From an uncultured Alphaproteobacteria bacterium (GTDB taxonomy: Bacteria; Pseudomonadota; Alphaproteobacteria; RF32; CAG-239), in contig CALXWH010000023.1 of NCBI GenBank assembly GCA_944392315.1, positions 5,991 to 69,990 on the forward strand: a stretch of 64,000 bases of DNA, written 5' to 3'. A program made the position numbers and the translations under genes. Every line of letters begins with the position of its first letter. Positions within the stretch are counted from its first letter, which is position 1. The notes beneath the pieces are model-generated. The model saw only the letters and a list, made by a program, of their open reading frames with translations, was not told the origin of the DNA and did no database searches. Shown piece by piece: positions 1 to 64,000 of this stretch.

Positions 1-243
1 ACCGGCAACCATTTTATGCTCGCTTAATTCCTTAATTTCCATATTTTCTAACATCCGACGTGTTTTGTTATCCAGCCCGCCGAAGCGCATTTCCTGCAAT
101 TTATTGGTAATGCGCCAGACATAATATTCCTTGCGGGTGGAAGTTGTCGGTATGTTAAACAGAGCCTCGTAATATTCCTTTAATTCAGGAAATGTGAGCG
201 ACGGGATTTTGCGCAAGTCCACATTTAAATCCACCTTAATCAT
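1..243 (-). CDS. DUF2924-like protein, first 81 codons only (gene runs off the left edge)
   Basis: Open-ended, so absent from the ORF track. ATG at 243 is preceded by GGAGA. Translation MIKVDLNVDLRKIPSLTFPELKEYYEALFNIPTTSTRKEYYVWRITNKLQEMRFGGLDNKTRRML fits the DUF2924 pattern (ELr..w..lF....s.r..L..Ri..kLQE...GGL), a family usually found next to large serine recombinases in integrated elements. Confidence 0.55.
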   Translation of the reverse strand, partial: MIKVDLNVDLRKIPSLTFPELKEYYEALFNIPTTSTRKEYYVWRITNKLQEMRFGGLDNKTRRMLENMEIKELSEHKMVAG

Positions 244-810
244 CGGTTTCTCCTTTTGTGTCTTTTTCTTTGTTTTCTTCTATCAACACCAGAACGGCAC
301 TAAATATTAAATTGATTAAATTATCCATTGGTCACCTCTTGAGTGACATGAACACTCTCTTTTTCGTTATTATCCAGTAAATTAGATACTTTTCCGCCGT
401 TTTCTTGTTCATCAAGCAAAATCATTATCGGAGTTGAGAGAAGTTCAATCAAAGTTTCAAAAGCATTGTCTGTATCCATTGTTTTTTCCTTTCAACAGAC
501 AACACTCCGCAAAATCAAAAAATCGTTCGGCATAATTTGAAAAATTTTTTATGCACACAAAAACAGGGGTTTTGAAGCGCGAACAGTTGGGAATAAAAAG
601 CCTTAGTTTTAAGCCGAATTTGGTCGGGTCTGTCCCGACCAAAAGTATCTTTTTTGGTATCTTTTTTTCTGGTATATCCACAAATTGGAGGGATACGCGA
701 CCAGACCACCGCATAAAAGAGCTCATAAAGTAAATGCATAGAAAACCGGAAAGTGCCTGAAAATAAGGGATATAGAGGGTATAAATTGCGCTAAAATCGC
801 ACCCGAGAAT

Positions 811-848
811 TTAAAACAAAAAAACCTCTTCATCAAGAAGAGGCTTTT
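811..848. terminator. Rho-independent terminator, bidirectional in form; terminates the tRNA(CAU) transcript
   Basis: 7-bp stem CCTCTTC/GAAGAGG (825-831 with 837-843) and a 5-nt loop. It is flanked by an A-run on the left (a T-run on the minus strand) and TTTT on the right. Confidence 0.7.
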
Positions 849-851
849 ATA

Positions 852-928
852 TGGTGGGTCCTGTAGGACTCGAACCTACGACCAGACCGTTATGAGCGGC
901 CGGCTCTAACCAACTGAGCTAAGGACCC
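852..928 (-). tRNA. tRNA with CAT anticodon (elongator Met or lysidine-dependent Ile2), CCA encoded
   Basis: The reverse complement GGGTCCTTAGCTCAGTTGGTTAGAGCCGGCCGCTCATAACGGTCTGGTCGTAGGTTCGAGTCCTACAGGACCCACCA folds as a 77-nt cloverleaf: 7-bp acceptor, GCTC/GAGC D stem, GGCCG/CGGTC anticodon stem, loop CTCATAA, T arm GTAGG-TTCGAGT-CCTAC. Overall it resembles E. coli ileX. G1-C72 pairing argues against an initiator. Confidence 0.9.
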
Positions 929-1017
929 GTCGCCGTCCTTTTTAGGATAGTTATTCTTTTCAGTCAAGAAAATTTTTTGCCTTTATCCACCTTTTTTGTT
1001 TTTTCTTGTTTATCCCA

Positions 1018-2127
1018 TTATCCTTTTATCTCATTACTCTCTGCGTGGCGGTGGGCGCCGATGTAATTTGTCGTCTTATTCCATATCATCTTAAACCCTA
1101 GGGCTACCATGATGCTTATCAGCCAGAATTTGACATAATACCCTATATTCCCGCTCTCTACCGGCAGATGATACAAAATAAACGAGTGGAACATAAATAA
1201 CTCCAAATTTATCTTTTCAAACCACATGAGCGGCTTAATACTCAATAAACGGCTTATCAAACCGTTGCCGAATCCTAAGAGATAAATTATCGGTAATGCC
1301 AGCACGACATAAAAAATACGGTATAACTCCACGCCAAAACTATAACAAAAACTTGCATACACGCCGATAAACACACATTCTAGCACACTCATTTGTAATC
1401 TATCGCGTTGAGTGCTTAAATAGCGATTTATATGCGTGGGGCGGATGAAATATATGCCGGTGATAAAACCTAGTGCATAATTTAAACTCTGAATTATCGG
1501 GTTGGTGTGTAAATCCATAAACACATACGTCGGGTAGTTCAAGATGGTATATTCCAGATATATCCTAATCCCTAACAGGCTTAAAAAACATAGCCACAAT
1601 TTGCCTTTTTCTTCGCTATAACGGCATAACTTCTTTAAACTCGGGGTGATGAAATAGCAAAATATCAGCGAGCTCAAAAACCACGACACATTATTAAACA
1701 TAAATTGCGTCTTTTGAAACCACGCTTGTTGCAAACTTAAATTCAATGTGCCAAACACCAAAATAAACCCCATGCTCTTCATCGCCCAGGTTGGCACAAA
1801 CAAAACTTGCAAGAGAAACGTCGTCACGTGCACCGGATAAAACTTCGGTAATTTGCTTTTGATAATCTCCCAGCCGGTCTTTTCCGGTTTTTTTGCGCTG
1901 TCTTGATAATGATTGTACGCCATGCAAAAGCCCGATAGAATAAACAATATTTCCACCATGCGGGCGCACATATCCCAACTGCCGCCAAAATTCATATGGC
2001 CGAAAACTATCCCGATGACCGCCAAGGCTTTAAGGCCGTTTAGGGGCTTTAGAATATGGCGGATTGGAGGGGCAGTAGTGATTTCGGCAGGGGTTGTAGC
2101 AATAGTGGCTTTTTTCATACGGGGCAT
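1018..2127 (-). CDS. Acyltransferase family 3 (OafA/YrhL-like membrane O-acyltransferase)
   Basis: 369-aa polytopic protein. The N-terminal LNGLKALAVIGIVFGHM motif and roughly 10 hydrophobic segments are typical of PF01757-type O-acyltransferases. Confidence 0.75.
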   Translation of the reverse strand: MPRMKKATIATTPAEITTAPPIRHILKPLNGLKALAVIGIVFGHMNFGGSWDMCARMVEILFILSGFCMAYNHYQDSAKKPEKTGWEIIKSKLPKFYPVHVTTFLLQVLFVPTWAMKSMGFILVFGTLNLSLQQAWFQKTQFMFNNVSWFLSSLIFCYFITPSLKKLCRYSEEKGKLWLCFLSLLGIRIYLEYTILNYPTYVFMDLHTNPIIQSLNYALGFITGIYFIRPTHINRYLSTQRDRLQMSVLECVFIGVYASFCYSFGVELYRIFYVVLALPIIYLLGFGNGLISRLLSIKPLMWFEKINLELFMFHSFILYHLPVESGNIGYYVKFWLISIMVALGFKMIWNKTTNYIGAHRHAESNEIKG

Positions 2128-2359
2128 TTCTTTCTCCGATTATCTCTTTTATTTCTATCTCTTTATATCTCTATCTCTTTGAGCTTGTTGGGGTTATATT
2201 ATCAAAAGGTGTCTTTTCTTGTCAATCAAGTGTTCGGGATGGGGGATATCTTTCTTTAGGCGATATCGTGGCGATATAAAACTTTCGGATAGGTTAAATA
2301 GAGCTTTGGGCGTGATTATATATAGGCGGAAGATGTGGTCTTTTGATTTTGGAGGTCGT

Positions 2360-3328
2360 ATGCCTAAAGTTTCTGTTTTGACGCCGCTCTATCGGCCGCC
2401 TGAGGACTATTTGCGCGAGATGATGGAGAGCGTGCTTCATCAGACGTTTTCTGATTTTGAATTTATCCTCTTAAACGATTGTCCGGAAGATACGGCTACC
2501 GATGAGATTGTCGCATCTTATGGTGACGAACGAATTGTTTATCTTAAAAACGAAACTAATCTCGGAATTGCCGCCAGTCGCAATTTGCTGATTGAAAAGG
2601 CGAAGGGAGAATATTTGGCGGTGGTTGACCATGATGATGTGTCACTTGAAACTCGTTTGCAAAAGGAGGTTAAATTTCTTGATGAGCATCCAAATTGCGG
2701 GGTTGTTTCTTCATGGTATCAAAAAATGTATGGTAAGCGCAACCTGGTGCGCAAAAGGCCGGAAACAAATGCGGAAATTGTGGCGGCGATGAGTGAGGGG
2801 TGTGCGGTTATTCATCCGGCGGCGATGATACGAAAATCAGTCTTAAACCAATTTCATATCCGCTATGAACCGGAATTTTCTCCGGCGGAAGATTATGCTT
2901 TGTTTGCGCGGCTTATCGGCAAGACCGAATTTTATAATTTGCAGGAGGTTTTGCTGCTTTATCGCAATTTTAATGGCAATACATCGCACAAAAAAAGGCA
3001 GCAAATGCGCGAAAATGATGCGAAAATTAAGGCCTTGATTGCTCTGAAACAACAGCGCAAAGCAGAATTGATGCGGCAAATCCGCGCGGTGGAAAATGAA
3101 TTAAAAGGGCTTATTCGGCAGGGGCAAAGGGATATTCTTGCCAAGCGAAAAGAAAGACATCATGATGACGGTTCGGCATGGCGTTTATTTTGGGAGCAAA
3201 TTGCCACTCAACCCGATATCGGGCAGGAGGCTTGTTGTTGGGATATTTGGGATGGGCAGTTCATGACCGGTCGGACTATGGATTATTGGAGCGAAAAATG
3301 GAAGAAAATGTTAAATTTTCGGTCGTAA
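2360..3328 (+). CDS. Glycosyltransferase family 2 with a C-terminal coiled-coil-like tail
   Basis: Internal ATG at 2360 is preceded by GGAGG (2351-2355). MPKVSVLTPLYRPPEDYLREMMESVLHQTFSDFEFILLNDCPED...AVVDHDD is the canonical GT2 N-terminus with a DxD-type motif. The upstream part of the track ORF (from 2219) looks non-coding. Confidence 0.8.
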   Translation: MPKVSVLTPLYRPPEDYLREMMESVLHQTFSDFEFILLNDCPEDTATDEIVASYGDERIVYLKNETNLGIAASRNLLIEKAKGEYLAVVDHDDVSLETRLQKEVKFLDEHPNCGVVSSWYQKMYGKRNLVRKRPETNAEIVAAMSEGCAVIHPAAMIRKSVLNQFHIRYEPEFSPAEDYALFARLIGKTEFYNLQEVLLLYRNFNGNTSHKKRQQMRENDAKIKALIALKQQRKAELMRQIRAVENELKGLIRQGQRDILAKRKERHHDDGSAWRLFWEQIATQPDIGQEACCWDIWDGQFMTGRTMDYWSEKWKKMLNFRS

Positions 3329-5235
3329 CGGTTTGTTATAACGCTAAAAAAGATTTGGAACGGACACTACAAAGTCTGAAATCGCAAACTTATCGCGGGT
3401 TTGAGTGGATTGTGGTGGACGGTGCCTCAACAGATGGCACGGAGGCGTTTTTGAAACATGAAAAAACGGTGACGCGTTTTGTTTCTGAACCCGATAGCGG
3501 TGTTTATAACGCGATGAATAAATCTCTTGATTTGTGTGGTGGGGAATTTGTGATTTTTATGAACGCTGGCGATGAGTTCTTTAACCCGTTTGTTTTAGAA
3601 AAAGCGGCGGAGGCGTTGGCGGAAAATCCGGATTGCTCTTTTCTTTTTGGGGATGCGTGCATTGTGCCTGAAATCGGCAGACCGTTCTTTCGGGAATATC
3701 TGGAACCGATTGGGGTGCAAAATATCTGTCATCAGAGTATTTTTTACAAAAGGACTTTGTTTGCTCAATTCGGGCGGTATGATGAGCAATTTCAAATTGT
3801 GGCCGATTATGATTTTAATTTGCGCTTGTTGATTACGCATCAAATTGTACCGTATCATCTTAATTATCCGATTTGCAAGTTTTATTACGGCGGGCTCTCT
3901 TCAGGGGCTAAATATCTTAAAAAGCAACGGGCGGACAGCTTTCGGCTTAGGCTTAAATGGGGCGAACGTGAAAAATTGTCTGCGTCTACCATCGTTTTAC
4001 TGGATGTGGGTTTTGATGAAGATAAATTCTTGGAAGTTTGGCAAAAATATAATCGTTCTTTTGCTAGGCGGTTGGTCTATCGGGTAGGGGACAGCGCCGG
4101 ATTTTTTTCGGAAATTAACAATATGTTGTTTGCATTGGTTTGGGCGTTTGACCACAAAGTTCGGTTTGAATTATGTTCACGGTTTTCTAATTTGGGCGAT
4201 GTGGGGTGGCAAGACTTCTTTTTGCCGTTTACGGATGAAATGTGCCGTTCTCAATTGATGGGGGTTAATCGGCGCTATTTGCGAAAAGATGATGATGAGG
4301 CCAAAATCGCGCAACTTAAAAAAGAGGAAAAAGTGCAGCTCTTAACGCAGGATGTGTTTCGGAAGTTTTTTGAAAATCGCAACTTTGCCACCAAAGTTTT
4401 TGATTTTCAAGAATTGCAGGTAGCCGGTAATTCTTTTGCGGTTGCCAGAGCTTTTGCTTTGGCTTTGTATCGGCTTAACCGTAAGACTTTAGCGGATATT
4501 CAATCCTTAACTTCCGAACGCTTAGCGGAAGTTTTTGCCAACGGTTGCGTGCGCTCAGTTCCTCCTTCTGAACTCAAAGATGAGGACTTTATTGCCATAC
4601 AAATGCGGGCGGGCGATATTAAAAAAGAATGTTTTTGGCGTAGACAGCCGATTTTGGGGGCGAAACCTTATGCGCAATATATTCGGCAATTCTTTTACGG
4701 ATACGAGAGTGGTTTATTGCCGTGCGCCAAAAAGGTGTTTGTGTTTGCGGATGATTTTCGTTTGGTGCGGCAGTTGGCGTTTTTATTACCCGAATTTCGC
4801 ATTTTTTCACTCTGTACGTCGCTTGAGCGTGGGTTTGACTATGAATGTTTTATGAAACAAGATGACGTCTCAAGGCACTATGGCTTGCTTAAAATTTTGG
4901 CCAACATTGAAATTTGTCGGCGGGCGATGCTCTTTGTGGGCACAAGAGTTTCTAACCCCAGTTGGTTTTTGCGGTTGATTATGCCCGAGAACAAGGTGCG
5001 GTTTGTTGATTGTCAGCGTTTGATGTGGCAGTGGCAATTTGATGAGTTAATGGATGGCGGCGGGGCGCGGATTATTAAAATTGCCGGCGTGCCGATGCTC
5101 AAAATCGTGCGGACGCCGACGAAGATGAAATATAAGCTCTTTTCTGCCTTGCCGCTTTATAAAATCAAACAAAAAGGTATTCGGCGGGTGCATTATCTCT
5201 TTGGCTTCTTACCGATTTGGAGTGCTTCGCTCTAG
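3298..5235 (+). CDS. Two-domain glycosyltransferase: N-terminal GT2 fused to a fucosyltransferase-like (GT11/GT23/NodZ-type) C-terminal domain
   Basis: ATG at 3298 overlaps the end of the preceding gene. FSVVTVCYNAKKDLERTLQSLKSQTYRGFEWIVVDGASTDGT...FMNAGDEF is GT2. The C-terminal half has IAIQMRAGDIKKE (HxRRGD-like motif I) and FVGTRVSNPSWFLRL (terminal S-x-FS-xW-like motif), as seen in bacterial fucosyltransferases. Confidence 0.65.
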   Translation: MEENVKFSVVTVCYNAKKDLERTLQSLKSQTYRGFEWIVVDGASTDGTEAFLKHEKTVTRFVSEPDSGVYNAMNKSLDLCGGEFVIFMNAGDEFFNPFVLEKAAEALAENPDCSFLFGDACIVPEIGRPFFREYLEPIGVQNICHQSIFYKRTLFAQFGRYDEQFQIVADYDFNLRLLITHQIVPYHLNYPICKFYYGGLSSGAKYLKKQRADSFRLRLKWGEREKLSASTIVLLDVGFDEDKFLEVWQKYNRSFARRLVYRVGDSAGFFSEINNMLFALVWAFDHKVRFELCSRFSNLGDVGWQDFFLPFTDEMCRSQLMGVNRRYLRKDDDEAKIAQLKKEEKVQLLTQDVFRKFFENRNFATKVFDFQELQVAGNSFAVARAFALALYRLNRKTLADIQSLTSERLAEVFANGCVRSVPPSELKDEDFIAIQMRAGDIKKECFWRRQPILGAKPYAQYIRQFFYGYESGLLPCAKKVFVFADDFRLVRQLAFLLPEFRIFSLCTSLERGFDYECFMKQDDVSRHYGLLKILANIEICRRAMLFVGTRVSNPSWFLRLIMPENKVRFVDCQRLMWQWQFDELMDGGGARIIKIAGVPMLKIVRTPTKMKYKLFSALPLYKIKQKGIRRVHYLFGFLPIWSASL

Positions 5236-5247
5236 GGCTTTTCGTTT

Positions 5248-6183
5248 CTACTGAACCGTACTTGGAAAATCAGCCTTTATCTCATTATAGGTTGTGGGGG
5301 CGTGTTGTTGCAAATAGCTCAATAGGGCTTTTTTATCTTCTTCTATCGGCAATTTTTCTGTAAACGTGCGGCGTTTTAAGAATTGATTATGATATTCCTT
5401 TATCAGCGTCAGCGGGTATGAATTCGGATCTTCGGATTTGCCAAGCTCGGCTTGCTCGCTGCTGAAATTCGGAATATAACTAACCCATGTGTAACCCAAA
5501 TTTTCTAACATCGGGGTCAATTTTATTTCATATTCGGTAATATAGAGCGAGTGGTCGGGTTGTTTTTTGATGTTGTTCATAAACGTTGCGAACGTTTTGG
5601 AATTGATAACCGGACGGCGAAAGACTAAGAAATAACTTTGCAAATGTTGATTAAACTTCTGATTTTGCGTGTTTCCCCAAAAGTCTACCCCGATATGGCG
5701 CATCTTCTTAAACATTGGGCGAAAACTTTGTAACGGCGCATAGCAGGAATCGTTGGCAAAAATCAGCTCATCCGCGTTTTCAAGCATATGATTGGTTTTT
5801 AACCATTCGTACCCTCGTTTATATGAGCCCCAATCATATTCGCCGTGTCGTTGATATTCGCCATGCAGCACATAAGGGGCGATTTCTTTTTGGGCTTGTT
5901 CGCTTAAAGGGCTGTCGGTGATGTAGACGACACCGCTGCTGATTTCATTTAATTTTTTGATATATCTCTTCACATATGGGGCTAACTCGCCATTGGCGTT
6001 ATAGCCGGCAAAAACCACATATCTTTTCGGGCAGGGGGTTACATAACAAAGTGAGCTTAGGGTTAATATCACTAAAACGCCTATAATCAAAATGCTTTTC
6101 CAACTGATTTTATCGGCGCTGTTGCTGAGCAGTGTTTTGAGGCGGGCTAATCTGATTTTGCTTAAAGTCGGGGTGATTTTCAT
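5248..6183 (-). CDS. Rhamnan synthesis protein F (RgpF)-like polysaccharide biosynthesis protein, membrane anchored
   Basis: N-terminal TM helix. Motifs VVFAGYNANGELAPYVKRYIKKL, EYDWGSYKRG, LIFANDSCYAPL, DFWGNT and HLQSYFLVF match the RgpF/PF05045 pattern. Confidence 0.7.
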   Translation of the reverse strand: MKITPTLSKIRLARLKTLLSNSADKISWKSILIIGVLVILTLSSLCYVTPCPKRYVVFAGYNANGELAPYVKRYIKKLNEISSGVVYITDSPLSEQAQKEIAPYVLHGEYQRHGEYDWGSYKRGYEWLKTNHMLENADELIFANDSCYAPLQSFRPMFKKMRHIGVDFWGNTQNQKFNQHLQSYFLVFRRPVINSKTFATFMNNIKKQPDHSLYITEYEIKLTPMLENLGYTWVSYIPNFSSEQAELGKSEDPNSYPLTLIKEYHNQFLKRRTFTEKLPIEEDKKALLSYLQQHAPTTYNEIKADFPSTVQ

Positions 6184-7121
6184 TCTCTTGCCTCCTTAAG
6201 ATAGGGTGAATTTATCTTTTTTAAGTGGGCGACCAATTCTTTATAGGCTTTCGGATTGTGCTCATTTAACCAATGGAAAACTAAACGGCGCGCGTCTTGT
6301 ACATTTAATCTATCCGTAAAAGTGCGCATTTTCAAAAACGGCGCATGGTGTTTGCCCAACAAAGCCAACGGGTAACAGTTTTTATCGTTTAGCGGTAAAT
6401 AACTCAATTCTTCATACGGAATATAGGCGGTGGATTTGTAACCTAAATTTTCTAAAAATCCGGTGAAAGGAACTTCATAACGATAGGCCACGGTCAGGCC
6501 GTCTTTTTCGGCTTTAACGGCTTGTAGATACCCATAAAACTCTATGCTTTGATATACTTTGGGCGTGAATACCAAAAAGTAACTTTGCAGATGATACATC
6601 CCGTCTTTGTTAGCAGTTATGCCCCAAAAATCGGCTTTTCTTGTTTGCATTTCTTGAAAAATCGGTTTGAGCGTCGGGGCGACCAATAAACTGGAATCAT
6701 TGGCAAATATCAATAACGGTTCTTCTTTTGAGGTTGCTTCGGGGTGGTTGAGCATGCCTTGTTGTTTTAATATCTCAAGGCCACGCTTAAACGAGCCCCA
6801 ATCATATTCGCCATGTCGTTCGGCGATGATTTGGTTTATATACGGTGCAAGCCTTTTTATCTCTCTTCTTTGTATCTTATTATCGGTGATGAAAATTATG
6901 TTCGGCGAGACTTCTTTAAGCGCCTTGAGATAGGTTAGAACGTAGTCTGAAACGCTGCCATCGGCCGAGTAGGCGGCAAATATGGTGGTGGTTTTATCTT
7001 GATTTAGAGGCGTAAGTTCTTGTTTGATGGTCAAGGTTTGATGTTGGTAAGCGTATACCCCGATGATGCCCGTCATCACAACAAGGCCGAAGATGATAAG
7101 TGTCAGCAAGCTTTTGTTCAT
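6180..7121 (-). CDS. RgpF-like polysaccharide biosynthesis protein, tandem paralog of 5248-6183
   Basis: Same architecture and motifs as its neighbour (EYDWGSFKRG, LIFANDSSLLVAP, DFWGIT, HLQSYFLVF). There is a 4-nt overlap with the downstream paralog. Confidence 0.7.
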   Translation of the reverse strand: MNKSLLTLIIFGLVVMTGIIGVYAYQHQTLTIKQELTPLNQDKTTTIFAAYSADGSVSDYVLTYLKALKEVSPNIIFITDNKIQRREIKRLAPYINQIIAERHGEYDWGSFKRGLEILKQQGMLNHPEATSKEEPLLIFANDSSLLVAPTLKPIFQEMQTRKADFWGITANKDGMYHLQSYFLVFTPKVYQSIEFYGYLQAVKAEKDGLTVAYRYEVPFTGFLENLGYKSTAYIPYEELSYLPLNDKNCYPLALLGKHHAPFLKMRTFTDRLNVQDARRLVFHWLNEHNPKAYKELVAHLKKINSPYLKEARE

Positions 7122-7212
7122 TTTGGCTCCTTATCTTTCTTGGGGATATTTTCTCTCGCATAAAAAAATCCCCCAGATGATTTTCTGGGGGATATTATAA
7201 TGTCGCTTTTTA

Positions 7213-8034
7213 TTATTCCGCAACTAAAACCTGACGGCGGCTGTGCATAGCTTCTTCAATAAATTTGATTTGTTCTTGAACCATGCTGTTGTCGGCATAT
7301 TTTTCTTTGGCTTTGGCAACTCTTTCTTCAAACGTACCGTCGTTTGATTTGAAAATATACATATAAGCGCGGGTGACGGATTTGATGGTGTGTTCATCAT
7401 AGCCGCTTCTTCTTAAGCCGACCAAGTTCAAACCTCTTAATTTGCCCCTGTCGCCGGTCACAATTGCAAACGGAATAACGTCACGGCCGATACCGGTCAT
7501 GCCGCCAACCATGGTCTTGCGCCCGATACGGCAGAACTGGTGTACCGCTGAGTTGCCACCTAAGATAACCCCGTCTTCCAAGCGTACGTGGCCGCCGATG
7601 ACCGCGTTGTTGGTCATAATTACATTATCGCCGACAACACAGTCATGCGCAATGTGTGAATTGACCATAAACATGCCGTTGCTGCCAACGCGGGTGATTA
7701 ATTTTTCTACAGGCTCGCCGGCTATCGGGTTTTGCCCCTTTGGGGTGCCGGCGTGCATGGTTACGTTTTCTCTTATCACATTATGTGAACCGATTACCAA
7801 CTTTGCATCCGGTTGAAATTCATTGCCGTGGTCTTGCGGGCCGCCGCCTAAGCATGCGCCCGGAAATATGACGTTTCCTTCGCCTAAGGTTGTATCACCT
7901 AAGATGGTGACGCGAGCAATTAATTTGTTATGTGCTCCGATTTTGGCGCGGCCGGAAATGTAGCAGAATGGTCCAATTTCAGCGGTTTCATCTATTTGTG
8001 CGCCGTCTTCAACAACTGCAGAAGGATGTATCAT
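7213..8034 (-). CDS. lpxA: UDP-N-acetylglucosamine O-acyltransferase
   Basis: MIHPSAVVEDGAQIDETAEIGPFCYISGRAKIG... shows hexapeptide (left-handed beta-helix) repeats followed by the helical LpxA C-terminal domain (GLNLVGLRRSGY). The chosen start, ATG 8034, has GGAGA upstream; the track ORF start at 8145 adds a non-homologous basic extension. Confidence 0.85.
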   Translation of the reverse strand: MIHPSAVVEDGAQIDETAEIGPFCYISGRAKIGAHNKLIARVTILGDTTLGEGNVIFPGACLGGGPQDHGNEFQPDAKLVIGSHNVIRENVTMHAGTPKGQNPIAGEPVEKLITRVGSNGMFMVNSHIAHDCVVGDNVIMTNNAVIGGHVRLEDGVILGGNSAVHQFCRIGRKTMVGGMTGIGRDVIPFAIVTGDRGKLRGLNLVGLRRSGYDEHTIKSVTRAYMYIFKSNDGTFEERVAKAKEKYADNSMVQEQIKFIEEAMHSRRQVLVAE

Positions 8035-8262
8035 ATTTTTTCTCCATATCAAAATTATTACTGGTTCGGATGTTAACAAAATTCCTTTATGATGTAAAGC
8101 AGATTTTATTTTTCTTGGCGCTTTTTTTAGCCTTTTTGCAGTCAAAATTTATTACGATTTGTTGCGGGGCTTGTTGCCTGTGGATAATGTTAATTGTATG
8201 ATGTATTTTCTGTATTTGTTGTTATTTTGGATGCATTGCAATCTTTATTTATGTGAGTGGTT

Positions 8263-9870
8263 ATGATTTGGCGGAAATATTTGTTTCTTTTATTGATTGG
8301 AATCAATTTTCTTTTGCTTTTTGCTTTAATGCAGCAGAAACAAGTTATACATGTTGATGAAATATTTTCGTTTGCTCACGCTAATAGCTCTACTTATCCT
8401 TTTTTAGTGCAAGGTATTGATTCTTATTTTACTCATATTAATGATAAAATTTATAATCGCTGGTGGAATGGGAAATTGTTTCATGATTATCTGACGGTGC
8501 AACCTGATGAGATGTTTCAGTATGATTTTATTTGGAAAAATATGGGTGATGATGTGCATCCGCCTCTTTATTTTGTTTTGTTACATACTTTATGCTCTTT
8601 TTTTCCTGATAGTTTTAGCTTATGGTATGGTTTTGGTCTCAATTTGTTAATTTGGGGATGTTTGCTATTGGCATTGTATCGCTTGGCGAAACTCTTTCTG
8701 CCTTCGGAGCTTTTGGGGCAAGCAACGGTGTTGCTATTTGCTTTCTCTCTATGCGGATTGAGCTCCGTTGTCTTTATACGTATGTATTTGCTGCAGACGC
8801 TGTTGGCCGTGTTGCTTATGTATTATACTTGTAAAATGATTCAAAATAATATGGCGTCTTATGGCGATTTAGCTAAAATATGTATCTTCTCTTTCTTGGG
8901 GATTTTTACGCATTATAGCTCAATTGTTTTTTCGTTTATTTTGGCTGCTTGTTCATGTTCGCTGCTGCTGTGGCGGAAAAATTATGCTCTGCTCTGGCGA
9001 TATGCTCTGATGATGCTCTGTAGTGTGGCAATGTTGTTTTTATTTTTTCCTGATGCTTGGTATGCGTTGTTTTTTTCGTATAGAGGGATGCAAGCTCAAA
9101 AGTTTGGCGGAATTTTCTTTTCTGATTACGTCTTGATTAAATTAGATTTATTAATTTATCGCTTTATTGATGTTTGGGGAACTAAATTATTGAGCTTTTC
9201 TGAAGTCAATATGACGGTGATTTTTATTGGGCTTTGTTTGCTTGTTGCTTGTTTTTGGTGGGCTAAAGAAAAATTCCAAACAATTTTTTATGTGCTGCTG
9301 TTTTCTGTTTTGTTTTTTGGACTATATGTAGTACTGTTAATGCCTGCTATGGGGCCTTTTGATTTGCGGTATTTCTTTTTAATAACTCCTTTTATGGCTA
9401 TTATTTCTGTTTGTGTTATTTATAAGCTTGGTTTGGTGTTCTTATTGCCTAAAAAGGTTTTTTACTCACTATTGGCTATTTTGCTTGTCTTAAATTCTTT
9501 TTATGCAAAACCTTTTCAAAAAGGTGTGTTTAATGTTGCTTACACACAGTCTGAAAGTAATGCTTTGAAGCAGTTGCAGGGGAAAAAAATAGCGGTGTTA
9601 GGTATAAAAGAAAAACTATTAACTTTCCGTTTTTTACCGTTTATTTATCAGGTGAATAAAATCTATTTTACAGAGAAATATTGCTCTACCGATGTTTGGA
9701 AAAATGTAGATTTGGTGTTTGTTTATTATTATACGGTGGAGAATAGTGGTCCTCGCGGAAATGTAGATAAATTGCCGCTATGTAAAGATCAAGAGCATCA
9801 TTTACGTTTTATTTCAGAAGTTAATATTGGTTGGACTTATCTAGATTTATATGAGGTGATTAAAAATTAA
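8263..9870 (+). CDS. Polytopic GT-C type glycosyltransferase (ArnT/PMT family-like)
   Basis: About 12 predicted TM segments. An early-loop DE motif (HVDEIFSF) and HPPLYF are typical of ArnT/PMT_2-type lipid-linked sugar transferases. The start (8257 GTG or 8263 ATG) is uncertain. Confidence 0.55.
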   Translation: MIWRKYLFLLLIGINFLLLFALMQQKQVIHVDEIFSFAHANSSTYPFLVQGIDSYFTHINDKIYNRWWNGKLFHDYLTVQPDEMFQYDFIWKNMGDDVHPPLYFVLLHTLCSFFPDSFSLWYGFGLNLLIWGCLLLALYRLAKLFLPSELLGQATVLLFAFSLCGLSSVVFIRMYLLQTLLAVLLMYYTCKMIQNNMASYGDLAKICIFSFLGIFTHYSSIVFSFILAACSCSLLLWRKNYALLWRYALMMLCSVAMLFLFFPDAWYALFFSYRGMQAQKFGGIFFSDYVLIKLDLLIYRFIDVWGTKLLSFSEVNMTVIFIGLCLLVACFWWAKEKFQTIFYVLLFSVLFFGLYVVLLMPAMGPFDLRYFFLITPFMAIISVCVIYKLGLVFLLPKKVFYSLLAILLVLNSFYAKPFQKGVFNVAYTQSESNALKQLQGKKIAVLGIKEKLLTFRFLPFIYQVNKIYFTEKYCSTDVWKNVDLVFVYYYTVENSGPRGNVDKLPLCKDQEHHLRFISEVNIGWTYLDLYEVIKN

Positions 9871-9878
9871 TTTCTATT

Positions 9879-9915
9879 AAAAAAAAGCGAGAGACTGGCT
9901 TCTCTCGCTTTTTTA
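9879..9915. terminator. Bidirectional rho-independent terminator between the convergent GT-C gene and gltX
   Basis: 9-bp stem AGCGAGAGA/TCTCTCGCT (9886-9894 with 9901-9909), with an A-run upstream and a T-run downstream. Confidence 0.8.
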
Positions 9916-9926
9916 TTCTTGCTTCT

Positions 9927-11351
9927 TTAAATTGCTTGTTTGATACGGCGCAAAGTTTCTTCTTTGCCCAATACCGCGGCAATCTCGCTTGCACCGCCCG
10001 GTGTGGTTTCCAAGCCGGTTAAGGCGATACGTACCGGATACAAAACTTGGCCGTTTTTCAATCCGTTTTCTGCGGCAACCGCCTTTAAGCATTCAAACAG
10101 ACCTTCGTTGCTCCAGTTTTCCAACTTTTCTAAGGCTGGTTCTGCCAAGGCTAAAGATTTTTTGGCAATCTCAACATCGGTTTTCATCTTTTTGTTGATA
10201 TAGAGCTCATCGCTGAATTGCGGCAAGGTTTCTATAAAGCCGGCGATTTCTTCTATATCTTTTAACGTTTCTATTCTCGGTTGCAAAACTTTGGATAATT
10301 CCTCAGCGTTAATCTTGCGCGTGATGAATTTTGCATATTCCTTTTCGGCCAACTTATGAAATTCTTCAAACGGCAAAGCTCTGATGTAGCATCCGTTCAT
10401 CCAACGCAATTTCGTTATGTCAAAAATGGCAGGTGATTTGTTGATACGATTTGCATCAAAGATTTTTTCCAACTCTTCAAGTGAGAAGATTTCTTGCTCC
10501 GTTCCCGGGTTCCAGCCGAGCAGGGCGATGTAATTCAAAATAGCCATCGGCAAAAAGCCTTTATCTACCAAATCTTGGAACGAGGCATCACCGTTTCTTT
10601 TAGAGAGCTTATGTTGCGCATCTTTCATCACTTGGGCAACGTGTACATATATCGGCGGGGTCCACCCGAAAGTCTCATATATCAAATTATATTTCGGAGT
10701 TGATGAAATATATTCGTTACCTCTGACGACATGGGTGATGTTCATCAAGTGGTCGTCTATGACGTTCGCAAAGTTATAGGTCGGGAAACCGTCGGATTTT
10801 AACAATACGCCTTCATCCAGCTCGTCATAGTCAATCTCAATATCGCCATATACAACGTCATGGAAGGTTGCTTTGCCTTTTTTATTGATGTTTTGGCGGA
10901 CAACATACGGTTCACCGTTGGCAATTCTTGCTTTGGCTTCTGCCAAGGGGATATTTTTGCAGGGGTCTTTGAACTTGATGTTCATTTCTTCATCTTTTTG
11001 TTCATCGGCTTCATCTTTGCTGCAGAAGCAATAATGCGCACCGCCCAATTCTACCAATTTATGGGCATATTCTTGATACAAGGGTAATCTTTCGGACTGA
11101 ATATACGGCCCATATTCTCCCCCGATATCCGGACCTTCATCCCAATTCATCCCAACGGTTTTTAAGGTGTTGTAAATGATTTCCGTTGCGCCTTCTACAT
11201 AGCGTTTTTGGTCGGTGTCTTCAATGCGCAAAATGAAACTGCCGCCTGATGATTTGGCGATAAGGTATTCATATAACGCGGTTCTTAAGTTGCCGATATG
11301 CATATATCCTGTCGGACTGGGCGCAAAACGTGTTCTTGCTTTCATGTCCAT
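9927..11351 (-). CDS. gltX: Glutamyl-tRNA synthetase
   Basis: RFAPSPTGYMHIGNLRTALYEY (HIGH motif), the KLSKR (KMSKS) motif and full length of 474 aa. Confidence 0.95.
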   Translation of the reverse strand: MDMKARTRFAPSPTGYMHIGNLRTALYEYLIAKSSGGSFILRIEDTDQKRYVEGATEIIYNTLKTVGMNWDEGPDIGGEYGPYIQSERLPLYQEYAHKLVELGGAHYCFCSKDEADEQKDEEMNIKFKDPCKNIPLAEAKARIANGEPYVVRQNINKKGKATFHDVVYGDIEIDYDELDEGVLLKSDGFPTYNFANVIDDHLMNITHVVRGNEYISSTPKYNLIYETFGWTPPIYVHVAQVMKDAQHKLSKRNGDASFQDLVDKGFLPMAILNYIALLGWNPGTEQEIFSLEELEKIFDANRINKSPAIFDITKLRWMNGCYIRALPFEEFHKLAEKEYAKFITRKINAEELSKVLQPRIETLKDIEEIAGFIETLPQFSDELYINKKMKTDVEIAKKSLALAEPALEKLENWSNEGLFECLKAVAAENGLKNGQVLYPVRIALTGLETTPGGASEIAAVLGKEETLRRIKQAI

Positions 11352-11478
11352 AAATCTCCTTTTTGATTAACTTTATTCGCTTTAGTCTTATTTGATTTAG
11401 TCTTTAACCTAAGCGCTTTATAAAATCAAGCGCTTTTTATCCGATGAGCATAATTCTTGGGCTTATGTACGGCTTTTT

Positions 11479-12303
11479 TTATAACAAGGCTAAGACCAGA
11501 TATAATAGGCCGATGGTGCCGATGAATAAGAAATAAACACAGCTTAAATTTAAGGCTTTTTCTTCGTGTTCTTCATCGGTGTATTTCGGTTCGCCGTAAT
11601 TGTTCTTTATTTTATCACCGCGGTAAAACATGGTCATTATCAAAAATTTTAAGCCGTAAAAACCTACGCCATACAAGATAACAATGAAGCAGATGCTTAA
11701 AAACATTGCTATATAGGCAAAGTCCGTGTTGGCCAAAGAGGTGATGGCTATGTTTATCATACTTAAAACGACAACGCCCATAAATACCGGTTCCAAATAA
11801 TTATGCCAGGCTAGTCTATTTAAATCATGCATACGGCGGATGAGCATGGAACCCAACGGGAAGAGCGGAACAATCATCACAATATAAAACAGGATTTCGG
11901 CAACGATAATGTAGTTTTCTATTTTATCTATCGTAAAGCCCATGTTGTTGGCTTCACGTAAAAAGCGCGGGGATAATATATAACTGCATTTGAGCTGGAT
12001 GGCTATCATCAAAAGGCTGTTGAACAGCATAAAAGTCCAGAGTTCAAAACGCGAAGAACGGCCTCTTAAAACAAAGGTCTTTTTCCAACCTTCAAACCAT
12101 ATCTTAAACAGATTATCGGGCGATAAAACGCTTTTTTGCGGCGTTGTTTTTGGCGTTTCAGGCGTTAATGCGGCGTCTGTTGTTTGTGGAGCGGCTTTTT
12201 TTGATTTTTGCTCTTTTGGAGCCGTTTTTGTCTGGGGTTGTTTATTTTTAGCGGTTGATTTATTTGTTTTTGCCGTTTTTGTGGTTTGGGGTGTTTTGGC
12301 CAT
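11479..12303 (-). CDS. DUF805 inner-membrane protein with a long K/T/P/Q-rich N-terminal extension
   Basis: The core GRSSRFELWTFMLFN plus 4-5 TM helices matches DUF805 (YhaH/YhaI-like). The first ~60 residues are low complexity (KTAKTNKSTAKNKQPQTKTAPKEQKSKK...). Confidence 0.7.
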   Translation of the reverse strand: MAKTPQTTKTAKTNKSTAKNKQPQTKTAPKEQKSKKAAPQTTDAALTPETPKTTPQKSVLSPDNLFKIWFEGWKKTFVLRGRSSRFELWTFMLFNSLLMIAIQLKCSYILSPRFLREANNMGFTIDKIENYIIVAEILFYIVMIVPLFPLGSMLIRRMHDLNRLAWHNYLEPVFMGVVVLSMINIAITSLANTDFAYIAMFLSICFIVILYGVGFYGLKFLIMTMFYRGDKIKNNYGEPKYTDEEHEEKALNLSCVYFLFIGTIGLLYLVLALL

Positions 12304-12478
12304 TCTATCCTCCGTTGCTATTATCTCATTTTAGCATAATTTATCTCTGTTAATTTTTCGTAAAAATATTTCATTTATGGGGCGGTAAAAAATACTTGCA
12401 AAAAGAACAAAAGTAGTCTATCTAATCTCTTCGGTATAAAAATTTCAGCTTTTTTTGAGTGTTGCGGAGGCACAGATT

Positions 12479-15295
12479 ATGGCGGAGAGTAAATTTATTG
12501 AGATTAAAGGGGCGAGGGAACATAATCTTAAAAATGTCAATATTTCTATCCCTAAAAATCAGTTGACCGTGATTACGGGACTTTCCGGCTCCGGAAAATC
12601 TTCGCTCGCATTTGATACGATTTATGCTGAAGGTCAGCGCCGCTATGTGGAGAGCCTTTCGGCTTATGCCAGACAGTTTTTGGATTTGATGAAAAAGCCT
12701 GAGGTAGACTCTATTGAAGGGTTGGCGCCGGCAATTTCTATTGAGCAAAAAACAACTTCTCATAATCCACGTTCTACCGTGGGCACCATCACCGAAATTT
12801 ATGACTATATGCGGCTGTTGTGGGCGCGTGCCGGTACACCTTACTCTCCGGCGACGGGGCTTCCGATTGAGGCGCAAACCGTTTCACAGATGGTGGATAA
12901 AATTTTGGCTCTGCCGGTTGGAACGAAAGTGATGTTGGTGGCTCCGATGGTGCGTCAACGCAAAGGCGAATTTAAAAAAGAGTTGGAAGGTCTTTTGAAA
13001 CAGGGATTTCAACGTGTTAAAATTGATGGCGAAGTCTATGATTTGGAAGAAGTGCCGGCACTTGAAAAAAATATTAAGCACGATATTGAAGTGGTTGTTG
13101 ACCGTTTGGTGATTAAAGATGAAGATATGAGCGAACGGGTGGCGCAATCTGTGGAAACGGCGCTCAAAATCGGCGACGGCATTCTTTATGTGGATAATCT
13201 TTCAGAAAATAATCGGTTTACGTGTTCGGCAAAATATGCTTGTCCGGTTTCGGGCTTCACGATTGAAGAAATTGAACCGCGGCTCTTTTCTTTTAACAAT
13301 CCGCAAGGTGCTTGTCCGCATTGTGATGGTTTGGGCGCGCGGCTTTATATGGATGAAAAACTCGTTATTCCGAATGTCAATCGTTCTATCGCACAAGGGG
13401 CGATTGCGCCGTGGTATGGGTTTAAGTCCGCTTTTTATAAACAAACATTGGTTTCGCTTTGCGACTTCTTGCATATCTCGCAAGATACACCGTGGAAAGA
13501 TTTGCCTGAAGAAGCCCGTCATATTATTCTTTATGGGTCGGGGAACGTTTGTGTGCCGCTTTATTATTCCACGTTTGTTTCCGATAAGCCGTTTGAAGGG
13601 GTTATTCCGAATATGGAACGGCGTTTCTTGGAAACGGATTCCGCGGCTTCTCGTGAGGAACTTTCGCATTATCAATCCGCAGCGCCTTGTACCTATTGCA
13701 ACGGCAAAAGATTGAAGCCGGAAGCGCTTGCCGTTAAGGTTTGCGGAAAAGATATTATGGAGGTTTCGGATTTATCCATTAAAGAGGCGCTGAAATGGTT
13801 TTCTCAGGTGGAAGAACAGCTTTCGCCGCAAAAGCAGCAAATCGCGCATAAAATCTTAAAGGAAATTATTGACCGCTTGCAATTCTTAAATAACGTCGGG
13901 TTGGATTATCTGACACTCTCTCGGCAATCCGGCGGGCTATCGGGCGGTGAATCACAGCGTATTCGTTTGGCCTCACAAATCGGTTCGGGCTTAACCGGCG
14001 TGCTTTATGTTTTGGATGAGCCGTCCATCGGTTTGCATCAGCGTGATAACGACAAATTGCTTGAGACGCTCAATCGGTTGCGCGATATCGGCAATACCGT
14101 GATTGTGGTGGAACATGACGAAGACGCTATTCGTTCGGCCGACTATTTGATTGATATGGGGCCGGGGGCAGGCGAGCTCGGTGGAAATGTTGTCGCGGCC
14201 GGTACGGTTGATGAAGTGCTTGCTAATAAAAACAGCCTCACCGCGCAATACTTAAACGGGCAAAAAGAAATTTCCGTTCCTCGCAGACGGCGGAAAGGTA
14301 ATGGTAAATTTTTGGAATTAACCGGCGCAAAAACGCATAACCTTAAAAACGTTAAGCTCAAAATTCCGTTGGGAACATTGACGCTTGTGACCGGTGTTTC
14401 CGGCGGCGGTAAATCTTCGCTTATCTTAGAAACACTCTATAAAGCCCTTAATAAAGAGCTTAATGCTTCGCGTGAGCCGACGGGGGTTTATGACAAACTT
14501 ATCGGGCTTGAAAATATTGATAAGGTGATTGATATTGACCAATCGCCAATCGGGCGGACACCACGTTCTAATCCGGCGACTTATACGGGCTTGTTTACGT
14601 ATATCAGGGATTGGTTTGCCGAATTGCCGCTTTCTAAAGCGCGCGGTTATCAGGCGGGGCGGTTTTCGTTTAACGTGGCCGGCGGACGTTGTGAAGCGTG
14701 CAAAGGAGACGGCGTTACTAAGATTGAGATGAACTTCTTACCCGATGTGTATGTGGAATGTGAACAATGTCACGGCAAACGCTTTAACCGCGAAACGCTG
14801 GAGGTTACCTATAAAGGGAAATCTATTGCCGATGTTTTGGATATGACGGTTGATGATGCGCATGACTTCTTTAGCAATATTCCTTCTATCGCTTCAAGGC
14901 TTGAGTTATTACAAAAAGTTGGTTTGGGGTATATTCGTTTGGGACAATCGGCCACCACGCTTTCCGGCGGTGAGGCGCAACGTATTAAACTCTCCAAAGA
15001 GCTCTCTAAGCGGGCGACCGGCAAGACGATTTATATTTTGGATGAGCCGACGACCGGTTTGCATTTTGAAGACATCAATAAACTTTTGAAAGTGTTGCAA
15101 GCTCTGGTTGACCAAGGGAACACCGTGGTCGTGATTGAGCACAACCTTGATGTGATTAAAGTGGCGGACTACATTATTGATATGGGGCCTGAAGGCGGTG
15201 ATGGCGGCGGACGAATTGTTGCCGAGGGTACTCCTGAAGAGATTGTTAAAAAAGCCAAAGGATATACCTATAAATATCTGAAAGATAAACTTTAA
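12479..15295 (+). CDS. uvrA: Excinuclease ABC subunit A
   Basis: Two ABC ATPase modules (GLSGSGKSS and GVSGGGKSS Walker A; LSGGE signatures) and zinc-finger cysteines ([14 protein letters not shown]). ATG 12479 has GGAGG 8 nt upstream; the track start at 12455 is a TTG. Confidence 0.95.
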
Positions 15296-15438
15296 ATTCG
15301 GGCGTCGTGTTACGCGCGTTTGAGCTTTATCACTCTTGAAAAAAAGCTAAGTGACTAAGGCTTGATGTCTTGAGTATCTTTTGGTTGCGGAATTTATAAA
15401 ATTATGTTATTCTTGCATAAATTGGTTAAGTTTCGGAA

Positions 15439-15640
15439 CGTAAATGTTTGTTGATATTCAAAATTTTAAATCGGCGATAGCCGTTGAAAATATCTTAACC
15501 CCCTATAAAAAGGGGCGCTTGAGTGATGACAAAAAGCAGCGTCTTCCCAGAGAGCCGATTACGTCTGATGTGTGTTTTGAGGTTTTGAAATCCACCAACT
15601 ATGCGCGCAATATTAAAGATATGCTCTTATGTATTAAAGA
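15439..15640 (+). repeat. Direct repeat copy A (start region of the LRR-like paralog family)
   Basis: Near-identical at the DNA level to 18685-18886, including 5 nt upstream of the ATG (cgtaaATGTTTGTTGATATTCA...). Confidence 0.85.
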
Positions 15641-16526
15641 TTTGCCTCTTTCCGAGCAAGCTCAGTTTAAAGATGTTGTCTTGGCTTGTTTTGACAGACG
15701 TGAGCAGCCGCAGGTTATTATTGATTTAGGTGATGCTTTGGCGGAAAATTCCGGTTATGAAAAAGAATTTTCTCAAATGCAAAAATTATGTGAAGGGGAA
15801 TTTCTGCTTTCTTCTTCGCAAATCTCTTGGGGATTGATGACGGCTAGTTATAAGATGCCACAACAAGATTTAAAAAAATATCAAAAACTTATTTGCTTAC
15901 ATGAAGATGGCGTATCTCTGGCTTTGATAAAAAATTTGCCTCCTTTTATTGATGTTTCTCATTGTTCAAATGTGGAAATGTATCGTTGCGATTTAGCGCA
16001 CTTGCGGGAGCTTAGACTTAAAGAAGGGATGGATCTTAACTTAAATGATGTTCGGAATATACCTGAATTTCTTGATGTTTCTTGTTGTGCGGCGGTTGAT
16101 TTGGGAAATGTTGATTTGACACCGCTTAAACGGCTTAATTTTCGTAAAGGGGCGGAGGTTGTTTTGGAAAATGCCGAGAATTTACCAAAAAATCTTGACT
16201 TTTCTCATTGCTCGTTGGTTAATCTTAATTATTGTGACTTAAGTGATGTTAAAAATCTGAAGTTTGCTCGTGGTGCTGACGTTTATTTAGACGGTGCATA
16301 TAACTATTGCGGTGATTTGAATTTTACTGATTGCGGCGAACTCAGTTTGTATGAATTTGATTTGGAAAATGTCGGATGTTTGCGCTTTAAAAATCAAAAA
16401 CAACTTGATGAAAGTGGTCTTCAGATATCCGATGATTGGCAAGGTGGGCTTATTTTTGCTGAAGGATATCCACGGGCTGATTTGACCAATATGGCTTTTA
16501 TGGCGAAAACAAAAGGCGGACGATAA
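15444..16526 (+). CDS. Cys-containing leucine-rich-repeat-like protein, paralog 1 (candidate secreted effector)
   Basis: 360 aa. The central ~44-aa units have the form LPxxLD(V/F)SxCxxVxLxxCDLxxVKxLxFxKGAEVxL. The conserved N-terminus (MFVDIQNFKSAIAVENIL...) and C-terminus (FKNQKQLDESGLQISDDWQG) are shared with 18690-20132. Confidence 0.7.
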   Translation: MFVDIQNFKSAIAVENILTPYKKGRLSDDKKQRLPREPITSDVCFEVLKSTNYARNIKDMLLCIKDLPLSEQAQFKDVVLACFDRREQPQVIIDLGDALAENSGYEKEFSQMQKLCEGEFLLSSSQISWGLMTASYKMPQQDLKKYQKLICLHEDGVSLALIKNLPPFIDVSHCSNVEMYRCDLAHLRELRLKEGMDLNLNDVRNIPEFLDVSCCAAVDLGNVDLTPLKRLNFRKGAEVVLENAENLPKNLDFSHCSLVNLNYCDLSDVKNLKFARGADVYLDGAYNYCGDLNFTDCGELSLYEFDLENVGCLRFKNQKQLDESGLQISDDWQGGLIFAEGYPRADLTNMAFMAKTKGGR

Positions 16527-16581
16527 TTTTTTGACTTTTAATCGGGTTTTGGGGTAGGTCTTGCTCTTGCTATGTTTGGGA

Positions 16582-17340
16582 TTATTCTTCCATATACCAA
16601 TATCGCTTTTTTCTTGCCGTTTCATAAGCCTTTGCAGTTGCTCTTAAATATAGCTGATATTTTTCTTGATTTTGAACGGTGAAATCTTTGGGGTAGGGAT
16701 TATCCAACAGCTCTTGTAAATCGTTGTTAATGAGGACTTCTTCGGGGAGAAAATGACGGCAAAAAGCATATCTTGCCGCTGTCAAATCGCTCGTGTCATA
16801 ACCGATGGTTTGCAATAGTTCTTCTTCGCTGCCTTTGGGCGATGTTTGTTTGAAATCTGGCCAAACGCCGTAACCGTTACGGTATAACTTATACCACGGA
16901 AAACCGCATCCGGGGTCAATCTTGCGCGTGGGGGCAATATCTGAATGGCCTAAAACATTTTCGGGGCGGATGTTATAGACTTTGCTTAATTCTTTTAGCA
17001 CGCGCGTCAGGGCACTACGTAAACTTCGCGGATAATCTTCTGTGGTTTGTCCTAAATGAGGCGCTTCCAACTCTATACCTATGCTCGTTTCATTTAAGGA
17101 TTTTTCCGGACTTTGCAGCCAATGGCTTTCTCCGCTATGATAAGCAACACGTTCAGGGGGGCAATTTTCCGTCACTCTTCCGGTTTGAGAAATTATGTAA
17201 TGCGTGCTTAGTTTATATTCGTTTAAAATCTCTATCTGCTTTTCGGGGGAGAATTTGGAACAGTGGATGATGATGTAACGGATGGGTTGGGTGCGGTTAC
17301 GATAATTCGGGCTGTGATTGATGATTCTTCTAAAGCTCAT
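16582..17340 (-). CDS. N-acetylmuramoyl-L-alanine amidase, amidase_2/AmpD type
   Basis: IIIHCSKFS...VAYHSGESHW...ETSIGIELEAP...VLGHSDIAPTRKIDPG is the AmpD/PGRP zinc-amidase signature. Confidence 0.8.
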   Translation of the reverse strand: MSFRRIINHSPNYRNRTQPIRYIIIHCSKFSPEKQIEILNEYKLSTHYIISQTGRVTENCPPERVAYHSGESHWLQSPEKSLNETSIGIELEAPHLGQTTEDYPRSLRSALTRVLKELSKVYNIRPENVLGHSDIAPTRKIDPGCGFPWYKLYRNGYGVWPDFKQTSPKGSEEELLQTIGYDTSDLTAARYAFCRHFLPEEVLINNDLQELLDNPYPKDFTVQNQEKYQLYLRATAKAYETARKKRYWYMEE

Positions 17341-17455
17341 GGCGGTTCTCTCTTTTTAATTCATCTTATTATAAGCGGGGAGGTTTAAAAAAAACTTTAC
17401 AAACGGAAGTTTTTTGCTTATCTATGCTCTATGTTGTTTTTGAAGGAGATTTGTT

Positions 17456-18554
17456 ATGCGTGCCGAATTTTATAATTTATTGAACGAAATCAAAGCCAGT
17501 GCCGAGCTTTTGCGGAGGTCTCTTTGACTACGATAATGCTAAACAACGCCAAGAAGAGTTAAACGTCTTAACCGCTGATCCGAAACTTTGGGATAATCAA
17601 GAACAGGCCATGAAATTGACCGGCGAAAAAAATGTTTTGGATGAGAAAATTGCTTTTTTTGAAGATTTAATGGCGGATTTGCAAAACTCCGAAGAAATGG
17701 TGGAAATGGCTGAGGCTGATAATGATGAGGCAATGTTGGCGGATTTGTATCAGCATCTTGAAAATTTGAAGAGTGAGGCCAAAAGGCACGAGCTGGAGGC
17801 TTTGCTTTCCGGTGAAATGGACGCCAAAGACACTTATCTTGAGGTGCATGCCGGTTCCGGCGGGACGGAAGCGCAAGATTGGGCGGAGATGTTGCTTAGA
17901 ATGTACTCTCGGTGGGCGGAAAAACATCATTATAAATTGACATACGTGGAAGAAACCGAAGGCGAGGTCGCAGGGCTTAAATCCGCTACGATTAAAATTT
18001 CCGGTCATAACGCATACGGTTGGCTGAAAGGAGAGAGCGGCGTGCATCGTTTGGTACGTATTTCTCCTTTTGACAGCAATGCCAGACGTCATACCAGCTT
18101 TGCTTCTATCAGTGTTTATCCGGTGGTGGATGATTCTATTCACATTGAAATCAATCCGGCGGACTTGAAGATGGATACATATCGTTCTTCCGGTGCGGGG
18201 GGGCAACACATCAATAAAACCGAATCTGCCGTGCGGATTACCCACATTCCGAGCGGAGTGGTTGTTTCTTGCCAAACGGAGCGTTCGCAATTTGCAAACC
18301 GCGATCAGGCGATGAATATGTTAAAAGCTAAACTTTATGAAATTGAGTTGCGCAAAAAAGAAGCGGCGGCTGAGCAAAAGTGGGAAGATCAAGGCGATAA
18401 CGGTTGGGGATATCAAATTCGTTCATACGTTTTACAACCCTATAAGATGATTAAAGATTTGCGCACGGGAGCGGAAACTTCCGATGACAGAGGGGTTTTG
18501 GATGGCGATATTGATATGTTTTTATCGGCGTATCTTTCCCAAAAAGCCAGCTAA
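17456..18554 (+). CDS. prfB: Peptide chain release factor 2, expressed through a programmed +1 frameshift
   Basis: Frame 0 reads ATG 17456 ... MRAEFYNLLNEIKASAELLRRSL then TGA at 17525-17527. The +1 frame continues DYDNAKQRQEEL... through the SPF motif (RISPFDS) and GGQ (SGAGGQHINK) to 18554. The track ORF beginning at 17499 is the +1-frame part only. Confidence 0.95.
17513..17528 (+). promoter_or_regulatory. prfB autoregulatory +1 frameshift site (internal SD-like GGAGG, then CTT TGA C)
   Basis: CGGAGGTCTCTTTGAC has the same layout as the E. coli prfB site: an SD-like element a few nt upstream of the slippery CUU followed by UGA C. Confidence 0.9.
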
Positions 18555-18684
18555 TTTTTTTAAGAACTTTTTCGGTGACGGCGGTATGTCTATGGGCGTA
18601 TCGCTGTTTTTTTTATGGGGATTTTTTTGTTGCTTTAAAGGGGAAATTGTGTTACTTTTTTCCTAAATCGGTTGCATGAAAGCG

Positions 18685-18886
18685 CGTAAATGTTTGTTGA
18701 TATTCATGATTTTAAATCGGCGATTGCCGTTGAAAACATCTTAATTCCCTATAAAAAGGGGCGCTTGAGTGATGATAAAAAGCAGCGTCTTCCTAAAGAA
18801 AAGATTACGCCCGAGGTGTGTTTTGAGGTTTTGCAATCAACCAATTATGCGCGCAATATTAAAGATATGCTCCTCTGCATTGCGGA
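18685..18886 (+). repeat. Direct repeat copy B (start region of the LRR-like paralog family)
   Basis: See 15439-15640. Confidence 0.85.
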
Positions 18887-20132
18887 ACTGCCCGTTGCCG
18901 AACAAGCGCAATTCAAAGAGGTGGTGCTTGCTACTTTTTCGCAACGTGAGCAACCTGACAGTATTATGGAAATGGGTGAAAACTTTGCGCGGTTGGGTGG
19001 TTATAGTGCAGAATTTAAAACAATAATTCAACCTGTAGAAGGGGCGTTTTTACTGTCTTCTCCCAAACTTTCTCGCGGCTTTCGCGGGGCGGAAATTAGA
19101 GATGTAGACTTGAGTTTGTATGACAAGCTGATTTGTTTGGATATTGCCAAAATCTATTTACAAAATAAAGAAAAGTTACCGCAAGTGATGGAATTTTCGC
19201 TCGCGGATGATTTGGATTTTTGTGGTAGTGATTTTGCAGGTGTCAAAAGGGTGGTTTTTCGCAAAAAAGCTAAAGTTAAACTCAAAGATGTGCGTCATCT
19301 GCCAGCTCATCTTGATGTTTCTATGTGTGACAAAGTGGTTGTTAATGATGTTGAGCTTACGAAACCAAATTCTTGCTTAAAAAGTTGGAAGTATAATCCC
19401 GAGACGATGGCTATGCACACCAAAGGGGAAAATTTATCCGGTGTGTGGGATTTTTCTGCTTTCGGAGAAGTGAGAATTGAAGAGTGCAATCTGGAACAGA
19501 CCGAAAACTTTTTGTTTAGAGATGGCGCGGCAGTTAGCTTCGGCAGAGTTTTTAATATTCCGCAAAATTTGGATTATTCTAAATGTCGGCGGCTTGAATT
19601 TTCGCTTTCTGATTTGGACGGCGTATCCGATGTTCGGCTTAAAGATGAGGGAGAGGTACATTTTATTAGTTCCAGAAATTTGCCTCCCAATCTTGATGTT
19701 TCTCGTTATCGGGTGGTGGAGATATCTTATTGCGACTTGGGCAATCAGCAGAATTTACATTTTATGCCGGGGGCGGAGGTTAATTTTCAATGGACGAAGA
19801 ATTTGTCTCCTCAAGTGGATTTTTCCGAATGTCGCAAGGTGGTGCTTGATTCCTGCGATTTGGCTACCGTCAAAACGTTTCGTTTTCGGAAAGGGGCAGA
19901 GGTTAGAATGTGGGGGGCTAAAAATATCAATGCTAAAATTGATTTCACCCCTTGCGAAACTTTGTTTCTTCATAGCGCAAAGTTTGGAAATGAGGCGCGG
20001 TTGATGTTTAAAAACAGAAAGCAACTTATGAAGAGCGGATTAGATTTTGAAGATGATTGGAAGGGTAAGTTCTACCTTGGCGATACTTTACAAGGACAAG
20101 TGATGAATTTGTTTAAGCGTAAGCAGAGGTAA
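18690..20132 (+). CDS. Cys-containing leucine-rich-repeat-like protein, paralog 2 (more repeat units)
   Basis: 480 aa. By my count 68 of the first 81 residues are identical to paralog 1. It has more copies of the LPxxLD(V/F)SxCxxVxL...GAEV unit and the same C-terminal FKNRKQLMKSGLDFEDDWKG. Confidence 0.7.
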   Translation: MFVDIHDFKSAIAVENILIPYKKGRLSDDKKQRLPKEKITPEVCFEVLQSTNYARNIKDMLLCIAELPVAEQAQFKEVVLATFSQREQPDSIMEMGENFARLGGYSAEFKTIIQPVEGAFLLSSPKLSRGFRGAEIRDVDLSLYDKLICLDIAKIYLQNKEKLPQVMEFSLADDLDFCGSDFAGVKRVVFRKKAKVKLKDVRHLPAHLDVSMCDKVVVNDVELTKPNSCLKSWKYNPETMAMHTKGENLSGVWDFSAFGEVRIEECNLEQTENFLFRDGAAVSFGRVFNIPQNLDYSKCRRLEFSLSDLDGVSDVRLKDEGEVHFISSRNLPPNLDVSRYRVVEISYCDLGNQQNLHFMPGAEVNFQWTKNLSPQVDFSECRKVVLDSCDLATVKTFRFRKGAEVRMWGAKNINAKIDFTPCETLFLHSAKFGNEARLMFKNRKQLMKSGLDFEDDWKGKFYLGDTLQGQVMNLFKRKQR

Positions 20133-20295
20133 TTTTTTTATGAAATTGCTTGGCTTTTGAGGGCTAATCTTTTGCTTTTTTTGTATTTTTTTGTGTCAGT
20201 TATGCACAATTTTATGCACATTGGTGCAAAAAACGTTGAAAATTTTGTTTTTATCTTTTATTTATTCTCCGTTGTTTGTGATAACTCTCTTGGAC

Positions 20296-20369
20296 GCAGG
20301 TGTAATTCAATGGTAGAATGAGAGCTTCCCAAGCTTTTAATGCGGGTTCGATTCCCGTCACCTGCTCCA
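20296..20369 (+). tRNA. tRNA-Gly (CCC)
   Basis: GCAGGTGTAATTCAATGGTAGAATGAGAGCTTCCCAAGCTTTTAATGCGGGTTCGATTCCCGTCACCTGCTCCA is a 74-nt cloverleaf with anticodon loop TTCCCAA and CCA encoded. Confidence 0.92.
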
Positions 20370-20539
20370 AATTCTCCCACATCTCCGTATTCTCTTTTGG
20401 TGCAGACGTTTTTTGCGCGAGCGAAATTTTGTGCGCCGGATGAGAGCGGGGAATTTTTTTATCCGCTTTTTTTATTCTAACTTCAGTGTTGAGGGGTGCG
20501 AAGATATTTCATCCTGCTCATGGCAAGCCAAACGACAAA

Positions 20540-21667
20540 CTAATCTTCATCCAAAAACTTTGCAATCATTTCATCTATCATGGATGTATCTTCATGCTTT
20601 AGGGGCTTTTTTGTTTTTTTAGATGCAGCTTCCGGTGCGGGGAGAGCTTGCAATTTTTGTGCTTGCGGTGCGTTTAAGTACTCTTCTTCTGCCACCGAAT
20701 CCAACCAAGGTTTATTTTGCTCTTGTATTTTGTGATGGTGCTCATGTGATTGATGGCTGGGAACTGCGTGATAATTCATCTCGTTATAACGTGGTTTAGG
20801 TTTATCTACAACCAAACTGCTTAAATCCGCCTTGAAGGCTTGTTCTAAGATTTCTGAAGCACTTAGCCCTGAATTTAACATCTCATTGGCGGTTTGTTGG
20901 GCGACGTTTCTTACCAAAGTTTTGCGAAACTCTAGGTCCAACTCTTGATTTTTATGGCGTTCAAAACGGTTACGCTGTTCTTGCATCTTACGTTCAAAGC
21001 GCGAAAACTCATTTTCCGGTGCGCCGCCGCGTTGATAATCGGGCAGGGTTAAGAGGTTATTTTTATAATCCATCAAGGTACGGATGCCGTTGTTATCATA
21101 AGCGCGGTATATGAGCCAGTCGGTCACTAACTCTTCGGTTATGGCCAAGGGGATAATTTGCGGCGGAATGCGGTTGAACTTAATGACCGTGTCTCCATCG
21201 GCGTTTTTATCCGTTATGATGTTCATTTCAAAAAATTGATGATTCCAACTATACGGACAAGAGGGATCTATTAGGCGATAGGATATCAACATTCCCATCA
21301 ATGCCGTTTTCATCTCTCTTAAAGCGACAAAACCCAGCTGAAACGGGTTTCTTTTAACCTCAATGTTATGGATGGCGCGTTGGCAGCAAAACAGGTGCAG
21401 CCGATATAATTGACGCAAAGTTTCTTCTGGAACATCGGGATAAACGCGTATCGGGTGATTGATGGCTCTTTCAACAAAGTCTCGCAAAAACATCTTTTTA
21501 CGTTGACGGACGGCCGGAAGCGTATGTATATCCGCTTCTTCTACCGCATCGGCCATCGTGACATCGGAGCGCATCTGTTCCCACAGAGTTACCGGCAGGG
21601 ATTTGTCTACTTCTTCTAATTTATCAAGTAACAGAATTTCCGGTGATGTCAGTGCTTTGTTTGCCAT
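20540..21667 (-). CDS. Hypothetical protein, no recognisable family
   Basis: 375-aa ORF with ordinary protein-like composition. The C-terminal third is charged and histidine-rich (HQSHEHHHKIQEQ). It has no signal peptide and lies next to tRNA-Gly. Confidence 0.6.
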   Translation of the reverse strand: MANKALTSPEILLLDKLEEVDKSLPVTLWEQMRSDVTMADAVEEADIHTLPAVRQRKKMFLRDFVERAINHPIRVYPDVPEETLRQLYRLHLFCCQRAIHNIEVKRNPFQLGFVALREMKTALMGMLISYRLIDPSCPYSWNHQFFEMNIITDKNADGDTVIKFNRIPPQIIPLAITEELVTDWLIYRAYDNNGIRTLMDYKNNLLTLPDYQRGGAPENEFSRFERKMQEQRNRFERHKNQELDLEFRKTLVRNVAQQTANEMLNSGLSASEILEQAFKADLSSLVVDKPKPRYNEMNYHAVPSHQSHEHHHKIQEQNKPWLDSVAEEEYLNAPQAQKLQALPAPEAASKKTKKPLKHEDTSMIDEMIAKFLDED

Positions 21668-21885
21668 TTAATTTGATACCTTAATAAGAGATTGTTTATT
21701 CGTCGGAGTGTAGCACATTTTCGGGGGTGAGTCAATATATCTGAAAGCTTTTTTTTATCTTTTTTAAGGCTTCTTGTTGTGGATTTCTTTGGGGAAATTG
21801 TTGAAGATAACCGCGAATTTAACTTGAAAAAAACGGACTTCGCCCTTATCTTATACATTAGTTTAGTTTTTTTAAGGATGAATTG

Positions 21886-22530
21886 ATGAAATTTGCGAAA
21901 GTTTTTGCCGTTATGCTTTGCGGCGGTTGCTTCTTGGGGGCGGCTTATCCGGTTTTGGCTGCCGGTACAGCTCCTTCTGCCGATGATATTAAAAAAGTGG
22001 AAAATTATCTGAACTCGCTTAAAACCATGCGTGCCGATTTTGTGCAAATTGCCAGCAACGGGGAAAAAGTTGAGGGGCGGATTTATATTGAAAAACCTAA
22101 TAAAATCCGCATGGAATATAACGAACCGTCTAATATCTTGATTGTCGGGAACGGCGACTATATCGTTTATTATGACAAAGAGTTGGACCAGATTACCAAT
22201 ATTGATTATGAAGATATTCCGGCGGCGGCTGTTTTGGCCAATACGGTTAAAATTGACGGCAAAGAGCTGAAAGTTACTGATTTTTATGAAGATCCGGGCG
22301 TGACCAAAATCGGGTTGCAATATGCTAATGCCGGTGATTTGGGGCCGTTTACGCTTGTTTTTGCCAATAACCCGATGCAGCTTAAACAATGGAAAGTCGT
22401 TACGCCGCAAGCTATGGAGGTTTCTCTGTCGCTCTATAATACCGTGGCGGACGGAACGTTGGATGAAAGTCTGTTTGAGTTTAGTAAGGCGCAAGATACC
22501 GGACGTAAAGACCGCTTTAAGCGTAAATAA
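21886..22530 (+). CDS. lolA: Outer-membrane lipoprotein carrier protein LolA
   Basis: Signal peptide (MKFAKVFAVMLCGGCFLGAAYPVLA). ADFVQIASNGEKVEGRIYIEKPNKIRMEY and the following beta-strand pattern match LolA. Confidence 0.8.
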   Translation: MKFAKVFAVMLCGGCFLGAAYPVLAAGTAPSADDIKKVENYLNSLKTMRADFVQIASNGEKVEGRIYIEKPNKIRMEYNEPSNILIVGNGDYIVYYDKELDQITNIDYEDIPAAAVLANTVKIDGKELKVTDFYEDPGVTKIGLQYANAGDLGPFTLVFANNPMQLKQWKVVTPQAMEVSLSLYNTVADGTLDESLFEFSKAQDTGRKDRFKRK

Positions 22531-22551
22531 CGCATGGTTCTCAAACTTAAA

Positions 22552-22580
22552 AGGGCGCTTGTTTGGCGCTCTTTTTTTTA
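22552..22580. terminator. Rho-independent terminator between convergent lolA and the 749-aa gene
   Basis: Stem AGGGCGC/GCGCUCU (allowing one G-U pair), a 7-nt loop, then a run of 8 T. Confidence 0.6.
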
Positions 22581-22614
22581 TTGTCTTAGCTCTGTTTTTC
22601 GGCTGATTACTATT

Positions 22615-24864
22615 CTAGTGTGTGTTTTGCTGTTGCCATATCGGTACGTACAGCTTGTTGGTGTCTTGTTTGGTGGTGTCCTTGATGACCTTTTTTCCAC
22701 TCAGCTCATCGGGGCGGTTGTTTTCATGCGCTTTTATATGCATATCAAAGCGCAGTTGTTTGGAAGTGTTTTCTGCCGTCGGTGTCGGTAATGCTCCGGT
22801 TTGGCTTTTTAGGCTTTCTTTAAGCTCGGTACGATTGGAGAGCGCATCTTGATATTCCGGCCGAAGCGGCGAGGGAATATAATCGTCTGTGTGATTCTCG
22901 GTGCTTACGATTGAGGCGGCTTTGCTGCCGTTAATCAGACCAAAATTATCCCAAAAGGCGGCTTTTTGCGTGCCGTCCGCGCCGGTGACGATTTCCGTTC
23001 CGAATTTCTTGCCGTCTAATAACATATATTCATGTTTGGCGCCGTCTTTTTCTTCTTGTTTAATTTCTAACTGATGCTTGTTTAAGTCTATCTCTTTGCC
23101 TTTGTCATAGAGCTTGAAACTCTTGATATTGCCGTTTTCATCCATGATGGAATATAAACCATGGACCTTTCCATCCAGCAAAGTTAAATCCAAAACTTCG
23201 CCTTTGTCGTTTTTGATTTGTTTTAGTTCGGCGTTTTCATAACTGTTGTTCGGAATGGCTATATCTATGCCGCCGTCTGAAAGTTTATAGGTTGTGTTGC
23301 GCGGTGATTGATATAAAGGTTCTATCTTCTTTTCTTCTTCGGCTTTTTTGCGGGCGTTTAACTCGTCTTTTAATATATTTGATTCCAAATCCATAATATT
23401 TATTTCATACGGATCGGATAAGCGTTTGGCTTTGGGTGGGTTCTTTTTATAGTATTCTTTCCAGAAATCGGCATCCTCTTTGGCTTTGTCGGCTTTTTCT
23501 TTTAAGACGGCCTCTTTGCTGGTGCCGTCTAAGGGGAGTGTGAACTCATCCATATTGGTTACGAAATCATCTAAATTTACGGTGCGGCCCTGATTTTGTT
23601 TGACGGCTTCCATTATTTTTCTCAGACCTTCTTCGGTTTGGGCCGGACGGTAGTGGTGTAGATCATCTTTGATACTTTCAAACCATTGCTCGGTGTCTAT
23701 GTTTATCGTTTTGGCTTGTTGCATCAATTGATTGAATTTAGCTTCATCTCCGTTTGGATTCAAAGTCCCGTTCTTTTCCCATATGTCTGACTTCATATCC
23801 AGATAAACGGCGGTCTTTTCTCTTAAATCTTCGGATATAAAATGAAAGTCATAAGAGCCTTCTTTCCCAAAACAAATGTCTTCGGTGATGCTTTCTTGTA
23901 GATTTTGGGTGACGATTGCCGTTTGGAGAACTTTTTCAGCTTGCTCTTTAGATAAGCCACTGACATCCAAACTTTCTGCTAGCTTAAATGGGCCTTCTCC
24001 TTCGTTCATAAAAGCAATGAGCTTTTGCGGGTCGGCTCCTTGTTGCAATAGATTATCCGCGGCTAGTATTGATTGATTTTCTAAAACAAAGACGTCATGT
24101 TTGCCGTATTTGGTGAAATCTATACCGCCGATTTGGTAGATATCATGGATTTCTTGTTTTAGAGCTTCCGGATTTGATTGCGTATTGGTTCCGACACGGT
24201 TTAAATAGGCCATGCTTAAGCTGGTCCATTGTTTTTTGTAACCATCATCGTTGGGATCGGCGCGATACTCTGTTGCGTCATTCTTGATAAAAGACATTTC
24301 TTTATCAAAATCGGCGCTCTTATTGCTGTCCGGCTTTATTATGCCTTCTTTAATGGCGCTTATATATTGACGATGTGCGTCCTCTTGCATATATTTTTCT
24401 ATAATCGCATCTTTTTCGGCTTTGGTTTTGGCTCCGCGATATTGACGGCGAATTTCTAACTTTTCGGCGATTAAGGCCGTGATTTCATCATGAACATCTC
24501 GTTGGTAATTTTCATTTAAGCTCATATTTGCCGAACCCAGATGCTTTTTGTTGCGATTGATTTGGTGCTGGGCTTCGTGGATAATTTGTAAAGTTTCATC
24601 TGTGACGTGCGGTGCGTTTTCAAAACCGAAGTCGCTCCACTGCATATCTCCTTTGATGGTGTAGATTTGATTGTCGTTTTGACTGTAATATGCCGCCGTA
24701 TTGCCGACCATTCGGACTGTGTCATTTCTCACCGTGATGGTTTTGGTGTATTGTTCGGGGTGAATATCTTGTTGTGATGCTTGTTGGGCCATTGTTGGAG
24801 ATAGGCTGGCTGCACCTATGGTTGCCCCCATGGCTGCTTGTTTGATTTTATCTTTTAGAGACAT
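22615..24864 (-). CDS. Large secreted protein of unknown function
   Basis: ATG 24864 is preceded by GGGAG. Signal-peptide-like start MSLKDKIKQAAMGATIGAASLSPTMAQQ. 749 aa, charged and helical. Near the C-terminus are short beta-hairpin-like repeats reminiscent of MORN/YwqK units (LDGKVHGLYSIMDENGNIKSFKLYDKGKE). Confidence 0.7.
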   Translation of the reverse strand: MSLKDKIKQAAMGATIGAASLSPTMAQQASQQDIHPEQYTKTITVRNDTVRMVGNTAAYYSQNDNQIYTIKGDMQWSDFGFENAPHVTDETLQIIHEAQHQINRNKKHLGSANMSLNENYQRDVHDEITALIAEKLEIRRQYRGAKTKAEKDAIIEKYMQEDAHRQYISAIKEGIIKPDSNKSADFDKEMSFIKNDATEYRADPNDDGYKKQWTSLSMAYLNRVGTNTQSNPEALKQEIHDIYQIGGIDFTKYGKHDVFVLENQSILAADNLLQQGADPQKLIAFMNEGEGPFKLAESLDVSGLSKEQAEKVLQTAIVTQNLQESITEDICFGKEGSYDFHFISEDLREKTAVYLDMKSDIWEKNGTLNPNGDEAKFNQLMQQAKTINIDTEQWFESIKDDLHHYRPAQTEEGLRKIMEAVKQNQGRTVNLDDFVTNMDEFTLPLDGTSKEAVLKEKADKAKEDADFWKEYYKKNPPKAKRLSDPYEINIMDLESNILKDELNARKKAEEEKKIEPLYQSPRNTTYKLSDGGIDIAIPNNSYENAELKQIKNDKGEVLDLTLLDGKVHGLYSIMDENGNIKSFKLYDKGKEIDLNKHQLEIKQEEKDGAKHEYMLLDGKKFGTEIVTGADGTQKAAFWDNFGLINGSKAASIVSTENHTDDYIPSPLRPEYQDALSNRTELKESLKSQTGALPTPTAENTSKQLRFDMHIKAHENNRPDELSGKKVIKDTTKQDTNKLYVPIWQQQNTH

Positions 24865-24955
24865 ATTGACCTCCCGATAATAATAGCCCGACGTCATTTT
24901 CTATCAGAATAGCACAAATTTTTAGCTTGGTCAATCTCTTTATGGCTTATTTCGC

Positions 24956-26776
24956 TTATAATCCATAGCTGCGGCTTAGGCTTTCGCGGCCGCCGTCATC
25001 TATTATCAGCATTATCCAATTTTGCTGAGAGGTGGTGACGTGGATGTTGGCAGGTGCTTTTGCAAGCAAAAATTGTTGCCACGGTAATATGGAAATTGCC
25101 GTGCTATTTTGGTGCGGCCAACCGGCGGATTGTCTGATTTGGGCGGCGGTTGGGGCATCGGGCTTTAGCGTATAGACATAGGAGGTGGTGTCGGCAAAGT
25201 CTTTGGGGGCATAATAGTTCCACATCACCCCGGGATTTAGCCCCGGAACATACGAGATGCTCAATAAATCATCGCTCTTGATGTCATAAGGAGTATGATA
25301 AAACCGCGGACGGAACGAAGCGATACCTCCTTGTATCATGATATATTTTTGATTGAGCGAAAAAGCTGGCGAGGCCATGAAACGTGCGGCGGCGCGGCGA
25401 TATAATTTCATTTCTGCATCAAAGCCTAATTTCCACACCTTTTGGGCTTCAAACAGGTTATTGGCGGAAACAAAGATAATCGCTATGGCAAGGGCGGTAC
25501 CGATGTTCTTAAAAACTTTTTCTTTATTAGGTGCGCTTAGTATGATTGCAAAAAGGCCCGCGTATAAGTACATCAAGCCGAAAAAGTCTATCCGCGGGGA
25601 AAATTCCGTTTCAGCCAGCGAGGTGGAGATAAACAAAGTGACCAACGGCGCATAGAGGCAGATAATGGTTAGGGCGAAAATGATGAATTTTTGAGAGATT
25701 GGTGCTGATTTTGTGCTTAAGTGCTTGATTATTAAGCATAATCCTAAAACGACTAGTGCTAAAGTCAGCGCTTTATATGTAGCAGGTATAAACGGCAAGG
25801 TTACCATAAACTGGCGGAAGACATCTTTGCTCACCAATATAAACTTATTGCCCCACTCGGCAATCGGGGTGGTTTGCAGATTGTAATATGCGGTATTAAC
25901 GGCGCCGGTTTGCTCTAAACCCCAAAGGCAAAGTTTATACCCTAAAAGCCCGATGAGCAAATTGGCAAACGTCCATTTATAGCGGTTAAATTGGGCGGAG
26001 ATGAAGTCTGCAAACTTCGTTTCATGAGGAAGAGTTAGGCTGTTTTGCAATAATTTGATACTCAATATAACCGCGATTAGGTTGATAACCGGCGGATAAC
26101 CGCCCAACGCCATTATGACTAAAAAGACGGCGGCTATGGTGCGAAAGAGCGAGAATTTCTGTTCCTTCTCACTTATCACCAACGCGCCTAAAATAAAAGC
26201 GTTCCACCCCAAAACCGGCATAATCAAAAAGGCAAAATACATAAACGACAAAATATACGGCGTTATGGTGGAGAACAGCGCAAACAGCGTGTAATATCGT
26301 TTTTGATGCGGCAAATTCCAATACCGCGCGAGGAGGGCTATTCCTAACGAAAAGCCGGCAAAACCGAACAGATTGTTCAATATTGGGTAAATCTCGCCTC
26401 GGCTTAGCAGATTTATCGGGATAAACTGGGTGAAACGTGCTTCAAACAAGCCGGCACCTAAGGAGATGCCTTCTTTTAGGTAACGCCAATCATGGTCGCC
26501 GAACAGAAAATGCGCCCCATGGTACAAAAATATCAGGTTTAAGCTGATGAATGCGGTCAAAAACGCCAGCCAAAACGGTTTATCGGCTTGTTGATATAGC
26601 TGTTTGATGAGGTTCAGAATATCAAAATTTAAGATTTTTTCAGCCAAGGTTGTTGTTTTTTGCGGTGTTTTTGCTTGATTATCAGATGTGTCTTGGTGAG
26701 CCGATTTTGGTGTTAAAACGGCAGATTTCATGGATTTTTGCGTTTTTTTCGTGGGTGTCATATCATCTGTTTGCAT
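24956..26776 (-). CDS. Polytopic membrane protein of unknown function (possibly a GT-C/GtrII-like glycosyltransferase)
   Basis: 606 aa: a hydrophilic T/K/Q-rich N-terminus, roughly 12 TM segments, then a soluble C-terminal domain. The glycosyltransferase suggestion comes from overall architecture only. Confidence 0.6.
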   Translation of the reverse strand: MQTDDMTPTKKTQKSMKSAVLTPKSAHQDTSDNQAKTPQKTTTLAEKILNFDILNLIKQLYQQADKPFWLAFLTAFISLNLIFLYHGAHFLFGDHDWRYLKEGISLGAGLFEARFTQFIPINLLSRGEIYPILNNLFGFAGFSLGIALLARYWNLPHQKRYYTLFALFSTITPYILSFMYFAFLIMPVLGWNAFILGALVISEKEQKFSLFRTIAAVFLVIMALGGYPPVINLIAVILSIKLLQNSLTLPHETKFADFISAQFNRYKWTFANLLIGLLGYKLCLWGLEQTGAVNTAYYNLQTTPIAEWGNKFILVSKDVFRQFMVTLPFIPATYKALTLALVVLGLCLIIKHLSTKSAPISQKFIIFALTIICLYAPLVTLFISTSLAETEFSPRIDFFGLMYLYAGLFAIILSAPNKEKVFKNIGTALAIAIIFVSANNLFEAQKVWKLGFDAEMKLYRRAAARFMASPAFSLNQKYIMIQGGIASFRPRFYHTPYDIKSDDLLSISYVPGLNPGVMWNYYAPKDFADTTSYVYTLKPDAPTAAQIRQSAGWPHQNSTAISILPWQQFLLAKAPANIHVTTSQQNWIMLIIDDGGRESLSRSYGL

Positions 26777-26914
26777 TTTTGGTACTCTTTTTCATCCATT
26801 TATACCCTAATTTGCGGGCGGGGTTTAGTCAATTAAACAAAAATTCTATACACAATTTGTTTAACTTGTTGTTTTGGCTTTGTTTATTTTTTTATCATTT
26901 TGAATCTGAAAGTA

Positions 26915-26943
26915 TTGACATCTCTGTCGGAGGGTGATATAAG
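26915..26943 (+). promoter_or_regulatory. Sigma70-type promoter P1 at the left border of the phage-like cluster
   Basis: TTGACA (26915-26920), 17-nt spacer TCTCTGTCGGAGGGTGA, TATAAG (26938-26943). The TATTGACATC...CTGTCGG(A/G)GG context is shared with P2 at 32236. Confidence 0.55.
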
Positions 26944-27035
26944 TTTTTGTATCGTGGAAGAGTGCATATCTAAAAAGTTGAATCTTGGGATAAATTATTT
27001 TTAAAGTTTAAATTTTAATTGAATGTCATTAAAAG

Positions 27036-27066
27036 CGCTGTCGGTTTTTTATCGGCGGCGTTTTTT
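27036..27066 (+). terminator. Intrinsic terminator ~95-120 nt downstream of P1 and ~270 nt upstream of TerS
   Basis: 8-bp stem CGCUGUCG/CGGCGGCG (two G-U pairs), a 9-nt loop, then TTTTTT (27061-27066). Confidence 0.55.
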
Positions 27067-27272
27067 CGTGGCCGAAACATAAAGGCTCGGTCGTGAACTT
27101 ATCGGCAGGGCTTTTGCGTTGTTCTGGAATTTGGGCTTTGATTTGGTTTAGGCCAAGAATTCATTACCTTATCTACTTTTATAAGAAAACGACAATTCTC
27201 CTAAAAAACGGATAGGCACTCTTTCTATCGTCAATTATGGGATTTTTGCTTTAGGTGAAAATGTATGGGCGG

Positions 27273-27298
27273 GGCGCTTATGAGCGGACATAAGCGCC
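27273..27298. repeat. Perfect 10-bp inverted repeat with a 6-nt spacer, just upstream of TerS
   Basis: GGCGCTTATG agcgga CATAAGCGCC. No T-run follows, so it is more likely an operator, an RNA structure or a packaging-related site than a terminator. Confidence 0.8.
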
Positions 27299-27332
27299 GT
27301 GTGTCTCTTATGACGCAACGGGTGTTCCGTAT

Positions 27333-27752
27333 ATGTGGGTATGGGTTATTATGGGTGTTCGGAAAAAAAGTATTAATAAAACGGATGAAGAAATTTTGAC
27401 GGCGGTGTTTGAGGCGTTGCGCAAGGGCGCTTCTCTTTTTGCCGCTTGTCAAAAAAACGGTATCGGGACGAAGCAATTTTATGAGGCAACGTTCGCTAAT
27501 CCCGCTTTTTCGCAAGGGTATAAGTTGGCGCTGGCTGATTATGCCGATAGCTGTACCGATAATATTCGTAAAATTGTGGCGGAACTTAAAAAAGGCGAAA
27601 TAGATAACTCTACGGCCAAACTTTTGATTGAAACCGAAAAGTGGTTGGCGCAAAAGGCTTGTCCGGAACCTGTCTGGGCGACGTTGCAAAATGGCGATGA
27701 TGATAATGACGATGGGCAGAATTTGAAAGAAATTGTGGTGAAGTTTGTGTGA
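27333..27752 (+). CDS. Terminase small subunit (HTH type)
   Basis: EEILTAVFEALRKGASLFAACQKNGIGTKQFYEATFANPAFSQGYKLALADYADS...KLLIETEKWLAQK matches the common podovirus/alphaproteobacterial-prophage TerS pattern. It sits directly upstream of TerL. The start may be the internal ATG at 27351. Confidence 0.7.
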   Translation: MWVWVIMGVRKKSINKTDEEILTAVFEALRKGASLFAACQKNGIGTKQFYEATFANPAFSQGYKLALADYADSCTDNIRKIVAELKKGEIDNSTAKLLIETEKWLAQKACPEPVWATLQNGDDDNDDGQNLKEIVVKFV

Positions 27753-27776
27753 GTATTTGATGATGGGCAGAGGATC

Positions 27777-29096
27777 ATGGCTAAGGTGATACAAAAAGAA
27801 ATGAAAGTGCAACTGCCGCGGGTGTTTCGGGAGCTCTTGACGGTTAAAGCACGCTATAAGATGTTTTATGGCGGAAGAGCCGGCGGGAAATCTTATGCGT
27901 TTGCCGATGCGCTCTTGACGCTCGCGACCAGTCGGAAACTCTTAATCGCCTGTGTGCGTGAGGTGCAAAATTCTATTAAAGATTCTGTTTATAAGTTGAT
28001 TGCCGACAGAATTGCTTTTTATCAGCTCAACGAATACCGCCTCTATGAAGATAAAATCGTCAACCTCAAAAACAAATCCAAATTTATCTTTAAGGGGATT
28101 TTGGAACACAATGCGCAAAATATCAAATCGCTTGAAGGGGTGGATATTTGTTGGTGTGAAGAGGCGCAGAAAATCTCGGAACGCGCTTGGCAAATCTTGG
28201 ACCCGACCATTCGTAAGCCCAATGCGGAAATTTGGCTCTCACTTAACCGTGAAGAAGAAAACGACCCCGTTTGGAAGGCGCTCGCTCTGCATCCTGATAA
28301 TGACACGATTATTCGCAAGGTTAACTATTATGACAATCCGTATTGTCCCGACAACATGAAGCGATTGGCGCTTAAGATGAAAAATGAAAATTACGGCGAA
28401 TATCTGCATGTTTGGGAGGGAGAACCACGCTTGACGGCGGATAATCACTTAATCGGGCGCGAAGAAGTGTATCGGGCGCTTGAAAACGATATTAAAATCA
28501 ATGACGATACGGCGCCGCTCATTATTGGGGTTGATGTGGCGCGTTTTGGCGATGATAAAACCGCTATTTGCTATCGGCGTGGAAGACAAGTCTTAAAATT
28601 CAAAACGTTTCAAAAGCTTGACGTGGTGCAGGTGGCGCATCTTATCGGTGCTATTATTGCCGAGGATAAGCCGGCGCGGGTGTGTATTGATGTGGGCGGA
28701 CTTGGTGCCGGTGTGTATGACGTGTTGGCCGCAAACGGTTTGGCTGAATATGTTGTCGCGGTTAATTTTGGCGAGCGAGCTGACAACGCCGAGCGCTATG
28801 TCAACCGACGGGCGGAAATGTGGGCAAGAGTGGCTCAATGGCTGACGTCGCCTTTGCCGGTTTCTTTGCCCGAATTTTCCGGCTTGGTGGAAGATTTGAC
28901 GGCGCCGCTTAAGATGTTTGATGCGCTTGGGCGGTTGCAGTTGGAACCAAAAGCCGAGATTAAAAAAAGATTGGGGCGTTCTACAGATGTTGCTGATGCG
29001 TTGGCGCTCACGTTTGCTATTCAAAATGCGGAATATCTGTTAAAAATTCCTCATCCCTCAGGTGGGGATTTTGTGGATGATTCCGTTTATCTTTAA
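27777..29096 (+). CDS. Terminase large subunit (PBSX/Terminase_3-like)
   Basis: Walker A FYGGRAGGKSYAFADAL, Walker B/coupling ICWCEEAQ and a C-terminal RNase-H-like nuclease region (IIGVDVARFGDDKTA...DVADAL). Confidence 0.9.
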   Translation: MAKVIQKEMKVQLPRVFRELLTVKARYKMFYGGRAGGKSYAFADALLTLATSRKLLIACVREVQNSIKDSVYKLIADRIAFYQLNEYRLYEDKIVNLKNKSKFIFKGILEHNAQNIKSLEGVDICWCEEAQKISERAWQILDPTIRKPNAEIWLSLNREEENDPVWKALALHPDNDTIIRKVNYYDNPYCPDNMKRLALKMKNENYGEYLHVWEGEPRLTADNHLIGREEVYRALENDIKINDDTAPLIIGVDVARFGDDKTAICYRRGRQVLKFKTFQKLDVVQVAHLIGAIIAEDKPARVCIDVGGLGAGVYDVLAANGLAEYVVAVNFGERADNAERYVNRRAEMWARVAQWLTSPLPVSLPEFSGLVEDLTAPLKMFDALGRLQLEPKAEIKKRLGRSTDVADALALTFAIQNAEYLLKIPHPSGGDFVDDSVYL

Positions 29097-29121
29097 CTTA
29101 ATTTTATAAAGGAGTACATAG

Positions 29122-29316
29122 ATGAGTTCTGTTTTTTCTAAACCGAAAGTTGTTCAGGTGCAACCGCAAGAGGTGGAGTTGGAAGTTGTGGATAATTCTG
29201 CTGAAGTGCATGAATTGGAAAATAAGCGCAAAAAGAAAATGGGCGCCGTATCACAACTTTTATCTCACGATAATTCTTATGGTTCCGGCGGCGGTAAAAC
29301 AACGCTCGGTGCCTAA
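29122..29316 (+). CDS. Small hypothetical phage protein (64 aa)
   Basis: Strong SD (AAGGAG) 8 nt upstream of the ATG. Charged, with a Gly-rich C-terminus. No family recognised. Confidence 0.55.
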   Translation: MSSVFSKPKVVQVQPQEVELEVVDNSAEVHELENKRKKKMGAVSQLLSHDNSYGSGGGKTTLGA

Positions 29317-29401
29317 ATAAGCGCGATAAAAAACGTTGCATTTAAGTTTTATTTTGGTATAAAGTTTGTGTATTCTGGTTTTGTTTTATGGGAATAAATC
29401 T

Positions 29402-29722
29402 ATGGACGCAAATTTGAATAACTTATCTAAAGCCAAAAGGATGACGGCGGTTGACTATATGGTTTCAATCGTGCCGGCACTGTTGTTTGGGCTGTTTATT
29501 GATGACGGTGCGGATTTTTGGATGATTGGTGCTGTTGGGGTTTATGTGCTGTTTATCGCGATTGGCGGATGCGGGGGTTCGTTGACGACTGTTTATGCCA
29601 AATTAACCCAAAGCATGAAACTGCAAAAGCCTGTGGCGGAATATGCTCGTTTTGTCGGCGTGGGGGTGCTTTATTACCTCTTGTGGTGCGGGTTTATGGT
29701 TATGTTTAGTTTGTTGGTGTGA
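29402..29722 (+). CDS. Small membrane protein (3 TM segments)
   Basis: MDANLNNLSKAKRMTAVDYMVSIVPALLFGLFI... has three hydrophobic helices. Holin-like size and topology, but no endolysin partner is visible. Confidence 0.55.
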   Translation: MDANLNNLSKAKRMTAVDYMVSIVPALLFGLFIDDGADFWMIGAVGVYVLFIAIGGCGGSLTTVYAKLTQSMKLQKPVAEYARFVGVGVLYYLLWCGFMVMFSLLV

Positions 29723-29733
29723 CGAGGCGGAAG

Positions 29734-30036
29734 ATGATGAAGTTCAAAATGTATTGGAAAGCAATCTTATGTTTTCTCATAGGGGCGGCGGTGTTGCCGA
29801 TGTGGACGGAGTGGGCGCTTGCCTCAAATCTCGGTCTTAACATATCCTCGCAAAAAGCGTTGTTGATTGGGTTGTTTACTATCGCTTTTATTGTGGCGTT
29901 TTCTTTGCATAAACCGCTCTATGTGCGTTTGGTTAATGAGGATAAACGACATTTTATTAAATCTGCGCTGATGTTTATTTGGCTTTATATGGCCTGGTGC
30001 GGCGTGATGCTTATCGGTAAAGTGTTGGTGGGCTAG
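29734..30036 (+). CDS. Small membrane protein (3 TM segments)
   Basis: ATG 29734 has GAGG 6 nt upstream. MMKFKMYWKAILCFLIGAAVLPMW... has three hydrophobic helices. Confidence 0.55.
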   Translation: MMKFKMYWKAILCFLIGAAVLPMWTEWALASNLGLNISSQKALLIGLFTIAFIVAFSLHKPLYVRLVNEDKRHFIKSALMFIWLYMAWCGVMLIGKVLVG

Positions 30037-30060
30037 TTTTTAATTTTTCTTTTTAATGAG

Positions 30061-30088
30061 CCGGTTTGCTTCTCAAGCCGGTTTTTTT
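30061..30088 (+). terminator. Intrinsic terminator between the membrane-protein genes and the portal gene
   Basis: Stem CCGGUUU/AAGCCGG (one G-U pair), a 7-nt loop, then TTTTTTT. Confidence 0.55.
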
Positions 30089-30142
30089 GTGGCTGAAACG
30101 TGGAACTTCCTTTTCCGCGTTTCTTTATTTTGGGAGGTTCGT

Positions 30143-31846
30143 ATGGAACATTTGGATAATCGTTCTTCGGAATTTCAGCCGGAGAATATTTTTGCTAAAG
30201 ATGGGCAATCTTTTGCACCGCGGTTGGTGCGCAAAAAACCGGCATTTAACGCGGAAAATATTTTGAAGCGCTTGGAGGCGATGAAAACCGAAAGAGCTAA
30301 GTGGGAGCCGATGTGGGATAAGGCGGCGGAAATGTGTTCGGTTGAATCGGAACTCTTTACGACCGATAACCGCGGGAGAGTGAGGCAAAATGTGTTTGAT
30401 ACCACGGGGCGAAACGCTTTGGCTTGCTTTTGCTCCAGCATGAAATCGGTGATTGTGCCGACAACATCGCAATGGCACAGGCTTAAACCGGTGGATCCGC
30501 ATTTGGACGACAATGCCAAGGTTAAAAAGTTTTTGGATAAGGCGACGGATTTGCTCTTTCGGGTGCGTTATTCGGCGTATTCCAATTTTGCGTCCGAAAG
30601 CGATTTGTTGTTTAATCAACTGGGAATTTATGGGCATGCGTTGTGGATGGTGGAGGATAATGTCGGGCAGGGGATTGTTTATCGCACTATTCCGGTTAAA
30701 GAGGCTTATATCAAACGTGATGACAGCGGAAAAATTGCCGCGGTTTTTCGTGAGTATGAATTAACGGCAGGCGAAGCGGTCAAAAAATTCGGCGATGCTT
30801 TGCGGGGGGATATTTTGCAAGCGGCGGAAAACACGCCCGAGCGGATGTTTAAGTTTTTGCATGCTGTTTTTGAGCGCGATGACTATGCGCTTGATGCGGT
30901 TGACTTTAACGGGATGAAATATGCGAGTGTGCACATAGACATGGCGGCTAAACGCATTATTCATGTCGGCGGGTATCGCACTTGTCCGTATATGGCGCCG
31001 AGGTTTTTGGGGATTGCCGGAAGTTCTTACGGCGACAGTCCGGCGCTGCAGGCGTTTTATGATTTATTAACCGCCAATGAAATGGGCAAGACTATTCTGC
31101 GTACCGGTCAGCTTCAGGCTAATCCGCCCATCCTTACTAATATGGGGTTGATTGATACCAATAAGCTCGGTTCGGCGGGGGCGGTTATTCGGGGTGGTTT
31201 GGATAATCAGGGCAAGCCTGCGGCGGTTTCTATGCAATATGGCAACAATCTCTCAATTACGGTTGAAATGCAGCGCGAGGTGCGGGCGGCGATTGAAAGA
31301 GCGTTTCTGGTGCCTTTGTTCCAATCACTCACCCAAACAAAGCAGATGACCGCTACCGAAGTGGAAAAACGCGAGATGGAAAAATCTATGTTGTTGGCGC
31401 CGATGTGTGAACGTATTTCCGCAGAATGGCTTGCCGGCAATATTGAGCGCGAGTTGGATATTTTGGCTTCTTACGGCGTGTTAGACGACGTTCCGGATGA
31501 ATTGATGTATGAAGGTTCCATTGCTATTCAATTTGAGGGACCGGCCGTGCATATGCAGCAATCGGGTGCGATTGTCGGGCTTTATAAAACGATTGAGGCG
31601 GCGACGTCTTTGGCACAGGCTAACCCGAATATCTTAAATGTGTTTGATACCGAAGCGGCGCTCCGCAAAATTGCCGATTATTACGGTGTTGGTCCGGATG
31701 TGGTGCGTACCGCTGATGAAGTTGAGGAACTCTTAATGCAACAGCAGGCTCAACAACAAGCACTTCTGCAACAGCAACAAAGCGGTGCGCAAGCAGGAGC
31801 ACCAAATGCTTCTCTTGCGACTTTGCTCAACAAAACTTCGGCATAA
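30143..31846 (+). CDS. Portal (head-to-tail connector) protein, podovirus type
   Basis: ATG 30143 has GGGAGG upstream. It is 567 aa, sits after the terminase and has an acidic/Q-rich C-terminus, consistent with T7/BPP-1-class connector proteins. The family call rests on size, position and general sequence character. Confidence 0.75.
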   Translation: MEHLDNRSSEFQPENIFAKDGQSFAPRLVRKKPAFNAENILKRLEAMKTERAKWEPMWDKAAEMCSVESELFTTDNRGRVRQNVFDTTGRNALACFCSSMKSVIVPTTSQWHRLKPVDPHLDDNAKVKKFLDKATDLLFRVRYSAYSNFASESDLLFNQLGIYGHALWMVEDNVGQGIVYRTIPVKEAYIKRDDSGKIAAVFREYELTAGEAVKKFGDALRGDILQAAENTPERMFKFLHAVFERDDYALDAVDFNGMKYASVHIDMAAKRIIHVGGYRTCPYMAPRFLGIAGSSYGDSPALQAFYDLLTANEMGKTILRTGQLQANPPILTNMGLIDTNKLGSAGAVIRGGLDNQGKPAAVSMQYGNNLSITVEMQREVRAAIERAFLVPLFQSLTQTKQMTATEVEKREMEKSMLLAPMCERISAEWLAGNIERELDILASYGVLDDVPDELMYEGSIAIQFEGPAVHMQQSGAIVGLYKTIEAATSLAQANPNILNVFDTEAALRKIADYYGVGPDVVRTADEVEELLMQQQAQQQALLQQQQSGAQAGAPNASLATLLNKTSA

Positions 31847-31858
31847 AGGAGAAAAGTG

Positions 31859-32197
31859 ATGTTTTTTAAGAAAATTAAGCGTGAACATGAACTGGTGAAA
31901 GCGTTTCATAAACTCTTTTTAACGCCTAACGGTAAACTCAAGCCCGAAGCGGAAATCGTGATTGAATTTTTGCGTGACGAAGCGGGGGCGCGCGGTGAGC
32001 TCGGCGCCGGCGGGGTGCCTTATTTTTATGATGCGCAAAATCGGTTTGATCCGAACGCGGCGGCTTTCCTTTTAGGCAAAAGGCGAATGTTTGATTTGCT
32101 GGTCAAATATCTGGCGCTTTCTGAAACGGAAGTGTTTGCTTTGTTCACCAAATTGCAACGCGACGGTGATGACGTGAAACGCGACTTGGATGTTTAA
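31859..32197 (+). CDS. Bbp19-like phage protein
   Basis: EIVIEFLRDEAG...FDPNAAAFLLGKRRMFDLLVKYLALSETEV fits the pattern (vl.dL......f.pdp...a...GrR.v.l.I...l) of the small conserved protein that follows the portal gene in BPP-1-like podoviruses and many alphaproteobacterial prophages. Confidence 0.55.
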   Translation: MFFKKIKREHELVKAFHKLFLTPNGKLKPEAEIVIEFLRDEAGARGELGAGGVPYFYDAQNRFDPNAAAFLLGKRRMFDLLVKYLALSETEVFALFTKLQRDGDDVKRDLDV

Positions 32198-32235
32198 GGT
32201 AAAAAAAAATATTTTCAAAAACGTTTCCAAACCTA

Positions 32236-32264
32236 TTGACATCCTGTCGGGGGTCGGTTATGAT
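32236..32264 (+). promoter_or_regulatory. Sigma70-type promoter P2 inside the virion cluster, upstream of scaffold and capsid genes
   Basis: TTGACA (32236-32241), 17-nt spacer TCCTGTCGGGGGTCGGT, TATGAT (32259-32264). A second -10-like hexamer CATAAT lies at 32270-32275 in the initial transcribed region. Confidence 0.6.
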
Positions 32265-32293
32265 GACTGCATAATGGAAATAGTGTTTGTTTG

Positions 32294-32319
32294 GGGACGT
32301 GGTTGACGTCCTTTTTTTT
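32294..32319 (+). terminator. Intrinsic terminator ~30-50 nt downstream of P2
   Basis: Stem GGACGT/ACGTCC (32295-32300 with 32306-32311), a 5-nt loop, then 8 T. Confidence 0.7.
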
Positions 32320-32356
32320 GTGGGCGTTTTTGCGCTCCGTATCTGACGATTTTTTT

Positions 32357-32388
32357 AGGCAGTGCTCGTTTTTGAGGCTGCCTTTTTT
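32357..32388 (+). terminator. Second intrinsic terminator in the P2 leader
   Basis: Stem AGGCAG/CTGCCT with an inner CTC/GAG extension, then TTTTTT (32383-32388). It ends 27 nt before the scaffold start codon. Confidence 0.6.
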
Positions 32389-32414
32389 GATGCTAACTTT
32401 TTTGTGGGGATTTT

Positions 32415-33140
32415 ATGATGATGAATTCTAAAAAGCCGGAGGGGCAGACTACCTCCGATAACTTCTTAAAGTCTGAATTTGATAAAGACTTTTTGCGTGC
32501 ACAATCCGGTTGGGGAGAAATGTCCGCGGAGGATTTGGACTATATTGACAAGAAGGGTTTTAAAACTCCTGCCGATTTGCTCAAATCTTATCGCGAACTG
32601 GAAAGAGCTTTCTCTTCTAAAGTTTCTTTACCGAAGGACGGCGATAAAAAAGCTTTGGACAAACTTTATTCCCGTTTGGGAATGCCGCAAGACTGCGCTT
32701 GTTTTGACGTTGTTTTTGCCGACGAAGATAAAGAAGACGGCGAGGCGTTTAAACAGGTTTGTCTTGAAAATCATATTTTGCCGCAATCAGCTCAGGCTAT
32801 CTATGATTGGTATGTGAAACATCGTGATGAACTGAACGAAAAAAACGAAACCTCTTGGGCGGAAAATTCTTTGCGCGAAATGGAAGAAATGAAACGCGTT
32901 TGGGGGGCTCGTGCGCAACGTAATTGGGAATTGATGAAACGCGGTGTCAGAATGTTTTGCGATGATGAAAAAATGATTGATGAAATTGAAAAGGCAATCG
33001 GTACCAAACGTATGATGGAGGTCTTTTGTCGTTTGGGTGAGGCGATTTCGGAAGATAATCCGATTAGCTTCGGCAGACGTCCAAAAGGCGATGATTGGGA
33101 TGCGGTTGAATATTTCAGAGAAATGTTTAATGATTACTAA
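32415..33140 (+). CDS. Scaffolding protein (by position and composition)
   Basis: 241 aa, highly charged and helical, immediately upstream of the major capsid gene as in T7-like and BPP-1-like modules. Confidence 0.5.
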   Translation: MMMNSKKPEGQTTSDNFLKSEFDKDFLRAQSGWGEMSAEDLDYIDKKGFKTPADLLKSYRELERAFSSKVSLPKDGDKKALDKLYSRLGMPQDCACFDVVFADEDKEDGEAFKQVCLENHILPQSAQAIYDWYVKHRDELNEKNETSWAENSLREMEEMKRVWGARAQRNWELMKRGVRMFCDDEKMIDEIEKAIGTKRMMEVFCRLGEAISEDNPISFGRRPKGDDWDAVEYFREMFNDY

Positions 33141-33167
33141 TTTTTGTTTGTTGAAAGGATTTTTTAA

Positions 33168-34067
33168 ATGTCTGGTACATTAAAAGAAATTGCGGTTGCT
33201 TTGTCTAAAAAGCAAGAGCATTATGTTGATTTTTTAACTAATGATTCTCCGATTTTGGATAATATGCGTTTTGAGGCTTCTTCTCACGGACTTTGGAACG
33301 CTTATGAAGAAGTGGCAAAAATTTCCGGCGCGGGCTTTATTGATATTAACCAACCGCTGCCTGAAATGGAAGTTGATTCTAATTTGAAAAAAATTGACTT
33401 GTCTATCTTGGGCGGGGAAATCTTCGTGCCGGAAGATAAGGCTGCCGTTATCGGTGTTTCGGAATATTTTGCTAAGAAAGTTCCTATCCTTTTGAAGCAT
33501 GCCGGTGAAACTGCCGAAAAGAAAATTATTTATGATAACTTTATTCCGTATGCGGTTGAAAACGGTAAAGCTGTTTCTGCGGGAGCGGATGATAAATGCT
33601 ACTCTATGGTTGCGGTTCGTTTTATTCCGGGTGAAGTGACTGGACTTTATTCCGCTAAAAATATCAATCGTTTCGGCCTTTTGGATTCAACGCCGATTAA
33701 CGGTGGTCAACTCTATAAAAACGCTAACGGTTTACTTGGCTATGGCGTGCGCATTAAAGGCTATATCGGTATGCAGCTTGCAAACCCTGATGCGGTTTCG
33801 GCAATTGTTAATATTTCTGCCGATAATATTCCGACAGCAGAACAAATTGACAATATGTTGGTGGATGCAAAGGCAACTCCGGGATCTACTTATATCTTTT
33901 GCCATCCGAAAGTACTTTCTATGCTTAATAAGTACAAAGGCAATGTGTTGCAAACCATGACCGGCGATATGGATGTTAACCGTAGTTTTGCTGCTTGGAA
34001 CGGTATTCGCTTTATCACTTCTTACAACTTTGAAAACGGTTCTGAAAAGGCTGTTGAATTGGCGTAA
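33168..34067 (+). CDS. Major capsid protein (HK97-fold class)
   Basis: 299 aa in the position after the scaffold gene. The C-terminal AAWNGIRFITSYNFENGSEKAVEL is typical of podovirus capsid proteins. Confidence 0.7.
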   Translation: MSGTLKEIAVALSKKQEHYVDFLTNDSPILDNMRFEASSHGLWNAYEEVAKISGAGFIDINQPLPEMEVDSNLKKIDLSILGGEIFVPEDKAAVIGVSEYFAKKVPILLKHAGETAEKKIIYDNFIPYAVENGKAVSAGADDKCYSMVAVRFIPGEVTGLYSAKNINRFGLLDSTPINGGQLYKNANGLLGYGVRIKGYIGMQLANPDAVSAIVNISADNIPTAEQIDNMLVDAKATPGSTYIFCHPKVLSMLNKYKGNVLQTMTGDMDVNRSFAAWNGIRFITSYNFENGSEKAVELA

Positions 34068-34091
34068 CCTCTTTTTTGGGAGATTTTTTTG

Positions 34092-34466
34092 ATGTTAAAT
34101 AATATTTTGAAAGTTTATGACGAGGATTTGGCGAAAGGGGCGCTTAACCAGGCCTCTATTGCCGAGGGAAATGTGGTGGCTGCAGGTTCTACACAAGGGG
34201 CTTTGTGTGTTAATGCGTTTGCGGTTGGTGATGTTGCCGTTAACGGAACGATTACCATCACGGTTAAGCATGGGGATACTGAAACGGGCGCTTTTGCCGA
34301 ATTGCTCACCATGTCTATTGAAGCGACAAAATCTTTTGTTGACGGGGAATTGATGGCAACGGCTACTTTGCCTGCCGATGTTAAAGATTTTGTGACGGCG
34401 GCAATTGCTTCAAGCACTTCTAATTCAGGCAATATTCGCGTGACCTTAGGTTATTTGGCACGCTAA
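34092..34466 (+). CDS. Small beta-rich head protein (decoration/cement-like)
   Basis: 124 aa, G/A/V/T-rich, directly after the capsid gene, with GGGAGA as SD. BPP-1-type capsids carry a small cement protein encoded at this position. Confidence 0.45.
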   Translation: MLNNILKVYDEDLAKGALNQASIAEGNVVAAGSTQGALCVNAFAVGDVAVNGTITITVKHGDTETGAFAELLTMSIEATKSFVDGELMATATLPADVKDFVTAAIASSTSNSGNIRVTLGYLAR

Positions 34467-34578
34467 TTTTTGCAAGGCATCCGCATATTATTTTGTCTCA
34501 AATTATTAAGAAAAAGTCTATAGTCCGGAGGGCGGGCAGTTGCTCGTCCTCTTTATTTTATGCTTTCTTGGAGGTTAT

Positions 34579-35175
34579 ATGTCTAAAGTTGAAATTATTA
34601 ACCGCGCGCTGCTCAAACTGGGCGAACCGCCGGTTTCGTCGCTTAACGATGCTGCTTTCGGCAAATCGTATGAGCTGATTTATGAAGATGTGAAAAATCT
34701 GTTGTTGTCGTCTTATCCTTGGCGATTTGCCGTTGCAACCAAGCGTTTGGCCAGAAGAGAAGAAAAATATGGCGATAAGTTTATGTATCAACTGCCGAAC
34801 GATTGTTTGCTTTTGCTTCAGGTATTTGGTGCGGGGATTAAAGATTTGACCGAGCCAAGGCCTTATGCGCTGCAAGGGTATGAGTTGGCCGATAATTGTA
34901 TTATCACGTTGCTTGATAAGGGAATTGATGTTGAATATGTGCGGGTTATTGATGACGATGTGCCGTTTCCGCCGCTCTTTCGGGAAGCAGTGGCTGCAAA
35001 AGTTGCTGCCGAACTTGCGATGCGCATTAAACATTCGCTTAACTTAAAGCAGGCGCTTGATAATGAATTTTTAACTCTTATTCAGCAGGCCGAACTGAAT
35101 AATGAAATTGCCAAAGATGCAGAATTGGTGCCGGATAACAGTTGGGTTTTGGTTCGGCAAGTGTGGGGTTGTTAG
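34579..35175 (+). CDS. Head-tail adaptor / tail tubular protein A (T7 gp11 class)
   Basis: ATG 34579 has GGAGG upstream. MSKVEIINRALLKLGEPPVSSLNDAAFGKSYELIYEDVKNLLLSSYPWRFA matches the characteristic N-terminal pattern of the gp11-like family (IN.AL..LG...i.SL.d.s..a.....Y...rd.lL..hPW.FA). Its 198 aa compare with 196 aa in T7 gp11. Confidence 0.7.
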   Translation: MSKVEIINRALLKLGEPPVSSLNDAAFGKSYELIYEDVKNLLLSSYPWRFAVATKRLARREEKYGDKFMYQLPNDCLLLLQVFGAGIKDLTEPRPYALQGYELADNCIITLLDKGIDVEYVRVIDDDVPFPPLFREAVAAKVAAELAMRIKHSLNLKQALDNEFLTLIQQAELNNEIAKDAELVPDNSWVLVRQVWGC

Positions 35176-35238
35176 TTGTTGATGTTTTGAGATGCGTATC
35201 CGTTTTTCGGGCGCTGTTTATTTGGGAGATTTGCAAAA

Positions 35239-36306
35239 ATGAGTATTAAACCGACAAGAATGCAGTTTAATGGCGGCGAACTTAGTCCGTGGCTGCAAGG
35301 ACGAACGGATATTGCTAAATATGATAAAACGGCGAAACTTTGCCGGAATTTTATTCCTTTGGTGGAGGGGAGCTTAAAACGCCGTGGCGGAACGCATTTT
35401 GTGGCGCAAACGCCGGTTGAGGAGGATATTTTATTTCAAATTTTGCCTACACCATCGGAGGCGAAAGTTTTGATTAACGGAGTGGAGAGATCTTCTATTC
35501 GTGTTGCCAGAGGGGATAAACTTTATTATGAGGTCAGTTATGACGGATATTCGGAAAGTAGCGGAAATTATGTGGTTTTAGAAGATACTTCCCTTGAGGT
35601 GGCGCTCGTTTCCAAATCCGAATTATTGACGTTTACGGTGGAGGCTGAACCTCTTGATGCTACGATTGTGCTGAATGGTTATAAACGTCAATCTGTGAGA
35701 GTTTTGAAAAATTCTACGGTTGAATATCAGGTGTATAAAGACGGATATATTTTACAAAGCGGGTCGGTTTTGGTGACGGATAATAAAACTTTAAGTATTG
35801 TTCTTGAGCCTGATGAACTGGCGCAGATTGATTATGGTGATTGGGGAAATTTGGAAAAGTTTGTCGGGTGTGCGGTCTTTTTATCCAGTGATTATTTCTA
35901 TAAAAGTTGGGTGATTAAATTTTCTAACGGATATTTGGGTGTTGTTTTTAACTATGGCGATACGGCGCCTGATGCAAACTATGTTGTCAGCGACGAGATG
36001 TTTTTTAAAACAAACTATGACTTGTATAACGCCATAATTAAAGTTGGTGGCGTGTATTACACACCTTGTGTTGCCGTTAGAGGAGCGGTGGATGATATCA
36101 TCGTTATATGGTATTATGATGAGGATGGCTCGTGCATCGGCGGAATTGATTATTTTACGGCTAACTTGAGCTATTGGCCAAAAGATGAGGACGGAAAGTA
36201 TATTATGGAAGATAACGATTATGTCGGGGTCGTTTCCGGTAATGTTTTGAAGGTTTATTATAAGGGGCGTTTGGTTTGGGAGTTGAAAGGAAAAAGTCAT
36301 GTCTAA
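35239..36306 (+). CDS. Chimeric tail protein: nozzle-type N-terminal segment, two PEGA-like beta-sandwich domains and an aromatic-rich beta domain
   Basis: Residues 1-57 (MQFNGGELSPWLQGRTDIAKYDKTAKLCRNFIPLVEGSLKRRGGTHFV) look like the normal N-terminus of podovirus nozzle/tail-tubular-B proteins. Then come PSEAKVLINGVERS... and PLDATIVLNGYKRQS... (PEGA-like) and a Y/W/G/D-rich C-terminal domain. Confidence 0.6.
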   Translation: MSIKPTRMQFNGGELSPWLQGRTDIAKYDKTAKLCRNFIPLVEGSLKRRGGTHFVAQTPVEEDILFQILPTPSEAKVLINGVERSSIRVARGDKLYYEVSYDGYSESSGNYVVLEDTSLEVALVSKSELLTFTVEAEPLDATIVLNGYKRQSVRVLKNSTVEYQVYKDGYILQSGSVLVTDNKTLSIVLEPDELAQIDYGDWGNLEKFVGCAVFLSSDYFYKSWVIKFSNGYLGVVFNYGDTAPDANYVVSDEMFFKTNYDLYNAIIKVGGVYYTPCVAVRGAVDDIIVIWYYDEDGSCIGGIDYFTANLSYWPKDEDGKYIMEDNDYVGVVSGNVLKVYYKGRLVWELKGKSHV

Positions 36307-38437
36307 TGCGAGAAGTTTTTTGTTTCCGTTTAAGTATAGCCACAGAGTGGCGTATGTGGTGGAATTCAGCCATCTTAAAATCAGGCTTTATGCGCAGAGA
36401 GCATTGGTACGTCAACATAATATCGTGACCGAAGGCGGCGGGGGTACAACGGAGGAACCCGATGAGGCTTTTCCGCCGTTTGAGCTGACTTCTCCTTATA
36501 CGTACAGCGATTTGTGGGATGATGATGAATTGTGTTGCAAAATTCAGACCATTCAACATTCTGATATTATGTATATTTTTAATGCGAACCATCCGATTAT
36601 GCTGCTTAAACGATATGCTAACGATGATTGGCGTTTGGAAGAATTGGAGCTTAAAAACGGGCCTTTTTTGAGTATGAATACGACCGAAACGATGATTAGC
36701 GTTACTGAAAAAACCGGCACAACGCAATTAACCGCCTCAACGGATATTTTTTCTCAAACAGATGTCGGCAGACTGGTGCGCTTGAGAGTGCTTGATGATG
36801 AGACCAAACCATGGAGTGCGGGGACTAATGTTTCAGCTTTGGAAATTCGTACTTCCGATAACAAATATTATATGGCGGTTGGTGCCGGTCAGACGGGGGC
36901 GATTAAACCGGTACACAGCGAAGGAACGCGCTCGGACGGTAATGTGTCGTGGCAATATGTTCACGATGGTATCGGGTTGGTCAAAATCAGCGAATTTACC
37001 GATGCTCAACATGTGGCTGCGGAAGTGATTTCTCGCTTGCCGGATGCGCTTGAAAAAGGAACGGTTTGTTGGGAATTGGGAATGATTCATCAGGGGAGTT
37101 CTTATCCGATTTCAGGTGCTTTTTTCAGAAACAGATTTGCGTTTTTGGTTAATTCGGAAACAGGGCCTAATGTTTGTTTGTCTTATTCGGGCGACTATAA
37201 CAATTTTGCCGATATGGATTGCGGAGAGGCTACGGCTGAAACGGCAATTACCGTGCCGGTACTCAGTACCGAATTTAATGAGGGAAAATGGATTTATGCT
37301 CGTGATGCGCTTTTTGTGGGGACGGGGGCGGCTGAGTTTTATATTGACGCAATTACGGCTTCTCAGGCGATGGCTGCTGACAATATTCGTATTTCTCAGA
37401 TTTCTACGGTTGGGAGCAAGGCGATTATGCCGGTGGCAATCGGAGCGCACGTTTTGTTTGTGGACCGATATGGTTTGAGTTTGCGCGACTTGATGTATAA
37501 CTATTATAACGACGGTTATGATCAGACGGATGTTTCTATTCTCGGAAAACATTTGTTTCAATCTCGCATTGTGGCGATGGTTTATCAGGAAGTGCCGGAT
37601 AAAGTGTTATGGTGTTTAATCGGTGACGGCAGTTTGGCGGCGGTGACTTTTTCTTCTGAGCAAGAGGTGGTGGCTTTTTCAAGACATGATGTTTCGGGAA
37701 CGGTGGAAAGTTTGACGGTTATTCCAAACTTGGATGACAATCGTGACGAATTGTGGCTAGAAGTGCGAAGAGTGGTTAATAACGCCTATCTCAGAACCGT
37801 GGAGTGGATGGATAGCGGTATGCCGCAAGCACTTCCGGTGGCAACAACGAACTTTAGTGATTGGCAGAGCAAAAACTCTCAAGAAGCGCGCTATATCAGG
37901 CAAAATTCCGTCTATCTGGATGCGGCGGTTGTTTTTGATAAAACCAATGACACTGAAACTTCTGTCCTCTCCGGTTTGGAGCACTTAGAAGGAAAAGAGG
38001 TGATGCTTTTTGGTGACGGGGCGGTTTTGGGTACCGGTGTGGTTTATAACGGGCAGATTGAGGTGCCCAAAAATATTTCGCACCTTGTCGTGGGGCTTGC
38101 AGTTTGTAGTCAATTTATACCGCAAAATGTTTATATTCCTAATGAATTTGGCAGCGGTATCGGGCAAAAACAACGCATCAATCATGTGTTGCTTTCACTT
38201 TATCTTTCCGGCGGCGGGCAAATCGGTGAAGACGAAAAATCTTTAACCGATATTCTTTACCGCGATACGGATGCTTTAATGAATGAACCGGAAGAATTGT
38301 TTAGCGGAAATAAAGAGATTTTGTTTGACGGCTCAACAACGCAAAAAGAACAGGCGGCTAACCTCTTAATCCAGACAACTGCGCCGCTGCCTCTTAATAT
38401 TTTGGCGATTGTGCCGTATTTGGATGTGGCGGAATAG
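36299..38437 (+). CDS. Nozzle / tail tubular protein B (T7 gp12 class) lacking its usual N-terminal segment
   Basis: FLFPFKYSHRVAYVVEFSHLKIRLYAQ, QTIQHSDIMYIFNANHPIMLLKR, LELKNGPF, PVHSEGTRSDGNVSWQYV, AFFRNRFAFLVNSETGPNVCLSYSGDYNNF and FVGTGAAEF follow the conserved order of this family. The start overlaps the stop of the previous ORF (ATGTCTAA). Confidence 0.65.
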   Translation: MSNARSFLFPFKYSHRVAYVVEFSHLKIRLYAQRALVRQHNIVTEGGGGTTEEPDEAFPPFELTSPYTYSDLWDDDELCCKIQTIQHSDIMYIFNANHPIMLLKRYANDDWRLEELELKNGPFLSMNTTETMISVTEKTGTTQLTASTDIFSQTDVGRLVRLRVLDDETKPWSAGTNVSALEIRTSDNKYYMAVGAGQTGAIKPVHSEGTRSDGNVSWQYVHDGIGLVKISEFTDAQHVAAEVISRLPDALEKGTVCWELGMIHQGSSYPISGAFFRNRFAFLVNSETGPNVCLSYSGDYNNFADMDCGEATAETAITVPVLSTEFNEGKWIYARDALFVGTGAAEFYIDAITASQAMAADNIRISQISTVGSKAIMPVAIGAHVLFVDRYGLSLRDLMYNYYNDGYDQTDVSILGKHLFQSRIVAMVYQEVPDKVLWCLIGDGSLAAVTFSSEQEVVAFSRHDVSGTVESLTVIPNLDDNRDELWLEVRRVVNNAYLRTVEWMDSGMPQALPVATTNFSDWQSKNSQEARYIRQNSVYLDAAVVFDKTNDTETSVLSGLEHLEGKEVMLFGDGAVLGTGVVYNGQIEVPKNISHLVVGLAVCSQFIPQNVYIPNEFGSGIGQKQRINHVLLSLYLSGGGQIGEDEKSLTDILYRDTDALMNEPEELFSGNKEILFDGSTTQKEQAANLLIQTTAPLPLNILAIVPYLDVAE

Positions 38438-38491
38438 TGCTTGGTTTTGAGGTCTTAAAAGGGGCAGATATTGCCTCTTTTTTTATGGGGT

Positions 38492-38950
38492 ATGAAGATG
38501 ATTAGAGATTATCAATCAGGCGACGCAAAGAAAATTCTGTTACAAGCGCAGCAGGCGGTTGAGGCGCAAACTTTTGCGGACGGATTTGAGCGGGTTCAGG
38601 CTTATACGTTAATTAACGACGATGGGGAAGTGTTGGCCGTATGTGGGTTTGAGGTGTTTTTTGATAATAACGAAAAAACGGCGCAATGTTATGCGCTTAT
38701 CGGGCAGAATATCGGGGGGAAACTTTTAACGCTGGTTCGGTTCTTAAAAAAAGAAATTGCCCACGAAGCGGCTCGCTTAAAAATCAAACAGGTGGTAATG
38801 ACGGTGAGGGATGATTTTGGGCAAGCGAAGCGCTTGGCGTTGATGCTCGGATTTGTTCCGGTGCGCGTGATGGAAGATTTTTTTGATGGGAAAAATTATC
38901 AACTTTATGAAAGGAGTTTTTATTATGGTGGCTCAGGCACTCTTAATTAA
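38492..38950 (+). CDS. GNAT-fold acetyltransferase-like protein
   Basis: About 150 aa. ALIGQNIGGKLLTLVRFLKKEI resembles GNAT motif A (Q/R-x-x-G-x-G/A), followed by AKRLALMLGF. The start codon is uncertain (38471, 38492 or 38498). Confidence 0.4.
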   Translation: MKMIRDYQSGDAKKILLQAQQAVEAQTFADGFERVQAYTLINDDGEVLAVCGFEVFFDNNEKTAQCYALIGQNIGGKLLTLVRFLKKEIAHEAARLKIKQVVMTVRDDFGQAKRLALMLGFVPVRVMEDFFDGKNYQLYERSFYYGGSGTLN

Positions 38951-39386
38951 AGCCGGGGTTAATTTTGCTTCCGGTTTTTTAAAAGGAAAAGAAGAACAAA
39001 ATCAATATGAAAAAAAGGCGCAACTGGCGTTACAAAATGCACAAGTTTATAGGCAAAATGCAGCAAATATTCGCTTGAGCGGGGCTCAAAACGAAGATGC
39101 TTTGCGCTCGCAAAAAAGAGCAACCGTTGCTTCGGCTTCGGCGGCTGCCGGTGAAGCGGGGATGGGCGAAAGTCCGACCACGACAACCGCTCTGGCGACG
39201 ACTTCTGCGGCGCTTGAACAGAATATCTTAAACGAAAGATATCGTGTTGAAAGCGAGGCTGAAAATTATTTGTATCAGGCGATGGTTGAAGAAGCCAACG
39301 CCAAACAATATCGCAAAGAGGGGCAAAATCGCTTTAGCGGCAATTTGCTCAGCGGGCTTTCATCTTCGCTGTCTTCTTTGTTTTAA
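38925..39386 (+). CDS. Internal virion (ejection) protein, small
   Basis: ATG 38925 has AAAGGAG upstream. 153 aa, A/Q/S-rich and helical with a hydrophobic N-terminus, positioned after the nozzle gene like T7 gp13/gp14-class proteins. Confidence 0.45.
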   Translation: MVAQALLIKAGVNFASGFLKGKEEQNQYEKKAQLALQNAQVYRQNAANIRLSGAQNEDALRSQKRATVASASAAAGEAGMGESPTTTTALATTSAALEQNILNERYRVESEAENYLYQAMVEEANAKQYRKEGQNRFSGNLLSGLSSSLSSLF

Positions 39387-39402
39387 GTTTAGGAGAGATA
39401 AG

Positions 39403-41064
39403 ATGGCAAACAGACAAAAAGTTCCTTTTATGAGATTAGGCGGCGCTATGCTTAAAAGGCCGGTGGCGGCGCAAATTACGTCTCCGGCAAGACGATTTTT
39501 GGCCTCGGATTCTTCGCTTTATGTTGATTCGGCTCTGCTTGAGGCGGCAAACACATTGGCTGATAAAATGCAAAAGACGGAAGATGAACGTTTGGCTATG
39601 CAGGCGGATGTTTCGCTTAAGGCAACGCGAGAGGCTTTGCAAAACGCCGCAACGCCTGATGAGTTGCAGAACATGGTCAAAGATGGCGATAAGGCTTTGG
39701 CGGCGCAATTTGATGGTGATGAAAAGGCAAGAGCGTTTTGGAAAAAACACGGCGATAATATTTTGGCGGCGCATCGTGATGATACGAAAAAAATTGTAGC
39801 AGAGAAGCAAATTGATTTCGGTAAGCAAAGTCTTAATTCTATGTTGGCGGATAATCAAAATTTATTGGCCGATAACGGTGATGCAGCAAAAGTCAGCAGA
39901 CTTTTGGAGATGGGGACGGATGAAATTCAAAAGACGCCGTTTTTGACGGAACCGGATAAAAAAAATTATCGGCAAGGGTATCTTAAAACCGGTATTCTTA
40001 ATGCGGCGCTAAATAATCCCGAAGCGGCTTCTCGTGCGGTTGATATGTATGTTGACGATGAGGCGGAAAAGAAACAGCTTAAAGCTCAAATTCAAGAGAC
40101 TAAATCTTTAACCGCAACGGCACAACAGCAAGATCAAGCCAAAAGGGAAAGATTGGATTTGCTCAATCGTTTAAGCGCGGCGCAAAGTTTGTGGCAACAA
40201 AAGGAGCATGGCGATATTTCTCCGGCACAATATTTTGTTTTGCGGCAAAAAAATACGGTATCAAATGCAAGCGGCGAAAAATCTCTGCAAACGATTGATA
40301 TTTGGGGTGATGACGAAGAGAGAAGTTTAACTCCTTTGAGCGAGGTTTATCGCTTGGTGCGCAAGATGAACGAAGGAACGCAACTTTCTGCTCAAGAAAT
40401 CAGTGATGCGTCTAATTATCTTATCAATGCTTATCACCAAAACAAACTTGGCTTAGAAGAAGTTTCGGCTTTGCAAAATCAACTCTTGGCAGCGCAAAGC
40501 GATAAGCCGACGGCTGAAATGATGTTTGATAAAGAAGTTGATGCGCTGGTGGATAAAGCCTTTGCGGCCGATTTATCTGCAGCATCTACGAGGGGGAATT
40601 TTATGGCGCAACAACTGATGGAAGATAAGGCTAAATTTGCGTTGGATATTTATCAAAATTACTATGCCACAAAAACGGCTTTGGCTTCTTCTTTGCAACA
40701 AAACGGCGGGCAGTTGACGCCGCTTCAGGAAAAGAAAATCAGTAGGCTTGCTTTGGACGGCGTTATCAAAGATATGATGCTTAAAACCAATGCTCAAAAA
40801 GATGCGGTAACGTTTGGCGAATTAAAAAGAGCGCTTCAATCGGCTTATGCGGGAACGGATGTCGCGCGTATTTGGAAAAAATATGCTTCTTTGGCACCGT
40901 TTGCCGAAGATAAAATTGAAACGATGCGTCAAATTGCTCGTGAGGAGCAGCGCAAAGAACTTAATTATCCGCAATTTGATTCTTACGAAGAATTGGCAGC
41001 GGCTGATTTGGCTCCCGGTGAAAAATTCTATTTTCAGGGACGATTGGCAGTGATGAAGGGTTAA
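39403..41064 (+). CDS. Internal virion (ejection) protein, medium
   Basis: ATG 39403 has AGGAGA upstream. 553 aa, strongly helical and A/Q/K/D/L-rich. The positional analog is T7 gp15. The track ORF start at 39244 overlaps the previous gene and looks spurious. Confidence 0.5.
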   Translation: MANRQKVPFMRLGGAMLKRPVAAQITSPARRFLASDSSLYVDSALLEAANTLADKMQKTEDERLAMQADVSLKATREALQNAATPDELQNMVKDGDKALAAQFDGDEKARAFWKKHGDNILAAHRDDTKKIVAEKQIDFGKQSLNSMLADNQNLLADNGDAAKVSRLLEMGTDEIQKTPFLTEPDKKNYRQGYLKTGILNAALNNPEAASRAVDMYVDDEAEKKQLKAQIQETKSLTATAQQQDQAKRERLDLLNRLSAAQSLWQQKEHGDISPAQYFVLRQKNTVSNASGEKSLQTIDIWGDDEERSLTPLSEVYRLVRKMNEGTQLSAQEISDASNYLINAYHQNKLGLEEVSALQNQLLAAQSDKPTAEMMFDKEVDALVDKAFAADLSAASTRGNFMAQQLMEDKAKFALDIYQNYYATKTALASSLQQNGGQLTPLQEKKISRLALDGVIKDMMLKTNAQKDAVTFGELKRALQSAYAGTDVARIWKKYASLAPFAEDKIETMRQIAREEQRKELNYPQFDSYEELAAADLAPGEKFYFQGRLAVMKG

Positions 41065-41092
41065 TGGTTTTTGTTTTAAGGTAGGATTTGAT

Positions 41093-44000
41093 ATGAATAA
41101 AGTTGATGATGATTTTAAGGGCGTTGCGTCGGGTGAGGGGTTGATGCAAACGCCTATTCCTTATGCCGATGATGAGCTTCAGCAAACGATTTTGCCAAAT
41201 GTTACGAATGATGATGAAACGCAGTCTATTTTTAAATCAGAAGTTCCGCAGACGTTACTGAAGTTACCGGATGATGGGGCCGATGATGTTTCGCAAGCAT
41301 TAGATAATCAAACTTCTGATGATAGTGCGCTTCAAGATAGCGGCGTTTCTTTGAGAGCCTCAACGGCTTCTGCTCCTCGGACGCAAGATTTGCAGCTTGA
41401 TTTTGGCGAGAAGAGTACCGATTTACCGTTCACTTATGTGGAAGAAGAGCACAATTTGCAATTTCCGGTTATTTCTGCCGATAGTGTGGATGCCGATAAA
41501 CCGCATACCAGTTTTCAGGTTATCGGGGATTGGTTAAAGCAGGCAACCGATGTGCAGACGTATTGGAATGCGTTGGAGAGCTTGGGGGAGGATGTTGCTG
41601 ACTATACTTGGGCTTATAATGAAGGGAGTATGGGCGAGTTTGATGCGGGGGCGTTTGGCAAAGAAGCTCTTAAAGCCGGTGCCAGAGGGTTTACTTCCGA
41701 TAATTTGCGAATGATCGGAAATGTGTTGTCTTATTTTGGGACGAATATTGAAAATAAGAACCTCACGACCGGTTTGATGACTTCAGGTGCGGCATTGTTT
41801 GCACCGGAAGCCGGATCTATCTTAAAAAATATCGGTCATAAATTTCAAAATTATGCCGATAAGATAGATACGAATTCGGTTTTGGCACCGTCTGTTGAGG
41901 CGTACAACACAGACCCCAGTTGGGCGAAATTGGCGAATGTTTTGGGGCAGGGCTCGGCACAAGTTTTAACGATGGGCGCTTTATCCAAATATATCGGGGC
42001 GGGGCCGACTTATCTGTTATTTGCAGGCGGCGGTGCGGCGCAGGTGTTTAATGAGTCTTATCAAAAAGATGAAAATGTTGATGTCGCTAACACAGCGGCT
42101 TTGCTTTCGGGCGGAACGACTTTTATGATTGATAAGCTGTTTAATCCGTTGCCAAAACAGATTTCCGAAAGTGCTAAGATGACTTCTCAAATGATTGCCA
42201 AAGAAGTTGTCGGGGCGCCGCTTCGTGAAGCCGGTTCTGAAGTTTTGCAGCAACTGTTGGCAGAAAATTTGGTTAGAAAAGTCGGTATTGACGATACGCA
42301 GGAACTCTTTGAAGGGTTGATTGAAAGTGCATTGGGGGCAATTGCCGGTACGTCGGCTTTGATGGGTGCTGACGGAAGTATCTATTATGCGCGAAAAACG
42401 TATGACGATGTGCGGCAGCGGATGTTGCTTAAAGGGGTTAGTGATGAGGAAATTGAACTCTTTACAAAAAGCACGTTAGAGTTTTTGCAACAAAAGCCTG
42501 AAGCTTTCGGAAAAGTGTTATCTTATTCATTGGAGCAAAACCTCAAAGCTATGGAAAAGGCTACGACTGAAGCGGAGCCGCAAGATAGAAGCTTGCGGAA
42601 AGCAGACATTAAGGCGTTTAGAAAAATATATGATACGATGTATAAACGGACGCTTAAAGCTACCAATGATAAAAGCAAAGCGCAAATTACCGCCGGTATG
42701 ATGCAGGCGACGGCGATGGCTTTGTATGATGTGGATAAGACTTTTTCGCCACAGAAAATCTTGATGGAAAATATTCCGGAAGTGAAACAAACAACGTATG
42801 AGAATTTTAAGAAAAATTTAGCGCCCAATACTTCGGTCTTGTTTCAATTTGGCGGTATTAATGCCAAGTATGCCGACTATAAGAGGCTCAGCGAGGCGTA
42901 TCGTTTGGAGGCGGAAGATTATATGCCGCGATTTATTTGGAATAAAACCGGATGGTATCGCGGAACTGATGGAAAGTGGCGTTTTGAAATCAGCGATGCT
43001 AAGGCCAAACTTAAACTTGATTTTAATGTGAAAGAAGATGAACTCCCGAAGCAATATTGGAAGTCTTATGTGCGTAAGTTGGAAGAAATTGAAGCGCAGG
43101 ATATTATTCAACTGCGCTCTTTTGAAGATTCACTCATAAGCGGCGGCAGTCTTGCTAAAGAACTTTATAACTATATGTATGATGATTTCATTGAGTTTTT
43201 GGATAAAAATTACAGTGGTCATTTTTCTTTTAAGCAGGGGCGAACCGGCGATGTTTCTATTCTTGATTCCGAGCATAATTTTGAAAAGCGCATTGAAGAT
43301 GAAAAAGGGCAGGTTGCGACCCGTGTGCAAGGGTTATTAGATGGGTATATGTATCTTTCTGAAAGAAATAAACAGCACGCGACAAGCGAAATGCCCTTAT
43401 TGCGCGATATGACCTTAAAGCAAGTGTTGATGGATAGAGAAAAATTTGATGTTTTGGATGAAAATGATACAAGGCATTTGGTTTCCGCCAATGAAAACGC
43501 AGAAGTTTCCAATGCGCAAGAACAGCTAAGCAGTCAACAAGCAGGAACAGCACAAGATGTTTTGGCGGTTGTGCGCTCTTCTGATTATAAAAAAGGAACG
43601 GATGAAAACTTTAATCAGGCCATGCATGACTTGCTTTCAACTTATCAGAATATGAAAGTTTATAATCCGTCGCTTCAGCGCGAAATAGAAATAAGTACGC
43701 CTTCTGTAATGCTTGAGGGAAATTTGGATGATATGCATAAGATGTTGATTCCGTATTTACCGATGTTGCTTGAAAAAGGTGTCTTTTATCCAAAGAATTT
43801 GGGACGAAAAAAAGAACCTGATGCGAAGGCATATTATCAGGCTGTTTTGCCGATTGAAATTGACGGTGAGAAAAATCATATAGCACTTCTTCTTAAAGAA
43901 GATATTAACGGTCGTTTGATATGGAATTCTGAACTGCAAAATATCTCCGCTAAAGAGGCAGAACATACAACCAGAGCGCCGCTTAAAAGTCGTCAGGCCG

Positions 44001-46174
44001 CAAATACCAATGTGTCGCCGCTCGGAAATATTTATACGAGCGAACAGATGAAAATTATTCGTTCGGCGATGGAAGAATATTCTTATTTGAATTTTATTGA
44101 CGAGATTTGGCGCAGTGCTGTTGATGTGGATAAAAATATTGAGCGTTTGGATAAGTTTTTGAATAAAGCCGGCGTTAAAACCAGTGCTTTTGAAAATTAT
44201 GTGCAATCGCTTGATGAAGATTTGCAACGTCGGGTCAGTAACCGTGAAGCGGCTATTAAACGCTTAGGGTTGCCCGATGTGGAGGATTTGTATGAAGATG
44301 TGGACAGAGAAAAGTTTTATCGGATGTATCTCGCCGGACAGGGGGATTTTCATAAGCCTTATTTTAATATGAATTATATGCAAAAACTTTATCGCGATGC
44401 GCACATCCCGCTCTCTATGGTGGATAGATTTTTTGCTCAACCGCAATATCGCTATATGACGTATATGGAAAAAACCGCTATGGCCGATTTGTTGGATCAG
44501 GTGTATCGTATTTATCGGTTTCATAAAGAGCTTGATTTTGCCAGATTGGCCGAAAAACGCGATATTCAAGCCGCAAATGCTTTTGTTCAGGAGCATCTTG
44601 AGGATGGTGATGAAAGTCTGCGACGGTATTGGGCAGAACGGCAGCTCTTGCTTGATAAAAAGGAAATGAAGCTGGGGGATTTGTTGGATCATGAAGAACT
44701 CTATAAAAATTATCCGGAGCTTAAAGATGTGACGGTGCGTTTTGACGAGCTGAATAATGATGACGGGTATCACTTTTATCATGACAGAAATCTTGAAAGT
44801 GATGTTTTGGAGATTGATCCGAGGATGTTTGATTATGCCAACCTTAAAGATTTGCTGATGAAGGGGGCGGCGTTTGCTATTCAGATGAAGGAGCATTTTG
44901 ATTTGAGCTTATCTGAGACGCAGATGAAAAACTTTATGGATAGGCATATCTATTTGGCTAAAGCGGAAGTTATGCCCAAAATCATCAACGGTTTGGATTT
45001 GTTTTTTGCGCGATATATGCCCGAAGAGCGCGCCAAAAACTATGTGGTTGAAAAAGATATGCCGATTTCGTTATTAGACATTTATAAAAGCCAGAGCAAA
45101 AACGCTCCCTCTAATGCCACAAAGTCTTCGCAATCTGTGCAACACGTTAAATATTCGGATATTGATTTTGATGCCGTGTTTAAAAAAATGGATGAAAAAT
45201 ACGGGCAATATCTGCTCAATCCGGATGAACGGAAGTTGGCTGATTTCGCATATTCGGAGTTAATGGACCTACGGCACAAGATGAATATGGAAATGATTAT
45301 TCGGGCGAGAATTTCTTCCGGTTATTACATCACGGCGCCGTTTCCTTGGATGGGGGAAGCATCTCAGGGAAATATTGATATGCGGGCGATGCTCAGAAGG
45401 CAAAATTATTCTGATTGGCAGAGGAGCTTTGCTTATTGGGATGATGCCAAAAAAGAACCATTGGTTGATAAAAGTAAACTTAATTACGCTTCGCTGCAGC
45501 GGTATGCCGATTATGCCGACAGCGAGGATACGCAATATCCATTTTTGCCTGAAAGTAAGCGTATTCTTCCGGATGATGATGAAACGGTGCCCGGTGTTCC
45601 TGATGCCATTAGCTCCACGAATATGGCAATGGCAAGAGGCGCTTATGATATGGCGGATAAAACAATTTATTTGTTTGAAAAAGCTAATGCGGAAACTATT
45701 GTTCACGAAACTTTTCACTATCTCAGTCAACTGTTTCAGACCTCACAGTTTAACCGAAATTCTTACTTAACGGCTGTTTATAATCGGGAGATGGAACGGT
45801 TTAGAAAAATTATTTTGCGAAACTATGAGGTGGTTAAAGCGGACGATGGTTATCGTTTGTTTTATCGGCAAGGGGAGAAATTTTTACCCGATATTCCAAG
45901 GCGCTTTTTTACGGCAGAAGAGGCGGTAACCGATGGGGCGGAGGAAGTCTTTGTGGATCGTTTGTTGTATGCGCTGGATCATAAACTTTATCCGGAAAGT
46001 GAAGATGAAGATTTATTATTCTATTTTTATACAATCTGGTTGGATCATTTAACCAATACGGTGCTGGTGCATCGGGATAAGTATAATGATGATGCCAAAA
46101 ATCTGCTCTCTAATGCTGATCGGTATCACTCTAAAGCGCGTTCTCGCTTTATGAAAAAACTTGATATGTGGTAA
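41093..46174 (+). CDS. Giant internal virion / polyvalent protein with an HExxH metallopeptidase-like motif
   Basis: 1693 aa. It has an N-terminal Gly-rich hydrophobic region typical of podovirus core proteins. FIWNKTGWYRGTDGKWRFEISD (about 42940-43000) resembles a domain recurrent in large polyvalent phage/conjugative-element proteins. HETFH lies at 45704-45718 (residue 1538). Confidence 0.65.
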   Translation: MNKVDDDFKGVASGEGLMQTPIPYADDELQQTILPNVTNDDETQSIFKSEVPQTLLKLPDDGADDVSQALDNQTSDDSALQDSGVSLRASTASAPRTQDLQLDFGEKSTDLPFTYVEEEHNLQFPVISADSVDADKPHTSFQVIGDWLKQATDVQTYWNALESLGEDVADYTWAYNEGSMGEFDAGAFGKEALKAGARGFTSDNLRMIGNVLSYFGTNIENKNLTTGLMTSGAALFAPEAGSILKNIGHKFQNYADKIDTNSVLAPSVEAYNTDPSWAKLANVLGQGSAQVLTMGALSKYIGAGPTYLLFAGGGAAQVFNESYQKDENVDVANTAALLSGGTTFMIDKLFNPLPKQISESAKMTSQMIAKEVVGAPLREAGSEVLQQLLAENLVRKVGIDDTQELFEGLIESALGAIAGTSALMGADGSIYYARKTYDDVRQRMLLKGVSDEEIELFTKSTLEFLQQKPEAFGKVLSYSLEQNLKAMEKATTEAEPQDRSLRKADIKAFRKIYDTMYKRTLKATNDKSKAQITAGMMQATAMALYDVDKTFSPQKILMENIPEVKQTTYENFKKNLAPNTSVLFQFGGINAKYADYKRLSEAYRLEAEDYMPRFIWNKTGWYRGTDGKWRFEISDAKAKLKLDFNVKEDELPKQYWKSYVRKLEEIEAQDIIQLRSFEDSLISGGSLAKELYNYMYDDFIEFLDKNYSGHFSFKQGRTGDVSILDSEHNFEKRIEDEKGQVATRVQGLLDGYMYLSERNKQHATSEMPLLRDMTLKQVLMDREKFDVLDENDTRHLVSANENAEVSNAQEQLSSQQAGTAQDVLAVVRSSDYKKGTDENFNQAMHDLLSTYQNMKVYNPSLQREIEISTPSVMLEGNLDDMHKMLIPYLPMLLEKGVFYPKNLGRKKEPDAKAYYQAVLPIEIDGEKNHIALLLKEDINGRLIWNSELQNISAKEAEHTTRAPLKSRQAANTNVSPLGNIYTSEQMKIIRSAMEEYSYLNFIDEIWRSAVDVDKNIERLDKFLNKAGVKTSAFENYVQSLDEDLQRRVSNREAAIKRLGLPDVEDLYEDVDREKFYRMYLAGQGDFHKPYFNMNYMQKLYRDAHIPLSMVDRFFAQPQYRYMTYMEKTAMADLLDQVYRIYRFHKELDFARLAEKRDIQAANAFVQEHLEDGDESLRRYWAERQLLLDKKEMKLGDLLDHEELYKNYPELKDVTVRFDELNNDDGYHFYHDRNLESDVLEIDPRMFDYANLKDLLMKGAAFAIQMKEHFDLSLSETQMKNFMDRHIYLAKAEVMPKIINGLDLFFARYMPEERAKNYVVEKDMPISLLDIYKSQSKNAPSNATKSSQSVQHVKYSDIDFDAVFKKMDEKYGQYLLNPDERKLADFAYSELMDLRHKMNMEMIIRARISSGYYITAPFPWMGEASQGNIDMRAMLRRQNYSDWQRSFAYWDDAKKEPLVDKSKLNYASLQRYADYADSEDTQYPFLPESKRILPDDDETVPGVPDAISSTNMAMARGAYDMADKTIYLFEKANAETIVHETFHYLSQLFQTSQFNRNSYLTAVYNREMERFRKIILRNYEVVKADDGYRLFYRQGEKFLPDIPRRFFTAEEAVTDGAEEVFVDRLLYALDHKLYPESEDEDLLFYFYTIWLDHLTNTVLVHRDKYNDDAKNLLSNADRYHSKARSRFMKKLDMW

Positions 46175-46196
46175 GAGGGTATGTGTAAGTAAATAC

Positions 46197-46225
46197 TTGC
46201 ATTTATATATCGGCAGTTCTATAAT
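46197..46225 (+). promoter_or_regulatory. Near-consensus sigma70 promoter for the 507-aa gene
   Basis: TTGCAT (46197-46202), 17-nt spacer, TATAAT (46220-46225). Confidence 0.6.
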
Positions 46226-46258
46226 GCCTTAGTTTTTTTCTTTTGACGGAGTTTTTTT

Positions 46259-47782
46259 ATGGATAATCAAGATGTCTCCAGAGTAAAAGCAAAGGGCAGA
46301 GTGGAACTGCTGTTTTTGTTTTTGATGTTGGTTTTAGTGGTTGGCGGGGTGGCCGAATATCGTCATGCTGTGTCGCCAATGTCTTCGGCTACGGTTATTT
46401 TTGACTATAATGAAACAGAGGGTGAGGTTGTGAAAGAGAAGGTGGTACCTTCTGCTACTATTAAAGCACCTCTTGAGGCCAAAGCGCCGGTTTCTGAACT
46501 TAATGCGCCGAAAGCACAAGATATTGCTATTCCTGAGGTGAAAAAGGAAAATGTTGCGGAGCCGTCTTTGGGGCAAAAGTTAGCGCAAAGTTTGGAGAAA
46601 TCACAACAAAATGTTGAAGCTAAGGAAAATAATTCTGCTTTAACCGAAAATGAAAAAGCTCCGGAAAATAAAGAGGCGGTTCTATCTAAAGAGGTTTCTT
46701 CACACGATGGGGCGGCGGAATTAACGCAATCTTTGCAAGAAATTCATCAAAAGGCGGAAAATATCTCACGGCCGCAATCGGCTTTGGGGCAAATTAAAGA
46801 GCGTCCTCTTGCAAAACCGGTTCAAGCTCAACCGCAGCCTGTGTTTGAAGCCGGAAAAATTGAAATTTATGATAGCGACAAAGGCGTTGTTGCCGTGCAA
46901 GAAAGTGTGGAGGTGATTGCAACACCCAAAGCTGAAACTCCGGAAACGCATACGTCTCAATCAGCGCAAAATGTTCAGACGGTTTCAAACTCTCCAGAAG
47001 TTGTAGCAATTGAGGCAGAGCCGCTGGTTGTAAAAACGGATGAAACGACTGTCAAAGAGGTTAAACCTTCGCAAGATAAGGCTGTGGAGCAGGTATCTCA
47101 GGCAGTAACAGTTGCGGCAGATGCAAAAGCCAAAGAAACTAAGCCAGAGAATACGTCTCAAGAGGCAAAAGTTGTTGAAGAGGGTAAAGAGGCTTCTTAT
47201 AATCAGCCAACGCTATTAGTACCGGTGGCTAGAGAAGGAGCTGAGCCTCTTAAAGCGTCAATAAAAGAAGAGGCGAATAAAGAAAATCTTTCTTCTAACG
47301 CGTCTTCGGATAAGGCGCCGGTTGATATGATAAAAGCACTGCAGGACAAAAAGGAACGGTTGCAGGATAATGTGCAAAAGACAGTGTCTGAAAAGGTTGA
47401 GCTTGTTCAAGAAAAGTCTCAAAATATTCAAAGTGCTCTTGATGAAAAAAAGGCTTTGGCGGTGCAGGCTTCAGATGAAGTTGCTTCTTCTGTTCAAGCT
47501 CGTGAAGAACAAGTTACGCGTAGTCAAAAAGCTAATGAGGCGTTAGAGAATTTGTTTAAGAAAATGTCTGAGCCGAATGCTTTGAACAGTTCTTCTGTTT
47601 CTGTTGAGCCGGATGCTTCTGACAAGGCTTCTTTGGGTGAAAAAGCAAGTGAATCGGTGAAAGATGAAAACTCATCCGTTCAACCTGTTGAAAATAATGT
47701 AAAAAACAGTTCTGCTCCATCTGGTGAAAATGCAGATGCCGGGGCGGTTGATTTGATGAAAGCGATTGTTTCGCGAAAATGA
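46259..47782 (+). CDS. Membrane-anchored, intrinsically disordered E/K/A/V/S/Q-rich protein
   Basis: It has a single N-terminal TM helix (VELLFLFLMLVLVVGGVA) followed by ~460 low-complexity acidic residues. It has its own promoter. Confidence 0.6.
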   Translation: MDNQDVSRVKAKGRVELLFLFLMLVLVVGGVAEYRHAVSPMSSATVIFDYNETEGEVVKEKVVPSATIKAPLEAKAPVSELNAPKAQDIAIPEVKKENVAEPSLGQKLAQSLEKSQQNVEAKENNSALTENEKAPENKEAVLSKEVSSHDGAAELTQSLQEIHQKAENISRPQSALGQIKERPLAKPVQAQPQPVFEAGKIEIYDSDKGVVAVQESVEVIATPKAETPETHTSQSAQNVQTVSNSPEVVAIEAEPLVVKTDETTVKEVKPSQDKAVEQVSQAVTVAADAKAKETKPENTSQEAKVVEEGKEASYNQPTLLVPVAREGAEPLKASIKEEANKENLSSNASSDKAPVDMIKALQDKKERLQDNVQKTVSEKVELVQEKSQNIQSALDEKKALAVQASDEVASSVQAREEQVTRSQKANEALENLFKKMSEPNALNSSSVSVEPDASDKASLGEKASESVKDENSSVQPVENNVKNSSAPSGENADAGAVDLMKAIVSRK

Positions 47783-47881
47783 CTGTTGAAGTTAAGTGAG
47801 AATTTCTTGTAACTAACTTATTGATATTATTATGCTTATTTGATTTATACGCAAAAATGTGAAAAAAATAAAAAGAAAGTG

Positions 47882-47910
47882 TTGACTTATTATTTTTTTC
47901 TATATATAAA
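47882..47910 (+). promoter_or_regulatory. Promoter of tRNA-Glu
   Basis: TTGACT (47882-47887), 17-nt spacer, TATAAA (47905-47910), about 20 nt upstream of the mature tRNA 5' end. Confidence 0.55.
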
Positions 47911-47929
47911 CGCTTTTGTTCCAATCATT

Positions 47930-48004
47930 GGTCCCATCGTCTAGTGGTTAGGACATCGCCCTTTCACGGCGGTAACATGGGTTCAAATCCCGTTGGGATC
48001 ACCA
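47930..48004 (+). tRNA. tRNA-Glu (TTC)
   Basis: GGTCCCATCGTCTAGTGGTTAGGACATCGCCCTTTCACGGCGGTAACATGGGTTCAAATCCCGTTGGGATCACCA is a 75-nt cloverleaf with anticodon loop CTTTCAC and CCA encoded. Confidence 0.92.
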
Positions 48005-48045
48005 ATTCAAATAGCACTCTTTAAAAGGAGTGCTTTTTTGTATCT
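47989..48045 (+). repeat. att-like direct repeat copy 1 (last 16 nt of tRNA-Glu plus its terminator hairpin)
   Basis: cccgttgggatcaccaattcaaatagcactctttaaaaggagtgcttttttgtatct. Compare copy 2 at 48212. Confidence 0.85.
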
Positions 48046-48211
48046 AAATCTATTTTTTGGGGATTTGAACCCATCGCTTTTAACAAAGCGAATGGAGTTG
48101 CTCTCAATTCCGACTAAATTTTTCAGTAGCGGCATTTGCACTTGCTCTGAAAAATAAGTCTCATTGCGTCTCCTTAGAAAAAGTACATAAGGGTACTTTT
48201 TCTTGCGGCCG

Positions 48212-48269
48212 CCCATTGGGATCACCAATTCAAATAGCGCTCTCTAGAAGGAGTGCTTTTTTTGTATCT
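48212..48269 (+). repeat. att-like direct repeat copy 2
   Basis: cccattgggatcaccaattcaaatagcgctctctagaaggagtgctttttttgtatct differs from copy 1 by 4 substitutions and a one-T run-length change (counted by eye). Confidence 0.85.
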
Positions 48270-48369
48270 GATTATTTGTGTCTTGAGCTGTATATGAGAG
48301 TACGGCTCTTTGGCTTAAATGAGACGGTTGGCAAAATGTTAGCCGTCTTTTTTATGAAAGGAATTTAAT

Positions 48370-48900
48370 ATGTCTGATTTTGATTTTTTTATGGAAATAC
48401 CTAGTGAGTTAAATATTACAGATCATCAACGAGAGGCAATTAATAAGCTTGATTTATCCAATCGCCGGACAGTGATTAAGATGTTGATGAAAGAGCAGGG
48501 AATTGATGAGACAAAAGAAACCCAACATTATGGAGATGCCACAGCAAAAGAACTTGACAATTATATAAAAGATTATCAATATCCTAAAGGTAAAGTTAGA
48601 AGTGGCTTGGTTGCTCCTGTTAAAGATTTATGGCGTAATTTTAATAAAATGAATGAACTTGAATTGAAGACTAGCGATACGTTCTTTCATTGTAAAGCTC
48701 ATTACGAGGCAGCTTCTCGGGGAAAGTATGGCTCCGTTGTATCAACTATTGGAGGGTATTTGAAAGAGGCAAAAGATATTTTTAAATATCCAATAGATGA
48801 TTGTGAGCGTGATTTAGGGGCAAATGCTCGTGGGAGAGAACGGGCTAGACAAGGAAAAAGTTTACAAGAAACGAGTCCTGCACACTATAAAAGATATTGA
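48370..48900 (+). CDS. Serum amyloid A (SAA)-like domain protein
   Basis: The C-terminal ~100 aa, VKDLWRNFNKMNELELKTSDTFFHCKAHYEAASRGKYGSVVSTIGGYLKEAKDIF...DLGANARGRERARQGKS, align motif by motif with vertebrate SAA ([51 protein letters not shown]...ADQAANEWGRSGKDP). The N-terminal ~70 aa are unassigned and there is no signal peptide. Confidence 0.7.
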   Translation: MSDFDFFMEIPSELNITDHQREAINKLDLSNRRTVIKMLMKEQGIDETKETQHYGDATAKELDNYIKDYQYPKGKVRSGLVAPVKDLWRNFNKMNELELKTSDTFFHCKAHYEAASRGKYGSVVSTIGGYLKEAKDIFKYPIDDCERDLGANARGRERARQGKSLQETSPAHYKRY

Positions 48901-48907
48901 AGAGGAA

Positions 48908-49270
48908 ATGCATAAAATGACAAAAATAACATTGCAAAAGGTAATATTCCTGAGTTTTAAGTTCATTATTCTATCTTTATTATTGATGGCGTTTTTAGAA
49001 GATTATTTTATTGTTCAAAACTCAATAGGGGGGATTGTTTTATTTGCATATGCCTTTGTAATGCTTGTTTGTTTTATTTCTTTAGGTTGCGCTTTCTTTT
49101 TTAGATTTCGTTATAAACGTATTCTATACATCATCTCGGTAGTGTCTTTTATAGGGTATTGTGCCATGAATAATCTGGTGTCAGGTATTTATGAAGCAAG
49201 AACGGTGGCTTTTTGTTTGCAAAATGGTCAAGTATATGATTACAATGAGCATAGATGCCGTACTGACTAA
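48908..49270 (+). CDS. Small membrane protein (3 TM segments) with a Cys-containing tail
   Basis: ATG 48908 has GAGGAA upstream and lies 8 nt after the stop of the SAA-like gene. MHKMTKITLQKVIFLSFKFIILSLLLMAF... Confidence 0.6.
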   Translation: MHKMTKITLQKVIFLSFKFIILSLLLMAFLEDYFIVQNSIGGIVLFAYAFVMLVCFISLGCAFFFRFRYKRILYIISVVSFIGYCAMNNLVSGIYEARTVAFCLQNGQVYDYNEHRCRTD

Positions 49271-49299
49271 TAGCGCTCTTTTTTTGGGGTGCTTTTTTT
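49269..49299 (+). repeat. Third, partial copy of the tRNA-Glu terminator repeat (functions as the terminator of the two-gene cassette)
   Basis: aatagcgctctttttttggggtgcttttttt shares aatagcgctct and g(g/a)gtgcttttttt with copies 1 and 2, but lacks the tRNA-derived part. Confidence 0.5.
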
Positions 49300-49466
49300 A
49301 TTGGTTGGAATATTTTAGGATGCAAGGAAGTAATCTGATGTTTTTTATGGCTTGACAAAGGGGAATTTTATAGCTATATACCCATATGGGTATTGTGATC
49401 AAGGGTATCTTGCTCTTAAATACTAAATTTTTTAATAGGTTTGATGAATAATTTTAGGAGGATTTG

Positions 49467-50252
49467 ATGCAATTTCAACAAATTCGCGGTGCAACGGTTA
49501 AACTTATGTATGGCGGATGTACGTTTTTGATTGATCCGTTTTTTGCGCCAAAAGATTTTTATCCGCCATTGGAAGTTTGTCATTTTCCGGATAAGCGTTG
49601 GCCGACGGCTGACCTTCCGCTGGAGGGTGAAAAAATTGTGCAAGACGTTGATGCCGTTATTGTGACGCATATGCATCCGGATCATTTTGACGAATTTGCC
49701 GCAAAAGTATTGGCTAAAAACATACCGCTGTTTGTGCAAGATGAAACAGATGCCGAAATGATTAAGGCGTTTGGCTTTTCTGATGTGCGGCGGCTCAGCT
49801 ATGATGGAGTGCGCTTTAATGACGTGACGTTATTTAGGGTGGATTGTTTGCACGGACATCCGGAAACAACACAAAAATATTATGACGCAACTCACTTGCG
49901 CGCGACGGCAAGCGGGGTGGTTTTTGAAAACAAGGATGAAAAGACATTTTATTTGGCCGGTGATACAATTTGGTTTGATAATGTTGAAAAGACGCTCAAA
50001 AAATATCATCCTGAAATCATTGCGCTTAACGCTGCCGATGCTCAATTTACAGATAGTGGCTCTATCATTATGGGGCTTGAGGATATGAGGCAAGTTTGTT
50101 TGGCCGCGCCAGAGGCAAAAGTGATTATTACGCACTTGGATGCGGTTCCGCATGCGATGATCGGGCGTCATGAGGTTAAAGATTTTGTTTCTAAACATCA
50201 TTTAGATGCGCAAGTTATTGTGCCCGATGACGGTGAAATCGTTTCTTTGTAA
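49467..50252 (+). CDS. MBL-fold metallo-hydrolase
   Basis: AGGAGG is the SD. VIVTHMHPDHFDEF is the HxHxDH zinc motif, and the later GDT and H residues fit the beta-lactamase fold. Confidence 0.8.
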   Translation: MQFQQIRGATVKLMYGGCTFLIDPFFAPKDFYPPLEVCHFPDKRWPTADLPLEGEKIVQDVDAVIVTHMHPDHFDEFAAKVLAKNIPLFVQDETDAEMIKAFGFSDVRRLSYDGVRFNDVTLFRVDCLHGHPETTQKYYDATHLRATASGVVFENKDEKTFYLAGDTIWFDNVEKTLKKYHPEIIALNAADAQFTDSGSIIMGLEDMRQVCLAAPEAKVIITHLDAVPHAMIGRHEVKDFVSKHHLDAQVIVPDDGEIVSL

Positions 50253-50432
50253 TATCGGACAATTGATTTAAGAGAAAAGGAGGGCTTAGCTCTCCTTTCT
50301 TGTTACCTACCAGGGGTATTTGTGATAATTTTTGAAGAGTTTTCTGGAGGGGGAAAGCTAATTGGTTGGTTAAAAAACTATTGATTAAATCTTTAAAATG
50401 GCGTATACTTAAGCTCTAAAACATTTATTATT

Positions 50433-50873
50433 ATGAGAAGAAAAATATATATTTTCATCATGGCGGCGATAGCTGCTGTGATGATGACAAGCTGCTATTC
50501 ACTGGCGGTTTTGTCACACGATATCGCCTATATGGAGGCTGTCGGAAATTATGGGTGTTATGGTCCGCTTTATTCCAGATATTCGGTTTATTGCGGTAGT
50601 GTTTACCTTCCACAGTACAACTGTACCGTTTGGGGTGGTGAACATCCATATCAGCTCCAAATTGGTTCTCTGATTATATCTTTGGATCAGGGAAATAATA
50701 TTGTGGTTCGCGAAGGAAACGGCTATACTGTCGTCATTCCCGAGCGCGGTGAAAAAAAGTATAGAGTTAATGGGTATTTGGTGGAAGTTCTCAACGCCGG
50801 TTGGGAAAGTGTCTACATTACAAACCCATACGGATACCGCAAGCAGTTCATTCTGCTGCCGTATCAACGATAG
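50433..50873 (+). CDS. Putative lipoprotein, unknown function
   Basis: Signal peptide with lipobox-like VMMTSC. 146 aa, Y/G-rich. Confidence 0.6.
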   Translation: MRRKIYIFIMAAIAAVMMTSCYSLAVLSHDIAYMEAVGNYGCYGPLYSRYSVYCGSVYLPQYNCTVWGGEHPYQLQIGSLIISLDQGNNIVVREGNGYTVVIPERGEKKYRVNGYLVEVLNAGWESVYITNPYGYRKQFILLPYQR

Positions 50874-51052
50874 GCTCTATAACAGAAGGAGGGGAGAGGC
50901 AATATGCTTCTCCTTTTTTTGTCTTTTTACCTTTTTTATCTATTTTTTTATGTAGGATACGAAAAAAACAGCGTATTATTTTATAAATCGCTGGACAAGG
51001 CGGGCTTGTTTTTCTACATTGGTATCAGTTGTTTATTTATTCTGATATCATT

Positions 51053-51523
51053 ATGAAAAGAGTTATTAAAATTGGAACTGTTCTGACGATAGTCTGGGCT
51101 TTTCTGTGCGTTCTCTTGACTGGGTGCGCTTTGATGGTTGGTACTGGCGGAGGTAAATCTATTTACTCTTCCTGGAAGGAACTTTATCATGATGGCGAAA
51201 AGTATTTAATCAGTCCGCACGGACAGGATGAATTCTTTTTGAAAAATTATGATACTTTCTTGTGGGGGGCGATTGAAAACCCCAGATGTTTGGCGGTCGG
51301 ATATTTGTTTTTGCGCTACAAAGGATTTCCGTACTTCAGCGTTTATCGGAAAGGGAACGATACAATGTTGGATGTGCGGAAAGTGCAGGAAAAAAGTTTT
51401 GTGGAAGATGGATATAAAGTCCTCTTGCAAATTCGGTATGCCGATTGTCAGAAGGCTTTTGTGACGGTGACTAACCCTAAGGGCAAATCTAAAATTTTTG
51501 AGATGTTGCTCAAAGATAAATAA
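51053..51523 (+). CDS. Putative lipoprotein, distant paralog of 50433-50873
   Basis: MKRVIKIGTVLTIVWAFLCVLLTGC has a lipobox (LTGC). The C-terminus GYKVLLQIRYADCQKAFVTVTNPKGKSKIFEMLL resembles GYLVEVLNAGWESVYITNPYGYRKQFILL in the upstream gene. Confidence 0.6.
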   Translation: MKRVIKIGTVLTIVWAFLCVLLTGCALMVGTGGGKSIYSSWKELYHDGEKYLISPHGQDEFFLKNYDTFLWGAIENPRCLAVGYLFLRYKGFPYFSVYRKGNDTMLDVRKVQEKSFVEDGYKVLLQIRYADCQKAFVTVTNPKGKSKIFEMLLKDK

Positions 51524-51625
51524 GGGCTCTTTTCTGAGCTATTTATTATGGATAAGTCACGGCAGGCAAGCTACGGTTCAAAGAGGAGGGGAAAACTCCT
51601 CTTTTTTTGTATCTAAAAAATAGGC

Positions 51626-52774
51626 TTAAAGAGAGTTTAGGTGGCAATAGCCTTTTTTATTTAGTGTGTCATAGAGCTTTTGCGCGGCGTTTTGCGTTGT
51701 TTGCGATATTTGCGTTTGTGAAGCCTTGGCTAAAATCTTTTGATAGGGGGCTAATAACTCTTTAACTTCGGCTTCCGGAAAGATGCAGACGGTTTCATAG
51801 GCTTCATAATAATCCGGACGTGAAACAGTTTCCATGAATTTTAGCACACAATCTTGGTCTTGATTATGCGAGGTGGTTTGTTTGGTCATTTGGATATTGT
51901 TTATCATTTGATTTTGGATGGGGGATTGATAGTCATCTTCTTCTTTGAGGCATTTGCTTAGCGCAAACAGGACATAACTGAGGTCCGGCGTGGAAACATA
52001 TTTGGCAATTTGCGGATCGGCGGCAAAGGTGCTCAGTTGGTCGTAATTTGTGAGCTTATAGATATCTGACATCGGAATGTGATAAATGAAAGTTCCGCTG
52101 TCTATGACGCAGGTGTTTGCCTCTTTGCCGATGATTTTTATCGGCTTGCTTAAATAGGGTGTTTTGATATATTCTTGCGCCGGCGTGCAGGTCTTTAATT
52201 TGTTTTGAAAATTTTCGGAAAATGTCAGCACATATTCGTTGAAAAGTTTTTGTTCACTCTCATTTGGTTCTTCATAGTCTGATGTGCAGGCGTTGTGTTT
52301 TAATTTGGTGAGGGCAATGTTAAAAGCCGTGTCAGTCATGGTCATGGGCGTGAGGGCTTGATGAAGCGTTCCGTTTTCATCTTCATATTCTTCTTTGATG
52401 CTAAAAGTTGAGGTTATCGGTTCGGCGGATTGGTTGAGCATGGCTTGATAGAGCTCGTTTCGTTCGGCACGGCTTAATTTACACTTATAGACGGTTTTGC
52501 CCATGTCTTGAGTTTTATGCGTGACGGAGGCGTGGCAGAGGTTATCGGCCATGATACCGTTGATGCGGATATTGAAACGCTGGCAAATTGCCTCGGATGA
52601 GGTTAAATCCGGATTGATTTTTGTAAACTCTTCATTGTATTTATAGCAATTTTTCACGGCATTCAGAAGCGGGGCGCTGAAGTTATAAATCGGATAGGTC
52701 TTGGCCCAAGTTGCTGTTTGGGGGGAAATAAAAGTGCTTATCAAAAATGAGGCTAAAAAAATTTTTTTCATCAT
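51626..52774 (-). CDS. Secreted protein, unknown function
   Basis: Signal peptide MMKKIFLASFLISTFISPQTATWA. 382 aa with several Cys. No family recognised. Confidence 0.7.
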   Translation of the reverse strand: MMKKIFLASFLISTFISPQTATWAKTYPIYNFSAPLLNAVKNCYKYNEEFTKINPDLTSSEAICQRFNIRINGIMADNLCHASVTHKTQDMGKTVYKCKLSRAERNELYQAMLNQSAEPITSTFSIKEEYEDENGTLHQALTPMTMTDTAFNIALTKLKHNACTSDYEEPNESEQKLFNEYVLTFSENFQNKLKTCTPAQEYIKTPYLSKPIKIIGKEANTCVIDSGTFIYHIPMSDIYKLTNYDQLSTFAADPQIAKYVSTPDLSYVLFALSKCLKEEDDYQSPIQNQMINNIQMTKQTTSHNQDQDCVLKFMETVSRPDYYEAYETVCIFPEAEVKELLAPYQKILAKASQTQISQTTQNAAQKLYDTLNKKGYCHLNSL

Positions 52775-52855
52775 CGGAATCCTTTCTTTTCCTTTAGTTT
52801 AGACGGTTCTTCTTAATATGGACTTACAAAAAATATTTTTTATTTAGCCAAAAGT

Positions 52856-52884
52856 CTTGATTTTGTGTTTTTCACTTCCTAATT
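52856..52884 (+). promoter_or_regulatory. Possible RpoH (sigma32)-type heat-shock promoter of the Hsp20 gene
   Basis: CTTG (52856-52859), 18 nt, then CCTAATT (52878-52884). The alphaproteobacterial consensus is CTTG-N17/18-CYTATNT, giving 6 of 7 matches in the -10 element. Confidence 0.35.
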
Positions 52885-52957
52885 GATTATTAGAACATGA
52901 TGCGAACACGCTGCTGAGCAGTGAGATGAACGCAAAATTGAATTGGAGGATAAAATA

Positions 52958-53440
52958 ATGTCAGATTCTATGATTACACGTAAAGATAATAACCACAATA
53001 ATGTCGCTTCTCGTTACGGCTATCGTAAAGACTTCAACGATATGGTTAACAACTTCTTTAATAACTGGTTGGACTTCCCTTATGAAAGCAATGCCGTTAA
53101 AGCGGTTGAACCGAAGTTGGAAGTCAGCGAAGATGAAAACGAAGTTAAAGTTTCTGCCGAATTGCCGGGGATGAACGAAAAAGATGTTGATTTGGAAATT
53201 TCTGCTGACGGATATTTGACAATTTCCGGTGAAAAGAAACAAGAACATAAAGAACACGGTAAAGGCAGCTATTTCTCTGAATTTTCTTATGGCTCATTCA
53301 AACGTACGGTCGCTCTTCCTTGGGATTTGCGCTTTGATGATGCTAAGGCTGAATTCAATAACGGCGTTTTGACGGTTATTGTTCCTAAGTCTCAGGATGA
53401 AAAAGGTAAAAAACGTAAAATTGAAATCACCAAGAAATAA
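52958..53440 (+). CDS. Small heat-shock protein, Hsp20/alpha-crystallin family
   Basis: ATG 52958 has GGAGG upstream. VSEDENEVKVSAELPGMNEKDVDLEISADGYLTISGEKK...FKRTVALPWDL...AEFNNGVLTVIVPK is the alpha-crystallin domain. Confidence 0.9.
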   Translation: MSDSMITRKDNNHNNVASRYGYRKDFNDMVNNFFNNWLDFPYESNAVKAVEPKLEVSEDENEVKVSAELPGMNEKDVDLEISADGYLTISGEKKQEHKEHGKGSYFSEFSYGSFKRTVALPWDLRFDDAKAEFNNGVLTVIVPKSQDEKGKKRKIEITKK

Positions 53441-53461
53441 GGTTTAAACCTTTGTTGTCAA

Positions 53462-53495
53462 CGCCTTGTCGCTCTGCGCGGCAGGGCGCTTTTTT
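53462..53495 (+). terminator. Intrinsic terminator of the Hsp20 gene
   Basis: 10-bp stem CGCCUUGUCG/CGGCAGGGCG (two G-U pairs), a 7-nt loop, then a T-run. Confidence 0.6.
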
Positions 53496-53508
53496 GTGTC
53501 TTTATCGG

Positions 53509-53537
53509 TTGACACAGTGTTGAAAACGTGGTACATT
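53509..53537 (+). promoter_or_regulatory. Sigma70-type promoter of membrane-protein paralog 1
   Basis: TTGACA, 17 nt, TACATT. The ATG follows 42 nt downstream. Confidence 0.5.
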
Positions 53538-53578
53538 CTTTTTTGTCAAATTATATTTATAACTTAAAAAATTTTATT

Positions 53579-54025
53579 ATGGGAAATTTATTATTTTATG
53601 GGGCACTGGTTCTGTTAGGAATTAGTGTTGTTTTGTTTTTTCTTCAGCAAATTGTGTGTTCTGGGAAAGATTTGGATATCTTTAAGAAATTGCTAAAAGA
53701 TAGAAATTATCCTGTTGAATTTGCCGAGAAATCTTTTTTATATAAAGTTGAGGGACGAGATGATTTTAATTCTTGTTGGATTAAAATTATCTGTCGGAAG
53801 CGAACCGTTACAGAAGAAACTTTGTTGCATCACGCTAAATGGATGGGACGATGCGGCGGGTTTGCTTTATTTCTTTCGTTTTCAAAATTATCGCCATTTT
53901 TAACTTTTCTGTTAGCAATTTTGTTTGCTTTCAGTATTGTGGGAATTTATCGCGGTTTTATTGCCTGCTTTTTTGAAATTAAGAAATATAAAAAGGCTTG
54001 GCGATTGTATAAATCTCAACGATAA
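53579..54025 (+). CDS. Small membrane protein, paralog 1 of a tandem pair
   Basis: MGNLLFYGALVLLGISVVLFFLQQIV...KDRNYPVEFAEKSF... contains one N-terminal and two C-terminal TM segments. It ends ...IKKYKKAWRLYKSQR. Confidence 0.6.
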   Translation: MGNLLFYGALVLLGISVVLFFLQQIVCSGKDLDIFKKLLKDRNYPVEFAEKSFLYKVEGRDDFNSCWIKIICRKRTVTEETLLHHAKWMGRCGGFALFLSFSKLSPFLTFLLAILFAFSIVGIYRGFIACFFEIKKYKKAWRLYKSQR

Positions 54026-54074
54026 TTTTAATCAAAAGTTTTTAGGAGTGCTCATCGGCACTCTTTTTTTGTGG

Positions 54075-54103
54075 TTGACGGAAAAAATTACTTATGCTAA
54101 AGT
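54075..54103 (+). promoter_or_regulatory. Sigma70-type promoter of membrane-protein paralog 2
   Basis: TTGACG, 17 nt, TAAAGT. The ATG follows 44 nt downstream, the same layout as paralog 1. Confidence 0.45.
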
Positions 54104-54146
54104 TGGCACAGTTAGAATATTTTTATGAACTTAAAATTTTTTGGTT

Positions 54147-54608
54147 ATGAACGACTTATTATTTTATGCAGCCGTTGTTCTGCTTGCGATTAGTGTTATT
54201 TCCTGCATTGTTTACAATGTGGTGTATTGGACTAATAATCTCAGACTTTTTGAGAACTTGCTGTTTGATGAAAAGTATCCTTTTGAAGTGCCTGAGGATG
54301 ATTATGAGCGTTTTGCCAAAGCTGCGGCAATTAAAGATTTTTGTAGCAGATGTTGGGCTAAAACCGCTTTTCGGCATAAAACAGAAGGCGAGAAAAAATT
54401 GGATAATCTCATTACCGGAAACGGTCTTTTCGGTGGGTTAGCCTTGTTTCTTTATTTTGAGCCGGCTGTTTGGGGCGTTTTTGCCGGATTCATCGTGGCG
54501 GTGTTGCTGCAATATGTATACAGAAATATTATCTTTGCTGTGGGGCATATTGTGGCATGGAGAAAGGCGCGCCGTATTTATTGGCAATATCAAAAAGGAG
54601 AGCTGTAA
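54147..54608 (+). CDS. Small membrane protein, paralog 2 of a tandem pair
   Basis: MNDLLFYAAVVLLAISVISCIVYNVV...DEKYPFEVPEDDY...VAWRKARRIYWQYQKGEL is colinear with 53579-54025. Confidence 0.6.
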   Translation: MNDLLFYAAVVLLAISVISCIVYNVVYWTNNLRLFENLLFDEKYPFEVPEDDYERFAKAAAIKDFCSRCWAKTAFRHKTEGEKKLDNLITGNGLFGGLALFLYFEPAVWGVFAGFIVAVLLQYVYRNIIFAVGHIVAWRKARRIYWQYQKGEL

Positions 54609-54655
54609 ACAAATGTAGCTTAAAGAGGGGTGCTTATTATCAGTACGCCTCTTTT

Positions 54656-55141
54656 TTATGGCTCATTATGCGCGATGATGTCGGCGGTTGTTAACGGAAT
54701 AATGCTTGCCAAATCTTTTAGCGATAACTCAACCTGATAGCCTATCATGCCGGCGCTGAATATAATTGTGGCAAAGTCTTGAGCTGTTTGATGCGCCACG
54801 GTCTTAAACTGCTTTTTCATGCCAATCGGGGAGCAACCGCCGTGTACGTATCCGGTTAGGGGGAGCAATTCTTTTTGTTTTAACATTTCTACCGATTTTT
54901 CACCAACGGCCAGTGCCGCTTTTTTTAAGTCCAATTCTTCGGCAACGGGCAGCATAAAGACATAATGTGTGCCGCTCTTGCCGGTGGTGACAAGCGTCTT
55001 AAACACTTGAGCCGGATTTTGCCCCAGAGCCGCGGCGACTTCGGTGCCTGAAATTGCGGTTGTTGAGGCATAGCTATATGTTTTGTAGGCGATTTTGTGT
55101 TTATCTAAAATCCGCATCGCGTTGGTTTTGACGTTTGACAT
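54656..55141 (-). CDS. ybaK: Cys-tRNA(Pro)/Cys-tRNA(Cys) deacylase YbaK
   Basis: MSNVKTNAMRILDKHKIAYKTYSY...VFKTLV...GYVHGGCSPIGMKK matches the YbaK/EbsC trans-editing domain. Confidence 0.8.
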   Translation of the reverse strand: MSNVKTNAMRILDKHKIAYKTYSYASTTAISGTEVAAALGQNPAQVFKTLVTTGKSGTHYVFMLPVAEELDLKKAALAVGEKSVEMLKQKELLPLTGYVHGGCSPIGMKKQFKTVAHQTAQDFATIIFSAGMIGYQVELSLKDLASIIPLTTADIIAHNEP

Positions 55142-55288
55142 GGATATTATCTCCCTTGGAAGAAAAAATCTTTTTTATTTATGGCGTGGTATAAGGCGGA
55201 ATAACCTATTTGTAAAGTGTTTTTTCTCATCTTTGTCATAAAAAAAAGACACCGCGGGAGGGTGTCTTTTTCATTTGTTTTGTGTTGT

Positions 55289-56116
55289 TTATATCCAGAA
55301 AGCCGGAGCTATGCAAGCACAATCGTTCAAGTCTTTGGCATAAAACTTGCCCTTGTCTTGTCCGGGGTAATATAAATAACACATGATGGAATTTGGCGCC
55401 ACAAAGTTTGAGGTGAAAATGAAATTTTTTAACAAACTTGAGTTGGTGCCAAAACGCTTGGAACGTACTTTATCGGAAGTGCCGTAACTGAGATTTTCTA
55501 TTCTTCCGACTAAATCCAAAAATACCGGCTCGGCCAACTTAATCTCTTCTATAGAGGGCAAAAAACAATCGTTCGGCTGTAAACCGCCGCCCGTATATTC
55601 TAGGCAGTGATTGACGGCCAGAATGTTGACGAGATTTTGCTCGGATAAGTCTTGCAGAAGCAGGCTGTTTTTCATACCTTGCGGGCTGTTGATGTTATGC
55701 GGTGAAAATTGATTGTTTTGACTAAAGTCGTTGTTACTCATAAAGTCATCATATTTCCACCCGTTAAACGTAAAGCACAAGGCGCGTTTGCCGATGAGTG
55801 CATCTTTATCAGGATTCTTCCACCCGATAACGCCGGTGATTTCCAGATTAAGGCGTTTGGGGTTAATAGTCCCATCTGAATAAAGGTAGTCCAGTGCATT
55901 GGCTTTTGTGAGAGCTTTGGTATAAAGCTCGGCAACAGAAGCGTATGTCGGCGCGGTTTCTTTTAATTTCATTTGCCCGAGGGGACCCTTGATGCTGACG
56001 ATGGCATTGATGTTTTCTTTGCCATAGGTTCCGTCCGGATAAAAATAGTACGGGTAACCGATTTGGTTTCCAATTGCATTTAATTTGCGGATAATAATTT
56101 TAATGTTTTTTTCCAT
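55289..56116 (-). CDS. Hypothetical protein
   Basis: 275-aa ORF with protein-like composition. No signal peptide and no family recognised (a weak, unconvincing resemblance to DUF1566-type domains). Confidence 0.55.
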   Translation of the reverse strand: MEKNIKIIIRKLNAIGNQIGYPYYFYPDGTYGKENINAIVSIKGPLGQMKLKETAPTYASVAELYTKALTKANALDYLYSDGTINPKRLNLEITGVIGWKNPDKDALIGKRALCFTFNGWKYDDFMSNNDFSQNNQFSPHNINSPQGMKNSLLLQDLSEQNLVNILAVNHCLEYTGGGLQPNDCFLPSIEEIKLAEPVFLDLVGRIENLSYGTSDKVRSKRFGTNSSLLKNFIFTSNFVAPNSIMCYLYYPGQDKGKFYAKDLNDCACIAPAFWI

Positions 56117-56289
56117 GATAATTAAGTTTAAAATAATATTTAACCGATGGATTAGATAGGTAATAACATTGGTTGCGTCAAGCTTTTTTTGCGCCTTAAA
56201 ACAACTTTTTTATCTTTTCTTTTGTGACAATAAAAAAGAAAGTCTTTGCCGGTGAGGGCAGAGACTTTCCGTTTGTTTTTTTTATGCAG

Positions 56290-56559
56290 CTAGAGCAAAT
56301 TGCCAAAGCGCAGGTTGAAAATTTGTTTTGCTGCCTCGGTCAGGCCATGAATCCTGCGGTAAAACAGAATCATGGCGATTTTACCGAACTCTACAAAACT
56401 TTTTTCCACCTCGGCATCAAAGCGATTATCGCTTATATAGCCTCTAAGAAATTCTTCGTCATTTAGGCAGATGAGTTCAATCTGTTCTGCCGGGTTAAGA
56501 ACTCTTGACTGCGCAGCGGCAACCTTGTTGCTTTGACTGCATGAAATGTGCTGTTCCAT
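56290..56559 (-). CDS. Possible small hypothetical protein
   Basis: 89-aa ORF without a clear SD. It overlaps an 80-aa ORF on the other strand, so coding status is uncertain. Confidence 0.3.
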   Translation of the reverse strand: MEQHISCSQSNKVAAAQSRVLNPAEQIELICLNDEEFLRGYISDNRFDAEVEKSFVEFGKIAMILFYRRIHGLTEAAKQIFNLRFGNLL

Positions 56560-56695
56560 ATATATATAATAAAAATTAAGTTATTGAGCTTTTAGTATAG
56601 CGCGTTTTCTTATGCTCTGCAAGAAAAAAATGCTCTTATTGCGGCAAGGGCGCGTCAATGCTTTAAATAGAAACAATTAGGGGTGTAAAAAATGC

Positions 56696-56723
56696 TTGCA
56701 ATTTAAAATTATTTTGCTATATT
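56696..56723 (+). promoter_or_regulatory. Sigma70-type promoter of the rpsF-rpsR-rplI operon
   Basis: TTGCAA, 16 nt, TATATT. It is followed by an ~80-nt leader containing the hairpin CTGTAGGAAA/TTTCTACGG, a possible S6:S18 autoregulatory leader. Confidence 0.5.
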
Positions 56724-56803
56724 TCCCTCTGTCCTTGCTGTAGGAAATCGTTTCTACGGCTATACATTAATTTTGTTGAGAATCCATAAGGAGATTTTTT
56801 TAG

Positions 56804-57133
56804 ATGACTAAATACGAAAGTATGTTGATTGCACGTCAGGATCTCGGTCAGTCTCAAGTTAATGACATTGTTGCAACTTTGTCTGAAGCTGTTAAAAAAG
56901 AAGGCGGCGAAGTTGTTAGTGTTGATAACTGGGGCTTGAAAAACCTGGCTTACCGCATTAAAAAGAACCGTAAAGGTTACTATGTTGTTTTGAATATTTC
57001 AGCTCCGGCTAACGCTATCTTTGAATTTGAACGCTTGGCTCGTTTGAACGAAGATATTATCCGCTATATGACGGTTAAAGTTGAAGAATTTAGCAGCAAA
57101 GATGATAAAGCTGCTGATGAAGCTGCTCAATAA
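56804..57133 (+). CDS. rpsF: 30S ribosomal protein S6
   Basis: [23 protein letters not shown]...[22 protein letters not shown]. Confidence 0.95.
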
Positions 57134-57144
57134 TAGGAGATGGA

Positions 57145-57366
57145 ATGATGGCTAATAAAGCATTTTTTAAAAGAAAAAATTTTAGCGATAATTCTAATTT
57201 TGTTATTGATTATAAAGATACAAAGTTTCTTTCTCGCTATATCTCGGAAAAAGGCAAAATTATGCCTAGCCGTATCACTAACGTAACCTCTAAAACCCAG
57301 AGAGAAATCGCTCGTGCTATTAAACGCGCTCGCTATGTTGCTCTCTTGCCGTATGTTGCTAACTAA
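57145..57366 (+). CDS. rpsR: 30S ribosomal protein S18
   Basis: FKRKNFS...[50 protein letters not shown]. Confidence 0.95.
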
Positions 57367-57378
57367 GGAGATGGAACA

Positions 57379-57921
57379 ATGGAAATCATTCTTTTGGAAC
57401 ATGTCGAAAAATTAGGCAAAATGGGCGATAAAGTTCATGTTAAAAACGGTTACGCTCGTAACTATTTGTTGCCTCAAAATAAAGCTTTGCGCGCTACTGA
57501 AGCTAATGTTGCTTTCTTTGAAAAACAACGCGCAGAATTAGAAGCTCGCAATAAGGCTCTCTTTGACGAAGCTAACAAAAAAGCTGAAGAATTAAAAGGC
57601 TTTTCTGCTGTTGTTATTCGTCAAGCTGCTGAAACAGGGCAACTCTATGGTTCTGTTACCATTCGTGATATTGCTCAAGCTATTAACGAATCCGGTGTTG
57701 CTTTGGAACGTCGTTTCGTTGCTTTGGATAAGCCGATTAAATATTTGGGCATCTATCCGGTTAAATTGAGCTTGCACCCAGAAGTTTCTCAAACCATCTT
57801 GGTTAATGTTGCAAGAACTCCTGATGAAGCTAAAAAGCAGGAAAAAGCATATAATAATCAATCTGCTGATGCTGCAGTTAAGGCTGAACCGGAAGCTAAG
57901 GCTGAAGCTCAAGCTAACTAA
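57379..57921 (+). CDS. rplI: 50S ribosomal protein L9
   Basis: MEIILLEHVEKLGKMGDKVHVKNGYARNYLLPQNKALRAT..., with an A/E/K-rich C-terminal tail. Confidence 0.95.
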   Translation: MEIILLEHVEKLGKMGDKVHVKNGYARNYLLPQNKALRATEANVAFFEKQRAELEARNKALFDEANKKAEELKGFSAVVIRQAAETGQLYGSVTIRDIAQAINESGVALERRFVALDKPIKYLGIYPVKLSLHPEVSQTILVNVARTPDEAKKQEKAYNNQSADAAVKAEPEAKAEAQAN

Positions 57922-58015
57922 GCTCAATAGGCTTTGGGTTGAGGGTGAGCGTCGTTTGTTAATAGGGCTTGCTTTTACTTAAAAGTCTGACGGATGCTTA
58001 AAGCATAAAATTAAA

Positions 58016-58047
58016 GGACAGTTACTTTGTGTGCTGTCCTTTTTTTG
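58016..58047 (+). terminator. Intrinsic terminator of the ribosomal protein operon
   Basis: Stem AGGACAG/CTGTCCT with a 12-nt loop, then TTTTTTT. Confidence 0.7.
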
Positions 58048-58271
58048 TGGGATATATTGAGAATAGGGTAGTGGACTGTTTATCCCCTATAAATAGAAAA
58101 AGTATCTGCTTTAAGGTGATGATGAGGGCGTGTGGCGATTGTCCGGCGGAGAGAATTTGAGGTGTTTTGCTTTTATGTATTAAAATAAAGCGTGTGGGGA
58201 GGTTAATGGTATTGACTTTTTGTCTAATAACGTTATGATGGAGCGAATTTACTAATTATTTATTTATAGAT

Positions 58272-59183
58272 ATGAAAAAGTTTTTATTTGTGTTCGGATT
58301 TATTTTGCTTGGGTTTTATACCTTCCGCAGTTGTCAGAGTGAGAATATCCCTCCAGTTTTAGATGCTTATGGTTTGGCGCAATTTTATCCTGATGAACAG
58401 GAAATTGTTATTCAAGATGAATTAGATTCTCTTCATAAAGCGAAAACGTATATGACAACATATGCGGATTTGGGACTTGTTAATGAAGGTGTTGATTGGA
58501 GCAAAAAAGTTTATGTTTATGTTTCTGGAAGCTATGTTTCTCTTATTTCAAATGTGAAATTAGAGCATGCTTTGGTGGTTCGTAACTATGCAGCACAAGT
58601 TTCTGCGTATGATTTTTTTCATTCCTATCGGCCTTGGCTCTTGAGCGGTATTACTTTTGCGTTGGTCTTTGGATATTTGATGGGCTGTCGTATGCTGGAA
58701 AAATCTCAACGGAGAGGTCTGCTTATTCTTAATCTCGTATGGGGAATTGGCGTTGTTACGTTGGTGGTGGATTTCTTTGAAGGGTTTTCGTTTATGGCGG
58801 AAACAAAAGAAAAGGCTCCGGTTTACGTTTCTGCTATCACTGACAATAATCCTAAAAAGCAGTTGGTGATGGAAGAGGTGTATTTTGATGAAATGCTGAA
58901 AGATAAGCCCAAAACAAAGTTTGTTTATGACTGGGGACGGTACTATCTGGTTACTTATGAGCCGCTTAATATGGAAGATATGCCTCTGTTGCTTGTTGGT
59001 TATCAGAAAGGGGCTGAATATTTTGTTCATCTCTATATCATGATTTTGCTAATTTTGTTCTTTTTAGCGCTGATGTCGTTAAGTAACTTGAGTACAAAAC
59101 GATTAAAAGCAATGGCTGCAAAGAGCAAACAATCAATTCAAGGCGACAAGGAAGACATAACAAACGAAAACAAAGCATCTTAA
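58272..59183 (+). CDS. Membrane protein, unknown function
   Basis: 303 aa: an N-terminal signal/anchor, three internal TM segments and a C-terminal TM followed by a basic tail. A promoter-like TTGACT-16 nt-TATGAT lies about 30 nt upstream of the start. Confidence 0.65.
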   Translation: MKKFLFVFGFILLGFYTFRSCQSENIPPVLDAYGLAQFYPDEQEIVIQDELDSLHKAKTYMTTYADLGLVNEGVDWSKKVYVYVSGSYVSLISNVKLEHALVVRNYAAQVSAYDFFHSYRPWLLSGITFALVFGYLMGCRMLEKSQRRGLLILNLVWGIGVVTLVVDFFEGFSFMAETKEKAPVYVSAITDNNPKKQLVMEEVYFDEMLKDKPKTKFVYDWGRYYLVTYEPLNMEDMPLLLVGYQKGAEYFVHLYIMILLILFFLALMSLSNLSTKRLKAMAAKSKQSIQGDKEDITNENKAS

Positions 59184-59285
59184 TCTGAACGAGCTTTGAC
59201 TAATGAAAGGGCATCGGTGGTTATCTACCGGTGCTCTTTTTGTGATGTTTTTTAGCCGAGTAGGGATGGGAGATGTTAAAGAAAA

Positions 59286-59304
59286 CCCCGCCATTATGGC
59301 GGGG
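59286..59304. terminator. Terminator hairpin downstream of rpoD (bidirectional in form)
   Basis: CCCCGCC attat GGCGGGG with T-rich tracts on both strands. Confidence 0.7.
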
Positions 59305-59317
59305 CTTCTCTTTTTTC

Positions 59318-61387
59318 TTATTGGTCTAAGAAAGAACGCAACTTCTTACTGCGGCTCGGGTGCTTCAATTTTCTTAAAGCCTTGGCCTCAATTTGACGAA
59401 TACGCTCTCTCGTGACATTAAATTGCTGGCCAACTTCTTCCAACGTGTGATCTGTGTTCATGCCGATACCGAAACGCATACGCAATACTCTTTCTTCTCT
59501 AGGTGTTAGGGAAGACAAAATGCGCGTGCAAGTTTCTTTTAAGTTCGCATGAATTGCGGAATCAATCGGTTGTAAAGCGTTTTCATCGGCAATAAAATCT
59601 CCTAATGATGAATCCTCTTCATCTCCAACCGGAGCTTCCAAACTAACCGGCTCTTTGGCGATTTTCATTACCTTACGAATTTTATCTACCGGCATGGATA
59701 ATCTTTTAGCCAACTCTTCCGGTATCGGTTCACGCCCCATTTCCAACGTCATTTGACGTGAGGTTCTGACCAACTTGTTGATGGTTTCTATCATATGAAC
59801 CGGAATACGGATGGTGCGAGCTTGATCGGCAATGGAACGTGTGATTGCCTGACGTATCCACCAGGTTGCGTAGGTAGAGAATTTATAGCCTCTACGATAT
59901 TCAAATTTATCTACGGCTTTCATCAAACCAATGTTACCTTCTTGGATTAAATCCAAAAATTGCATACCGCGGTTGGTGTATTTTTTAGAAATGGAAATAA
60001 CCAATCTTAAGTTTGCTTCAATCATTTCCTTTTTTGCACGATCAGCTTCACGTTCACCACGCTTAATCGTATCTACCATTTTGCGGTATTCAGATATCGG
60101 CAGACCGCATTCTTTGCTCATCTCTGCCAAAGAATTACGTAATTCGGTGATTTCTTCGCGGTTTTCATTTATGAAAGCTTGCCAGTGTTTATCTTTCTTT
60201 TCAGACATCTTTTCAACCCAATGCGGATCTAATTCCGAACGTTGGTAGGCTTCCAAGAAATCTTCTCTCTTCACGCGGCAGTTTAGGGCCAAACGCATCA
60301 ATTTACCTTCAACGCCCATCAAGCGGCGGTTCAAATCGTTTAATTGTTCAACCAATTCTTCCACGCGGGCGGAATTTAAGTGAATTGAGCTCATCAATTC
60401 TATCAATTCTTTTTTGATGTTGGTATATTTCTTTTCAAGCGCAGGTTGTGCCTTGCGGCCGGCCAAAATCGCTTTCATACGTTGGCTTTGGATGCGGCTC
60501 AACTCATCATAGTAGCTTGAAATCTTGTTCAAAATATCCAAAACCGGCTCAAAGAGGGCTGCTTCCATGGCGCTGATTGAGGTGGTGCTGTGAGAACCTT
60601 CTTCGTCATCATCATCCAGTTCTCCATTGCCTTCGCCATCCAGCTCGCCATTTTCAGCAACGTCTTCTTCTTCCGGCTCATCATCAACGGTATCGTCAAA
60701 TTCAATATCGTTTTCTAGATCGTCGTCTATTTCATCCAAATTTTTGGCTTCTAAGTCTTTGGCGACTTGTTCTAAGTCATCCACTTGTGGCGTTTCGTCA
60801 TCATAAACAATGGCTTCTGAATCTACACCATACATCATTTCCAAGTCTACGATGTTACGGAGTTGCATTGTTCCTTCTACCAACTCATCACGCCATTTGG
60901 AGATGGCTTTTAAGGTCATCGGATTTTCGCAAAGACCGCCAATCATAACCGTTTTGCCGGCTTCTATTCTTTTGGCGATGGCTATTTCGCCTTCTCGCGA
61001 CAGTAATTCTACGGTGCCCATTTCTTTTAAGTACATACGGACCGGATCATCCGAGCGCATCAGCTCTTTGCCGTCTAAATTGCCTACACCGTCTTCGTCG
61101 TCTAAAATTTCGTCTTCTTCAGGACTTTCTTCTTCGCCGTTGTCATCTTCAAAGTCTTCCGTTTCATCGGCCGATATTATGCTGATTTCCATATCGGAAA
61201 TGGCTGCCATGATATCTTCTATCTGGTCGGAAGTTTCTTTTTCGGATGGAAGGGCTTGATTAAGTTCTTCTATGGTGATGTATCCTTGCTCTTTTCCTTT
61301 GGCAATTAACTTTTTCAGCGCACTCCCAAATGAATCCAACAAAGGTGCATCAGATGTTCTGTAATCTTCGTTATCTGTTTCTGACAT
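59318..61387 (-). CDS. rpoD: RNA polymerase primary sigma factor
   Basis: Region 2 ([24 protein letters not shown]), region 3 and region 4 ([27 protein letters not shown]), plus a long acidic region 1 / non-conserved insert. 689 aa. Confidence 0.95.
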
Positions 61388-61556
61388 GTCGTTCCTTAAA
61401 ATCGATTTTAAATTGCCTTTTTATACGTAGTATAAACCGGCAAAAAATTGCAAGCGGTTACATACATAATCGCTCATGGGGCGTTTGTCAAGTCTAAATT
61501 CTGTTTCATACAGATTTTTTTGAGCTTTTTTCGTGTTCAAACCTTTATTTATTGCC

Positions 61557-61586
61557 TTGACACTTGTGCTTAAATCTTTGTATGAT
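61557..61586 (+). promoter_or_regulatory. Sigma70-type promoter, divergent from rpoD, for the large open-ended ORF
   Basis: TTGACA (61557-61562), 18-nt spacer, TATGAT (61581-61586). Confidence 0.45.
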
Positions 61587-61618
61587 GACTTATTGTAGGT
61601 TGGGAGATTGTTATCGGT

Positions 61619-64000
61619 ATGTTGTGGAATGAAACTGAACTGCAAAATGTAGCTGCTTTGGGCAAGGAAATTGTCGTTGAGCGGTTTATGAAAAATTTGG
61701 GCGTTCAGGAAAACGAAGATATTTTTAATAAAACGAATTTTCCGTATTTGTGGGGACTTATCGGGGTCGCCGGCGTTAAGGGAACTTCACCTCTTGTTCG
61801 GCACAAAATTTGGAATGCGTTGGTACAGTTTGGCGTGGTTCAGGCCTTTGATAAAGGTGTTCTTTCTGACTATAACCGCAAGATGGCCGACCATTTTAAT
61901 GATGGACGGATTAAGGCTTGGAAGGGATTGGATAATTTTCAGGCCAGTGTGAAATTTCATAAAACCGTTTTGGAAAAATTAGTCAAAACCGATGCCGATT
62001 TGGCCCAACAGGTGTCCCCTTATTGCGTTGATTATAAAAAAATGATGGAACAGCTCAATGAAACTGAGCTTAATGATAAATTAAAAGCCTATCTGGAGAG
62101 ATTTAGAGGGATGGGGGCCGCTTGCGGTGTTACTCCAGATGCCGTAGATGCGGTTTATGAAAAAACGGACGTCCTGCGCAAACTTTGTGATGTGGCGGCG
62201 TATACTCACCGTAAATTGACCGAAAGAGAAAAGGATTATCTTTTTTCTTATCTTTTTGATGCCGTTAATGACGGCTTTTCTCCAAAATCCATAGGGCTTG
62301 ATGATGCGGTCTTAGCTAAACTGATGGCTGATGAGGCTTTAGACGGACTTTCTGAGCTGGAAGCGGAACCTCTCTTGGCCAGAAATTCCGAAATTGAAGA
62401 TTTTGCCGCCAAATTTGAAGACGAATATGGCTTTTTTGACGAAACCGAAGCCAAATTTATTAAACACGAGTTCGGTAAGATAAAACCTTTAACCGAGCGA
62501 TGCTTGAAATGTATTCAAAAAGATGCGGAGCCTAAAGGTGTCGTCTTTGCAATGACCTTGGTGGAACTTAATCAAATCAAATCGGCTGTGCAAATCTTGT
62601 TGGAATTGGCCAAAAAGGGGCGAGCTACCGAACTTATCGGCTTCTTACACCGCTTGTTACCCAAAGTTAAAGGTTCGGAAGGGTTTATTTTGGACATTAT
62701 TTGTATGAACATGCAAAATGTCCGCAGCGGTGATGCTTTTTTTATGGAATATGCGGCCAGGCGGGCGTTGACGGCTACGCGTATCTTTATTGAGGCCAGT
62801 TGTCCGCAGCAGGCGGCTATGCTTCTTAAATACTTGGTCTTCGGAAACTGGTTCTTGGATAAGAATGAATTGGTTAAACAGTTTATTTTATTTGCCAATA
62901 CTTTGATGTATATGGATGATAAATTAACACAAGAAATGTGTTTCTTGGCGAAGCAATTAAATTTGCGTGTGTTTGAAACCGAAGAAGGCGTTATTATCGG
63001 AACGGACGAGGATACCCCTTTATCTATGGCTAAGCAAAAATTAGAGCAGTTTGTGGTGGGAACGTCTATGCTTAACTGGGCAAAGTATGCCGAAGATGAT
63101 AAAAAGAAACTCTTAAACGCTCAACAATCCGCTCAATTAGAAAATGAAGTCGTTGACGCGGTTGCGGAAGTGGAGGAACATACGCTTCTTTCTACCCCAA
63201 AGCATCCTGAAGATAAGGAAGCGGTTGATTTGGCTAAAGTGGCCGAAAATATTCTCAATGATACACAAAAAGAATTACCTCATGCTGAGTTTTCTGCTCC
63301 AAAAGAACTGGTTATTCCGCAAAAAATTCAAGATAAAGAGCCAGAAAGAAAGAACTTTACGGATAGCAGACCGACAAGTAAAATTCCTTCTTCGGCTGAT
63401 ATTTTGCGGAGCTATGCTCAGGGTGAAAGCCAAAAGGATTTAGCTGATGATTTACCTACTGCTCAACTTAAAGAAACAACCACTCAGATTAAAGAAAATG
63501 CCGCAGATATCGTAAATGAGGAGGGAAAGAGAGAGGATATAATCCTTTCTGAAGAGCCGGTTGCCGATATGACGGTGCACGATGAGGTATCTGTTAATAC
63601 GAATCCTAACGAAACATCTCCGATGGAATTATCACTTGAAACGGTTGCCGATATTATTACTCATACGGATAAACAGGATGGTTCGTCTGTTGAGGGGGCT
63701 AGTTCTGATAAAACTCAAAATATTTCCGTTGTTTCTGTGTTACAGTCTGAGCCCCTCACGACTATTCAGGAAGAACCTATTGCGGAGATAAAGCCTGAAA
63801 CATCTGTTCAAAATAATTCTGTTGTTTCTGATGCTCGTCTTGTTGAAAATGCGGCTGTTGCTCCTGCTTCTGAAGTTTCGGTAGTTTCTTCTCTTGATTT
63901 GCCGCAAACCAATGCAGCGGAGCAGGGCGGGGCGGAAACTTCTCAACAAACGGATTCTGCTGAACAGTCTGAGAAGGCGACAGAGCCTACACCGGCGGTT
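61619..64000 (+). CDS. Large hypothetical protein (at least 794 aa, continues past the right edge) with a disordered S/E/V/T-rich C-terminal part
   Basis: Absent from the ORF track because it has no stop in the window. I read it codon by codon from ATG 61619 (GGGAGA 11 nt upstream, in-frame TGA at 61586-61588) to 64000 without a stop. The N-terminal ~480 aa are helical (MLWNETELQNVAALGKEIVVERF...); the remainder is low complexity. Confidence 0.75.
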   Translation, partial: MLWNETELQNVAALGKEIVVERFMKNLGVQENEDIFNKTNFPYLWGLIGVAGVKGTSPLVRHKIWNALVQFGVVQAFDKGVLSDYNRKMADHFNDGRIKAWKGLDNFQASVKFHKTVLEKLVKTDADLAQQVSPYCVDYKKMMEQLNETELNDKLKAYLERFRGMGAACGVTPDAVDAVYEKTDVLRKLCDVAAYTHRKLTEREKDYLFSYLFDAVNDGFSPKSIGLDDAVLAKLMADEALDGLSELEAEPLLARNSEIEDFAAKFEDEYGFFDETEAKFIKHEFGKIKPLTERCLKCIQKDAEPKGVVFAMTLVELNQIKSAVQILLELAKKGRATELIGFLHRLLPKVKGSEGFILDIICMNMQNVRSGDAFFMEYAARRALTATRIFIEASCPQQAAMLLKYLVFGNWFLDKNELVKQFILFANTLMYMDDKLTQEMCFLAKQLNLRVFETEEGVIIGTDEDTPLSMAKQKLEQFVVGTSMLNWAKYAEDDKKKLLNAQQSAQLENEVVDAVAEVEEHTLLSTPKHPEDKEAVDLAKVAENILNDTQKELPHAEFSAPKELVIPQKIQDKEPERKNFTDSRPTSKIPSSADILRSYAQGESQKDLADDLPTAQLKETTTQIKENAADIVNEEGKREDIILSEEPVADMTVHDEVSVNTNPNETSPMELSLETVADIITHTDKQDGSSVEGASSDKTQNISVVSVLQSEPLTTIQEEPIAEIKPETSVQNNSVVSDARLVENAAVAPASEVSVVSSLDLPQTNAAEQGGAETSQQTDSAEQSEKATEPTPAV

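Follow-up and report, generated by a model that had tools for sequence, protein, structure and literature searches.

Among described phages, the closest systems to the locus considered here are the BPP-1/BcepC6B-like temperate podophages (Rauchvirus, Ryyoungvirus; with relatives infecting Stenotrophomonas, Ralstonia, Liberibacter and Pelagibacter), whose portals are 29-35% identical to ours and whose structural genes follow a common order: TerS, TerL, portal, Bbp19/20-like protein, scaffold, capsid, decoration protein, adaptor, nozzle and internal proteins. In BcepC6B, this series makes up the left arm of the genome; the right arm carries lysis genes, an integrase, replication genes and cI. 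To our knowledge, the known alphaproteobacterial gene transfer agents (GTAs) all come from one siphovirus-like ancestor. Late control in phage lambda works through PR', qut, 6S RNA, tR' and the Q antiterminator. The GTA cluster of Caulobacter is controlled by antitermination, and the binding element of its factor lies between the -35 and -10 boxes (PMC11150451). FpGTA of Faecalibacterium, a 10.5-kb operon of ten genes reported in 2026 with packaging data, is podovirus-like according to its authors (PMC12946183); the view of an earlier note on the present DNA, that a podovirus-type GTA would be new, has thus been overtaken.

Here we describe a cluster of podophage genes in a 64-kb window, the whole stretch of DNA analysed, from an uncultured alphaproteobacterium; all genomes used, including this one, are metagenome-assembled. 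Judged by gene content and comparison between species, the cluster probably encodes a host-owned, GTA-like particle that arose from the domesticated morphogenesis half of a BPP-1/BcepC6B-type podophage, and is not a decaying prophage. Host ownership is probable given that, in related species too, purifying selection has kept the cluster intact.

A podophage structural set among housekeeping genes

The cluster (27333-47782) consists of uninterrupted genes, all on the + strand, and is complete for the head, packaging, tail and ejection functions of a BPP-1/BcepC6B-type podophage. PHROGs and Pfam searches reproduce the family assignments proposed by the earlier note, which had described a full podovirus structural set in co-oriented, intact ORFs. 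The features are:

24956..26776, - strand: GtrII-like polytopic glucosyltransferase (gtr), 606 aa with about 10 TM segments, transcribed away from the cluster
26788..27066, + strand: conserved non-coding control region upstream of TerS
27333..27752, + strand: TerS, small terminase subunit (PF20901 Sf6_terminase, phrog_1482)
27786..29096, + strand: TerL, large terminase subunit, 436 aa (PF04466 Terminase_3, phrog_3717/phrog_2)
29122..29316, + strand: conserved 64-aa protein after TerL (family f11, 19 members, some in phage-like relatives)
29402..30036, + strand: two small 3-TM membrane proteins, holin-like candidates (hydropathy analysis of the sequence)
30058..30187, + strand: three terminator-like hairpins in a row, from upstream of the portal gene into its start
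30143..31846, + strand: portal protein, 567 aa by gene call in relatives (PF12236 E 1.7e-93, phrog_332 E 5e-111)
31859..32197, + strand: Bbp19-like small protein (PF25181, weak; kept in all relatives)
32236..32320, + strand: second cluster-promoter copy with the -10-like start motif, then a terminator hairpin, upstream of the scaffold-capsid operon
32421..33140, + strand: scaffolding protein candidate (phrog_3742 E 2.8e-45; resembles BcepC6B gp07, same position)
33168..34067, + strand: major capsid protein, 299 aa (phrog_212 E 9e-5; position fits BcepC6B gene order)
34092..34466, + strand: decoration-position protein, about 124-125 aa (synteny with BcepC6B gp09/Bbp16)
34527-34552: strong terminator after the decoration-position gene
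34579..35175, + strand: head-tail adaptor, gp11-like (phrog_394 E 7e-40)
35239..36306, + strand: fibre candidate, 355 aa (nozzle-type N-terminal 67 aa, then two Head_fiber_dimeric domains)
36299..38437, + strand: tail nozzle, gp12-like (phrog_376 E 2.8e-150, PF25675)
38498..41064, + strand: three internal virion/ejection proteins, about 150, 153 and 553 aa (phrog_4177/308, phrog_418; gene calls in L001, L050)
41093..46174, + strand: polyvalent internal protein, 1693 aa (PF18838 LPD23, PF18798 LPD3)
46259..47782, + strand: 507-aa low-complexity protein with an N-terminal membrane anchor, the variable last cluster gene
47930..48004, + strand: tRNA-Glu(UUC), conserved right neighbour, directly after the last cluster gene
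48370..49270, + strand: accessory pair, SAA-like protein (176 aa; PF00277) and 3-TM Cys-rich protein (117 aa)

The major capsid protein is the weakest of the family calls: it matches the BcepC6B gp08 profile with E 0.004 over 225 columns, its AlphaFold2 model, made without an alignment, is unusable (pLDDT 31), and PDB sequence searches gave no match for it or for the 1693-aa protein. The latter has 272 homologues, many on contigs of 0.2-1.8 Mb. The 596-aa portal ORF has no record in an exact look-up because the true start lies further downstream. PHROGs gave no matches for the 64-aa protein, the gtr and SAA-like genes, g148, g375, g760, f21, f22, f61 or the counterparts of the 507-aa gene (g507), shorter versions of which occupy the same position in L016, L026 and L053.

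The earlier note had recognised no classical tail fibre; the 355-aa gene is a candidate, and its product matches the crAss001 head-fibre dimer 7qof. The fibre and nozzle genes were also considered as one disrupted nozzle gene, a reading rejected because the two-gene layout is conserved in all relatives, phages included. As to lysis genes, no endolysin was identified, in agreement with the note, but two holin-like candidates of 106 aa (29402-29722) and 99 aa (29737-30036) lie between TerL and the portal gene; they match no PHROGs or Pfam family, and their dS is unusually low (about 0.1).

Searches of all ORFs with Pfam and PHROGs found no integrase, repressor or replication genes anywhere in the 64 kb, extending what the earlier note had said of the block, and identified neither an endolysin nor a regulator; the remainder of the window is housekeeping DNA, and codon usage of the cluster is similar to that of its flanks (RSCU r 0.82). 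The element at the left window edge, once suspected of harbouring a phage module, is a polysaccharide-synthesis locus. What a functional BPP-1/BcepC6B-like prophage would carry (an integrase, a cI-type repressor, polymerase/primase/helicase and other replication genes, a holin/endolysin/spanin lysis cassette) is thus absent from the window. A phage-derived structural cluster devoid of genes for autonomous replication, integration and lysogeny matches this part of the general definition of a GTA or viriform, going by the ORFs in the 64 kb and the housekeeping flanks in other species; it does not belong with the RcGTA-like Rhodogtaviriformidae, since its family matches are all to podovirus T7/BPP-1-type proteins. 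BcepC6B non-structural proteins found no matches in any locus (tblastn, of low sensitivity here because BcepC6B is distant), and megablast of the block against GenBank phages gave none.

The membrane-protein gene on the left, taken by the earlier note for an ordinary chromosomal gene, turned out to encode a GtrII-like glucosyltransferase and to go with the cluster in nearly all species; PF14264 is present in its homologues, which are annotated as glucosyltransferase domain-containing protein. In about 20 species-level loci it adjoins the cluster's leading gene, regardless of which gene that is, and it is absent from phage-like relatives; gtr is co-inherited with the cluster and therefore probably part of the element. 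On the right, the tRNA-Glu seen before proves to be a conserved neighbour, which in the window, L050, L053, L016 and L026 comes straight after the final cluster gene. No direct repeat flanks the cluster, as already remarked: an att-like scar, the only tRNA-derived repeat, lies 3' of tRNA-Glu, outside the block. Both tRNA-Gly and tRNA-Glu were tried as att sites and rejected, with no matching repeat around the block. The accessory pair has a low GC3 (0.24-0.29), and pairs homologous to it sit inside the cluster in L010, L011, L008 and L077.

Maintenance in host species and exchange with phages

About 29 species-level genomes, from uncultured Alphaproteobacteria of the gut and rumen, have homologous clusters with intact genes (portals 69-98% identical), and in the portal tree all gtr-linked copies form one clade. 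Every structural gene has a dN/dS of 0.02-0.2 (0.02-0.03 for TerL, 0.02 for the major capsid gene), and synonymous sites are saturated between species. The left flank order UvrA-amidase-RF-g375-LolA-gtr and the tRNA-Glu on the right are common to species with saturated synonymous sites; all 10 distinct LolA-anchored places in the species of the window carry the cluster at the same site, and the arrangement recurs in 34 metagenome contigs of a sister species. Both host flanks can be read in two other species (L056-57 plus L053-55; only the left flank in L058-59), and in neither of these, nor in the window, are integrase, replication or lysis modules contiguous with the cluster. Some lineages have host genes (MalQ, ankyrin-repeat genes) inserted in the cluster and a rearranged gene order; the genes are still intact. 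These data describe a cluster maintained in its lineage, under purifying selection and non-polymorphic, with signs of recombination, and show none of the pseudogenes, relaxed selection or patchy distribution of a decaying prophage; by this comparison, the cluster has not been freshly truncated. Beyond the gtr gene, not all species share the same chromosomal surroundings; therefore, the gtr-cluster-tRNA unit may have moved, or the genomes may have been rearranged.

More distant relatives (portals 50-61% identical) have the same structural gene order and resemble ordinary temperate phages: several lie on 42-45 kb contigs, one (L033) has a cI-type repressor, and they are without the gtr gene and the leader. 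The cluster differs from these phages in its own conserved promoter-terminator module and linked gtr, and from BPP-1/BcepC6B-like phages in its fixed chromosomal site across species. No phage-genome-sized contig with structural proteins above about 61% identity was found. Two such clusters are listed in IMG/VR as viral contigs; since prophage callers and IMG/VR enter these clusters as viruses, surveys of the gut alphaproteobacterial virome and prophages are likely to miscount them.

Between the window and L005/L006, nucleotide identity is 90-93% in the head module as against 62-85% in the flanks and tail module. There are signs that the head module has been exchanged both among lineages and with phages, which means that descent has not been strictly vertical. 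Phage-like contig L041 has a portal 82% identical to ours and other genes only 33-54% identical; therefore, exchange with phages continues, and portal monophyly is no proof of a single capture. The capsid protein (299 aa here, 305-307 aa in phage relatives) is of phage-like length, which would allow a head of full size; in this phage type, such a capsid could, unlike that of RcGTA, take up all 20 kb of the cluster, and strict non-transmissibility is therefore not guaranteed.

The earlier note had held that intact ORFs argue against decay, and had named findings that would speak against a domesticated particle: missing modules contiguous with the block, near-identical complete phages, neutral evolution, or presence/absence polymorphism. 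None of these in silico tests refuted it. The modules are not contiguous with the cluster in the window or in the two other species with both flanks readable, GenBank phages include no near-identical genome (the nearest phage-like portals are the 50-61% relatives), dN/dS is not about 1, and no unoccupied site was seen; the domesticated-particle interpretation is supported by these sequence comparisons.

A conserved promoter, leader and terminator

How might such a cluster be controlled? The region upstream of TerS contains an invariant upstream block (AGTCAA...ATATGCACAATTTGTTTAA), a primary promoter (TTGACA at 26915-26920, TATAAG at 26938-26943), a -10-like TATCGTGG at the predicted transcription start (about 26951), an A/T-rich leader downstream and an intrinsic terminator hairpin (about 27036-27060) followed by a T-run; the motif pattern is TATTGACW-N17-TATRR...ATNNTGGA, then the terminator. 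Position 26915, where the earlier note had begun the block, is exactly the -35 box of this promoter; the cluster genes begin only at 27333. Even where the neighbouring genes of two species have a dS of 0.5-2, identity in this region is about 95%, and nhmmer finds it adjoining gtr in L003/L019, L005-L009, L012, L015, L021, L025-L028, L036, L037 and L058 (65 loci in total, including further metagenome contigs of the same species). Rfam, at gathering and permissive thresholds, reports only tRNAs and no match for the leader, and RNAalifold returns no consensus structure for it; by these sequence analyses, leader conservation is that of primary sequence, and only the terminator is structural.

A terminator hairpin follows every primary promoter copy (16/16), with a differing stem sequence; in 12 of the 16 its position is +80 to +123, and in L012, L013, L015 and L022 it is closer to the start, ending at +45 to +88. 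The second promoter copy of the window is also found in L001, L005-7, L028 and L050-52, with analogous copies in L010, L011 and L020. In all, 16 primary and 6 secondary copies display the sequence anatomy of a late operon under Q-type antitermination: close to the promoter a -10-like pause element, and then a leader that ends in a terminator. As in lambda, a strong, constitutive-looking promoter has a -10-like motif at +1 to +6, then GG, and the terminase genes are preceded by a short leader closed by an intrinsic terminator; unlike in lambda, there is no Q gene upstream, and the likeness of the motifs was judged by eye. Given the terminated leader, the repeated module and further terminator-like hairpins within the cluster, the genes are probably off by default. 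The presence of the module before both TerS and the scaffold gene suggests antitermination control by a factor encoded elsewhere; the window and the neighbourhoods of the clusters hold no candidate for a cognate antiterminator and no identified GafYZ homologue. A metagenome-wide scan with the promoter motif for other regulon members yielded nothing beyond the primary promoter of a single abundant species, about 22 chance matches and a probably chimeric contig, L111. The module can serve as a handle for finding the antiterminator and following induction.

Function and known systems

In the preferred reading, an ancestor of this gut and rumen clade would have captured the podophage module, which was fixed in the chromosome and kept functional by selection; the integrase, repressor and replication genes are gone, and the gene for a GtrII-like surface-glycan transferase and the tRNA-Glu are still linked. 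Control would rest on a strong sigma-70 promoter with the -10-like motif at its start, the leader and the intrinsic terminator, a module found again ahead of the capsid operon; the genes would be switched on by a processive antiterminator from another locus, comparable to lambda Q or Caulobacter GafZ. In a subpopulation of cells, short-tailed particles filled with DNA would then form. As there is no phage genome to replicate, it is host DNA that they would take up and deliver to related cells by injection, along with the polyvalent internal protein, making the particle a gene-transfer-agent-like viriform. More tentatively, and with somewhat less than an even chance, the whole clade independently domesticated a BPP-1-like podophage into a chromosomally encoded, antitermination-controlled particle that moves host DNA, and possibly cell-wall-targeting effectors, from cell to cell.

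Could the cargo be protein rather than genes? A podovirus-derived, bacteriocin-like device that injects cell-wall effectors or the polyvalent protein into competitors, and retains DNA packaging only because tail attachment and ejection need a filled head, seems unlikely. It would account for accessory genes inside the clusters of relatives that share an N-terminal domain of roughly 60 aa, vary at the C-terminus (GH108 lysozyme, Tlde1/YkuD with a peptidoglycan-binding domain, SAA-like, unknown) and often precede small TM/Cys-rich proteins, a layout resembling polymorphic effector-immunity systems; some of these genes carry the cluster promoter, the window has its SAA-like and 3-TM genes just beyond tRNA-Glu, and the 1693-aa protein contains polyvalent-protein domains. 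Yet the cluster of the window itself does not contain the shared N-terminal domain, the accessory enzymes could equally be lysis or virion-associated wall-penetration proteins, no cytoplasm-acting toxin domain is seen, and the very strong purifying selection on TerS and TerL fits DNA delivery at least as well. It is less likely still that the cluster belongs to an autonomous or helper-dependent element, jointly infectious with replication, lysogeny and lysis modules located elsewhere or in a co-resident phage or satellite. The inspected region spans 64 kb, a regulator and lysis genes must in any case lie elsewhere, and both the recombination with phages and the two IMG/VR entries would suit such an element; a shared chromosomal position with housekeeping genes on both sides in divergent species, full occupancy of the LolA-anchored places, host genes inside the cluster and the gap in phage-sized contigs above about 61% structural identity all speak against it. 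A recently truncated or decaying prophage without function is very improbable: half of a phage genome is missing from the window and an att-like scar lies beside tRNA-Glu, but that scar sits 3' of the tRNA instead of bordering the block, conservation extends to the regulatory DNA, and the genes remain intact in about 29 species with low dN/dS at saturated dS. As far as sequences can tell, the selection and distribution data contradict this reading.

If the more tentative reading of independent domestication is correct, the cluster would be a second, evolutionarily separate GTA lineage within Alphaproteobacteria, short-tailed and linked to a surface-glycan modifier with a possible role in donor immunity or in the range of recipients. 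A GTA-like particle would also point to a route of gene exchange in prevalent, as yet unculturable gut bacteria. Like RcGTA-type agents, it is alphaproteobacterial, limited to structural genes and under purifying selection clade-wide, and both are expected to have their regulators and lysis genes at other places in the genome. Their ancestries are unrelated: RcGTA has a siphovirus-type head-tail of the HK97 kind, whereas the cluster is of the T7-fold podovirus type (portal PF12236, nozzle); RcGTA is about 15 kb long and the cluster about 20 kb. With the GafY/GafZ-controlled GTA of Caulobacter crescentus (PMC11150451), it shares a promoter followed by intrinsic terminators that need bypass and a conserved element between the -35 and -10 boxes, antitermination in the cluster being read from anatomy. 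FpGTA is, like the cluster, GTA-like and from a gut bacterium, in its case a Firmicute; the cluster, known here from its genes, is twice as long, alphaproteobacterial and of BPP-1-like phage origin. The two loci are independent in origin, and a second, podoviral capture in gut relatives, if true, would mean that particle domestication recurs and is not tied to one architecture.

Gene content of the cluster

By computational evidence, the cluster (window 27333-47782, + strand) is a particle locus of phage origin that is non-autonomous, kept by selection and fixed across a bacterial clade. Its genes form an unbroken series, and family matches in PHROGs and Pfam bear out the structural gene list that the earlier note had drawn from the sequence alone:

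Within 27333-47782, +: small terminase (TerS), Sf6 type; large terminase (TerL) (family matches)
Within 27333-47782, +: portal, PF12236; Bbp19-like protein (family matches)
Within 27333-47782, +: scaffold-position protein; capsid protein; decoration-position protein (family match or position)
Within 27333-47782, +: gp11-like adaptor; gp12-like nozzle (family matches)
Within 27333-47782, +: internal virion proteins (family matches)
Within 27333-47782, +: 1693-aa protein with LPD23 and LPD3 polyvalent-protein domains (family matches)
29122-29316, +: conserved 64-aa gene, 3' of TerL
29402-30036, +: two ~100-aa proteins with three predicted membrane spans each, between the 64-aa gene and portal

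The weakest assignment is the capsid, made from a phrog_212 match (E 9e-5), gene position and a profile-to-sequence comparison in which the major head protein of BcepC6B is matched over 225 columns (E 0.004). The two three-span proteins are holin-like candidates. Their genes show dS of ~0.1 against the related loci L005, L006 and L007, as compared with 0.4-0.6 for their neighbors, and dN/dS of 0.15-0.8; the low dS likely reflects recent segment exchange or nucleotide-level constraint. Strain L001 (99% identical) carries one more gene here, of 118 aa (8818-9174), between the 64-aa gene and the first three-span gene; it has no counterpart in the window (29317-29402).

The earlier note recognized no classical tail fiber in the block; a fiber candidate is present: a 355-aa gene (35239-36306), located 5' of the nozzle gene, encodes two Head_fiber_dimeric domains, matches the crAss001 head-fiber dimer and plausibly specifies a fiber. 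The first ~67 residues of its product correspond to the N-terminus that other nozzle proteins (phrog_376) have; the nozzle (36299-38437) starts at the equivalent of residue 62, and the two genes overlap by 8 nt. This split arrangement is kept in all relatives, phages included. The last gene encodes a 507-aa low-complexity, N-terminally anchored protein. In a sister species, an abundant relative, the large internal-protein gene contains a 42-bp tandem repeat (L053 14261-14396, 3.2 copies), which accounts for 1784, 1798, 1812 and 1826-aa length variants among near-identical homologs.

Among cultured phages, the closest are temperate podophages of the BcepC6B and BPP-1 kinds and their relatives, whose portals share 29-35% identity with that of the window. 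The left arm of BcepC6B has the same gene order as the window cluster; its right arm encodes fibers, holins, endolysin, spanins, integrase, a replication module, cI and primase, and no such right-arm functions were found in the 64-kb window. Outside the block, the remaining sequence is housekeeping:

Left of the block: glycosyltransferases, RgpF, LpxA, GltX, UvrA, release factor, amidase, LolA
Right of the block: metallo-beta-lactamase-fold protein, Hsp20, YbaK, ribosomal proteins S6 and L9, RpoD

The earlier note had considered that the missing module might lie in an element at the left edge; this edge is a polysaccharide locus rather than such a module. A search of the block flanks found no direct repeat; the earlier note had seen no att duplication there. 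About 10 kb left of the cluster, a 252-aa Amidase_2 protein of the T7-lysozyme/AmpD family (16582-17340, - strand), a conserved neighbor also present in the sister species at 61% identity, may be either an AmpD-like enzyme of the host or the lysis enzyme missing from the cluster. The paralogous repeat proteins encoded nearby (360 aa, 15444-16526; 480 aa, 18690-20132) have no assigned function; L058, a locus of a related species, has a run of larger genes (16754-21929) with many copies of their repeat.

A conserved control region

A 606-aa GtrII-like gene (gtr, 24956-26776, - strand) is separated from TerS by 556 bp, of which ~280 bp are ~95% identical between species whose adjacent coding sequences have dS of 0.5-2. 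This control region (26788-27066), recognizable by nhmmer in many deeply diverged species, contains:

an invariant block, upstream
a promoter with near-consensus TTGACA, 17 nt, TATAAG and an upstream TG
TATCGTGG, which resembles a -10 box, where transcription is predicted to start
a leader rich in A/T whose sequence is conserved

No consensus fold was found for the leader. An intrinsic terminator is present in 16/16 primary promoter copies, with a stem sequence that varies by species; it ends at ~+100 to +123 in 12 copies and closer to the start in L012, L013, L015 and L022. The promoter-start-terminator module is repeated 5' of the scaffold-capsid operon (32236-32320) and, in relatives, also precedes accessory genes; three further terminator-like hairpins lie 5' of portal and one strong hairpin 3' of the decoration gene. 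Judged by sequence, the region is laid out like a late operon that would be under processive antitermination, as is the lambda PR'/Q late operon. In the Caulobacter GTA cluster, antitermination has been shown experimentally, with GafZ acting via an element between -35 and -10 (PMC11150451). An antiterminator gene was not found in the window, and a metagenome-wide motif scan with a narrow search pattern revealed no further regulon members.

Distribution, selection and occupancy

Portal homologs number in the hundreds. A scan of one genome per species yielded 35 loci, all in MAGs labeled uncultured Alphaproteobacteria (human gut, rumen, other animal guts), with portals 69-98% identical to that of the window in 29 and 51-61% in six. 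Gene content was compared by tblastn synteny maps. The 69-98% loci constitute a chromosomal group with the same structural genes, intact wherever contig ends do not cut them (for instance portal, 27/27; capsid, 18/18; TerL, 25/26); apparent broken genes are alignment run-ins 5' of the true starts. These loci reside on contigs of up to 0.6 Mb, and homologs of the 1693-aa protein on contigs of up to 1.8 Mb. Gene order varies: fiber and nozzle are relocated to the front in L017, L018, L022, L023 and L024, whereas in L012 and L015 portal follows the decoration gene. Some clusters have also taken up unrelated genes, among them a host-type GH77 4-alpha-glucanotransferase, together with a 512-aa kinase-like gene, between portal and the Bbp19-like gene (L017, L018, L022, L023), and ankyrin-repeat genes (L013, L020).

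The phage-like group (the six 51-61% loci, IMG/VR contigs of 39-43 kb and portal contigs of 43-47 kb) looks like ordinary temperate phages; one member, L033, has a cI-type repressor 5' of its terminase genes. The gtr gene and control region were found in none of its members. The portal tree places all chromosomal clusters together in a single clade next to this group.

Is the cluster a domesticated locus? The earlier note, which proposed this, named contiguous phage modules, near-identical phages, neutral evolution and presence/absence polymorphism among the signs against it; none of these four is seen. No integrase, replication or lysis module adjoins the cluster in the window, and the flanks in the sister species are housekeeping on both sides: UvrA-IS-amidase-RF-g375-LolA-gtr (g375 is a host gene beside LolA) on the left; tRNA-Glu, then CrcB, PEMT, NUDIX and other housekeeping genes on the right. 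When 88 non-structural ORFs of the relatives were searched against Pfam, the 25 families listed, with 52 more beyond that listing, comprised housekeeping families (RecA, RpoB/C, DnaG, MetRS, FabI), one small resolvase and ankyrin repeats, and no phage integrase was among those 25. No near-identical complete phage was found among GenBank phages, the species scan or IMG/VR. Every structural gene is under purifying selection (dN/dS 0.02-0.2; Nei-Gojobori, orthologs of other species), with dS of 0.35-1.7 in comparison with the closest other species and saturation at greater distances. With host LolA, not the cluster, as the anchor, occupancy was read in 22 contigs of different samples; these resolved into 10 distinct places, and in 10/10 the cluster occupies one and the same site. 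The arrangement recurs in 34 metagenome contigs of the sister species. Codon usage and GC of the block resemble those of its flanks.

Possible cargo, linked genes and known systems

What would such a particle carry? Constraint is among the strongest in TerS and TerL, indicating that DNA packaging is retained, and host DNA would be the substrate at hand, since the locus has no genome of a phage to copy. On these two points, the cluster probably encodes a gene-transfer-agent-like particle. A rival reading, an effector-delivery particle, draws on accessory proteins encoded in the clusters of relatives, which share a ~60-aa N-terminal domain (motif LL.KYG...DEV) fused to GH108, Tlde1/YkuD plus PG_binding, SAA-like or unassigned C-termini and are often followed by small TM/Cys-rich proteins, a layout that resembles polymorphic effector-immunity pairs:

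L003 4871-5770 and 13906-15234; L008 12403-13011; L010 3920-4465; L015 6180-6848: accessory proteins
L017 and L018: accessory proteins, two copies each
Window 48370-49270, just past tRNA-Glu: SAA-like (serum amyloid A family) protein and three-TM Cys-rich protein

The window pair belongs to this accessory set, a point that also favors effector delivery; the shared N-terminal domain itself is a feature of the relatives' clusters and is absent from the window's own. The pair has very low GC3 (0.24-0.29), and an intrinsic terminator hairpin lies immediately 5' of the SAA-like start codon. Another rival reading is a split or helper-dependent virus.

Whether gene transfer agent or not, the locus is mosaic: the head/packaging module (27800-34100) is 90-93% identical in nucleotide sequence to L005/L006, as against 62-85% for the host flanks and the tail/ejection module (34100-41000), which suggests inter-lineage recombination. 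The phage-like contig L041 has a portal 82% identical to that of the window, with other genes at 33-54%. Exchange of modules, both among lineages and with phages, thus continues; inheritance is not purely vertical, and the portal tree by itself is no proof of a single capture.

The left membrane-protein gene, which the earlier note took for an ordinary chromosomal one, is a member of the GtrII family of glucosyltransferases (its homologs have PF14264) and is co-located with the cluster across relatives: divergently oriented, it adjoins whichever gene heads the cluster in ~20/22 loci with that side visible, so that it is best counted with the element. Serotype-converting phages have gtr genes; by analogy, the gtr product may modify a surface glycan recognized by the particle. 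On the other side, tRNA-Glu(UUC) lies directly 3' of the cluster's last gene, both in the window and in three other divergent species. Several lineages have LolA and g375 on the left; in other species, different genes lie beyond gtr, reflecting either rearranged genomes or a moved unit. In L111 (1-14853), the gtr N-terminus, promoter and leader are identical to the sister species, and the sequence switches abruptly inside the terminator hairpin to unrelated high-GC DNA: this is probably a chimeric assembly, with a cluster-less variant as the alternative. Past the cluster, a 51-nt direct repeat (47989-48039 and 48212-48262, 92% identical) comprises the tRNA-Glu 3' end and its terminator. The ~220-bp unit between its copies, with a tRNA-like T-arm fragment on the minus strand, varies in number by strain (one more in L050 than in the window and L052); the repeat resembles a scar that integrative elements left 3' of tRNA-Glu, outside the phage-like block.

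A literature search found no paper describing this element. The premise that a podovirus-type gene transfer agent would be new is out of date. The Desulfovibrio agent Dd1 is reportedly short-tailed. RcGTA-type agents, the siphovirus-type GTAs of alphaproteobacteria, are unrelated to this cluster, and FpGTA, a podovirus-like GTA-like element of Faecalibacterium (PMC12946183, 2026), occurs in a different bacterial group; this cluster has its own conserved regulatory module.
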